A DNA stretch of 64,000 bases from Geosiphon pyriformis uo1. Lineage: Eukaryota; Fungi; Glomeromycota. The notes below the pieces were generated by a model. That model saw nothing but the letters and a program-made list of their open reading frames with translations. It was not told the DNA's origin and made no database searches. The stretch covers positions 132,976 to 196,975 of the forward strand of contig JAAOMT010000752.1 of assembly GCA_016748015.1 (NCBI GenBank), read 5' to 3'. Position 1 is the stretch's first letter; the number at the start of each line of letters is the position of its first letter. The position numbers and the translations under genes are program-made. This document shows, one piece after another, positions 1-64,000 of the stretch.

Positions 1-791
1 TTCCAAATGGTGATAAGGAATATGGGAAAACATACTTGAGATTGTGATAACAAGTATTTAGAGCATAGAAAGAGAAGAGAGAATGTAAAGAGTAGAGGAA
101 AGGATGAACTGCTCACTATAAAACTATAGCGAAGAGTTGGCTCAGTATTGAACTGATACTTTCCTGAACTGACAGAGAGGCTGTATATATAGCTAAATTA
201 CATCAGATCTACATACTATATTAGAACTATTTAAAATACATCAATTATTTATATACATTTAATTAATCAATTTATAATGAGCTTACTCAACATGTTATTT
301 TCTCAGAGCTAGTGATTTTTAGATGATCAGATTTAGATAGCTGAATCTAGAACATTAATTGTCAATCAATGATACCAATTGTGATTATGATCAACATAAT
401 CAGAAGTAGATCAATTGATTACATTTCTTGATAACTACTTTTAATCATTGATTGCAGATCTGGAATGTTAGATTGTTCTAATAAGGACATATAAGAATTT
501 TGAAGCATAACAAAATCTGTTGTTATCTGATTACATGCATCAATCATTCATTTCCATTGGTGTTTCTTAGTTTGCCAAAATTTCTTTATATCCAACTTAG
601 TTAAACTGTTGGATTGTGCCATATTTCTTTGTTGTAATTAGATTAATTGTTAATTATTTATTTCCAGATTGCCAGCTGATTTTGTTAATTAAGTGAGATA
701 ATGTAGGCTTTTTTCGCATAATTTTGATGTTAATTTCCATTGTATGTGTTGTAATTTTTGTATTGAAAAGTGTGAAAATCTTCTGGTAACA
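1..791 (-). repeat. LTR (family D), left part outside the window; inserted into ORF1 of LINE-1
   Basis: Ends ...CTGGTAACA at 791 (TGTTACCAG on minus strand, the same terminus as the element B LTR). It interrupts the LINE ORF1 exactly after KPQGV when compared with the intact copy at ~6730. Degenerate homologues lie at 41270-41404, 58408-58643 and 59330-59990. Confidence 0.75.
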
Positions 792-1290
792 ACACCTTGA
801 GGCTTCCCTAACACTTTTTTGGTTTTTATACACAAACCTTTTGGCATTTGATTAGGATCCTCTTCCACAAAAGCACCACTTTCACCATAGTCAACACTGG
901 TTTCTTTAACCAAGCACTCCTCCTCTATGTCAATACTCTCAGACTCAGTAGTGTTATCTGTCTCTGAACTCCATGAATGAGCACCAAGAGCTTCAGTAGC
1001 AACCCCTTTATTATAAATATTCTCTGCCAATACACCTCCTTTCCTTTTCTTCCTCGATGCAACCACCTTGAAACCACCCTTAGAACCAGAAACTTTAATA
1101 GTCTTCTTCATAACAGCAATAACAGGACCAACAGTGGCCTCATAATTGAAGAACAGTTTTGATTTATCATACTAAATAGTAAAAAACTTCTTTCGAAAAA
1201 AACTTTTGATTCTTTTTTGGGAATTTTGAACGAAGGAGAGAAAGAAGTTTATAACTTTTTTGTACATATAACACTGACTATTAATAATAA
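792..1290 (-). mobile_element. LINE-1: 5' fragment (5'UTR + ORF1 N-terminus MKKTIKVSGS...) of the same family as LINE-3
   Basis: ORF 689..1111(-) is nearly identical to 6428..6745(+) until the LTR junction. The 5'UTR matches the reverse complement of 6291-6427. Confidence 0.85.
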
Positions 1291-1299
1291 ATAAATATA

Positions 1300-4200
1300 A
1301 ATAACCAAAAATTGTTATTAGACTTTGCTTTATACTTTATTAGTTAGAATAAATACATATAATTTTTCTAATCTATTAATATCTTATGAAAAAAAAACTT
1401 ATTCTATTGGCTATAATTTAAGTTTTTATATATGTAACAAATATATTGTAATTTGTTTTGCTAATAAGACATTTAAAAAAGCTGTTGTTAATTCTATTCT
1501 AGTTTTTAAGAATATAAATTTATATTGGGCTGGTTTTTCTTTGGCCTATTGTATTTAGTATAAATAATTAGATCATGTTTCTGATATATGTTCAGTGAAT
1601 AAGAATCTAGATAGTCATAGTAAAAAAATAGTCAATTTTCAAAATCAGATTTGTTTAACAAATATATATATATAAAAATAGACACTAATTGCTTATCCAG
1701 TTTTATTTAATAAAAAAACTTAGGTTCAAATTGATAATGAATCTATATTTTATTTGATATTTTCAGTTTCTTTTGGCATTAATTTATCTTTGAATGTTAA
1801 ATTTTTTCTGCTGGTTTTTCTGAAAGTAAATAACAGATTTTTTGCTCTTAAATACAGTTTTATTAATTTTATAAAATAAGTCAATAATCTGGCTAAGAGA
1901 TTAGATGAACTTGGATTAATAATTTTCTAATTTAGTTTTGGATATTAGCCATTGGTGATTTTTTTATTACAGAATTAAGAAGCAAATATAGTAATAAATA
2001 AAAATTTAGATGTAGCCACTAGTAGTAAGATTGTTACAAAGACAACATTTTTAGATTTGTTAATAATTTATAAGTTAGAAAATAATATAAAGAGTTTTTT
2101 AGATATAGTTTTGGATTTTTTAGCCAAAATAAACAATATTAGTCTGAATTTAGAATTTTATTTATCTTAATAACTAATTTTGTTTAAAAAATCACTATGT
2201 GTAATGTTAAAAATATAAACAATTCTGCTAAACAAGAGAATATTACTTATTGGCACAAAAAAATAAATAATTTGATTTCTATTATTATTAAAACAAAATT
2301 AAAGAGAAAAATTCATTTATAAATTATTAACAAATTTGATAATATTTAAATGTTTACTTTTAGTTTGAACTCTGATTATCTAGATTTTGGTATTACAATT
2401 ATTATAAACATTGTATTAGTAAGACATGTATACAAAGCTTCAAAAGTTGCTGGTTAGTTTTTATTTATTAGGCTGCTTTTCAAAAATAAACTTTCTATTT
2501 CGATTTTGAAGCTATATACTAATACTGCATTGACAACATACTTGGCTTAAGCTAAAAATATAAATTTATTAATTGTAAAGACTATAAACAAATCTTCTTT
2601 TGTGATTTTAGATAGTAATTTTAATAAAGATAATTTTTGCAAATGTGTTAGTTTTAAAAAGTACTTTGATCTGAAACTAATTAATTTTTTAATAGAAAGC
2701 TCAATTGTAAAAATTCAACATGAAAAAATTTTAAAAGTGCTAAAAAGACAATTGACTACATATTTGTTTTTTAAGTCTAATTAATATGATAGTAAATTAT
2801 ATAATTCTAGATATTAATAAGTACTTTAACACTAATTATTAGGCTGTTTCTGTTTTTGTAGAGTTAAGTGGTTTGCTTAATATATAGTTAAACTCTCTTC
2901 ATAAACAGACTAATAGAAATTGTTAAAAGTTTGATTTCAAAAATTCTAATGATATCAAATAATCCAGATTTAAAAATACTATGATAAATAATACCACAAT
3001 ATTTTCTGATAAGTTTATTATATCTAAAAAATTTTCAGATTTGAATACAATATAAGATGTTATTTATAAGATAGTAGGCCTATTAATCAACAAGATATTC
3101 AAGAAAAAATGGTTCAAAAATTTTAATGATGTCTTTATTAAAGAATTTTTTAGGTTTTATAAGTTGGAAGTTTTAGTTTTAAAAATTATTAGATCTTTAT
3201 ATATAGGGCTCAATGATGAGTTTATTTTTTTAATGAGCCATTGAATGTTTCTGAACAGTAATAAAGCATTAAGTGTTTAGATTTTTTTAGACTTTGGTAC
3301 TAGTTTTGATTGTGTAAAGTCTGTTTTGTCTGGTGTAAAAAAATTTTATTGTGTCTCTAAGCTTATAGAGTTACTAAGAACTAAAAAATCAATTATTAAA
3401 TCTGCTATTAATAAACAGATAGAAAACCTTGCTATTAATATAAATCATATAATCAGAAATGTATTGAAGCATTTATTTTAAAAGATGGTTTTAAATTATT
3501 TGGTTGTTAATAATAAATTGGTTTTAAATTCTAATAAAATTAAATTCAAAGTTAATATAAAAATAAAAAGTTGAACAAGAAAGAAGTTGGTGTTGAATAG
3601 TGTTTTTAATTTATAGTATTATTAATATTTGCATTTAGATTATATTAATGATAGTGTTTTTTCTGAAATTATGAGTGTTATTACTTATAATAATATGTTA
3701 TAAATGATTAAGGACTTGCTTAATAGAAAAGCTGTTGGTTTGTTTAATATTATCAATAAATTTTAGAAATATTACAATGTTTTTGTTCTTATAATGCTCT
3801 TGGATTTTTTGAATTTCTGTTTAATATATAAATCTGTATTTTAATTTTGGAAAAAGACTTAAATATTAATAATTCCTAAACCTTATAAATAGAAAGATAT
3901 TTTAATTAATACTAGACCTATTGTAAAATTTGACTATTTTTATAGAATATACAGAATTCTGTTAAGTAATATTATTTAAAAAATAGTTTGGTTTAAATAA
4001 AAATATGTAATTGGTTTATTAAGTTTTTTGGCAGTATCTATAATAATAGAAATAATTGAATCATAATAAGTTTATTAATAAGTATTAAATACATAATAGT
4101 TTAGACCAGAACAAAATTTTCTCTTTTTTGCTCTAAAAAATTTTTTATGATCTTCTCTTATGTAAAATAAAAAAACATAAAAGTTTGTGTAATTATTATA

Positions 4201-5854
4201 TTAATATTAAGCTTGTTATTAAAACTAGCAGAATTGAAAACCAAGCTAGAATAATTTTCTACTTAGTGGCTGGTATTTTTGTTAATAATATAATTTAGAT
4301 AAAAAATAGTCAGACTATTATTCAGTATATTTTGAATATTGCAAGTAAATTTTTTAATATTAATAATATTTTTATTAACAATAAAAAAACAGTAGTCATT
4401 TCTATTAATCAGAAAATCAAGAATGCCTTTTTGTTAATAAGTGGCCAGCCAATATTTATTGCACAAAAAAGAAAGTTTTACAGATATTTGGGTATTTTTT
4501 TATTATCTGATAATTTATTTAAACTCAGTCTGGCAAAAATTCATTTAGATATTAAGTTTTTTGCTAATTTGGTTTAGAAAAAAGTCATTTTAGATAAACA
4601 GTTTTTTTATTTGGTCTTAATCATACTGTAACTTATAGTTGATTACAAAATTCAATTTAGTTTTGTCTCTAAAAATGTATACAAAAAATGGAATATGCTA
4701 ATTAGGAGAAGTTTGAGAATAAAAACTGGTTTGTTAAAGAATTTTTCCAATAAGACTTTTTATTATTTATCTTTGTATGACTTAAAGACATTTAAGTAAA
4801 TATAAGCAGAAAATAAAATAGTCTCTGTATTAAGTTTTGCAAATGCTAATAGCATTTTTAGTTATTTGTTTAATCATAGATTTTTAGATTTGCAAATGTT
4901 CAATTAGTCTCCCAATTATTTTCTGTAGTATTTTGTAAAGTTAAAAATCAGTCTAGTTAACAATTTTTTAACTAATATAATAAAATTTTTTTTTGGATTA
5001 TGATGTTTTTTTTGTAAACAATTTACTTTCTGCATTTCATTTTTCTGGTAGCACTTTGATGTCTTCTGTTTTGGGAAGTTCAGTATTTTATAATATTTGT
5101 TATTTACTTAAAAAGTTTGGTATTGCTTTTATTAAACAACTATCCAATAAAAAGATATTGGTCTTTAATTGGAAAAGCTTTTGTTATTGAAAAAGACTTG
5201 ATTTTAAGAGTCTAGTTTTTGTTTGGTTCAAGTTGGCATGTAATTATTTAGTCAATAACATTTTTTATTTTGCTAATTAACCACTTATTAATAGCTTTTA
5301 GTCTTTGAATATTCTTGATTTTAATTGTTTTTTTGCAGAAAAATATTATTTATCTGATGTTAATTTAGATGTTATTAATATTTATATGAACAAATCTTTG
5401 AAAAATTTGAATATATGTGCTATAAAATATAATGCAGCTGCATTTTTTATTAACTTAAATTTGAGTATGTGTATTAAAGTTAGTGATTTGATTTTTTTTA
5501 TTTTGCTAAAATTGCAGATTATTGCTTTAATCTTGAAATATGTTTTTGTTTTAGTATTATAATAGTACATTTAGATAACCAAACTGCTTTAAATATATGT
5601 ACTGTAGAATTAAATTCAGTTCTGTCAGATTTTTACAATTATTATTGGCTTAAGAAATATTGCATTGTAAATTCTGTTAAATATAAAAATTTGGATGTTG
5701 TTTGGTTTAAAATTAGAAACTATTTGGATTTTTTAAGTAATAAACATGCTAACAAACTAACTGATATAGCTGCATATTTAAATTTAGTGCTTTTTATTCT
5801 CATTAAAAATATATATATTAGAGCTAATTATGAATATAAATTGAAATTACATAT
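1300..5854 (+). pseudogene. LINE-2: heavily degenerate non-LTR retrotransposon (ORF1 C-terminal half, ORF2 APE-RT-RNaseH), cut by an LTR at 5855
   Basis: Fragments ILDSNFNKD (APE GGDFN), YRYLGIFL (RT thumb) and IYMNKSL/WFKIRNY..SNKHANKL (RNase H) are collinear with LINE-3 and LINE-4. Many stops arise from C>T/G>A changes. Confidence 0.8.
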
Positions 5855-6290
5855 TGTTATTCAAATAAAAAAACCAATCTGAAAAATATTGAAAAAAATA
5901 TGATTAAAAACATAATAACTTAAAAAAATATAATAATATAAAATAATACAGAATAATATATTATAATTCAAGATAATATAAGATAATATACAATAACATA
6001 AAATAACTAACAATAATATAAAATAATTAATTATAATATAAAAAAATAAAGTAATAACAGAAATAATAAACAATAGCTAATAATAACAAGTAATTAAAAG
6101 CAATCTTATAAAATTAAAAAATATATATAAAAGTTAGTAGTATTAACAAATAAAAAAAAACAGACAGAAAATAAAAACTTATTTCCAAAAAAACATATTT
6201 TAGCTTTAAAACTTAATAAATTTCTTTTATTTTATTTTTTCTATATTTTTATATTTACAATTAAATAAAAAATATTGTTTAATTTACTCA
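5855..6290 (+). repeat. Degenerate LTR (A-like U3), left part; split by LINE-3
   Basis: Begins TGTTAT. It has ATAAYAT-type repeats and 'AAAGCAATCTTATAAAATTAAAAAATATATATAA..GTAGTATTAA', homologous to LTR A 15444-15790. Confidence 0.6.
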
Positions 6291-6427
6291 ATAACTTCTT
6301 TCTCTCTTTCATCCAAAATTCCCAAAAGAGTCAAAAGTTTTTTCAAAAGAAGTTTTTTACCATTTAGTATGATAAATCAAAACTGTTCTTCAATTATAAA
6401 GTCACTGTTGGCTCTGTTATTGCTGTT

Positions 6428-8227
6428 ATGAAGAAGACTATTAAAGTTTCTGGTTCTGAGGGTGGTTTCAAGGCAGTTGCATCGAGAAAGAAAAAGAAGA
6501 GAGGTGTATTGGCAGAGGGTATTAATAATAGAAGAGTTGCTGCTAAAGCTTCTGGTGTTTGTTTATGGGGTTTTGAGACAGGTGACACTACTGAGTCTAA
6601 GAGTATTGACATAGAGAAGGAGTGCTTGGTTGAAGAAACCAGTGTTGACTATGGTAAGAGTAGTGCTTTTACAGAAGGAAATCCTAATTAAATGCCAAAG
6701 AGTTTGTGTGTAAAAACCAAAAAGGTATTAGGGAAGCCTTTGAGTGTGATTAATTATGGTACTGTCAATACAAATGATAATGTATTAGATGATTTCTTTC
6801 TTTTTCCACCCTCTCTACCTATCAAACCATCTGTTCAAGTACCTGTTCACAAATCATTTGGTTTAGATATTGATCTTGTGGCCATCGCTGAGAAGTCTTT
6901 TCAGAAAAAATTGAGTTTTATCAGGAAAATTTTTTCAAGTGTGAATAGTTTTGGGGGGGCTTCTACTCCCTCAAAATTTGGTGAAATTATTCGTGTGACT
7001 TTTACTTTGGAAAAGGCAATGATGGCTGCTGGGAAGTTGGCAAATGATCATAGTATTGTGGTAAACACCAATCTTAAGTGCTCTGTAAACAACCATACGA
7101 ATTGGGCAATTGTGTTAAAAAAAATTTCTGTGGAAACTTCTATTGAGACTGTACACGCAGCTGTGTCTGTATTTGAACAAATTAAAATGATCAAAATGCA
7201 ACTGGTGGGTTTATGACAAAAGGTGATCATCGAATTGGAAGATCAAAGTCAGGCTGCTCTGTTGGCTGTTGAATGGTCGATCCTCATTGGTAAAGATGCA
7301 GTTTGTGTGATCAGGGCTGATATCAATAAACAGACATGGGATATTAAAGATAAATTTAGGACATTGCTCTACACTCTTCTTATAGGAACAATGGCTTATG
7401 ATTTGTGGGATTTCATTGGTTTTGTGGGTGAGAAAACATGCTTAATCAAATACAACTTTGTTAATTATACTCATGCATAATGTGCTACTGTGTGTTTTGG
7501 TTTTGAAAATAACATAACTTGGGCTGTGGCCAATACACCAGTTATAAAAAACATTGGTCTCTGCTGGTCATATTTGGTCACCTCTTTATGTTCTGTTTGC
7601 AATTCTCTAGGTCACTCAAGTTTGGTTTGTAAATCAGCTGGTGCGTTCTCTATTTCTAAGAGCAAGAGGGCTCTTTTCTCAGCCCAGGATAAGTTTAGAT
7701 TGGCCAAAATTTATAAGAAAAAATCTGCACCTGTTTCTAGGCCTCTGGCTTTTGGTGGAAAAACTTGGGTGAATGTGGTTGGCAAATTTTCCTTCCATGC
7801 GCCTTCTGATAGTCCATTTTTACTTGGTTCCATCAATAGTAGTAAACCTATCTCTCTTGTTGGTAGTGTTTTAGAGATTTGTCTAGTCAGTATTGAGAAC
7901 AGTCTTATCAACTTCACAGAACAGATTAGTGAATTGACTAAGAGGTTGAATTCACTTATACTGGTGGTTTCCCAATCTAGCTCTAGATGTGAGCTGCCGG
8001 TGACCCCCCTATCTCAGATTCAAGAGAAGGATACAGTGATGAGAGTGGGTTCAGGTAAAGTCACTAGTGATGAGACTGTTATGATTGTGGACCTTTTGGC
8101 ATCCTCCCATGTTGTTAAGTTGGAAAAAATGTTGGAAGGACTCTTCAAATCTGTTTTAAGCTTATCTGTCTGTTTCGATAATTTGGTTTTAGCAAGTAGT
8201 GTGTCCTCACAAACTTCTTCTCAATGA
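6428..8227 (+). pseudogene. LINE-3 ORF1 (nucleic-acid chaperone: RRM-like region, CCHC knuckle, coiled coil), in-frame stops
   Basis: ORF pieces 6428, 6692, 7223 and 7490 are all in one frame. CSVCNSLGHSSLVC knuckle; heptads IENSLINFTEQISELTKRL. Confidence 0.85.
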
Positions 8228-11200
8228 GTGAGCTGATCTGAAAAATTGCCATATGCAATATTCATGAGATGAACAATCCTGCAAAACAAGATGATGTCAT
8301 TCATTGACACAAGGACATAAACAATCTTATTTTTATTGTTACGGAGTCAAGGCTTAAAGAAAAAATATGACTCTGGATAACCAACAGATTTGTTGGTGTT
8401 CAGGTGTTTACTTCTGGTCTGAATTCTGGTTATCTAGGTGCTGGTGTTGTAATTATTATGAATTTTTCTTTAGCTAGGCATGTATGTAAAGTCTCTAAGG
8501 TGCTGGGTCAGCTCTTATCTATTAAATTACTTTTCAAAAACAAACTTTCAGTGTCAATTTTAGGACTTTACACTGGTGCATCTGTGGCAGTTTGGTTTTT
8601 TTAGGCTGATGTAATCAACTCTCTTATTACAAGGGCTGTTAATGAGTCTTCTTTTGTTGTTCTTGGCAGTGATTTTAATGAAGATGGGACTCATAGGTGT
8701 GCTAGTTTCAAAAAATGCCTTGATTTGGGGCTGGTTAATTCTTTGGTTGGGAGCCAGACCTTGAAGATGCCTACTTGGGCAAATTCTAAAAGTGTTCAAA
8801 AAACAATTGATTTCATGTTTGTTTCTTCTAATCTGGTTAATGCACTAGTACATCATAATGTTTTGGATGTTAGTGAGCATTTTGACATGGATCATCAGGC
8901 TGTTTCTGTGTCTTTGAGTTTGGGTGGGCTTTTGGACACATGGTTGAACTCTTTTTGCAAACAAGCAAACAGGAACAAATGAAAATTTGATTTCAAGGGT
9001 GCTAATAAAAATAAATGGGTTAATTTTAGGTGTGCTACATTGAATAATGCCACAATGTTCATGAATGCATCAGAAAAGTTTTTAGATCTAGATGCTATGT
9101 GGGAGATTATTCGCAAAATTATGGTTTTTTCGGCAAATGAAGTGTAAAAAAATGGTTCAAGAGCTTTAATGAAGTCCTCACCAAAAAATCTTCAAGGTTT
9201 CACAAGTTAGAGCTTTTAGTTTCTAGGATTATCAAGACATCTTGTGGAGAGATGTTGAGTGTTTTGATTCTCTCATGAGATGTTAGAATTCTCTGGATGG
9301 TGATAGAGCTTCGGTCATTTAGTCTATAATAACTTCTAGTGTAGACTTTGGTCATGTTCATTCTGCTCTTTTAGGTGCCAAGAAATCCTATTGTGCATCA
9401 AAGCTTGCTGAATCTCAGTGTGCTAAAGATGCAAATATTAGGTCTGTCATTGATAAAAGGATGGAGAGTTTTGAAATGAATAAGGGTTACACAATAAGAA
9501 ACATGCTTGAACATTCGTTTCATAAAGTGGTGCTCAATTACTTGGTTGTTGATGATGAACTGATTTTGGAATCTGATTTGGTTAGGTCTAAGGTAAATGT
9601 AATCATGGAAGGTTGGACCAGGAAATGTCAGGTAGTTGATAGTGTCTCAGATGATTGGTGCCACCAATACCATCCATTGGAGTATGTTTTTGATGAAGTC
9701 TTTTCTGGTGTAATGAATTCAGTCAGTTTCAATAAATTGTTTAAGGTAGTTTCTGATCTTCCTGATAACAAAGCTGCCGGTTTGTTGAAGATATCTAATA
9801 AACTTTGGAAACATTGTGATAAGCTGGTTCTGGACATGTTTTTGGTGCTTTTAAATTTTTGTTTGACTGGTGAATCTGTATCTGGTCTTTGGAAAGAGAC
9901 CTGGGTCTCGATAATTCTCAAATCTTATAAGTAAGAAGGCATTTTAATAAATACACATTCCATTGTATTACTCGAAATGATTTACAAGATTCTTTCCAAA
10001 ATTCTCTCTAATAGGATTTCTACAGTCTGCAATGCTTTTAATGTTCTTTGTGGAGACAATTTTTTGGTTTTGAAGGGTATAATTACTCAGTCTCCCATTT
10101 TTGCTATCAGTTCAATAGTTGAAGATGCCTTGGAGAAGGACTGGGAACTCTGACTGGTTTTGCAGGACATGCGAAAAGCTTATGATTCAGTCAGCTGGGA
10201 GCATCTTGAGAAAAGTTTGATTAGGATTAAAATGTGTAGCAAATTCATTCAATATTTTGGTAGTATTTACAGAGATCGTACCAACCAAGTTATAACAGAT
10301 TTTGGTTTGACTAATGGTTATCATGTTTATGATAGTTTGGATCAAAGGGAAGTTTTCTCTTCACTTCTGTGGCACATATTTTATAATCCTCTGTTGTGTA
10401 AGGTCAAGAGACAGGAAAGTGTATGTGGATACAGATTAAACTCTTATTTTGTCTCCAAAAGTGGTTGCCCTGAATCTCAAGCTGGGCTCTCTTCTTTTTT
10501 TGCTGCTGGTGCTTTTGTTGATAACACAATTTGGATTGGTAGCAGTTAGACTGCTACTCAACATATTTTTAATGTTGCTAGTGAATTTTTTCAGGTTAAT
10601 GATATCTCAATTAATAATGACAAAACAGTGGCCATTCTAATTAATAGTCAAGTCAGTAGTCCTTTCCTTTCTATTAGTAGTTTACCCATCTCTATTGCCA
10701 AAAAGAAGGAGTCTCATCAGTATCTGGGTATTTTTCTTTCAACTGAGGGTCTTTTGAGATCTAGTTTAGCTAAAGCACATTTGGACATTCAATTTTTTGT
10801 CAATTTGGTTCTAAAAAAAACTGTCTCCGATAAACAATTCTTATACTTGGTGTCAGCAGTTCTCCAACCCATAGTCAGTTATCAAACACAATTTAGTTTT
10901 GTTCCGGTCAGCATCTGTAGCAAATGGGATGCTCTGATTCGTAAAGGCTTAAAGCTTAAGTCTGGTTTCTCCCTCAATTTTCCTAGTAATATGCTTTATC
11001 ACCCTTTTTTTTATGGTTTGAAATCTTTTTCACAAGTTTAGTCTGAATGCAAGGTTGCCTTTCTTGTCAGTTTTGTAAACTCTGGTGGGATTTTGGGTCA
11101 CCTGTTTGTGCATAGGTCTCATAATTTACAAGTCCAGTGTTGACATCCTGTTCATCTATTGAGTTTTCCTGTTTGTGTTCATGTCAGTGCTTTTAATAAC

Positions 11201-12897
11201 TTTTTGGTGGGCATAGTCCATATTCTTCTTGATTGCAATTTGTCTTTGGGTGGCTTTTTGGCCAACTCTTTTTGGTTCTGCAGTAGCATTCCCATGTTTT
11301 CCATTCTGGGCGAGTTGATGTTTTCCAGATTTCTCTCTTCTCTCTGGAGGTTCAGTGTTGCTTTCGTGGACCAACTTCATAATCGTCATGGTGCTGTATT
11401 TGATTGGTACATCTTCAAGCAGTGGAAAAGGCTCAATCTCTGTGGCCCTATCTCTGAGTGGTTTAAGCTTGCTATGGTTTTTCTTAATAGTGTGAATTCT
11501 CTCCCTGCTGGTCCTCTAGCTTTGGATGGTGCTGTTTCTCTGAACATCCTTGATTTTGATGATTTTGTTTCTATTCATGACTGTTTTTCTTGTGTTGAGT
11601 CAAGTGACATATCTGTATACATAGATGGATCTCTGAAGAATTTGGGCACAACAGACTGTAGAGCTGGTGCTGTCGCTTTTTTCGAGAACATTGGTTTGGG
11701 CCTTGGTGTTGGTGTTTCAGGTTTGATGTCATCTACTTTGGCAGAATTGCAGACTATTACATTGGCCTTGGAGTGTGTTCCTGCATCTAGTTCTGTTCAG
11801 TTGTTCTCAGATAGTCAATCTGTTCTGGATGCATGCAAGTCTGAATTGAGTTTTGTGTATCCAGATTTTTGCAATCAGTGCTGGGTAGAGCGCCGACATA
11901 TTGCAAACATTATTAGATATAAGAACTTAAGTGTTAATTGGCACAAGGTAGAAGGTCACTCTGGCATTTCTGGAAATGAGCATGCTGACTTGATTGCTGG
12001 TGCTGCTTCTCTTTCTGGTTGGCATCTTATTCCTTGCTTGGATGAACATTTTATAGTTGCTAATAATAGTGTAGTTTCTGAAAATTCCAAACATTTTGTT
12101 TGCAATATTTATCACTCCATTTGTTGTGCATATTGGGAAGTTGATTTTGGCTCTAAGTTCTTGGCTAATAGCTTGCTTTCTGAGGTAGATTGGCCCTGCT
12201 CCTCGCTGGTTTGGCATTCTGATTTGCATATGGCCACCAGTTTTACTAGCAAACCTTTGGTTGGCATCCATACTTATTTCATGAAGACTTTGCATCATCA
12301 GCTTCCTGTTGCAGTTTGGAAGTGCTTCTACAATAGACATTATCTTGGTGTGCTTTGTTTATATTGTGGTGAGGTGGAGACTTTAATCACGTGTTTTTTT
12401 GTAAAATCGACAATTCTACTTGATCCCATATATTGAACTCTCATGTCAATTCTTGGAAAACTCTTTCTGGTTTATCTCATTCTTTTTCTTGTGTGTTGTA
12501 GCTGTTATCATCTTGTGTTTCTGATTTTTCAGTCTCTATAGCCCTTTATAAAGGTTTTGTGTTTAATGGTTGGTTTCGTGAAGCTGTTTCCATCTTTTAT
12601 GATCCAAAGGTGGCTGGTTTGGAGATTGTTAAGTTTGTAAGATCTTTTGGTCTCGCTTTTAGAGATAATATCTGGTTGGTCTGAGTTAAATATCAAGTCT
12701 ATATAGAGAAAGCCAACCTAATTCCACTAGATGGTTTGGTTTTTGCAACAGTTTCAGGTTTGGCTTCAGAGTTTTCTGCTGGTGTGGTCAAATTGCTTGG
12801 CATTGCTAAGGCATTGGGTGTTTGTTTTGGTTTTCGCAAATCATGTTTATTTTTCTCAGATATAAATGACTCTGTTTCTGTTTATATAATTGTATAG
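8224..12897 (+). pseudogene. LINE-3 ORF2 (AP endonuclease - reverse transcriptase - RNase H - CCHC)
   Basis: GSDFN/TIDFMF/DH (APE); QDMRKAYDSV, DQREVFS, FVDN (RT); YIDGS, LAELQ, SDSQ, KVEGHSGISGNEHAD (RNase H); CLYCGEVE..HVF.C. The ATG overlaps the ORF1 TGA (ATGA 8224-8227). Confidence 0.9.
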
Positions 12898-13027
12898 TAA
12901 TGTTCTAATCGGCCCAAGTGGCTGGTTACATGTAGTAAATGCATGATTCACACTTAGTATAAATTATTTTTTTGATGTATAGCACTAGATAGTGTTTGGA
13001 CCTCACTTGTAAAATAATATAAAAAAA

Positions 13028-13636
13028 AATTTACTTATATATTATTCTCAAATTTGTGTTGTTAAAATCAAATTAATCATGTTTTTTATCCTTATTTTAG
13101 ACCAAATATTCTTAACATAAACAGCTTTAGAACCCTAATAATTTAAACCAATTGTTCTTAATTATAGTAATTAAAAATACTAATTTTTTTTTTTTTTTTC
13201 TTTTATTTTTAATTTTTTTTTCAATTATTTTTTCTTGATTCTTTTTTTTTGATAAAATGATAATAATAAAAAAATTGACTGTTTAGAAATAAACTTTGTG
13301 ATAGTTTGGTAAAAAAAAAGCTTTTTTTAGGTTTAAATATTAATTTTATTTTGTTAACTTACTAAAAAAGTGAAAAGACAATACTAAATCTTAACAATTA
13401 TGTTTAACTAGCTTAAAAAAATAGTTTATATATATTTAATTACAAACAGTTAAATCACATCTTTGTGTTTTATAACCAAAAAATTTTATAGATAAATTTA
13501 TATTAATTAAAAACTTTCAGAAACTGATAACTTTGATTCACTATTTATGCAAACAAAAAAAACTTTTAAGCTTTTTTATTTAAATATAAAACACTAAACA
13601 TTACTATTATATCTTACCAAGTTTATTTATTATAAT
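13028..13636 (+). repeat. Degenerate LTR, right part (continuation of 5855-6290)
   Basis: 'AATTGTTCTTAATTATAGTAATTAAAAATACTAATTTT' plus the T-tract and 'GATAGTTTGGTAAAA' resemble the R/U5 of LTRs A and C. The right end is approximate. Confidence 0.5.
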
Positions 13637-13639
13637 GTT

Positions 13640-14189
13640 TTTTTTTAATCAATTAATAAAACAAAACAAACAAAAAAAAATTAATATCTTATTAATAGTT
13701 ATAATCAAAAACTATTGTTTTAATATTGTTAAATATATTATTAATACTATTAACATTAATATAAGTAAATTAAATTTTAATATATTAAGTATAGATTCAT
13801 AAAATAATAACTTTTAGATATAATTTAATTAATGTTTTTATTAGAATAATTAGAGTAATTAAAATAATAATAAAAACTAAATTAATTTTAAGTAAGTTTA
13901 TTTATTTTTAAAAAAGTTTGTTTTTTTTTACTTTCAAAATTTTATTATATATATATAAATTTTTGTAATATAAAATTTCTAAAATTTTTACAATTTTTTT
14001 AAGTTATTATTAAAATTTTTGATATTTCTAAAATTTCTGTTATTTTTGTTATATTTTTGAAATTTTTGACATTTTTAAAATTTTTATTAAAATTTTTAAA
14101 ATATTTAATATTATATGTTTTAATAATTTTTTATTTTGTTATTAGTTATTTATTTTATTATTATTTTTTTGTTTTTTATGTAAATAATA
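13640..14189 (-). repeat. Degenerate LTR fragment (C/solo-LTR family), minus strand
   Basis: Collinear with 37400-37956 (AATAGTTATAATCAAAAACTATTGTT; AATTTCT-type repeats; end GTAAATAATA resembles GAGTAACA). Confidence 0.5.
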
Positions 14190-15443
14190 ATATAAAAAAA
14201 AAACTTTTTCTTGTTAATCTCCTGACTATGACAAGAGCAAAGATTTATTGAAAAATTAATTAGTTTTTTTTCCTTTTTTTCTTTGTATTTTTTTAATTAT
14301 TTCTTCTAACTTATCTTTTTTTGTTGTAATAGAACTAATAAGCTCTTTCGTTAGTGATTATAGTTTAGATTTAGCTGGTTTGGAGATTTACTTGAGCATT
14401 AAGAAAAAATGTGTGAAGAATGTTTACTTTTATAATGCATTTTATAAAAAACCAAAAAAGCCTAATACAGATATCAGTATAGTCAACTTGTTTATTAGTC
14501 TTTTAAGTCTTAAAGATATTAATGTCTTTGATAAAAAGCTGGTGGTATTTTGGAGTAGTGAAGTTAATAGTAAAGCCAATAGTATTAACAATCTATTGGA
14601 TATAGAAAATATAAAAAATATTATTATCAAAAAAACTAGTTATATAGACCCAGATAATTTAATAGTTAATAACAATATAGACAATATTATATCATAAAAA
14701 ATTTGCATTTGAACATATATGTTGGGTCATCTACCAAAAACTCTTTTATTTATAGATTTGAGTAATAACAATAACATTTTAATGCTTCTATTATCTAAGT
14801 TTAATAGCTTGAAGCAATTCTTATTGATTAAGTCATGGGTTTTAGAAAAATGGAGTTTCAATTTGGCAAAGTTGTTTGTATTAAATATTAAGTTGTTTGT
14901 CATTCTTGGCAAATCTAATGATAATAAATTATTATGTGTAAAAAAAATTTTCTATTGTGTAAATAGTTTTGGAGGAGCTTTTACTTTTTCAAAATTTTCA
15001 GAAATAATCAGATCTTTTTTTACATCTGAATTGAGTTTAAAAAAGACTAAGAAAATAGCTATTAATAAAAAAATTTTAATTAATAATGATATGAGAAAAA
15101 CAAACAGCTACACAGATTAAAAAGTGATAGTTAAAAAAATTCCAGTAAATCTTTTCAAATTGGTAGTAGAATTAGTTTTTTTCAAATTTGGCAAGATTAT
15201 TTTAATTAAAATATAGCTTATTGGTTTTTGGAAAAAGGTCTTTGTAAAGTTTAAATTATTAGATATTGCTAATTTAATTGTCTTTAAGTGATCAGTTTTC
15301 ATGAAAAAAGATTTTGTACATATAATATTGGCTGTTGATAATAAATAATCATGGGTTTTTAAAGATTTTTATAAAACTGTATTGTATATTTTACTAATTG
15401 GTATTACTGTTTATAATCTTTCTGGGTTGTTGAAATTATATGG

Positions 15444-16383
15444 TGTTACTTAAAGAAAGAAAGCCATCAAAAAAAGAAGAAAAAATGTGACCTGAAGAAA
15501 AACATAATAAAACATGAAGAGATATAGAATAGTGCGCAATAATGTTGGATAATGTGTTATAACATTGGATAATGTATTATAACATAGAATAACGCATTAT
15601 AATATAAGATAACATGTTATAACATGGGATAACATAAAATAATGTGTAATAATATTAGATAACGTGTTATAATATAGGATAATTAGTTATAACATAAGAA
15701 AAACAAAGTGATAGCTAACAAGAACAGATGATCCAAAGCAATCCTGTAAAACTAGAAAATACATATATATAGCAGTAGCATTAAAGACAGAAAGAAGAGA
15801 AGAGAAAAAAAAATTTTCTTAGTTATCATTCTCCAGTTAGAAACCATAGCATTTCAAAATATCAATAAATATACTTATTCAGCATCTCAAATCCAGTTGT
15901 TTGCTATTAATCCTAAATGGTAATAGTAATTGATACTTAAAATACACGGGAACAATAGTCTTTGATCATGGCTATTAACAGGATACTAACTTGTATTGCC
16001 TTGGCTTATTGTCTTTATTTTTTTTATCTTTTTTATTTTTTTGTCTTTATTTTGTTGGGTATACTAATTGATTAAGGATTAAAGTACTAAGTATTAATGT
16101 TAAGAATTGCCTGGTAAAAGACTTCTGCAAGTGGGTAGAATGCATAAGAATTACGAATTGCTTACCAGAGGATTGCTGGCCATTATGCTAAGAAAGAAAT
16201 TGACAGAATTGTGATTCCAGGAAGCTACAAAAAAAATAACACAGGTATCTCTGTCTATTATACAAAAAACTCCAATCAAAACCTTCTGATTGAAACATCT
16301 TTAAACATTACTAACATTATCAATTAAGCACCAAGTTATGGGTTTGTTATTTGCTTTGAGACTTCAAATAATCACTTATAATA
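15444..16383 (+). repeat. 5' LTR of element A
   Basis: TGTTAC...TATAATA (mutated TGTAACA); direct repeat of 33835-34775. The U3 has tandem ATAAYRTG/ATAACATRG repeats (15537-15695). Confidence 0.92.
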
Positions 16384-16402
16384 TTTGGTATTCCCTGTGA
16401 GG
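16384..16402 (+). promoter_or_regulatory. Primer-binding site of A (TGGTATTCCCTGTGAGG, mutated TGGTGCTCTC...)
   Basis: TT+TGG immediately after the LTR; the same motif follows the B and C 5' LTRs. Confidence 0.8.
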
Positions 16403-16445
16403 TATAATCCTACAGAAAACCAGCACCAACAACAATCATCCAAAA

Positions 16446-19400
16446 ATGGCAAAATCAGAAATCATAGGAGCAAACCATTTTGAATTCGCCAAATTCTTGT
16501 TTCAACAGTACAGCCAACAATTAGGATTAAACAACAACCATTTCTCAGTGGAATTAGCCTTTAACTTTTATGTCAATGATAAAATCACAGACTGCTTAGA
16601 AGGAACAGTTAACATTAAATCCACAAGAGAAAATTTCTATACAGAATTATTTCAACATACCAGCTTACTAAAAAACCACAGTTTCACACCAATCATCAGG
16701 AAAATCAATCAAATTATTGAAAGGTACACCCAACAACAATTCCCCATTACTTACACAGACAAAAGCAAAAGAAGATTGCAAACACCAGTGGTAACACCCA
16801 AAAAGATACAACCACCCACTTGGAGAAAACCAAAATTGAAGCACCAACCAATCCATTATATCATTATACACCAGAAAGTGCCATTAATATATTATCAGCA
16901 GACGCATTTACATTAAACATGACATTGATCTTTGAATAATTCCTATTTCAAAGTAAACAAAGAAGAGCAGAGTTACTAAGACCATATGGCGAATATTTTG
17001 AAGGATTTAAATTACGATTACTAACGCCATTAGGTTTTCAATTACCACCATCTTAACCAGATTTCAGAAATACAAGTCCCTGAGAAATAATGGAATTAGA
17101 AGAGGAGGAAGAAGAAAAAACTGAAGATCAGGAATTTACTTATCAGAATCCAATCACAGAAAATTCAGAAATTAAAACTTCGAACATTCAAACCCAACAA
17201 ACTCTAAATAATTTAAACCCAAGTTAATTAATCAGAAAAACTTATCTTCAATAATCGTCATTAATCAGCCACCAATTGTACTGATACAAGAACTAATTCT
17301 ACTACAGCCACTTCAGCAACCTATTCAATCACTGCTTTAACAACTCCAACAGCCATTGCAACAACCACAACCACAACAATTGAATTTGGATTCAATGGCC
17401 TACACTCCAATAGCAAAACTTAAAAAGTTTACTAGTGAAAAAGACAATGCCCAAATATGGCTCAACAACATTGAAAAGGCCATCACAGCAAATAGATGAA
17501 ATGATGCAAGAGCCCTCCAAGCCATCCCTTACTTTCTCCAAAATACTACCAATTCATGATATCAAAGTTTAGCCAACAAACCCCAAGATTTCAATGCATT
17601 CAAGCTTACATTCCTACAATACTTTAGTAATAATAATAGCATCAATTATTTGGCAAACACTTTTACTACCATTAAGCAAGGAAAAAATAAAGCAGTTACT
17701 ACTTATTTAGGACACTTTTACAAAAATCTGTTCCAAATTCAAGCCATACAGGCTGATTATTTCACAGTGCCACAAATCCTAAATCAATTCATTTGAGGCC
17801 TGCACAATAGCATTTTCCAACACATATGTCCAATGTACCCAGCAGATCTTCAAGCCACTATTACAAATGCCAGAGATTTTGAAGCAACTAAACTTAAAGC
17901 CAATCATGTCCAAGCCATAAATCTAGTAATGAACAAATCATCTGAATTGGATTCCAAATTGAAACAATTTAGTGATTCAATTAATCAGAAACTAGAAGAA
18001 TACTTAGCTAACAATCAAGCAATTTATTAGCCTTTACAATGATGTAATAATTCAGGAAACACAAATTGTTTCCAAAATCAGTCGCGTCTTTCATCATCAT
18101 TATCCAATTAGCCATGGCAGCAAGAGATGCATAGTTGCTACAATTGTGGTAAACAAGGTTACATTAGAGCTAGCTGCCGAGGTTATAGCAATAATCCACA
18201 ATCAGAGAATTAAAATCAAAACTCCGATCACAGATTTCAAACTCTGAACCACTATTCAAATTAAGATCACTATCAACTACACTACACTCAAATAGTACAA
18301 CAACCAATATACCAAACTCCAATACTAGTCATCTACCAGCCACAGCCATAAGTGATATATCAGCCACAACAAATTCAAACCCCATTACACCATTCAACCC
18401 AAACGTTACCTGAAAACCAAAGACCAAGAATTGTTCAGCAAAACTGGAGATTAGTGATGGTTGTACATTAACTGATCTCTAGTTCATCCAACCATGTCTT
18501 AGAATCATGTCCTAGAAATTTGGAAAATGGGTACAACCAAAATCAGAGTTCCCAGAACTATCTGAGTCTCTTGGTTGCCTCAGAAGATGCCTCGACCAAC
18601 AATGACCTGGAAACCTCTCCAAGACAAACAATCAATAACAACATACCTCCAGCCACCATCACAAATGACAAATTATTAGCAGCCATTTTTTTCTTCGAAA
18701 TTAAGGGACTAACTAAAACCCCTCTCTTTAGTGGAGCTGCCCTTGATACAAAACCCATTACTGCCATGTACACCAACACTAAAATCGATGGACAGGCCAT
18801 CAAGCTGATCCTAGACAGTGGTTCAGTAGGCAGCATTATCACATGACAACTCATGGACCAATTAGGTCACCAAGTTGATCATGCTGCCAGCGCCAGAATT
18901 ATCACTGCTAATGGAGCCACCAAAACTCTAATTGGTGAAATCGACAAATTTTCCATCGAAGTCAATGGTATCATTGTATTAATCAAGATTTTAGTCATAG
19001 AAGCCACCTAGTACCAAGCTCTTGTTGGTAATAACTGGCTGTTTAAAACCAATGCTGTGTTTAATTAGAACACCTAGAAGCTACAGCTCAGCCAAAATGG
19101 GCAGCATACTAGAGTACTAGTCACCTGTGGATACTTCAAGACCACTACAACCACACCACTAATTGAATTTGAGGAAGAAGAAAAAAAACCTACCTGGAAA
19201 GCCTATCAAGTTTTGTGGGCTGACACCAATCACAACAAATTACTGCCAATACTGTCTTGGGACAACAAAAGAAAAAGAAAAGAAGAAAACAAGCCACAAG
19301 AAGATATTACTAACAAAATTACCAGTGGCTGGGAAAGTTCCTATTCAACTGACACCAGACCAGAACCACTCTATATTCCACTCCAGTGCAAAGACTGTAG

Positions 19401-20147
19401 GAAAAAGTTTTCCTTCATGGAAGTTTGGGTTGTGTCTGACAAAGACTACTGAATGCGGATCCATTACTATTGCAAACCATGTCACCATGAATGCTACGGC
19501 TACTCAAAATGTTAAGACAAGTGGAACAATGAACCATGTCTTGCTTATGGCAAACAACTGCTCAATGAAGGGATGTGAAACAACATTTCTGGTCAAGAAG
19601 GAACCTGCAATGCATTATGTCAATACACAATTCTCATTAATGACTGGGTAAGTTGAGGAACCCCAATAACTGCAGCCTGGTATTGAGTGGTCTTTTGCCT
19701 AGATGGTTACTTACACAACAAAGATGAAATTTGAAGAATGGTCAATGCCAAGATAGAAGATGCTTTACTCAGTGAGATTTTAGAAATAAAGAACAATTCC
19801 CTTGAACCAATTAAAGTTGTTCTTATTCCTAATGCCTTTTTAGATATTGAGACAGGCCCAGAGAAATTTCATGATTACTACCAAAATTTAGCACTCATTC
19901 AAAAGGAACAAGAACAGTACTTGGAAAAAATAAACACCCAATTATGTGATCACTGTTTGATTCCATGTGACTTTCAATATTGTAATAAATGTGACTTCAT
20001 CTACAATCCAACACCATACAGAATCTACATAATTCTGGAAGAGAAAGAACCAATCAGCAGCTGCACATCAGAATTGGATTCAACTTTTAATCCCAATTTA
20101 AACCCCAATGATGATAACAACAATGGTTTCAGCTCCATTTAAAATGA
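16446..20147 (+). pseudogene. Element A Gag - aspartic protease - Cys-rich domain (5' part of polyprotein)
   Basis: Retrotransposon capsid motif (KFTSEKDNAQIWL..IEKAI), CYNCGKQGYIRASC knuckle, LILDSGS protease, CKDC/CKPC/CDHC..CNKC clusters. Confidence 0.88.
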
Positions 20148-21140
20148 TGTTACCAGTAGAATTTTAGCTATTAATTAGCATAAAATTATCCTTATAATTC
20201 TTATAATTCATTAGTATATTAATATCATTTCAAATTATTATTTATTATTTAATCAAGTATTACATATTACGATTCAATTAAAATAATCTAATTAGTATAA
20301 CAGAAAGTAAGATGATCAAATTACACAATACCCTGAACTTTGTAACATTCAAAAATTCGCCGAAATTTATAAGAAATTCGCCGAAATTTACAGAAATTCG
20401 CCGAAATTATGAATAGTTCATCCAAATTAATCAATAGTTCAGAAAAATAACTTGTAGTTTATCAAAATGTATCTTTAGTTTGCCGGAATTTGGGCAAAGA
20501 GAAAAAGTGCAAGTTCATAAACTAGTACTACAACAAGTTGTATAAAAGAAGAGCTTTTTTTCTTTTGGAAAATGTATCTTACTTTAGATTTATTACTTAA
20601 AACCATTTCTACACACACAAAAAGAAATAAATACCAAATAATTTGAAAAACCAAATTTTTTAATTATTGCCCTTAGAAAATCCCCAAAAACCAACTAACA
20701 TTTCGAAATTGATTAGCTACCAATTTCAGTAAACTGTTAGTGACTCCAGGCCTGGATAAAAAACGTTTCTCTTGACAAAATTCTATTTCTTTTACATTTT
20801 TTTTATTTTTTTTTATTTTTTTTACTATAATCATTAGGGTAGTCTACAGACAAGATTCCTGTAGAAGAGTTGACTTTTACAGCAAAGTAACTACACATTT
20901 TTAGTGAGCTTCTAGACAAGCAATTCCTGAGAAAGAGTTGACGTTTACTACAATGTAACTACATAAAGTAACTGGCAAAGAATTGGCCATTCCACTTATA
21001 AGCCCAGCAGTTCAAATTATAGGAGATAATTTGAAGATAAATTCAGTTATTGGAGGTTCAACTACTTCCTGAAAACGTGAATTCACAGCAAATTAACATT
21101 ACTAACATTTAAGAAAAGAGACCAAAAACCTCTAGTAACA
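20148..21140 (+). repeat. 5' LTR of element B
   Basis: Direct repeat of 28750-29741; tandem GAAATTCGCCGAAATTT units at 20352-20410; TATAAAAG at ~20541; followed by PBS TTTGGTGCTCTCTC. Confidence 0.95.
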
Positions 21141-24100
21141 TTTGGTGCTCTCTCATAGAAATAACACAACAACAACAAATTCAAAGTGGTGACCACACCA
21201 GACACAGCAACTCTAGAGTATTACCAGTCAATTTACACCCACTGCAAGCAAAAATTCAACATTCCAGACGGAATTGAAATTGTAAAGAAATCAGTATACC
21301 AATACATTAAAAACCGCATCAACAATTATTTTTTTGGAAACTACAACATTTCAGAAGTTAGAAGCAACCTCTACAATAATTTAGTGCACTATTCACAATT
21401 GGGAACAGAAGACCTGAACAGTGAAACACTTGCTACCTACTTCTAAGAACTTAATTTTAATATTATTAAGTATTGTAAAGAAAAATACCCAGTACAGTCT
21501 AAATACTTTTTTGACTTTGAATCAGAGACAAAAACAAGCAATAAAGGCAAACAAAGATTGAAACAATACTCAAGAACCACTCCAAACACTCCAACACTAC
21601 AAAAGACAACTGCCAAACACTTGCAAACACCTGAACAAGGAACCAGTGTCAAATTACCACTTTCTATTACACCATTTCCAATTTTACTTGTTCAACCACA
21701 AATACCAAGTTCACTACTTAGCCGTTTTTCCAGACCAGAAGATTTTTAGTCACTTAAAAATCCTACTCAACAGCAGGAACCAATATCAACAAGTGCCAAT
21801 ATCATTGATTACTTACAGGAAAACGAAAGTAATTACTCAGAAAGCTTGGAAAGTAAAGAAACTGAATCAGAACCAGAAGAAATTCCAGAAAACAAAGAAG
21901 AAATGGCAACTGCTTACATTGCAAAAATCCCAGAATTCACTGATAAAGACAATGATACCAGTCCCCAAGAATGGCTTGACAAAGTTCAAAAAGCAGGAGA
22001 TGCAAATGGTTGGATTGCAGCAAGAATGCTCAAAGCAATTCTCTACTTTCTCCAAGGAACAGCAGAAGAATGGTTTGAAAATTTAGAAGAACCATTTGAA
22101 AACTGGCAAACATTCAAAGATGCTTTTCTACAACAATTCACCAACAACAATACCTCTATCACTCTCAGAAACTGCTTTCACAATATCAAACAAGAAACAT
22201 CTGAATCTGTTATGACCTATTTTGGAAGATTTAACAAACTTCTCAGACAAATCTGACAATTGGAAACCAATAACTACTATTCTGATGCTCAAATTCTGGA
22301 TCAGTTTATAGCAAGATTAAAAGACAAACTGATTAAGAAAGTCTGTCCACATGCTCCAGCAGACTTAGCAACTGTTATTAGACATGCAAAGAGCTATGAA
22401 ATAGCAATAAAAGAAGCAAATCACACCAAGCTTGTAAATCTTGCAATTAGAAAAACCAGTTCAGCAGCTGAAAAAAAGATAGACCAACTCACAAAAAAAG
22501 TTGAAAGCTACTTCACAAACCAACAACAACAGCAACAACAACCACAAAGATATCAACCCCCACAATGACGCAACCAAAACAATTTTGGATCATCATCCAA
22601 CAACCAATCTCAAAATTGTCATTATTGTGGAATTCCAGGGCACTGGAAACGAGATTGTAGGAAATTACAAAGAGACCAACAAAACAGAAGTAATCAACGT
22701 TACTCTTCATTACAACAATCTTATTACCAATCTCTACCACCAACTTATTATTCACCAAAACCACAACATCAAAACAGTTACTATTCACCAGCTCCACAAT
22801 CAATGCAGCAATAATATCAGCAACCTTTACCAATTCAATCATATCAGACACCACCCACTCAACAATATCAAGTACCAGCAAGAAGATTGGTTCAACATAA
22901 CCAATCCACACTCCAAAATCAATTGCAGAATAACCACAACTGAATCAATCCAAATAACCAGTTGGTTCCCCGAAATTTGGGCCAGCAAAGACCCAATTAC
23001 TATCACACTCAACCCAGTTATCTTACAATACCAGAGGAATCGGATTTTCAACAAACTGTACTTTTTGAAGGTGAAATTGCAGCACCAAGATCAAACTCTT
23101 TCAACTACACTATTCCCCCAGCTCAAATTGCCCAAAATGCTAATCTGTCAGATATATTTCCATTTGAATTTGAGGCAAATAAATCACCATTTCTGCTTAG
23201 TAATGCAGCAGTCAATGAACAGAAAGCAATTACTGCCATGTACACAAAAGCTACAGTGGAAGGAAAACCCATTCGCTTAATCTTAGATAGTGGATCAGCT
23301 GGAAGTATCATCACTTACCAACTGATACAACAACTCAAACGAAACATAGACAGACCAGCTCAAACAGTTATTGTCACAGCTGATGGTATAAAGAAGACTC
23401 CAGTAGGAGAAATTGATGATTTCCCTTTTTCAATTGATGGAATCATCATTCCAGTTAAAGTTCTTGTTATGGATGCACCCCAATACCAAGCTCTAGTCGG
23501 AAATGATTGGCTTCTCAAGGCCAATGCAAACCTGAACTGGAAAACTCAAGAACTTAAAATCTCATACCAAGGACAATATACCATAGTACCTGCAACCTGT
23601 GGTACCTTTAACAAATGATCAGAAAAAGCTCTAGTATTTGAATTTGAAGAGAAGAAAGAAATGCCACTTACTGAAACCTACATGGCTCTTGGATCAACAT
23701 CCAATTGGGCTGAAGAAACCGAACAAGAGATTTTCAAAGAATCAAGAGGATGAAAGAAAGTTAGATATTCTACACCAGAACCACAGAAACAACCACTCTA
23801 TATTCCACTCAAATGCAAAGATTGCAACAAAAAACTTTCATCAATGGAAGCATGTATTTTTCCAGAAGAGGAATATGAAACTCGTACCTGTTACTTTTGC
23901 AAAGCATGCCATAGAGAACAATTTGGATCTCCAAAAAGAAATGGAAAATGAAACAACACACCTTGCCTTACATGTGGAGAAATACTACTAGAAGAATGCA
24001 ATTGGATTGATGTAGCAATGAAAAGATGAGTATGTAATCAAACCTGTTAATATGCTCTATCAATTTCGGAAAAAGTCAGAAAAAGGACACCATTTGATAC

Positions 24101-24530
24101 AGCATACAACAGTGCTCTCAATAAACTTTACTACTATCCTTATAATGCTGAAATGATTTTTGACCTAGCAATGGCATTAATTAATGGAGCCATTCAAGAA
24201 GATGTCTGCCAAATGAAAGAAGCTGAATATATTGAGTACACCATAAAATTAGCTGGATTTGATTATGAAGATGAAGTAGAAACCTACCACCAAATTGCAA
24301 GCCACACATATCCGACCAAAGAAGCTCAAATTCAACAATTAGAGCAAATGAACATTCAATTGTGTGAAGAATGTGTTATGTTTTGTGATGACCAATGGTG
24401 TTTAGAATGTTATGCTCTTAGCATTCCTCTGCCAGATGAGAATGATGAAAATAAAATCGAATTTGGAGTATCTGAACAAGTAGAAGAACTACCAACCACT
24501 CCTATCTATCTTCTTGAAAAGCAACCACCT

Positions 24531-24962
24531 TTACAATTTAAATATTTTGACAACCATGGCCAAGGAATCAGACCAGAAAAAGCACATGAAATTGATGCTG
24601 GATATGACTTGAGATACCCAGGAAAAGATACTTTGATTCTCCAACCAAAGTCTTTAACAAAAATCAATATAAAAATTGCTCTTGAAATTCCACCAGGAGC
24701 AATGGTTCAAATTGCCTCCAGATTATTATTGGCAAGCAAAAGAATCAATATTAGAGGAGGAGTTATAGATGCAGGATACACTGGAGACATTACTATCATG
24801 TTACAGAATGAGACAGACAAACCATTCAAAATTGAATATGCTGAAAAAATTGCTCAAGCAATTTACTTACCTTTAATCAACATTTCGGGTTTACAATCAG
24901 TAAACAACAGAGAACAATTGGGAAAAAGTGAAAGAGGAACTCAAGGTTTTGGTTCAACTGGA
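24531..24962 (+). CDS. dut: Trimeric dUTPase domain within element B polyprotein
   Basis: All five motifs are present: AGYDL, QIASR(LL<-SS)LA, GVIDAGYTG, KIAQAI, RGTQGFGSTG. Confidence 0.92.
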
Positions 24963-25318
24963 CGATTTACAGTTCCAGTAAACATAGTTCTTAATACACA
25001 AAATGAATCCCACCAGATTTTTCAACTTCCTCAGCCAATTACCATTTCACCTTTTGGAAAACATCACGAAATTTACACTTGCTCAAAACCCACCACTACA
25101 CAACAAATCTTTGAATCCAATGAACAAATCTGTTTGAAGCATGAAATATCAATTCCAAACGTTTATATTCCCAAAGGAATGAAAAAATTTTGAGTTACAT
25201 TCTACAACCCCAATAATTACCTTATTGTTTTATTAAACAAATTAGAAATTGGAATCATACACAGCAATATCTTTCAAGATGAAAACCCTCAAATTGTCTC
25301 TAATTTCATCGAAATTAT

Positions 25319-25768
25319 NNNNNNNNNNNNNNNNNNNNNNNNNNNNNNNNNNNNNNNNNNNNNNNNNNNNNNNNNNNNNNNNNNNNNNNNNNNNNNNNNN
25401 NNNNNNNNNNNNNNNNNNNNNNNNNNNNNNNNNNNNNNNNNNNNNNNNNNNNNNNNNNNNNNNNNNNNNNNNNNNNNNNNNNNNNNNNNNNNNNNNNNNN
25501 NNNNNNNNNNNNNNNNNNNNNNNNNNNNNNNNNNNNNNNNNNNNNNNNNNNNNNNNNNNNNNNNNNNNNNNNNNNNNNNNNNNNNNNNNNNNNNNNNNNN
25601 NNNNNNNNNNNNNNNNNNNNNNNNNNNNNNNNNNNNNNNNNNNNNNNNNNNNNNNNNNNNNNNNNNNNNNNNNNNNNNNNNNNNNNNNNNNNNNNNNNNN
25701 NNNNNNNNNNNNNNNNNNNNNNNNNNNNNNNNNNNNNNNNNNNNNNNNNNNNNNNNNNNNNNNNNNNN
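25319..25768. other. Assembly gap (450 N) covering most of the element B RT core
   Basis: Run of N; the flanks correspond to pre-RT and RT-thumb sequences of A and C. Confidence 1.
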
Positions 25769-26544
25769 AAAGTTAAATATTGAGAAATGTCACTTTGGAA
25801 AAACAAGTTTGATCTTTCTTGGACACATAGTTAGTAAAGATGGAATCAAACCAAATCCAGGAACAATCAATGCTGTCAAAAACTTTCAAACCCCCAGAAA
25901 TACTACAGAACTAAGAGGATTTGTGGGATTAGTCTCTTACTATCGAAAATTCATAAAAGGATTCTCAGAAATTGCCAAACCACTCAATTATCTTACCAAC
26001 AAAAACGTACCATACAAATAGACTGAAGAACAACAAAAAGCTTTTGAAATTCTCAAAACAAAATTGACAACAGCCCCAGTTCTTGCTTACCCAGACTTCA
26101 ACAAACGATTCCAATTAGCCACTGATGCCTCACACATAGCATTTGGTGCCATCTTATCACAATTGGATGAAAATGGCCAAGAACAAGTTATTGCCTATGC
26201 CAGCAGAACACTCAAGCCAACAGAACTCAAATATGGCTCAACTGAATTAGAAGCTGCTGCAGTTATTTGGGCTCTTAAACATTTTCAACAATATCTGAAA
26301 AATGGAAAAAAATTTGACATAATAACAGACAACATTGGCCTCAAATGGCTCAATAAAAAGAAAACTGAACAAAGTGCCAAACAGTCTCGATAGAATAACT
26401 TCCTAGCAGACTACAGATATATTGTACACCACAAACCAGGAAAACTACATACCAATGTTGATAGTCTCAAGAATGAGACAAGATTAGTACCAACAACAAT
26501 TCCACCACAACTTACCAACTTACCAACAAAATAACCAAACAAGA

Positions 26545-27917
26545 ATGAATCCCAGAAACTACAACAATCTTAAAAATTATTTGGAGACCCTTACTATGCC
26601 AGAAAACTGGTCTCCAAGTGAAAAACACCGCTTACAACACCAATCAAAACAATATTTCATACACCAAAACAAAATTTATTATAAAAATCACAGAAAACCA
26701 AACCAGTCATTCAGATTAGTACAAGAGAATGAAAAAGAAACAATTTTATACAACATGCACACAGATTCGTCTTCAGCACACTTGGGAAAAGAGGGAACAA
26801 TTCAAAGAACCCTTGAACATTATTTTTGGCCTCACATGCAAAAAGACATTCGACAATATGTAGAATCTTGTGATAACTGCCAAAAAAGAGGAGGAATTCG
26901 CCCCACAGAACCTTTAAATCCAATCAAAGTTGGACAACCTTTTGACAGAGTTGGAATTGATTTAGTCGAACCATTACCTATCACAACCCAAGAAAATCGT
27001 TATATTGCAGTTGTAGTGGATTATCTTACCAAATGGCCTGAAGTTAAAGCCATCCAAAGAGCAGATGCAAAATTCATCTATGAAGACATTATCTGTAGAC
27101 ATGGATGCCCAATTGAACTCTTATCTGATCAAGAAACACATTTTGTGAACAACTTGATACAAGAAATTTGTGAATGATTCAATGTCAAAGACCTCTATCA
27201 TCACCTTATCACCCTCAAACAAATGGACTTGTAGAACGTTTCAACAGAACATTGTGTGAATCTTTAGTCAAAGTTTCAACAGACTTTGAACAGGAATGGG
27301 ATATTTTTATTCCATCAGTGTTACTAGCATACAGAACACTAAAACAAGATACTATGAAACACACACTATTTGATCTTACTTATGGAAGGACAGCAACATT
27401 ACCAATTAATTTCACAGTGGAAACATACTCAGTGCAACCAATCAATGAAGAAAACTTTCAAGAGACACTCCAAAGAAGAGCCTACACTCTTCTTAGTACA
27501 CTGGAAGGAAAAAAAAGAATAGCAGCAGCTTATATTGAACATTCCCAAGCTCAACAAAAAGAAAGACATAACAACAAATTACCATCTATTACCAATGAAT
27601 TTAAAGTTGGAAATAAAGTTCTCTTACACAGAACTAAGGCTGAAAAACAATGGAGTGGGAAATTTGAAAACAAATGGGATGGACCATTTTATATTCACGA
27701 AATTCTAGGCAATAGATCATATAAGTTAAGACTTGATGACAAAATATTAGCAAAAGTTGCACATGGAGACAGACTGAAACACTATCATTCCAGAAACAAT
27801 CCTGAACCATTAATTCCACAAATTGGTACACATTCCCCTTTAATTAATCCTGAAAATATTCTCCGAAATTTAGAACCAATAATTATAATAGAACAACAAC
27901 CAAACTTGAACACTTAA
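26545..27917 (+). pseudogene. Element B integrase, separate ATG-initiated ORF (HHCC, DDE core, GPF/Y domain; no chromodomain), one frameshift near 27175-27190
   Basis: MH..SAHLG..CDNC; GIDLV, SDQETHF, VERFN; KWDGPFYI. Confidence 0.92.
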
Positions 27918-28060
27918 ATTTTACAATAATTCCCTACTAAAAACACAAAGACAAAAATAGTAAATAATTACAAAACACCCAAACCCAAAAACAAATAAAA
28001 ACCCCATATCCAAAAAATAATTTTCTTTATTCTCTCTTTTCATAATTAGTCAATTTTATC

Positions 28061-28715
28061 ATGAATATTCCCCGAAATATTCAACAAATAGCCCAAAAAT
28101 TAATGTTAGCCTTGAAAACACTCCCTAACTTATCTATAACGATTAATGGAAGTCAAATTAAATACATTCAGAAAGAAACCACAGCCCCAGTAGCAAATCA
28201 TTTACAAAATTATCACCCCTATAGAAGAGAAACAAGAAGTCACCCTGAGAATAGATTACCAAGACTTTTGAAGCAGGCACTAGAAGAAAATCTGCTAATT
28301 GCCCCTATTAACATTCCACCAAATGCTACAATGCAACAAAAACTACTACTATTTCTTAATGAACAGAACAATGAACACACCCCTATCTATAGATATGTTC
28401 AAATTGGAAAAACACTTTATGAACGAAAACTGGAACTTGAAGCAACAAATCTCACTCCTGAAGTTATACAAAAACAAATCTACAATGAATTCAAAACAGC
28501 AGCTAGATCAACAAACACTCGCTACAAACTTAGAGCAACTTTTAGACTCTATGATTTGTTTAATACTTGTGAAAATGTTCTACAAAATCCAATACTCGCA
28601 ATCAATGAAAGTCCAATACATTGACAAACTCACAGAACTGAAATTTCAACAATTTTCAGACCAGATTACTTCAATCATTTTAGATCACTATCTCAATACT
28701 ACAGATAGTGTTTGA
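28061..28715 (+). CDS. Element B ORF3, unknown protein in the env position (frameshift near 28595)
   Basis: 187-aa open ORF continued by frame 28299..28715; homologous to ORF3 of A and C (see findings). Confidence 0.75.
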
Positions 28716-28736
28716 ACTTCGACGGAGCTCAGTCTT

Positions 28737-28749
28737 GAGGAGGAGATTA
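28737..28749 (+). promoter_or_regulatory. Polypurine tract of B
   Basis: GAGGAGGAGATTA directly before the 3' LTR TGTTAC. Confidence 0.85.
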
Positions 28750-29741
28750 TGTTACCAGTAGAATTTTAGCTATTAATTAGCATAAAATTACCCTTATAAT
28801 TTCTATAATTCATTAGTATATTAATATCATTTCAAATTATCATTTATTATTTAATCAAGTATCACATATTACGATTCAATTAAAATAATCTAATTAGTAT
28901 AACAAAAAGTAAGATGATCAAATTACACAATACCCTGAACTTTGTAACATTCAAAAATTCACCGAAATTTACAGAAATTTGCCGAAATTTATAAGAAATT
29001 CGCTGAAATTATGAATAGTTCACCCAAATTAATCAATAGTTCAGAAAAATAACTTGTAGTTTATCAAAATGTATCTTTAGTTTGCCGGAATTTGGGCAAA
29101 GAGAAAAAGTGCAAGTTCATAAACTAGTATTACAACAAGTTGTATAAAAGAAGAGCTTTTTCTCTTCTGGAAAATGTATCTTACTTTAGATTTATTACTT
29201 AAAACCATTTCTACACACACAAAAAGAAATAAATACCAAATAATTTGAAAAACCAAATTCTTTAATTATTGCCCTTAGAAAATCCCCAAAAACCAACTAA
29301 CATTTCGAAATTGATTAGCTACCAATTTCAGTAAACTGTTAGTGACTCCAGGCCTGGATAGAAAACGTTTCTCTTGACAAAATTCTATTTCTTTTACATT
29401 TCTTTTATTTTCTTTTATTTTTCTTACTATAATCATTAAGGTAGTCTACAGACAAGATTTCTGTAGAAGAGTTGACTTTTACAGCAAAGTAACTACACAT
29501 TTTTAGTGAGCTTTCAGACAAGCAATTCCTGGGAAGAGTTGATGTTTACTACAATATAACTACATAAAGTAACTGGCAAGGAATTGGTCATTCCACTTAT
29601 AAGCCCAGCAGTTCAAATTATAGGAGATAATTTGAAGATAAATTCAGTTATTGGAGGTTCAACTACTTCCTAAAAATGTGAATTCACAGCAAATCAACAT
29701 TACCAACATTTAAGAAAAGAGACCAAAAACCTCTGGTAACA
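28750..29741 (+). repeat. 3' LTR of element B
   Basis: Direct repeat of 20148-21140; differences are almost all C/T or G/A. Confidence 0.95.
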
Positions 29742-32116
29742 ATGACAACAGCAATAACAACAGCAATTTAAACTCAGATTCAGACTTCAAACAGTACATC
29801 ACGCTTTCTAATCTCTCTAAAGTAAGAACTCAGATGGTTCAGTAATAATGATGAAGGTATTATGCCAGAATGTGTGCATAATACTGATGCAGAGTTTGAT
29901 CTGAAATATTCAGAAAAAGATGCCATCAAATTGGAACCACATTCACACACTTGCATTGATCTTAAAGTTGCACTGAAAATCTCTACAACAACAATAGTTA
30001 AATAGCATCTAAAAGTAACTTAACGAAAAAAGGAATCAGCATCAGAGGAGAAATAATTGATGCCAGATATGTGGAAAATATTATTGCTATGCTATAAAAT
30101 GACTCAGAAAAGGCCTATATTATAGAGCCAAACAAAAAGATAGCACAAGCAATATTCTTGCCTCTGATTAAAATAGCTCAATTAGTATTAATGGGAAACA
30201 GAGAATAATTAGAAATTACAGCTAGAAGAATACAAGAATTTGGATCAATGGGTAGAATAGATGTACCAATCAATATGGCAGAAGAAGAGATTATTGACAA
30301 GGAAGAAATTATATTCACCTGTCAATCAATTTCTATTCTGTCATATGATCAGTACATGTTAGTTATAGAAAAAAAAGTGAAGGATCAGGCACAAATTTTT
30401 AAAGCAGAACCAATCATTTGCAAATCAGAAAAAATTGGACTTATCAATCTCTACATACCAGCCAAAAACAAGAAACATATTAAAATTTCCATCTACAATG
30501 CAACAGGAAATATCATAGAAATATTAAAAGGAATCACCATTAGGTATTTAAGCATTGAAGTTGAAGAACAGACACCAAACCCCATTCCAGATTTCTCACA
30601 GCTTTGCGAATATGTAAATATCACATTACAAACAATTTATAAATGGAACAAATGTTATCTGCTCCAACCAGAACAATTGGAACAAATGTTATCTGCTCCA
30701 ACCAGAACAATTGGAACAAATAAACATGGGAAACTTAGACCCACTTCAATGTATACAGCTCAAGATGTTACTCAACAACTTTAATGACATCTTTGCCAGC
30801 AAAAATGAATTTGGCTGTACTGATATCATCCAGCATTAGATCAAGACTGGAGATGCAATGCCAATAAAACAATAAGCATACAGAGTACCACCAGCCAACC
30901 ATGAAATCATTCGTCAAGAAATCAATCAAATACTTGACAACGGGCTAATTCAGTTATCAATAAGTCTATGGTCATCACCAGTAGTACTAGTCTATAAGAA
31001 AAATGAGAAAATCCGCTTTTGTGTGGATTACAGGAAACTGAATAGAGTAACAAAAGAAGATAGCTACCTGACTCCAAAGATCCAAGAACTGTTTGATGCT
31101 TTTGGAGAAAAAAAATGGTTCTCAACTTTGGACTTAGACAGTGATTACTGACAAGTAGCCATGAAACTAAAAGATAAAGAGAAAATGGCTTTTACAATGT
31201 GAGAACAAAATTTCGAATTTAAAGTAATGCCATTTGGTTTGATGAATACACCAGCCACCTTTCAACAACTAATGGAAATTGTTTATACCAGACTACTATA
31301 GAAATCAGTAGTTGTTTACTTAGATGACACAAATGTGTTCTCCAAGACATTTGATGATCATTTGCATCATCTTCAACAAGTGTTTGAAAGACTAAAAAGA
31401 GCTGGATTAAAATTAAATACAACTAAGTGTTTCTTTGGAAAAACTGAACTCAAGTTTTTGGGACATGTTGTGAACAAAAACAGTATCAAAATGGATCCAG
31501 ACAAGATTGAGATAATCAAGAACTTTCCAGTACCAACCAACTTGACAAAACTAAAAGCATTCTTGGGATTTGTCAGATACTATCACTGCTTTATTAAAGA
31601 TTTTTCTAAACTGGTCCAGTCATTACACCAGCTCTAATCAAAAAACATTAAGTATAAATAGACAGAAAACCAGCAAGAAGCTTTTGACATATTAAGAAAA
31701 AAGCTTATTCAAGCTCCAGTGTTAATGTATCCAAATCACAGCAAATCATTTATTATCACCACTGATAAAGCCAAGCATTGGGAGCAGTACTATCACAGAA
31801 AAGACCAGATGGAAGAGAACATCCAGTAGTATAAGCCAGCTGAAGTTTGAGTTCAGCTGAAAAGAACTATGGAACACTAGCATTAGAACACTTAGCAATC
31901 TATTGGGCAGTCATGAAATAGAAAAAATACTTAAGCCAGAAGTTCGACATATACACTGATTATAAAGGATTGACTTCAATCCAGAAGCAAGAATTTGAAG
32001 ATAATCGTTACACTTGATAGAAAATAGAACTTTCACTATTTAAATATATAGTACACTACAAAAAAAGAAAAAAAAATGAAAATGCTGATGGTTTATTACG
32101 AATAAGACAAATCTAA
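29742..32116 (+). pseudogene. Element A polyprotein 3' part: dUTPase - dUTPase-like - RT - RNase H
   Basis: DAEFDLKY, IAQAIF, QEFGSMG (dUTPase); RFCVDYRKLN, MPFGL, YLDD (RT); RNase H ending NADGLLRIRQI* (TAA 32114-32116). Confidence 0.88.
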
Positions 32117-32146
32117 GAACACTTCAACCCAAAAATATAACAAAAG

Positions 32147-33437
32147 ATGAATAAACAAAAATATTAACAACTTCAACATTTTATAAATACCCAATGGTTC
32201 AAGGAGAAATTATTTCAAAAAGAACAAAACCATATCAAACAACAGTCCAAATATTTTATCACTCACCAAAATATACTTTATTGGAAAAACAAAAAGAATC
32301 TAGATCAACCAACCAGAATAATCACGAAATCAGAGAAAGAAACAATATTATTCAACATGCACTTTGATCCAACAGCAGGACATTTTCACAAAGAAGCAAT
32401 CATAAAAAGAACCAGAAATAGATACTATTGGCCATTTATGTACCCAGACATCATCCAATATGTGCAAAATTGTAATGCTTGTCAAAGAAGAGGAAGAACA
32501 AGACCTAGCAAGCCATTAAGACCAATCAAAGTAGGACAACCATTTGAGCAGATTGGAATTGACTTAGTTGGACCATTAACAATAATTAGCAGAGGGAACA
32601 GATACATCACAGTAGTCATGAATTATCTCACTAAATGGCCAGAAGCAAAAGCAATTCAAAGAGCAGATACAAAATCTGTTGCTAAATTCATCTATTAAGA
32701 TCTGATTTGTCAACACAGATGTTCAAAAGAATTATTATTTGACCAAGGAACTCACTTTGTGAATAAAACATTAACAGAACTGAGTCAAAGATTCGGAATA
32801 AAGAGACCATTATCATTGTTATATCACTTACAAACCAATAGATTAGTTGAAAGATTCAATAGAACATTGTGCAAAGTGATAGCCAAGATCAGCCAAGAAA
32901 ACCAGGATGAATAGGACTTATTTATACCATCAGTATTATTTGCTTATTAGACAATAAAGCAAGATACTACACAAACAACATTATTTGAATTAGTATATGG
33001 TAGAACAGAAACACTACCAGTTAAGATAGAGATCAATACATATCTAATGGAATCAATAACAGAAGACAATTTCCAAGAAACATTGTTGAAAAGAACATAT
33101 AATATAATAGAAACACTAGAAAACAAATAATGAAAAGCAGCTGATAACATTCAAAAATCACAAGAAAAATAAAAAAAAAAGGCACAATAATCAACTACCA
33201 GATAAACCAGTCAAATTCAAGATTGGAGACAAAGTATTGTTACATTGTATTAAAGTGAAAAAACAGTGGAATGGAAAGTTTGATCCAAAATGGGATGGAC
33301 CATTTCACATACACAAAATTTTAAGAAACAGATCTTATAAGTTACAATTAGAAAACAGAATTCTGAAAAAAACAGCACATAGAAATCATTTAAAAATTTA
33401 TCAAACACAAGAATTGACATTAGTGGATACCAGATAA
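32147..33437 (+). pseudogene. Element A integrase (separate ORF)
   Basis: ATG MNKQK; AGHFH..CNAC; GIDLVGPL; VERFN; KWDGPF. Confidence 0.88.
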
Positions 33438-33819
33438 TGCTCAGGAGTGAAAAAAAAGACTCCCTCCAATATATTGGTTTTATAAAATTGGAAAACAACT
33501 AAACTTAGAAAACCCATATAGAAACTACAACCAGAAAACTTTCAACAAAGAAGCAATGCAACAAGTAGAAAAATTTGTAGAAAGGAACAACTTAACACTA
33601 CACTACAAGGCAGCATGTCAATTATACGTCACTTTTCAATATTGTTCAAATGTATTATTGGATAGATCTTTGAAAAAGATAACAGTCAACAACATAGAAT
33701 GAATGACCAATCAATAGTTTGAAGATCTACAAAAAGCCATAGTCAACATAACCATTAAACATTACACGAACGAAGTTTTATCAACAGACATAACCAATTT
33801 TACAGAAGCTCAATATTAA
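33420..33819 (+). pseudogene. Element A ORF3 remnant (C-terminal part)
   Basis: My translation: PPIYWFYKIGKQL...VEKFVERNNLTLHYKAACQLYVTF...FEDLQKAI...NFTEAQY*, which aligns with ORF3 of C and B. Confidence 0.7.
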
Positions 33820-33834
33820 AAAAAGAGGAGATAA

Positions 33835-34775
33835 TGTTACTTAAAGAAAGAAAGCCTATCAAAGAAAAAAAGAAAAACATGACCTAAAGAAAAATATAAC
33901 GAAACATAAAGGAACACAGAATAGCATACAATAATATTAAATAATGTATTATAATGTTGGATAATGTATTATAATATAGGATAATGTGTTATAACATAAG
34001 ATAACATGTTATAACATAGAATAACATAGAATAACATGTAATAATATCAGATAACATATTATAACATAGAATAATTAGTTATAACATAAGAAAAATGAAA
34101 TAATAGCTAGTAAGAACAGATGATCCAAAGCAATCCTATAAAACTAGAAAATACATATATATAGCAGTAGCATTAGAAACAGAAGGAAAAGAAAGGAAAA
34201 AAAAAATTCTTTAGTTACCATTCCCCAGTTAGAAACCATAGTATTTCAAAATATTAATAAATATACTTATTCAGCATCTTAAATCCAGTTGTTTGTTATC
34301 AACCTTAAATGATGATAATAATTGATACTTAAAACATGTGAGAACAATAGCTCTTGATTATGGCTATTAATGGAATACTAACTTGTATTGCCTTGGCTTA
34401 TTGTCTTTATTTTCTTTATCTCTTTTATTTTTTTGTCTTTATTTTGTTGGGTATACTAATTGATTGAGAATTAAAGTGCTAAGTATTAACATCAAGGATT
34501 GTCTGGTAAAAAACTCCTGCAAGTGGGTAGAATGTGTAAGAATTATGGATTGCTTACCAAAGAATTGCTGGCCACTACACTAAGAAAGAAATTAACAGAA
34601 TTGCAATTCCGGAAAGCTACAGAAAAAATAACATAGGCATCTCTGTCTATTATATAAAGAACTCTAATCAAAATCTTCTGATTGAAACACCTTCAAACAT
34701 TACTAATGTCATCAATTAAGCACCAAGTTATGGGTTTGTTATTTGCTTTGAGACCCCAAATAATTACTTGTAACA
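33835..34775 (+). repeat. 3' LTR of element A (PPT AAAAAAAGAGGAGATAA immediately upstream)
   Basis: TGTTAC...TGTAACA; direct repeat of 15444-16383. Confidence 0.92.
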
Positions 34776-37055
34776 ATAGTAAAAAAATTTGTTTTATTGG
34801 CCATAATTCAAGTTTATATATGTATAACAGATATACTATAATTTGTTTTACTGATAAAACATCTAAGAAGACTATTATTAATTTTATTCTAGTTTTTAAA
34901 AGTGTGAATTTGCATTGGTGTGGTCTTTTTTTGGTTTGTTGTACTCAATATAAATAATTTGGTTATATTTCTGGTATGTATTTAATAAGTAGAAATCTGA
35001 GTAGTTACAGTAAGCAAGTAGTTAATTTTTAGGATCAAATCTGTTTGGCAAATATATATATAAGAAAAAGCAAACATTAATTGCTTATCTGGTTTTATTT
35101 AGTAGAAAGACTTGGGCTCAAATTGTTAGTAGTTCTATTTCTTGTGTAGTATCTTTGGGTTTTTTTGGTACTGGTCTATTTTTGAATATTAAATCTTTTC
35201 TGTCAGTTTTTTTGAATGTAAGAAGTAGGTTTGTTACTTTTAAGTATTGTCTTGCCAATTTTGTAGAGCAAGTTGACAAGTTGGCTAAGAAATTAAATAC
35301 ACTTAGATTGATGGTTTTTCAGTCTAGTCTTGAATATTGGCCATTAATAACTCCTTTATTACAAAATCAAATAACAAATATAGTAATAAGTGAGAATTTA
35401 AGTGCAATTACTAGTGATAAAACTGTTGTGGAAGTAATGGTTTTAGATTTGATAGTCATTTCAAAATTGGAAAAGAACATGAATAATTTGTTAAACATAA
35501 TTATGAGTCTAATAGCCAAAGTAAAAAATGCTGGTTTGTGTTCTGATATTTATTTTTTTTTATAACCAATCTTATTTGAAAAGTAGCTACATACAATATT
35601 TAAGATATTAACAACTCTGCCAAACAAGAAAATATTATTTGTTAACATAAAAATATAAACAATTTAATTTTTATTGTTATTGAGACAAAATTGAAGAGTA
35701 AAGTTCATTCTTAAATTATAAACAAGTTTGATAGAGTTTGAGTGTTTACTTCTGGTTTGGAATTTGGTCATCTGAGTTTTGGTGTTATAGTTATTATGAA
35801 CATTGAATTAGCAAAACATGTGTGCAAAGTTTTAGAAATTGCTAATAGGTTATTTTTTAAAAATAATTTTTCTGTTTCAATTTTGGGACTATATGCTGGT
35901 ACTACTCTAGCTGTTTGCTTAACTCAAACTTATGAAATCAATTTGGTGATTGTTAAGGCCATAAATGAATTTTTGTTTGTGATTTTGGGTGGTAATTTCA
36001 ATAAAGATAGTTCTTGTAGATGTACTAGTTTCAAAAAGTGCCTTGATTTAGAGCTGGTTAATTTTTTGGCAAAGAGCTTAGTTGCAAGAATCATAACATA
36101 GAACAATTTTAGAAGTTCTAAAAAACAAATAATTTCATTTTTGTGTTTGCAAATTTAATTAATATAATGATAGATCATAATATTTTGGATATTGAAAAAC
36201 ACTTTGACACTGATCATTGGACTGTTTTTATTTCTGTAAGGCTAAATGATTTGTTAAATATGCATTTAAACAATCTTTGTAAACAGATAAATAAAAATTA
36301 CTAAAAGTTTGATTTCAAGGATTCTGATAAAGCAAAATAGAATGAATTTAAAAATGCTATAATAGCTAATACAGCTATGTTTTTTGATGATTTTGTTGTG
36401 TTTAAGAATTTCTCAGATCTGAATGTTATATAAAGAGTTGTTTATAAGATAATAAGTTTATTGGCCAATAAGATGTTCAAAAAATATGGTTTAAAGAATT
36501 CAATTGTGTTTTTACTAAAAAATCTTACAGATTTCATAGATTGAAATTGTTAGTGTCAAGAATTATTAGGTTTTTACATGATAAGTTTGGTAATGAGTTT
36601 GTTTTTTTAATAACCCACTGATTGTCTTTGGACAGTAATAAAACTTTAAAAATTCAGATTTTGTTAAACTTAAATGCTAACTTAAGGTGTATAAAGTCTG
36701 TATTTTTTGCTGTAAAGAAATCATATTATGCTTTCAAACTTACTGAATCTCAGAAAGCTAAGAAATATAATATCAGATTTGCTATTAATAAGTGAATAAA
36801 AAGCTTTGCAGTTAATAAAAGTTACACAATTCAGAGTATTTTAGAGCATTTTTTTTGGAAAGTGATATTGAATTATTTGGTTGTTAATAATGAATTGGTT
36901 TTGAATTTTATTGAGATTAAATTTAAAATTGATATAATTATAAAAAATTAAATAAAAAAGATATTAGTATTAAACATTATTCCTAATTTGTAGTATTGTT
37001 AATATTAATCACTGGCTTATATTAATGATACAGCTTTTTCTAATGTTATAAGTGC

Positions 37056-37956
37056 TGTTATAAGTGATTATTTGGAATATGAAAACAAATAACAAATCTG
37101 TAACTTGGTATTCAATAGCTAAATGGTGTTGGTAATATCTAAAGGTTTTCATAATCTGAAAGTTTTGGTTAATCTGAAGGTTTAGTTAAGTTCTTTGTAT
37201 AATAAACAAAAATTCAATGATTGTTTCAGTAGTTTTTTGGAATGATTATTTCATTAAATTTCTTTTTTTAACATGATGGCCAATTTATTTTAGCAGTCAT
37301 GCCCTTCTAATAAGCTATTCTTAAATTTCTAAACTCTATACTCTTATTTTTAGGTCTTTTACCAAGCTATCTTTGATGTTAATTAATTAGCACTTAATCT
37401 TTTAAATCAATTAGTAAACAACAAACAACAAACAACAAAAAAATAAAAAAAAAATAAAAAAATAAAAAAAAAAATAAGAATTAGTATTCTGTCAATAGCT
37501 ATAATCAAGAGCTATTGTTCCAGTGTGGTTAAGTATTAATAATAGATGAGTAATAGAAATTTTTAATCAAATAATAATAACATAGATTGAATGATAATAA
37601 GTATGTTTTATTGAATATTTTAATGAATTCATTTTGGTTGATAGTAACTATTCATAAAGTGAGTGTTAATTAATAGATAAAAAAAGAAATGTTAAATTAA
37701 AACTGAACTAAATACTTTTTTTGCTTCTAATGCTACTGCTATATATATATAGTTAGTGTTATATAAGATTTTTGAAATTCTGTAATTCCTTTAAAGGAAT
37801 TCTGGAATCCTGCAATTTTACATAAAAAATTCTGGGATTTTGGGATTCTGAGATTCTGCAATTTTTTTAGAAGAATTCTGGAATTTTTCTGTTATTATGC
37901 CTACTTCTGATTGACTATTTCTCCAACTATAATATTTCTAATTTTTATGAGTAACA
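37056..37956 (-). repeat. Solo LTR (C-type U3, A-like U5 end) inserted in LINE-4 ORF2
   Basis: Minus-strand TGTTACTCATAAAA...CACTTATAACA; 4-bp TSD GTGC/ATAC (two G>A); no internal domain. Confidence 0.85.
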
Positions 37957-40900
37957 ATACTATTAGTTACAATAATATGATATATGTAATCAAGAACTTA
38001 CTTAATAAAAAGGCCACTGGCTTATCAAGTATCACGAATAAACTTTGAAAATACTATAACAGATCTGTATTTTTGATGCTCTTAGATATTTTGAACTCTT
38101 GTTTGGTATATAAGTCCATGCTTTAACCATAGAAAAAGGTCTAGATCTCAATAATTCTTAAGCCATATAAATAAGAAGGTGTTTTAATTAATACCAGACC
38201 AATTGCTCTAATTAAAACTGCTTAAAAAATTCTTTTTAAGATACTTTCTAACTGGATTTTTTTGGCTTATAACAAATTTAATATTTTTTGCAGTAATAAT
38301 TTTTTTGTGTTAAAGAGTACTACTACTCAGTCTCTTATCTTTACAATGGATTCAGTAGTTGAAAATATATTAGAAAAAAATTATAAACTCTGACTGGTCC
38401 TGTAAAAAATATAAAAGACTTATAACTCTGTTGACTAGCATTATTTAAAAAGTAGTTTAGTTTATATTAAGATGTGTAAGTGATTTATTAAATTTTTTAA
38501 AAGTATTCATAATAATAGAATCAATTGGGTTATAATAGACTATGAACTTACTAATAAATACTGAGTACATAATAAGTTGGACCAAGGTAAGCTTTTTTTT
38601 TTTTGCTTTAAAGAATTTTTTATGACTCTCTTTTATATAAAGTCAAAAAACAAAAAAGTTTGTATGGTTACTATATTGATATTAAGTTTGTTGCCAAAAC
38701 TGGTAGGCTAAAAAACCAAAGTGGTTTGTTTTTATATTTGGCAGTTAGTGTCTTTGTTGATAACACAATTTGAATAAAAAGTAGTCAAACTATTACTCAA
38801 TATATTTTGAATTTGACAAATAAATTTTTTGAATTAAATAATATTTTAATAAACAATAAAAAAACAGTGGCCATTTCTATTAATTAGAGTGTTAGGGATG
38901 TTTTACTATTAATAAGTGGCCTGCTAATATTTATTGCAAAAAAAAAGAGTCTTACAGATATTTTGGTATTTTTTTGTTTTCTGAAGGTTTGTTCAAATCC
39001 AGTTTGGTAAAGACTTATTCAAATATCAGGTTTTTTGTTAATTTGGTTTTAAGAAAAGCTATCTCAGACAAACAGTTTTTTTATTTAGTCTTGGCTGTAC
39101 TGTAATTTATAGTTGGTTATAGAACTTAATTTAGTTTTGTTTCTAAAAGTGTGTGCAATAAATAAAATACACTAATTAGGAAGAATTTAAGAATAAAAAC
39201 TGGTCTGCCAAGAGATTTTTCTAATGAAACTTTTTATTATTTATTATTATATGGCTTGAAGTCTTTTGAGCAAGTATAAGCTAAGAATAAGATGACTTCT
39301 GTATTGAATTTTTTGAATACTATTAGAATTTTTGGTCATTTGTTTGATCATAGGTGTTTGGATCTGCAGATTCTAAATTGGTCTCTCATCTACTCTTTAT
39401 ACTGTTTTGTAAAGCTAAAGATCAGTTTAGTTAACAATTTTCTGGCTAGTGTAGTTAAAATTTTTTTGGATTGTGATATTTTCTTTGACAATAATTTTTC
39501 ATCTGCATTTTATCTGTTTAATAGCATTCCAATGTTTTTTGTTTTGAAAAATTTAATGTTCTATAAAGTTTTTTATTTACTTAAAAAGTTTGGTATTATC
39601 TTTGTTAACCAATTGTATGATAAAAAAGAATCAGTTTTTGATTAGAAAAGTTTTTGTTATTGAAAAAGACTTGATTTTAGGGGCTTTGTTCTTATTTGGT
39701 TCAAATTGGCATTGGATTTTTTGGTAGAATCTGTGGTTTTTTTTTTATTGAATTATCTAATATTAGCTCTCAACCTTTGAACATTTGTTATACTGGTAAT
39801 GTTTTTAAAATAATGCAATGTTTCTTTGATATTGGTTTAAGTATTATTAATATTTATATAGATGAATTATTAAGGAACTTGGATACATGTCAGATAAGAT
39901 GTGATGTAACTGCATTTTTCTTTGACCTAGATATAAGTATTGGTGTTGAAATTAATAGTTTGGTGTTCTTTATAATGGTGAAATTGCAGACAATTATTCT
40001 GGTTTTGGAGTATGTTCTTGGTTGTAGTTTTGTTATGATATATTCAGACAGTTAAATTGCTTTAAATGCTTATAATGCAAAGTTAAATATGACTTTACCA
40101 GATTTTTACAACTGTTACTAAATAGAAAGATATAATATTATGAACTTTATTAAAAACAAAGAGCTTAACATTTTTTGGTTTAAGATTAAAGAGCATTCAA
40201 ATATTTTGGGCAATAAACATACTAATAAGCTAGCCACTTTAGCTTTGTATTCAAATTTAATGCTTTTTGTTCATGTCAAAAAAAATTTATTAGAGCTGAT
40301 ATGATAATAGTATCTAGAAATATTCATTATTTTACTTGTAAGATTTTTAGGACTGTTTATTATGCTTATTAGAAAATTGGGCCTAGATCTGATATTATTA
40401 ATAAAAGCATAATTAGAAATGTGAATTGGATTCAGACTTTTTTTATTTGGCATTCTAACTTGTACATGACAGCTAGTTTTACAAGTAAATCCACTATTAG
40501 TTTATGATTATATTTTATGAAGACTTTATATTATTATTTGCCAGTTGTTGTTTTAAAGTATTTGTATAATATAAAGTATTCTAGTATGTTATATTTTTAT
40601 TGTGAAGAGGTAAAGAATTCTAACCATTTCTTTACATGTCTGATTGACTTTGCTATTTATAAAGATCTGCTTAAGTTATATCTGGTTTAATAAAGTATCA
40701 TATTAGATTTGAGCTTGTTATTATTTTATGTTTTACAAATGCTTTTTTTGTATGCTTCTAATATTGCTGTATATACTGCTTTGTGTAAAAGTTTTGTGTT
40801 TAAGGAATGGTACTCAAAGACAATATTTGTTTTTAATGATGTTAAAGTTGCCAGTACTAAAATTATTAATTTTATGTATAGCTTAAGATTGGCTCATTAG

Positions 40901-41269
40901 ACTGAAATTTAAATAATAAAGACTAAGTACAGAGCAATTATGAAGAAATAAAATTTGATCACACTTAATGGTTTAGTATTTTTCAAAATCCATAATCTGT
41001 TGTTTCTGTTTTTTAATAGTGTTGTTAAGTTGTTTGAAATTGTTAAAGCATATGGTATTAGCTTTGGCTTTTATAAACTTTGCTGTTTTTTTTCTAATAT
41101 TGATAATATAGTGTTTGTTAAAATAAATTTATAGTGTTGCTCTAATTGGTTTGAGTGGCTAATTATATGTAGAAAGTGCATAATTTGTGCCTAGTTTAGA
41201 TTACTTAATTTAATATATTGTGCTAAATAGTATTTAGACTTTACTCATTAAGCATAATAAAAAAAATAA

Positions 41270-41404
41270 ATTAATTAATTAAATATATTTTTTAATAATT
41301 ATTTTTGAATAATAATTACAGATTTAAAATATTAAACTATACAAATAAGAACATGTAAAAATCTTAAAATATAATAAAACTTATTATTATCAAATTATAT
41401 ATAT
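41270..41404 (-). repeat. Degenerate family-D LTR fragment (continues at 58408-58643 after LINE-5)
   Basis: Collinear with 410-540 after C>T/G>A conversion. Confidence 0.6.
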
Positions 41405-41537
41405 ATTTTTTTTATTAAAGTTTAATAAATGAAGTCCAAATGCCACCTAGTGCTATACATTATACAAATGATCTAAACTAGGCGCGAATCATGCCTTTGC
41501 TACACATGACCAGACACTCAGACTAGTCAAAACAACA

Positions 41538-44500
41538 CTATGCACCTATATGAACTGAAGCCATGTCACCAACACTTGCATAAAACAAACAACACTTATG
41601 ATATCCAAAACTAATACTGAATGCATCAGCAATACCCAACAACTTAATCACCTCAGCCAAAAGCCGCGCAGAAAAACCAGAAACAGCAACAGGAATAAAA
41701 TTATCACATGGAATTAACTTATTCTTCTCCATAATGGCCCGGTGTTTCACACGGACCAGCCAGATATTATCATGAAATGTAAGACAAAACTCCCATACAA
41801 AATTCACAACATTGACTACTGCCACCTTAGGATTTTTATAAACAGAAACAGACTTACAATACCAATTGCTGAAAACAAAACTCTTACACAGAGCCATACT
41901 GACAGTCACATCTGAAATGCAAGTCAACAACAACTATAATATGCATGAAGAAGAACAAGACAGACCAGAACACACCTCCCAGGCAGCTGCATAAGTGTTC
42001 AACAAATTGGCGCGACTATCAGTGTCAGAAGAGCAAGAAAAGACATGGTTCAAGACTTCAACCTCACCACAGAACAAACAAACCACACTGGGATAACCCC
42101 TATCATACAGATGCTTTCATACAGCAACAAGAAGGTGATGATGAAGGGCTTTCATGAAATATGTATGAAAGCCAGCTGTCCAAATATTAGTAAAACCAGT
42201 CGCCATGTGAGAATTCGGGTGCCATACCAGAGAGGATCTTAACCAGTCAATATCAGCATGCAAATAATCTGGAACAACCTGGAACCAGAACCAACCTCCC
42301 AATGTGCACAATGAATTGACCTGAATACATTATGAACAAAATGCCTCAAATTACCAGAAACTGTACCAACACCAGCCTTCAAAAATCTCTTACTGACCAA
42401 GTGGGGCAGGTGCCAGGCAGAAAGGGCAGCATTCTTAGCTAGTGCATTAGCACGCTCATTGCCTGAGACACCCGAATGGCCCTTAACTTTAATCCAATTA
42501 ACATCCAAATTTTTGCGACAAATGACATTGGCAATATGACAATGCTTAATCCAACAACAATTCCTAAAATCAGGACCAACTGATAAAGACTTCAACCTGC
42601 AAGCATCAATAGCCACCTGGCTGTCCAAGAACAAGTCAACTGAATGAAAAGAAGGAACACACTCAAGAGCCAAAGCAATGGCCTGCAACTCCACCAAAGT
42701 AGAAAAAACCAAACCAAAAACCCTCACATCCAGACCTGAATCAATGTCCTCAAAGAAAACTGCAGCACCAGCCAATATGTCAACAGTGCCCAAGTTACTC
42801 AGAGACTTATCTGTATACACAGAGAGATGGGCAGCACCTACACTCAACAGATCATTACAAATAACACCAAAACCAAGAGACTAATGGATGTCAGAAGAAC
42901 TATCAACACCCTTATAAGGGGAATAACCAGAAGAAGAAGCTATACCACCAAGAAAACGTACAGAGAGATCAAACCAAGAAGGAACCGGGCCATGAGGGTC
43001 CAGTCTTTTCCAACACTTGAAAGTCTTCCAATCAAAAACAATGCCATTCCAGTCACAAAGCTGTTCTACAAAAGCAATACCATAACGCTTGAGAGAAGAA
43101 ACACATTTGAAAAAAATCATCTCACCAAGTACTAGAGACATAGAAGTACTGCACTGAAGATGAAAAGCACTGACCAGAGAGCCACCTAAAGACAAATCAC
43201 ACCCAGAAAAAATACAAACCACATCTGCCAAAAAGTTGTTGAAGGACTGACTTTAACACAAACAGGAAACAACAAAGAGTAATGAAGACGCTAGCTGAGA
43301 ATCTGGAGATCATGAGACCTATGAGAAAACAAGCAACTCAAAACACCAACCGAATTCACAAAAGCAATAACAGAAGCTGACTTGCTCTCAGCCTAAATTT
43401 GCTCAAAAGTCTTTAAATTGTACAAGGAAGGATGATGAAGTGCATTATTGGGAAAGTCCAGAGGCAGCCCAAATTTGGATTTCAGGCCCTTGTGAATCAA
43501 AGTATCCCATTTATTACACACATTGAGAGGAATAAAACTGAACTGAGTCCTGTAGCTAATGATAGGAAAGAGAACTAAAGACACCAAATAAGCAAACTGT
43601 TTATCTGAAATAACTTTTTTCAGAATGAAATTGACAAAAAACCACATTCAAATGTGCCTTAACCAAGCTAGGCTTTAAAAGACCATCAGAAGATAAAAAA
43701 ATACCCAGATAACAATAAGGTTTACCTCTTTTAGCAATGGAAATTGGCATACTACTGATAGTTAGGTAAGGAGCAGTGACCTGACAGTTGATAAGAATGG
43801 CCACAGTCTTGTCATTGTTTATCAAAATGTTATTTAAACAAAAGAACTCACTAGCAACATTAAGGATGTGTTGTGTAGCAGCTTGACTGCTACCGACCCA
43901 GATAGTATCATCAACAAAAGCACTAGTGGCCAGAAATGATGACAGCCCAGCTTGAGATTCCACCCAGCCAGTCTTAGAAATGAAATGAGAAATCAACTTG
44001 TAATCACAAATGCTCTTCTGTCTCTTAACTTCACACAAAAGCAAGTCATAAAATATGCACCAGAGAAGTGGTGAAAAAACCTCCCCCTGATCCAATCCAT
44101 TGTGAACATGATATCCATTAGTTAAACCAAAATCTGTCATCACTCTGTTAGTGTAACCATTATGAATGCTACCAAAAAATCTGATAAATTTGTCACACAT
44201 TTTGATCCTGATCAAACTCCTCTTAAGATGCTCCCAACCAACAGAATCATAAGCTTTGTGCATATCTTGTAAAACCAGCCACAACTCTCAGTTCTTTTCC
44301 AAAGCATCTTTGATCACCAAACCAATAACAAAGATAGGCGATTGAGTAGACATACCTTTTAGGACAGAGAAATTGTCTTCATGGAGAACATCAAAAGTAT
44401 TACAAGCCAGAAAGATCCAATCTGAAAGAATTTTGGAAAGGACCTTGCGAGCTGTCTCAATTAAAGCAATAGGACAGGTATTTGTAAGAACACCTTCCCA

Positions 44501-46222
44501 CTTGTAAGGTTTAGGAATCATTGAGACCCAGGCTTCTCTCCAAAGTCCAGGCACTGACTCACAACTTAAACAAAAATTTAAGAGCACCAAAAGCATATCC
44601 AAGACCAACTTGTCACAGTGTTTCCAAAGTTTATTAGGAATACCAGAAAAACCAGCTGCTTTTTCATCAGGCAAATTTAAAATAACACCAAACATTTCAT
44701 CAAAACTGATTGAATACATTATATTAGAGAAGGCACCATCGAAGACATGATTCAAAGGCAGAAATTGCCTTGTCCAATCACTAGAAATATCAGAAGCCAC
44801 CACACATTTCCTAGTCCAACCCTCCATGATTCTATCCATCTTAGATTTAACCAACTCAGGCTCCAGGACTAACTCCCTACTATCCACCAAATAATCCAAC
44901 ACCACTTTACAAAAAGAACGCTCCAAAACACTTCTAATGGTGTGACCCTTATTCACTTCAAAACTCTCCATTCTCTTTTCAATAGCCTGTCTCACACTAG
45001 ATTCTTCAGCACACTTAGATTCCAACAACTTAAAAGAGTGGTAAGACTTCTTTATCTTAGCCAGTCCAGAATGGATCACATCAAAACTGGCACCAGAAAG
45101 AAACAAAGATTTCACTGGCAAAGCACCCACAGAATCAAGCCTGTTTCAAGTATCCAACAACAAGGCGAAATCTCCACTAAAAACCAACTAAGAAGCCTTT
45201 ACCAGTTTAGACACAAGTAGCTCCAGTCTATGAAACCAGAAAGATACCTTATTAAAAACACAATCAAAACTTCTAAACCATTTTTTCTTGAACATTCCAC
45301 CAGCTGAAAGAACCATAACCTTATGAACAATATTCCACATCGCATCCAGATCAGAAAACTGCTTAGCTATAACAAACTTATCCAAAAACATAACAGTATT
45401 AGCAGCCATAGCATTCCTGAATTCTGACCACTTAATCTCACTGGTATTTTTGATATCATACTTCCAACAATCTCTATTAGCTTGTTTGCGCAGTGAATTC
45501 AGCTGGACATCGAACAGGCTACCCAGTCCCATAGAAACATAAACAGCCTTGTGATTAGTATCAAAATATTCCTTAACGCCATCCACACCATAATCCACTA
45601 CCGCACCAACCAAATTAGAAGAAACAAATACATAGTCAATTGTTTTAAAAATACCATGAGAATTGCACCAAGTAGATGACTTCACAAAAGAGCTCCCCCT
45701 TAGAGAGTTAATCAAACCCAAATTAAAACATTTCTTAAAACTGACACATTTGTAAGAATCATTTTTATTAAAATCACCACCAAGAATAACAAAAGAAGAC
45801 TCATTAATGGCTTTAGCAATAAGAGAGTTAATTTCACTAGCCTGAGAAAACTGAATCACCAATGAAGCACCAGCATAGAGCCCCAAAATAGACACTGAAA
45901 GTTTATTTTTGAAAAGCAACTTGATGGATAGAAGCCGACTAGGCACCTCAAAGACCTTGCAGACATGTTTTGCCAAAGAAGAATTCACTACGATCAACAC
46001 CCCAGCACCCAAAAAACCAGAATCCAGACCAGAAGTAAAAACCCGAACACCATTAAATTTGTCAATCAACTATGGGTGAACTTTACCTTTAAGCTTTGAC
46101 TTTGTAAAAATAAAAACCAAATTGTTTATATCCTTGTGCCAATGAATTATATCATCTTGCTTTGCAGGATTGTTCAATCTATGAACATTACATGTAGCAA
46201 TTTTCTATACCAGACCACTTAT
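41538..46222 (-). pseudogene. LINE-5 ORF2 (APE - RT - RNase H - CCHC)
   Basis: LGGDFN, TIDYVF; PIALIE, LQDMHKAYDSV, QGEVFSP, AFVDD; YTDKS..ELQAIA..KVKGHSGVSGNERAN. Confidence 0.92.
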
Positions 46223-47785
46223 TGAGAAGGAGGTAGAAGAGGAGCACCATCTGTCAAAGCCAAACCATCCAAGCACGCTGATAGGCTCATGACTGAAACA
46301 GCAAGACCCTCCAACATGGTCTCCAATTTCACAACCTCAAATAAGGCAGTAGAACCCACAACGGTAACAGTCTCATCACCAGTGGTATCACCCGAACTCA
46401 TTTCCATCACTATATCCTCTCTTTAATTCTACAACAGAAGAGTCACCAGCAGCTGACATCCAGGGCTAGGCTGGGGAACCACCAGCATGAATAAATCCAA
46501 CCTCTTAGCCAACTCACTAATTTGTCCCACAAGACTGATAAGACTGCTTTCAATATTTACCAAACACTCTTCCAAATCATTTGCAACAGAAGAGAGAGGT
46601 TTACCAACTTTTTTGGAACCAAAAATTGAACCATCACCAGAAAAACTATGCACCGAAGGAGCACCAACTACCAATGCCCAAGTTCTGCTACCAAAAGAAA
46701 CTGGACGAGTAACAGGTGCCTGCTTCTTCTTATAAATGCTGGCCAAATGAACACGATCCAGATTGGTCACCACCCTTTTCCCATGGCTACCAAAATTCTC
46801 ACCTACTGAACACACTCCACTAGTATGACCACACAGATTGCATGCAGCACAGCAAGCCAGAAAAAAACCAGCCTAGCACAAACTCACTCCCTTAAAAACC
46901 AAAACCGAACCAAAAGCAGCCAACTTGAAAGCTTCATTAGCAAAACAAATAACAGCACACCTATCTTAAACATACGTAACTAGATTACAGCCAATAACAC
47001 AGGTCTTCCCACTATATAAATTCAACAGACCAGAAAAATCATGAGCAGTGGTGCTAACTAGAAGAGTATAAAGCAATGCCCAATGTTGATCTCTCAATAC
47101 CCACATTTGTTTATCACCAACTGCCAAAGCCACACACACCAAACCTTTTCTCATGAGAACTGACCATTTAAATACAACCAAACTGGCAACTTCTGATGAC
47201 TCAAATTCAATTAGGGCCTTTTGCCAAAGACCAATCAATTGCATTTTAATAGAAACAACCCTGCCAAATTTAGAAAAAACTGATTCCACAGCCAACTTTG
47301 GAAGATCAACTGGGATCTTCTTAACAATCACTTCCCAATTCAAATGAATGTTTGCTTTTATGAGATCACCATTGACAACAATTTTTTTACAGACTGCCAT
47401 TTCTTTGGCCTTAATCAAACTAGACTCACTTGTGAAAGTTGAATGAATAATACCAGAAAATTTTGAGGAAGTTGAAGCTCCCCCAAAACCATCAATTTTG
47501 TAAAAAAATTTTTGATTGAAATGAGCTTATCACTATTAGTCCTGTCAGAAACAGCTGACAAATTTACATTCAGAGCAAACAATTTCACTGGCCCGAAACT
47601 ATGACTCTTGAGAACATGTGATTTAGAAGAGGGCAGCTGATTAGACCCATTGATTTTAGGAGGCGACAACACGGAATTGTCATCGTCATTGTTCATAGTA
47701 GCAAATAGAGGCACCTTAAGAGGTTGTTTCAACACATATGTCTGAGTGTGAGTTCTACATGGCATAGTCTCATCCATTTTATCAT
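46219..47785 (-). pseudogene. LINE-5 ORF1, 3' part
   Basis: Homologous to LINE-3/LINE-4 ORF1; CAACNLCGHTSGVC knuckle; coiled coil. Confidence 0.85.
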
Positions 47786-48658
47786 TGTTACTTATAGAAT
47801 ATAGGAAATATAGTATTATTAGTCAGTAGATATTAGCCAATCAGAGGTAGATGTAGTAAATGTGGAATTTCAGAATTTCTCTTAGAGGAATTGCAGGATT
47901 CTAGAAATTTCAGAATTTCCCAACAAGGAATTGCAGGATTCCAGAATTCTAGGATTCCTCTCATCAGGAATTGCAGGATTCCTGTTGCAAAAAATTGAGA
48001 AATTGAGAAATCTCAATTATGTATATATAGCAGTAGTATTAAAAGCTAAAAAGACAGACCTCTCAGTTTAGATTTAATCTAAGCAACCTTTCAGTTCCCA
48101 ATCATCAAATAAATAATTATTCCATATCTCAACCCACTCTTCACTATCAACACTTCATGTTGATAGTAATTGATACTTAACCATGCTAGAACAATAGCTC
48201 TTGATCATGGCTATTGACGAGATACTAATGTACTAAATTGTCTTGGCTTATTTTCTCTATTTTCTTTATTTTTATTTTCTTTATTTTATTTTTTTTCTTT
48301 CTTTGATTTTGTTGTTGTATATTAATTGATTAAAAAATTAAGTGCTGAGTTATTGATGTCAAGGATAGTCTGGTAAAAGACCCAGAAATAAGGGTAGAAT
48401 TTTATATATTATCAGATAGCTTACCAGAAGGGCATAACTGCCAGACTAAATCCAGCCACCATGCTGAGAAAGAAATTGGAAAAACTCTTGGAAAGATACA
48501 TTTATTATTGACACTATTGAATCTCTGTCCATTATACAAAGAACTCCATCAAAATCTTCAGATACAACACTTACAGAACTTCATCAATGGAAGTAGTTTT
48601 TGAGCACCAAGTTACAGGTTTGTTATTAATTCAACAGCAGAAATAATCATCTGTAACA
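47786..48658 (+). repeat. 5' LTR of element C
   Basis: TGTTAC...TGTAACA; U3 tandem AGGAATTGCAGGATTCC repeats at 47864-47985. Confidence 0.92.
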
Positions 48659-48720
48659 TTTGGTGCTCTCTGTAAGGTATAATCTTACAGAGAACCAGCA
48701 CTGACAATACCAAACCAAAA

Positions 48721-51700
48721 GTGGCAGAATCAGAAATAATAGGGACAAACCATCTAGGATTTGCAAAAGCTTTATTTCAACAGTACAGCCAGCAGCTAGG
48801 CCTAACCAACAACTATTATCCAGCAGAATCAGCTTTCAACTTCTATGTCAATGAAAGAATCACAGATTTTCTAGGAAGACCAGTTGATATTGAATCAGCA
48901 AGAAAAAATTTCTATTCGGAACTAATCCAACACACCAACTTATCCAGAAATCACAGCTTTGCACCCATCATCAAAGAAATCAACCAAGAAATTGAAAGAT
49001 ATACACAAAAGACATTCCCTATTACTTACCAGGACAAAGGCAAAGAAAAACTACAGACACCAGCAGTAACACCCAAAGGAATACAAATTTCTAACTGGAA
49101 GAAACAAAGAATTGAATCTCCAATATACTCATTATACCATCACACACCTGAAAGTACCATCAACATCGTATCAGCAGACGCGTCCACCAGTACAAAGACA
49201 CTGCTAGCAAGAATTGCATTTCAGAGTAAACAAAAAAAAACAAACTATTAGGGGCATACAGCGATTATTTTGAAGGATTTAAATCGAGATTGTCAATACC
49301 ATTAGGATTCCAATCACCACCTCATCAGCCAGATTTTGGAACTGTCAGTCCCTAGGAAATTACTAAATCAGAAGAAGAAGAAAATGAGGATTAGGAATTC
49401 AATTACCAAAACCCAATCCTAGAAGACTGGAACATTCAAACTCAGCAACATTTAGAAAATTTGGAAATCAAAATGCCGAATATTCGAATTCTGCCAAATC
49501 AAAGAAATCAAAACCCCAAATTAATTAATCAGCAAAACTTACCTCTGGTAATTGTCATCAATCAACCACCAATTAATCCTATAGCCAAACCCATACAACA
49601 GCCACTTCAACTATCATTCCAACAACTAGTATAATAACAACTGCTTCAACAGCCATCACAACCACCTAACTTAGATCCAATAACTTACATACCAATTGCA
49701 AAACTTGACAACTTTACTGGTGAAGAAAATGATGCTTAAGTATGGCTGAATGATATAGAAAAGGCCATCACAGCCAACAGATGGAATGACGCCCAAGCAA
49801 TGCAAGCCATTTTCTACTTTCTCAAAGATACTGCCAATTCATGGTATCAGAGCTTGGTTAATAAACCACAAGATTTCAATGCCTTCAAAGTGGAATTCCT
49901 AAGATACTTCAGCAACAATAACAGCATCAATTGTCTAGTTAATATATTTACTACCATGAAACAAGGAGAAACTGAAGCGGTCACCACTTACCTGGGACAC
50001 TTCCATCAAAACCTGTGCCAAATTTAAGTAAATGATGCCAACTATTTCACAGCCCCACAGATACTCAACCAGTTTATCCATGGCCTGTGCAGCAGCATCT
50101 TGCAACATGTATGTCCGTTGCATCCAGGCATTCTTCAAGATACAGTCACACACGCCAGAGATTTTGAATCTGCTGAGTCAGAGACTAATCATGCCCAAGC
50201 TGTTAATCTAGTAATGAACAAATCATCTGAATTGGATTCCAAATTGGAGAAGTTCAGTAAGTCAATTAATAAAAGATTGGAAGAATACTTAGCTGACAAT
50301 CACACCATTTATCAGCCTCCACAACAATGCAATAATCAAGGAAACTCTAATCGTGCCCAAAATCAACCATGTTCATCTTCATTGACCAATCAACAATGAC
50401 AACAGGAAACACATATCTGCCACTATTGTGGTAAACAAGAACATATTTAAATCAACTGCCGTCAGCATTTAAATAACCAACAATTGGGAAATTAATATCA
50501 AAACCCCAATTGCTGGTTTCAAACTCTGAATCAGTACCCAAATCAAAACCAACCCACTTACCTACCAGTGATGCAGTCATCAGTCTATTAATCTCCAGTG
50601 TATCAAGCTCCAATCTATCAACTGCAGCCACAAGTAATTTATCAACAACCACAGTCACAAATAATCTATTAACCCCAACAAATCCAAACACCACTCCAAA
50701 GCTTACCACCCAACAGAACCCAAAGACCAAGAATAACTCAACAGAGCTGGAGATTGGTGATGGTAGTTCATCAACTGATCCCCAGTTCTTCACAGCAACC
50801 ATTTGGATTATGCCAGTGGAATTCGGGTGCTGGTCAACCCCAGAACCCGAATTCCCAAAACTATTTAAGTCTCTTGGTTACCCCAGAAGATGCTTCACCC
50901 AGCAATCAGGAACTCACCTAAAAACAACAAACACATACCAGCAATATTCCACCAGCAACAGTCACCAATGACAAATTACTGGACGCCATTTTTTCATTCA
51001 AACTCGAGGAACCGTCAACCATATCATTATTTAGTGGAGCCGCACTGGAAGAAAAGCCAATTACCATCATGTACACTGATGTGTAAATTGATGGCCATTA
51101 CATCAAACTAATTCTTGACAGTGGTTCAGCAGATAGCATCATCACATGACAACTTATGGATCAATTAGGTCGCCGAGTTGATCAAACTGCTAGCACCAGA
51201 ATCATTATGGCTGATGGAGTAACCAAGACTCCAATTGGTAAAATTGATAACTTACCAATCGAAATTAACAGCATCATAGTATCAATCAAAGTACTTGTTA
51301 TGGAAGCCACCCAATACTAAGCTCTAGTTAGTAATGACTGGCTGTCCAAGATGAACACCACTCTGGACTAGAATACACAAGAGCTCCAACTCAGCCAGAA
51401 CAGGCAACACACGTGAGTACCAGCCACATGTGGTTACTTCAAGGCTACCAACATTATGGCACCACTAATCGACTTCGAGAAAGAAAAACAAAAACCTACC
51501 TGGGAAGCCTACCAAGTATCATGGGCTGATGAAAAGCACAATGAACTGCCACCAATACTCTCTTAGAACAACAATGGGAAAGGAAAGCAAACAAACAAAC
51601 TTACCTGGGAAACTGACAATCTGACTTGGACTGACAATGAACAAGAAAAAGCCTCCAGTTGGGAATAGAATGAAGATAAAGAAAAAGAAAAAGGAATGCT

Positions 51701-54700
51701 ACCAACTGCCACTATTTATAATTCCTACATCCACCACACTCTACAACAATTCAATTATTGATGGCCAAGGCTTGTATGCATCGATTGCAGTAAGAAACTG
51801 TCGTTAATGGGTGCATGCTGTGGTGACAATGAGAAATACCACACCGCAACAAAGTTTTACTGTTGTCTATGCTTACTCGAACACTTTGGATGACCAAAGA
51901 AGCAAGGAAAATGAGATAACCAATCTTGTCTTGCTTGTAGGAAGACCCTGCTAGATGAAGGGATGTGGAATAACATCCCAAGATGTGGAAGAACATATGA
52001 CATGTCATGTCAATACATGATTCTAATAAGTGACTGGGTAAAAAAAAGAACACCAATAGAAGCAGCCTGGAGAAGAGCTGTGCAGCAACTAAACAGTTGT
52101 CCACATGACAATGACAAAATTTGGAGAATGGCAATTGACAAAATAAAAGGAGCAATACCCAAAGAGATCAGAGAAATCAAAAACAATCTACCAGAACCTA
52201 TCAAGCTTGACTGGAACACAGAGCCAGTCATAAATTTTCTGGAACCAGAAGAGTTCCATGAACACTACCAGAACTTGGCACTCACTAGAGAAGAGCAAGA
52301 ACAATGGCTAGCACAGTTGAATACAAGACTGTGTCACTATTGTTTAATTTCTAGTGACTTTGAATATTGTGATAATTGTAATCCCATTTACAATCCACTA
52401 CCATGCATGATCTACATAATCCCTGAAAAGGAAAAACCAATTAGCAGCTGCGCATCAGAATCAGAATTGCCACTCGATTCTAATTCAAACCCTGACAATG
52501 ACAATGACAAGAATAATAGTTCCAGCTCTGTTCAAAACAGCAATAACAATAACAACAATATCAACTCAGATTCAAACTCTGACTCAAACAATAAACAATA
52601 TATCGCGCTTCCTGACCTCATCAAAGAACAAGAACTGAAATGGTTCAGTGATAATAATGAAGGTATTATGTCAGAACACGTGCATGATACTGATGCAGGA
52701 TTTGATCTAAGATATCCGGAAACAGAAGCCATTAAATTGGAACCACATACACGCACCTGCATCGATTTGAAAATAGCACTGGAAATTCTAGCAACAACAA
52801 TGGTTCAATTAGCATTTAGGAGTAGTTTAGCGAAAAAAAAGATTAATATAAGAAGAGAAATAATTAATGCATAATATGTAGGAAATATTATCGCTATGCT
52901 ACAAAATAACTCGGAAAAGACTTATATAATAGAGCCCAATGAAAAGATAGCACAGGCAATATTTCTGCCTCTGGTTAGAGTAGCTCAGTTAGTATCAGTA
53001 GAAAAGAAAGAGGAATTAGGAATAACAGTGAGAGGAATACAGGGATTTGGGTTAACAGGTAGAATAGATATACCAATTAATATGGCGGAGGAAGAAATTG
53101 TTGACCAAGGAAAAATTATCTCAACCAGTCAAGCTATTTTTATTCCACCATATAACCAGTACATGCTAGCAATAAAAAGGAAGGAAAAAGACCAAGCACA
53201 AATTTTTGAAGCAGAAGCCAGTCTTTGTGAATTAGGAGAAGTTGGACTCATTAATCTTCACATACCAGCCAAAGATTACAGCCACATCAAAATTTCCATC
53301 TACAGCAACACAGGAAATGTTATAGTAATACCAGCCAGAATCATCATTGGATACTTAAACACTAAAATAAAGGATCAACTACCAAACTCTATTCCAGACT
53401 TTCCACAACTTTGTGGATATGTCAATATCACATCACAAACAATATACAGATGAAGTGAATGTTATTTGCTCCAACCAGAACAATTGGAACAAATGAACAT
53501 GGGAAACTTAAATCCACCCCAATGTATGCAACTCAAGATGTTGTTCAACCAGTTTAATGACATCTTTGCCAGTGAAAATAAGTTTGGCCGAACTGACATC
53601 ATCCAGCATCAGATCAAGATTGGAGATACAATGCCAATTAAAAAAAGAGCATACAGAATGCCACCAGCCAGCCATGAGATTATTTGTTAAGAAATAAACT
53701 GAATACTTGACAATGGGCTAATTCAGCTATTAATGAGTCCATAGTTATTACCAGTGATATTTATTCATAAGAAAAATGGAAAGATCCAATTTTGTGTAGA
53801 CTACAGGAAACTCAATAGTGTAACTCGTAGAAACAGCTATTCAACTTTATGGATACAGAAATTATTCAATGCTTTTGGCGGGAACAAATGGTTCTCAATA
53901 TTAGACTTAGACAGTGGTTACTAACAAGTGGCCATGGATTCAGCTGACAAAAAGAAGACAGCATTTACCACGAGAGAAGAGAATTTTGAATTTGAAATAA
54001 TGTCATTTGGTTTAACCAATGCACCAGCCACTTTCCAATGGCTAATTGAAATTGTCTATACTGGCTTATTGTGGAAATCAGTAGTTGTATACTTGGATGA
54101 CACCAATGTATTCTCAAAAACATTTGATGATCATCTTCATCATTTTCAACAAGTGTTTGAAAGACTAAGAAGAGCAGGACTAAAGTTAAATGCAACAAAG
54201 TGCTTCTTTGGCAAAACAGAACTAAAATTCTTGAAACATATAGTCAGCAAAGACAGCATCAAAACGGATCCAGAGAAAATAGAGATAGTAAAGAACTTTT
54301 CAGTGCCAACCAATATGACAGAACTGAAATCATTCTTGAGATTTGCCAGCTACTATTGACGTTTTATCAAGAACTTTTCCAAGATAGCGCAGCCACTCAA
54401 CCAACTGCAAACCAAGAATACAAAATATGAATGGACAGAAAGTCAACAAAAAGCTTTTAATATTCTGAAAAGAAAACTCATTCAAGCTTTAGTACTGATC
54501 TATCCAGATCACAGCAAACCATTTATCATCACCACTGATGCATCTAGCCAAACATTGGGAGCAGTATTATCTCAAAAAGAACCAGACGGCAGAGAACATC
54601 CAATAGCATATGCCAGCAGAGGTTTAACACCAGCCAAAAAGAACTATGGAACACTGGAACAAAAACACTTAGCAATATACTGGTTAGTCATGAAATGAAA

Positions 54701-54893
54701 AGAATACTTGAGCCAGAAGTTTGAAGTATACACAGATTACAAGGGATTAACATCACTCCAAAAACAAGAATTTGGAGATGGAAGACAGTCAAGATGGAAA
54801 ATGGCACTCACACCATACAATTATACTATACATTACAAAAAAGGAAAAGACAACGGAAATGCTGACGGTTTGTCATGAATGAGACAAATCTAA
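48721..54893 (+). pseudogene. Element C polyprotein Gag-PR-Cys-rich-dUTPase-dUTPase-like-RT-RNase H
   Basis: ORF pieces 49800, 50100, 51963, 52896, 53466, 53928 and the terminal TAA (54891) share one frame. LILDSGS, DAGFDLRY, RGIQGFG, YLDD, TDAS; ends ADGLS(R)MRQI*. Confidence 0.9.
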
Positions 54894-54955
54894 GAACATT
54901 TTAACACAAAAATATAACAAAACCAAAACAATATCAACGAAAAATATAACAAAAG

Positions 54956-56338
54956 ATGAACATACAAAAATATCAACAACTTCAACATTATATAAACACT
55001 TAACAGTTCAAGGAGAATTTATCTCAAATGGAATGAAAGAGTATCAAACAACAATCAAAATATTTTATCACTCACTAAAATATATTTTATTAGAAAAATA
55101 GAAAAAATCTAGATCAACCAACCAGAGTAATTACAGAGCCAAAAAAAGAGACAATATTATTTAACATGTACTCAAATCTAACAACAGGACATTTTCATAA
55201 AGAAGCAACCATAGAAAGAACCAGAAAAAGATACTATTAGCCATCAATATATCCAGACATCATCCAATATGTTCAAAATTGTGATGCTTGTCAGTGAAGA
55301 AGAGGTACAAAACCCAGTGAACCATTAAGACCAATCAAAATAGAACAACTATTTGACCATGTTGGAATTGATCTAGTCAAACCATTAACAATTACCAGTA
55401 GAGGAAACAGGTACATAGCAATAGCCATGGACTATCTCACTAAATGGCCAGAGACGAAAGCAATTCAAAGAGCGGATGCAGAATCCATTGCCAAATTTGT
55501 TCATTAGAATTTGATCTGTCAACATGGATGTCCAAAAGAATTATTATCAGATCAAGAAACTTATTTTGTGAACAAAACATTAACAGAATTGAGCCAAAGA
55601 TTCGGAATTAAGAGACCACTATCATCACTATACCATCCACAAACCAATAGATTAGTTGAAAGATTTAACAGAACATTGTGTAAAGCAATAGCTAAACTCA
55701 GCCAAGAAAACCAGAACAATTGGAATTTGTTGATACCATCAGTACTATTTGCTTATTGGACAATGAAGCAAGATACTACACAAGCAACACTATTTGAATT
55801 AGTATATGGTAGAACAACAACACTACCAGTGGAAATAGAAGTCAGCACATACTCAACCAAATCAATAACAAAAGAGAATTTCAAAATTACATTGTTGAGA
55901 AGAACATATGACTTAATGGAAACATTAGAAAACAAATAATGAAGAACAGCTGATAATATACAAAAGTCACAAAAGAAACAAAAAAAAAGACATGATAACC
56001 AACTACCAGATAAACCAGTTGAATTCAGGATTAGAGACAAAGTACTACTACATCATACCAAAGCGGAAAAACAATGGAGTGAAAAATTTGACCCTAAATA
56101 AGATGGACCATTTTACATAGAAGAAATTCTAGGAAATGGAGCTTACAAATTAAGATTGAATAACAAAATCTTGACCAAAGCAGCACATGGAAATCAACTG
56201 AAACCATACCATCATATAGCATTATCATCTACCAGTAATATTTCACAATTAGAAGTACAGAGAATATTAGTCCAACCAGATAAAATTCCACAAGATCTGG
56301 AACCAATCATTATCATTGACAACAACATGTCCAATTGA
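54956..56338 (+). pseudogene. Element C integrase (separate ORF, out of frame with RT-RH)
   Basis: ATG MNIQK at 54956; GHFH..CDAC; GIDLV; SDQETYF; VERFN; DGPFYI. Confidence 0.88.
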
Positions 56339-56391
56339 TTGACAAAAGAATATATAAGAACATAGTCGACGTGACAGAAGAGATCAGAAAA

Positions 56392-57021
56392 ATGGAGATT
56401 ACAGACAATATCCATTCACTAGTCCAACAAATTTTTCAATTAATCCAACACCAGAAGATAGAAATTACTATCAATTAACAAACCATTCATTACAAAAATA
56501 CAGCAAAGATACCACAAAACAAAGCACAGAAAAGACTTAAAAATGTGGTCGACAAGATCATGACCAAGATAAAATTGGCCATGAAAGAACAACAAATAGT
56601 CAAATTACACCAAGAACTTACCAGAGAAACTTGGAATTGGTGGATACAACAATTTCCAAAAAACTATTGTTATTTTTACTTGGGACAACATGTAAATATC
56701 CAGAACTTGTACACCGACAAAACAAAATGGTTATTCAACATTATAGTATTGGGACAACTAGAACAATTTGTGGAAAAGAACAATCTAACCACACAAGTTC
56801 GAGCCATTTACTGGCTATATATGGGATTTTAAGACTGATCAGAAATCTTACTCAATACAGCAATGGATACAGTTACGAGTAATCAATTGGGAAAAATGAC
56901 CAATGCCCAATTTGAAAAACTACAAAATAAAATAACACAAGTAATACTTGAAAAAAAAGTTCAAGAAATAATCTAAGAAAAGGAATTAAAAGAATTAAAT
57001 TTTGACAGAGCTCAATATTAA
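56392..57021 (+). pseudogene. Element C ORF3 (unknown, env position)
   Basis: MEITDNIHSLVQQIFQLIQHQKIEITIN*QTIHY...YFYLGQ...VRAIYWLYMGF...FEKLQNKITQVIL...NFDRAQY*, in one frame with point stops. Confidence 0.75.
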
Positions 57022-57034
57022 AAGGAGGGGATAA

Positions 57035-57924
57035 TGTTACTCATAAAATATAGGAAATATAGTATTATTAGTCAGTAGATATTAGCCAATCAGAGGTAGA
57101 TGTAGTAAATGTGGAATTCCAGAATTTCTCTCAGAGGAATTACAGAATTCCAGGAATTTCAGGATTCCCCGACGAAGAATTACAGGATTCTAAAATTCCA
57201 GGATTCTTTTCATCAGGAATTGTAGGATTCTAGAAATCCTAGGATTCCTGTCGCAAAGAATTGAGGAATTGAGAAATCTCAATTATGTATATATAGCAGT
57301 AGTATTAGAAGCTGAAAAGACAGACCTCTCAATTTAGATTTAATCTAAGCAACCTTTCAGTTTCCAATCATCAAATAAATAATTATTCCATATCTTAACC
57401 CACTCTTCACTATTAACACTTCATGTTGATAGTAATTGATACTTAACCACACTAGAACAATAGCTCTTGATCACAGCTATTGACAAGATACTAATGTACT
57501 AAATTGCCTTGGCTTATTTTCTCTATTTTCTTTATTTTTAATTTTTTTATTTTATTTTCTTTCTTTCTTTGATTTTGTTGTTGTATACTAATTGATTAAA
57601 AAATTAAGCACTGAGTTATTGACATCAAGAATAGTCTGGTAAAAGACCCAGAAATAAGAGTAGGATTTTATATATTATTAGATAGCTTACCAGAAGGACA
57701 TGACTGCCAGACTAAATCTGACCACCACGCTAAGAAAGAAATTGGGAAAACTCTTGGAAAAATACATTTACTATTAACACTATTGAATCTCTGTCCATTA
57801 TACAAAGGACTCCATCAAAACCTTTAGATACAACACTTACAGAACATCATCAATGGAAGTAGCTTTTGAGCACCAAGTTACAGGTTTGTTATTAATTCAA
57901 CAATAGAAATAATCATCTGTAATA
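57035..57924 (+). repeat. 3' LTR of element C
   Basis: Direct repeat of 47786-48658; ends TGTAATA; carries about two more short repeat units than the 5' LTR. Confidence 0.92.
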
Positions 57925-58256
57925 TTGTCCTCACCTGAATCAATATAGCTTGTCTTCTCAGCAACTAAGTTCTCCAAATTCTCGACATTCAAAAGACCAC
58001 TTACACTGCCAGAAATGCTATCCACTTTGCTTCTCCAGAATGCTGCCAGCTTACCATTGTTACCACTCAAATCTTCCAAACGTAGAGGACCAGCAGATAA
58101 CTCAACCAAAACACCAGCTGCAGGCTTTTTAGGCTTTTTGTAAAATGCACTACAGGTGTAGACCATATCAACATGCTTGTTTTTAGCACTCTGGTGGGTC
58201 CCCAAACCAGCCGAACCCGAACCAGAACCACCAGCAAATAACCCCACCAGTTCCAT
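57925..58256 (-). pseudogene. LINE-5 ORF1, 5' part (MELVGLFAGGSGSG...)
   Basis: ORF 57897..58334(-); homologous to degenerate LINE-4 ORF1 starting at ~14329. Confidence 0.85.
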
Positions 58257-58407
58257 TGCAACGAATAAAGATAAGTTAGAAGAAATAGTTAATAGGGACT
58301 GAGGGGAAAGAAAAAAAAAAAGCAATTTCTTCAAAATTATTTTTTACTCTCATTGTGATCAGGGGATTGACGAGAGAAAGATTCTTATATATTATAAATT
58401 TTTCTGT

Positions 58408-58643
58408 AAATTATATATATTAATTCTTAATTTTTATTAGTGTTTTTTAATTTAATTAAATAACTAAATTATATTATATTTTTTATTATTGTTAAACTAA
58501 TTATTAATCTTTTATTTTTTATTTACCAACTAATTTTGTTGATTAAATATAATAATATAGACTTTTTTATATAATTTTAATAATAATTTCTATAATATAT
58601 ATTATAATTTTGCATTAAAAACTATAAAAATCTGCAGATAATA
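58408..58643 (-). repeat. Degenerate family-D LTR fragment (terminus at ~58643)
   Basis: Collinear with 530-791 (e.g. ATAATATAGACTTTTTTATATAATTTTAA vs ATAATGTAGGCTTTTTTCGCATAATTTTGA). Confidence 0.6.
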
Positions 58644-59329
58644 TTTTTTTATTTTTATAAAATAAGCTTCAGTAAATTGTTAAAATTTTTTTTTTTATAA
58701 AAAAATCAAAGTTTTTTAAGATAAAAATCTGTAATATTAATAGTTATTTTTATATTAACAACAAAAAAAATTATATATTAATAACAAAAAACATAATTTA
58801 AAAATCTCTTAGCAATAATAATGCTTTTTTTAATAATATACATAATTTTATATATAATTACTAACTATAGTATATATACATAATTATATGAATTGTTTTA
58901 GTATTTAAAAGTATAAAAAAAGAGTTAAATAGATTATTAAAACAAAAAAAAATATTTTATTACTATTTATTTTTGAATAAAAACAGTTTAATATAAGTTT
59001 TTATAAAAAAAACCAATTAAATTTCATAGAAATACATGAAAAAAACTAACAAAAAATTAAAACTATTCAATTAAAACATAATTAAAATTTTTTTAATTAA
59101 TTATTAGAAATATATAGTATTCAAAAATTTAGTTTTAAAAGTAAAAATAAAAAAATTATTAATAAATTTATAAAAAAAACATAATTAAAATATTTAATTA
59201 ATTAAAATATTATTATTAAGATTATATTTTTAATATTTTAATAAAAACAAGATTAGGTAATAAAACTAATAGTTTATTTAATAAAATAAAACATAATATA
59301 AAATATTAATAATATATTTTTAAGAAATA

Positions 59330-59990
59330 AAAAATAATAAGAAATATAAAAAACTAATAATAAATATATAATATATTTAAATATTAATAAGAAATATTTA
59401 AAACTTAAAAAAAAATATATATAAAAGAAATAATTATTTATTTATTATAAAACTATAAAAAAAAATTGGCTTAATATAAAACTAATGTTTTTTTAACTTA
59501 TAAAAAGACTATATATATAGGTTAATTACATAAAATTTATATATTATATTAAGACTATTTTAGATATATTAATTATTTATATATATTAAATTGATTAATT
59601 TAATATGTTATTTTTTTAAAAGCTAGTAATTTAGATAATTAAATTTAAATAACTAAATTTTAAACTGTAATTATAATTAACATAATCAAATATATATTAA
59701 TTAATTATATTTTTTAATAACTATTTTTAATTATAATTACAAATCTAAATTATTAAATTATATAAATAAAAATGTATAAAAATTTTAAAATATAACAAAA
59801 TCTATTGTTATCAAATTATATGTATTAATTTTTAATTTTTATTCGTGTTTTTTAGTTAATTAAGATTTTTTGTATTTAATTTAAATAAATAATTATATTA
59901 TATTATATTTTTTATTATTGTTAAACTATTTACTAATCTTTTATTTTTTATTTGCTAATTGATTTTATTAATTAAATATAATAAAATAGA
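59330..59990 (-). repeat. Second heavily degenerate family-D LTR copy
   Basis: Collinear with 5-705 (e.g. AAAAGACTATATATATAGGTTAATTACA vs AGAGGCTGTATATATAGCTAAATTACA). Confidence 0.6.
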
Positions 59991-59995
59991 TAATA

Positions 59996-62900
59996 AATTT
60001 AAATATAAAACTTTTTTTCTCTTATGTTAAAAATTCCTTAAAGAGCATAATTTTGAAAAAAAAGTTTTTTTTTTGTTTTTTTTGTAGTTTTCTTTTAATA
60101 TTTTTTAACTTAATAACTTTTTTGTTGTGAACTTAAAAACTGTTTTAAGTAGTAATATGTTTAAAAAAAAATATATTTAAAGAGTTTTTTTATAATTCTG
60201 CTAATGGTTTTTTTTTCTATAAAAGAAAAAGATTGTTTTTGGTAATATTAAACACTTTAGTAATAAAAAAAATGTTTTTTTGGTCAAATTTAGTCTTAAT
60301 AGTAGTGTGTATTTGAATATAAACAATGAATTTAGTAATAATAAAAACAATAATATTATAATTAGCATTAATAATAAATTTTTTCTAAGTTTGACTATTA
60401 CTATTTTTAAAACCAAAAAAATAAATACTAGTTTGAATTGTGGCTTTTTCTTTGGTGTTTTTGATTTTAAAATAAAAAAAAATATCAAACTTTTTTTATC
60501 TCTCTTTAATATTTCTTTAGATAAAAAATAAATCAATTTCAAGATTGTCAAAACTCAAATAAAAGTGTTAATTAAGAAGTTATTTGCTTTGGATATTAAT
60601 TTTTTAGTAATAAAAAACAAGTTGACTATAGCAAAAACTTAATTTATCAAAAAAACTTTTTAATTTAATGGTTTTGAAAGGATTATTACTTCCTTAAAAT
60701 TTAAAAAAATTATTAAATTTATGTTTACATCAAAAAAAAACATGGAAAAAAGAATTATTATAAACAATAATCTTAAAAAACAAGAATTTTATTTAGATTA
60801 AACTGTAATTATCAAAAAAATTCTTATGAATATGCCAAAAAATAATTATTACTGCAGTATTTAAATTTGGTCAAATTGTATCAATCTAATTACAACTAAT
60901 TAGATTATAACAGAAGACTATAATAGAGTTTATTAAATCAAGTTAAGCAGATTAATTAACATTTAGGTAATTATTTCTAATTGGAAAAGATTTAGTGTAT
61001 ATGACTAAAACTATAAAAGATTGCAATATTTAAATATTAAGAAATTGGTTTAAAATACTTCTGTTTATTTTGTTGATAAAAACAAATAATTATAATTTTA
61101 GTGTTTTATTAAAAAAAATTAATAAGAAAACTTGTGTTATTAATCATTTATTTAAAACTAGTAATAAAGTTTATTGTACTGTAATTGGTTTTATTTTAAA
61201 AAAAAATTTAATATTAGTTTTTTATACAGAATTAATCTTGAGTAATATAAACTTTTTTGGATTAAATTGGGTTTAATTTGCTGTAAAAAGTGTGGGCATT
61301 TTGGATATTTATTTCTTGAATATAATTCTTAAAAGTTAACTGCTTTTGTTTTAAAAAAATTTATAAGAAATTTATTTTAGATAAAAATTGTCTTTAGCTG
61401 GCTCATTTTTACACAAAAAAATGTTTTCATCTCTCAACCAGCTGCTTTTGGTGACAAGTTTTGAGTACAGATGGTTTTTTTAATTGCTGTTTCTGTACAT
61501 ATTTACTTTGAATCTCTCTTTATATCTTTTTTTTTTGGTGTTTTTCATTTTAATATTGTTTTTTTTATGTTTTAAAAAAGGTTTTTAATTGACAATCAGT
61601 TGACATTTTTAAAATAATCATTAAAACTGCTGGTTAATTAGGTTTTTAGTATTATATACAGACTAAATAACATAAATTTAATGTCTCTAATTTTTGTTTT
61701 TCTATTTTTATTTTCTGTTATGACTAATATAATAATTTTATGTTTTGATTTAAGCTTGAATATGGTTTTGGATAATTTATAAATATTATTTTTCTTTTTT
61801 TTGTTGGTAATAGAAAAGGTTTTAGATTTGAATACAAACAGTTCTAAAATTTTAACTTTTAAGATTGGCCATCTAAAATTGAAATTAATTGCTTTTAAGA
61901 TATCTATTTCTTCTATTTTGAAGATATTAAATTAGCTGTGTATTAACTTAAATTCTGTGGTATTTTCTATATTTCAATAATAAATTTAATTTGAAAATTG
62001 CTATATACAATATTAAAGATATGAATAATATAACTAAACAAAAGAATATTGTTTATTGGCATATAAAATCTAATTATATAGTATTTATTATTACAAAAAT
62101 AAAGCTGAGATTTAACATTAAATTATAGATTGCAAATAAGTTTGATAAAGTTTAGATTTTTACATTTGGTTAAAACAAGAGTTTTTTGGTGATAGTATAA
62201 TTATAATTGTAAATATTTTTCTGGTTTATTATGTTTTAAAGATTAAAAAAGTCTCTGGTTAGCTAATCAGTTGGTTTTTGTTTATTTGCTTTTTAAAAAT
62301 AAATTTTTGGTTATGATTTTGGGTTTGTTGCTTTTGCTAAAGCAAAAGCTGCACTAGTTTTAAAAGTAAATATTATTATTGTTAATATAGTAAATTCTAG
62401 TTTATTTGTAATCTTGAAAAAAAATTTTAATAAGAATAATTTTAAAAAAGTTTGAATTACAAAAAGTGTATAGATTTGAATCTGATTAATGTTTTTTGAA
62501 GTTTTTTTTTGGTTAAGACATTTATATAGAGCAATTTAAAAAAGATTAAAAAATTATTAATTTTGTCTTTTATAAGTAATAATTTGTTGTTTTTATTGAC
62601 TGGTTAGATAGTTGAAAATGTTTCAGAATTCTTTAATACAAATTATAAAGTTGTTTTATTTTTGGTAAAACTGGTAGTTTATTAAATACTCACATGAATA
62701 ATGTTTACAAACAGACTAACAAAAATTATTAAAAATTTATGATTAAAGATGCTGATAGTATTAAATAAATTAGTTTTCAAAACTTTTTTGCAGCCAGACT
62801 TTTATTAATAATTAATAAATTTAATAATATAAAAGAGAGGGATAATTTGGATATAATGTAAAGACTTTTAAAAAATTTGATATTGAAATTAACAGACAAA

Positions 62901-64000
62901 CTATTTTTTAAACAATAGTATAGTAAAGCCAAATATTTTTCTATTAAACAATTATTAAGATTTTTCAGATTAAAATTATTGGTTGCCAAAGTAATAAAGA
63001 CTCTAAAATTAGGTAATATGTTTAGAACTAATTTTTTTTGCATGTTTAATTAGTTATTAATAATATCAATACTTCTAAAATATAAACATTAATTTATAGT
63101 AATGCTAAATTAATTAAAATTTTTGGCTACTTGTTAAAAATCCAAAAAAATTATTATAAGTCGAAAATATGTAAATCAAGATTATTAAAACATCTGTTAT
63201 CAAGTATCTAATTAAAAAAAAAATAGTTCAAATAAGAGCTATATGATCAAAAGTATATTGAAAAAACTATTTTATAAGATAATGTTAAATTATTTAGTAG
63301 TTGATAAAGAACTGATTTTAAAATTTAAAAATATTAAGATTAAGATTAATATTATTATAGAAAGTTAAACCAGAAAGCAAGTGGTTTCTAAATTATTGTC
63401 TGAATTTTGAGCTAATTAATATGTTTTTTTAAGTTATATAAATAATAGTGCTTTTTTAAATATTATAAATGTTATTGGTTTTGAGAAATTGATTTAAGTA
63501 ATCAGAATTTTATTAAACAAAAGATTGTAAATTTAAATAATATTTCAAATAAATTATAAAAACATTATAATAATAAGATTTTTAAGTGTTTTTTAGTTTT
63601 TTTAAACTTATGTCTAATTTTGGATATAATTTTAATTTTGTGAAAAAAAGCATGAGTTTTGATAATACCTAAACTTTATAAATAGAATAAGGTTTTAATA
63701 AATATTTAGTTTATTACTCTAATTGAAGCAGTTAAGAAAATTCTTTTTAAAATTTTTTTAAATTAAATTTCATTTGCTTATAACAGATTTAGTGTTTTTT
63801 GTAAAGATAATTTTTTTGTTTTAAAAGATATTTTAATACAGTTTTCTATTTTTGCTGTTGGTTCAATAATTAAAAATACTTTAAAAAAGAACAGAAAATT
63901 TTGATTGGTTTTGTAAAATATACACAAAATATATAATTTTGTTAAATAATATTATTTGAAAACTAGTTTGCAGTATATTAAGATATATAAAAATTTATTA
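59996..64000 (+). pseudogene. LINE-6: very degenerate LINE (third ORF1 variant), truncated by the window end within RT
   Basis: ORF1-like GFERIITSLKF, CKKCGHFGY knuckle and PAAFGDKF. The ORF2 start at ~61977 resembles other copies; it ends near the LQDMRKAYD-equivalent. Confidence 0.7.

Follow-up and report, generated by a model that had tools for sequence, protein, structure and literature searches.

In the standard Ty3/Gypsy scheme the integrase (IN) lies within pol, and is hence packaged with the RNA that is later inserted; the pol of canonical Metaviridae includes an integrase domain (PMC7879559). As far as the accessible part of PMC2864245 goes, a dUTPase lies between the protease (PR) and reverse transcriptase (RT) in the fungal elements Postia PosPlaTy3-5, the Phanerochaete elements and Tuber Tmt1, the last as cited there. 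The window analysed here, a 64-kb stretch of Geosiphon DNA, contains three LTR elements (A, B and C), all on the + strand, with B nested in A and C separate. All three are decayed Ty3/Gypsy-derived retrotransposons in which Gag-Pol stops after RNase H and integrase and a third gene, ORF3, occupy separate frames. The Metaviridae features present are two LTRs, PBS, PPT, a gag with capsid and nucleocapsid, and the order PR-RT-RNase H-IN.

Each element has LTR ends of the TG..CA type, a PBS-like site starting with TGG, a PPT and a 4-bp TSD. The 5' LTR of A (15444..16383) is followed by the PBS-like site, and its 3' LTR (33835..34775) follows a PPT; the TSDs are ATGG (15440-15443) and ATAG. Element B (5' LTR 20148..21140; 3' LTR 28750..29741, just after a PPT) is inserted in the Pol of A between the Cys block and the dUTPase, and is flanked by exact copies of ATGA (20144-20147 and 29742-29745). 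Element C (5' LTR 47786..48658; PBS-like site at 48661; 3' LTR 57035..57924, just after a PPT) is flanked by TCAT and TTGT which, like the TSDs of A, differ by transitions alone. The LTR pairs are 86.8% (A), 96.2% (B) and 90.7% (C) identical, and decay is heavy, with 219 transitions against 5 transversions between sister LTRs. The LTRs of A and C are alike in the 3' half alone (68%), the ORF3s of the two differ, and we conclude that they are separate families. The single layout expected of three insertions from at least two diverged families is thus present in A, B and C, but the families number three rather than two.

Pfam matches in Gag-Pol follow the order Retrotrans_gag, zf-CCHC, protease, dUTPase, RVT_1 and RNase H in a single frame, with the integrase in other ORFs. 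The gag domains matched are Retrotrans_gag, Ty3_capsid and zf-CCHC, and zinc knuckles are found in all three elements. Element C (48721..54893) begins with an N-terminal extension (GTG at 48721; frameshift near 49220), followed in one frame by the capsid, zinc knuckle (50418), protease (51114), Cys block (51765-52403), dUTPase (52626-53072), a β-rich block (53070-53429), RT (YLDD at 54090), RNase H and the stop; this frame is open from 49230 to 54887 apart from 31 stops. Gag-Pol of B (21186..26486) comprises an N-terminal extension, capsid, zinc knuckle (22617), protease (23283), Cys block (23805-24446), dUTPase (24534-24974), β-rich block (24972-25316) and RNase H. Its first candidate start is the GTG at 21186, its first ATG is at 21903, and it ends at a TAG (26484-26486) past a small terminal frameshift. 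The frame of B runs from 21102, with 16 stops in all, to a 450-N gap (25319-25768) that hides most of RT, where C has 789 nt, and is therefore known only outside the gap. In element A the left part of Gag-Pol (16446..20143) carries the N-terminal extension, capsid, zinc knuckle (18136), protease (18811) and Cys block (19378-20040), and the right part (29746..32116) the dUTPase (29823-30265), β-rich block, RT (YLDD at 31317), RNase H and the stop, several frameshifts being spread over both. B and C have N-terminal extensions that did not match in a pairwise comparison. The single-frame Gag-Pol of the original prediction therefore stands for C over 49230-54887 and for B up to the gap, but not for A, nor for the first 160 codons of C, which lie in another frame. 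Across the lineage, moreover, the in-frame arrangement is one of three states of Gag/Pol coupling, the others being a -1 slippery site (slippery heptamer at 5 loci) and UGA-CUA (8 loci).

The dUTPase and Cys-rich domain that had been predicted are both present. The former (Pfam E 5e-19 and 8e-15; 69 solved matches) is of the trimeric type, and its five motifs are recognisable. Its best matches are 33-40% identical, are spread over phages and cells and single out no donor. The Cys block, which matches no Pfam or PHROG family, has CxxC pairs conserved across 18 aligned rows and is likely to bind zinc. A proposed second, 'dUTPase-like' domain corresponds to a conserved β-rich block of about 115 residues, but no comparison linked it to dUTPase (hhalign probability 3.7%; no solved sequence match). 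The model of this block (pLDDT 43.6) is too poor for a fold search; the profile of the block finds a match ahead of RT in one fused Gypsy Pol (P0182, E 3e-5). The dUTPase and Cys block are confined to Geosiphon models (24 of 24 matches) and are missing from all 21 relatives in which PR to RT is covered; they are a trait of a Geosiphon sub-lineage and do not define the lineage. Given this distribution and the three states of Gag/Pol coupling, the whole combination of features does not serve as the lineage definition it was thought to be. The window sub-lineage may have captured a trimeric dUTPase and a putative zinc-binding block between PR and RT, with the dUTPase perhaps limiting uracil in the cDNA.

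The stop after RNase H and the separate integrase ORF were predicted correctly. The integrase ORF of B (26545..27917) has its own ATG, preceded by an A/C-rich, AUG-free spacer of 58 nt, and encodes HHCC, D-D-E and GPY/F-SH3, with one frameshift near 27189. That of A (32147..33430) also has its own ATG, in the same frame as RNase H but after two TAA codons, and that of C (54956..56338) starts at its own ATG in a frame that differs from that of RNase H after a short spacer duplication. H2C2, rve and SH3 matches fall within these separate ORFs, and none of the window integrases, nor any of the 120 homologs listed, has a chromodomain. The stop lies at one common codon in A, B and C, and the closest outside relative (L012) stops there too. 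Relatives were ranked by similarity of the integrase and the best 80 of 577 taken; of these 80, 48 have both RNase H and integrase and can be scored, and all 48 are split, so that neither they nor the three window copies have the integrase-containing pol of canonical Metaviridae. Because the stop is shared and the scorable relatives are uniformly split, the split is not a result of decay, and the comparison supports the stand-alone integrase and ORF3 as ancestral features of the lineage. The integrase lies at frame offsets 0, 1 and 2 from RNase H in 12, 17 and 19 of these 48 loci, with an aligned Met in every offset; 31 of 33 integrase homologs have Met at alignment column 1, and intact integrases of 419-430 aa are annotated in Rhizophagus irregularis, including its laboratory strain. 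Two Glomeromycotina database proteins (P0154 and P0155) look fused, but in each the integrase N-terminus and segments of RNase H or RT are missing, a pattern expected of stitched gene models. The best solved matches of the integrase profile are Ty3 (7q5b, E 7e-48) and then foamy integrase (E 7e-31); a search of IMG/VR gave distant matches only, and in 22 of 85 longer homologs the integrase lies ahead of RT. Gene predictors stitch the ORFs of such elements together, leading to mis-annotation, and one member of the integrase cluster is filed under a bacterial MAG.

Trees were built with unnamed or database-named proteins as outgroups, rather than GyDB references or named Ty3/Gypsy clades, and in them the split elements group together by integrase (support 100/99) and by RT-RNase H (81/93; SH-like 98 in a tree of 132 rows), the support from RT being moderate. 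As integrase similarity was also the basis on which the loci were picked, the integrase tree is in part circular. The window RT nests among fused Ty3/Gypsy elements, and an AU test did not reject its placement beside two of these (p 0.074). In a control set selected by RT (87 loci, 65 scorable), 62 loci are fused and 3 split; one of the three (L111) falls inside the clade and has the aligned Met, and the other two have a single in-frame stop among fused kin. We regard the split architecture and the clade as very probable. The lineage is likely to be native to Glomeromycotina fungi, and since LTR elements form 41.2% of the Geosiphon genome, as stated in the accessible part of PMC11952901, it may account for much of that LTR content. 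No separate integrase ORF in Gypsy elements turned up in the literature searched, which agrees with the original prediction that a lineage with split integrase and ORF3 was not recognised as described; Repbase, GyDB or the curated AMF TE libraries may already contain such elements.

ORF3 is located at 28061..28769 in B, where it has one frameshift near 28598 and runs through the PPT into the 3' LTR, at 33436..33820 in A (core only, the 5' part being missing) and at 56326..57020 in C. That it is conserved holds in the sense that it forms one family, present in 35 of 40 relatives, but the likeness between A, C and a B-family protein is remote (25-33% identity over about 100 residues). Synonymous sites are near saturation at 42-60% protein identity, and ORF3 is under purifying selection. 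The proteins are 140-240 aa long; in the 34 sequences scanned, hydropathy over 19 residues never exceeds 1.32, and the model obtained for the ORF3 of a relative (L018; not a window copy) is all-helical, with pLDDT 96.6. Pfam scans of 34 members gave no family in common and one weak match (DUF1016_N, E 0.037), comparison with solved sequences nothing below E 0.18, Foldseek against PDB and BFVD no match at E 0.001, a fold search of VIA a best Z of 4.5, and PHROG matches solely of unknown function; a fold without matches need not be new. The absence of a membrane segment and of any env or capsid fold match, together with the all-helical model, indicates that ORF3 is not env, and the label 'retrovirus-like' is not supported. 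A Closterovirus-type coat protein is a doubtful reading that was set aside: it was suggested by one language-model match (0.91; 152 shared features; low recognition value) that was not repeated with an intact ORF3, and a coat-protein fold is not among the listed fold-search matches. Soluble, helical and with Arg and aromatic residues conserved, ORF3 would be the likeliest candidate for a helper or regulator.

Several features of the junction bear on how the integrase is expressed. A purine at -3 with G at +4 is found at 57 of 67 starts, compared with 74 of 394 internal ATGs, although G at +4 in part reflects a conserved Asp/Glu second residue. The 27 spacers of ≤165 nt contain 3 ATGs against 18.4 expected, and none of 1000 dinucleotide shuffles was as low (single-base shuffles are confounded by composition, GTA being rare too). 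In one sub-clade, at 24 of 80 loci (best 80 of 577), a covarying hairpin of about 40 nt precedes the integrase AUG, with double changes at 7 of 12 pairs and a position exactly 3 nt 5' of the AUG in 13 of 23 cases. Searches with 20 loci gave no relevant match in Rfam. The hairpin is absent from the window elements; the best match in the window (E 0.37; 837-894, minus strand) lies away from any junction. We conclude that translation of the integrase probably starts at its own AUG and yields a free protein, and give reinitiation or internal entry as the route an even chance.

An ordinary fused Gypsy element, with the split and ORF3 produced by C-to-T decay, would fit the excess of transitions between sister LTRs and the stops that litter the frames of B and C (16 and 31). 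Decay stops are rarely shared, however: B and C have 1 of 46 stop positions in common, at a column that is Trp in A and in one database relative, yet the stop after RNase H is common to three families. Intact relatives lacking other stops are split, and ORF3 is under purifying selection; decay is thus largely refuted and extremely improbable. The integrase might instead still be made as a Pol fusion, through stop readthrough or a junction frameshift. Its AUG is in the RNase H frame in A, in L012 and, before a small frameshift, in B, which taken by itself is what a fused Pol with deaminated codons would show, and the lineage recodes elsewhere, at its UGA-CUA and slippery sites. Yet A has two in-frame stops, in-frame junctions make up just 12 of 48 (best 80 of 577), the gaps range from overlap to >400 nt, no readthrough or slippery signal is common to the junctions, and the Met is aligned everywhere. 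We consider a fusion improbable.

Expression of integrase and ORF3 from their own subgenomic RNAs, through an internal promoter, splicing or exonuclease trimming to the hairpin, is a more serious alternative, since an AUG-free leader and a strong start context would suit a 5' UTR equally. Seven of 45 spacers exceed 200 nt and hold 2-27 ATGs, which simple reinitiation would be unable to cross, although some of these are decayed Pol tails; a second spacer type, in one sub-clade, has repeated unstructured motifs and no consensus fold; and ORF3s are typically expressed from spliced messages, according to the accessible text of PMC5408684. On the other hand, at 10 of 45 junctions the two frames overlap or are no more than 2 nt apart, leaving no non-coding room. 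Splicing is further disfavoured by the lack of an acceptor motif common to the sub-clades and by the AG in the 3' arm of the hairpin, which in 2 of 20 rows changes together with the bases it pairs with and so behaves like part of a paired stem, not like a splice acceptor. Subgenomic expression appears rather unlikely on balance. The account as a whole, a split-integrase lineage with integrase produced from its own AUG by reinitiation or internal entry, is reasonably probable. More tentative, and perhaps doubtful, is its extension to a hitherto unrecognised LTR retroelement branch, ancient and diverse among mycorrhizal fungi, whose genes would be expressed polycistronically from one RNA, with recoding for Gag, PR and RT, reinitiation or an IRES-like hairpin for free integrase, and a new-fold ORF3 that delivers or controls it.

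In the account based on reinitiation or internal entry, Gag-Pol would form the particle and be cut by the protease, and copying of the RNA would be primed by a tRNA at the PBS and by the PPT, as in established Ty3 biology. Ribosomes stopping after RNase H would reinitiate at, or enter internally at, the next AUG of the full-length RNA, a step that might be repeated at ORF3; in one sub-clade the hairpin just 5' of the integrase AUG may be dedicated to that start. The free integrase would have to reach the cDNA untethered to Gag, either by binding RNA, as foamy-virus Pol does, or after the particle opens. A clade with a freed integrase raises the testable question of how this enzyme is produced and how it finds the cDNA. 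Were the polycistronic branch real, it would break the rule that integrase is carried into the particle as part of Pol, and would deserve a genus of its own. Also of interest in this lineage are the covarying RNA motif of 40 nt, for which Rfam gave no match, the small protein left unmatched in fold searches, and the natural variation of the recoding signals.

Comparison with Ty3 (Metaviridae, Metavirus) shows common LTRs, PBS, PPT, capsid with zinc knuckle, and the order PR-RT-RNase H-IN (PMC7879559), but in the window the integrase is outside pol, the third gene is not env and there is no chromodomain. Fungal chromoviruses, in the accessible part of PMC2864245, have the dUTPase in the same place between PR and RT; the window elements differ in lacking a chromodomain and in having a separate integrase and ORF3. 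The bdelloid rotifer elements Juno, Vesta and TelKA and the planarian Burro also have a dUTPase between PR and RT, together with a further zinc knuckle close to RT and a non-env ORF3, and Vesta1b has no gag-pol frameshift, so far as the available portions of PMC5408684 and PMC6431247 describe them. There, however, pol is described with the integrase inside, and ORF3 encodes env, a GDSL esterase or a DEDDy exonuclease; ORF3 of the window lineage matched none of these. DIRS elements encode the integration enzyme on its own ORF (PMC5890265, accessible part), but this is a tyrosine recombinase associated with other terminal repeats, whereas the window has a DDE integrase, direct LTRs and 4-bp TSDs. 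Ginger elements likewise have a Gypsy-type integrase outside its usual place, but are RT-less DNA transposons in the accessible text of PMC6839031; in the window the integrase is flanked by RNase H and ORF3 and enclosed by LTRs, and the adjoining LTRs, RT and RNase H led us to reject Ginger as an assignment. An Errantivirus or other env-bearing element was rejected on the third gene, which at 140-240 aa, all-helical and with no membrane segment is not env. In Gmr1-type elements a Gypsy-type integrase is again displaced, but upstream of RT, and they form their own clade in RT and integrase trees; the window integrase is downstream. Foamy viruses uncouple their enzymes from Gag, Pol being a single PR-RT-IN protein made from a spliced mRNA, whereas in the window lineage the integrase alone is split off.

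The three decayed LTR elements A, B and C share an identical stop codon position after RNase H, and in the window the integrase ATG lies 27–63 nt past this stop, beyond an A/C-rich, ATG-free spacer. A protein search found 619 integrase homologs, of which the 120 listed are 316–438 residues long (three named Rhizophagus irregularis); Met occupies column 1 in 31 of 33 aligned homologs. This search was restricted to proteins of 224–714 residues and hence blind to fusions, so the DNA of relatives was examined. A metagenome scan gave at least 577 relatives, from which the best 80 were retained; 48 of these contain RNase H as well as integrase, and every one of the 48 is split (frame offsets 12/17/19). 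The stand-alone integrase ORF of the original prediction is thus borne out, and the split is ancestral.

A search aimed at longer proteins returned 85 matches, of which 4 are Glomeromycotina models and the remaining 81 share at most 36% identity. Among the 4 models, P0154 and P0155 resemble fusions, but in both of them RT or RNase H segments are missing, as is the integrase N-terminus, and P0155 aligns to the split locus L072 in three frames; the other two, P0156 and P0226, are missing an intact RT. In a control independent of integrase, consisting of 87 loci chosen by RT, 62 are fused, 3 are split, 6 have integrase upstream and 16 are unscorable. The split control L111 lies inside the clade and has the aligned Met; L144 and L151 have one in-frame stop each and fused neighbours. 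Many bacterial and archaeal GTDB genomes also include contigs with eukaryotic LTR retrotransposons (L085–L163), and P0293, a member of the split-integrase lineage, is annotated as an Acidobacteria MAG protein; these are binning contamination.

Phylogenies, proposed as a check, keep the split elements together. In the RT-RNase H tree they lie on one side of a branch with support of 81/93 (60 rows, thinned), and SH-like support for this side is 93 with 102 rows and 98 with 132 rows and three distant RTs as root; the element B RT was omitted from the RT trees. The integrase tree (53 rows, near-copies dropped), its set picked by similarity, gives 100/99 both for the split clade and for A, B, C and locus L012 together. 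The RT and integrase trees alike are free of named reference clades. A tree in which the window RTs join two fused elements is not rejected by the AU test (p 0.074).

A purine at −3 with G at +4 is found at 57/67 integrase starts, compared with 74/394 internal ATGs, in a count that left out L055, loci without an aligned ATG and loci near a contig end. Ten of 45 junctions overlap or are ≤2 nt apart, 28 span 3–200 nt and 7 are longer. Spacers of ≤165 nt (n = 27) contain 3 ATGs against 18.4 expected, with 0/1000 shuffles as low, and the depletion is the same after thinning to 23 spacers. On sequence grounds, it is highly probable that the ribosome starts integrase at its own AUG. On the full-length RNA, ribosomes could reach this AUG by reinitiation or internal entry, a route to which we give about an even chance; production of integrase from subgenomic RNAs ranks below it and seems rather unlikely. 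Spacers of 75–97 nt with repeated TTAAC-type and GGACAC-type words (L001–L008, L010, L014, L041), for which no consensus structure was found, may hold an internal promoter.

One sub-clade carries a covarying two-helix RNA motif 3–32 nt before the integrase AUG, seen in 24 of the best 80 of at least 577 relatives (L042:1130–1166 and 23 other loci), with a conserved 12-nt purine-rich bulge. Its cells are 96.7% paired, with double changes at 7/12 pairs; slid controls are far lower, although these lean in its favour since the structure was derived from the same sequences. The motif has no Rfam match and is absent from the window. It may serve internal ribosome entry, block an exonuclease or act as a ribozyme.

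The conserved ORF3 that had been predicted behind integrase is likewise found. An ORF of ≥100 codons is present in 40 of the 49 loci that extend ≥500 nt past integrase; 35 of these ORFs form one family, the other 5 being unrelated. A profile of 31 metagenome ORF3s matches window A at 33436–33765 (E 1e-4) and a B-family protein (E 2.5e-5); the ORF3s of B and C are linked through L012 (E 1e-8, 7e-13) and pairwise, and that of B is 85% identical to a Geosiphon pyriformis model. Across 17 pairs, synonymous differences are 0.67–0.98 and non-synonymous 0.27–0.44. The predicted structure of the L018 ORF3 is all-helical (pLDDT 96.6) and gave no match in fold searches; hydropathy indicates no membrane segment. 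Conserved Gly, aromatic and several Arg/Lys positions suggest that ORF3 may bind nucleic acid or protein.

By Pfam, capsid, zinc knuckle, protease, dUTPase, RT and RNase H share one frame, from which integrase is absent, and catalytic motifs are kept in the window copies. The frame has 1886 codons with 31 stops in C, and 1805 positions with 16 stops plus a 450-N gap in B; this gap corresponds to 789 nt in C, hence the B RT is unseen. Only 1/46 stop positions is common to B and C, at a Trp column, so the window Gag-Pol has no programmed stop and, as originally predicted, no shift. The Gag frame starts at a GTG in strong context in B (21186), C (48721) and 4/4 Geosiphon models, and among window copies only A has an ATG at this place (16446). 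No ATG lies upstream of the GTG, and in B none precedes the capsid (21903); a GUG-initiated N-terminal extension of ~240 codons is a possible candidate.

The window dUTPase shows all five motifs typical of trimeric dUTPases, and 69 solved sequences match it. The conserved Cys block has no Pfam or PHROG match; comparisons of the block 3' of dUTPase with dUTPase gave no tie. The Cys-dUTPase region matched only Geosiphon pyriformis models (24/24, 35–71% identity), and neither dUTPase nor Cys block occurs in any of 21 relatives that cover PR to RT. Some relatives, e.g. L037, L044 and L046, have Gag and Pol in one frame, and 5 loci link the two by a slippery heptamer. Eight loci have an in-frame UGA-CUA, a readthrough context, between protease and RT (L016:2500, L019:2884, L025:872, L051:88, L055:904, L061:3292, L064:47, L077:782), and in these relatives stop-codon readthrough is likely sited after protease, not after Gag. 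Captures include a thymidylate-kinase-like P-loop domain after RNase H (L072:2348–3013; E 4e-5, below the curated cut-off), and a Nudix hydrolase ORF (L040:1876–2886) and an HTH protein ORF (L007:6522–6941) replacing ORF3. Since the dUTPase and Cys block are missing in relatives, and Gag-Pol joining and captures vary, the full combination is not supported as a lineage mark; the marks are the free integrase and ORF3, and the dUTPase is a local addition. Nucleotide-metabolism captures, dUTPase included, recur in the lineage. Pol tails of 220–345 residues with Cys/His motifs but no Pfam match follow RNase H in the hairpin sub-clade (L023, L026, L037, L046, L049, L057, L065).

Self-comparison of the AT-rich, CpG-poor window gives three LTR pairs, A (15444–16383/33835–34775), B (20148–21140/28750–29741) and C (47786–48658/57035–57924). 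Every element also has a TGG site resembling a PBS, together with a PPT and a 4-bp TSD. Element B is inserted in the Pol of A, between Cys block and dUTPase, a nesting that requires its LTRs to be closer than those of A; sister-LTR K2P is 0.036 for B, 0.082 for C and 0.153 for A. The differences comprise 219 transitions and 5 transversions, peaking at CpG (55/84, 0.65; other contexts 0.15–0.29). They occur in all contexts, and thus the window copies are heavily deaminated, strongly beyond CpG and possibly in a RIP-like manner. A short DNA block immediately 5' of the PPT (28712–28749, 56997–57034, 33797–33834; also L009, L012, L018, L026, L071) is kept lineage-wide in different reading frames and is therefore probably cis-acting; ORF3 often continues across it into the LTR. 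A LINE-like family (RRM-like ORF1, endonuclease, RT, RNase H) occupies most of the remaining window, at 41400–47780 (minus strand), 6700–13100 (plus strand) and, more decayed, 1391–5833, 34781–40304 and 61985–64000. A reversed partial LTR related to A/C lies within a LINE copy (37058–37543, minus strand), a piece at 5933–6176 resembles the element A U3 repeats, and 800–1249 forms an 87% inverted pair with 6293–6739.

A dUTPase between PR and RT is already published, as the available portions of PMC2864245, PMC5408684 and PMC6431247 indicate. Surveys of AMF transposable elements give LTR expansions at superfamily level only, in the portions available (PMC11952901, PMC11075540). The accessible parts of PMC5911963, PMC4427930, PMC5890265, PMC6839031, PMC10224137, PMC2774666 and bioRxiv 10.1101/2023.09.13.557621 contain no case of a Gypsy element whose integrase is separate, and no description was found in a search of the open literature that did not extend to subscription papers, Repbase, GyDB and supplements. 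The ICTV profile of the Metaviridae places integrase within pol and permits env as a third gene (PMC7879559), whereas here integrase lies outside pol and the third gene is ORF3. Because integrase place and third gene both differ, we regard these elements as Ty3/Gypsy-derived and Metaviridae-like in working, outside the canonical members of the family.
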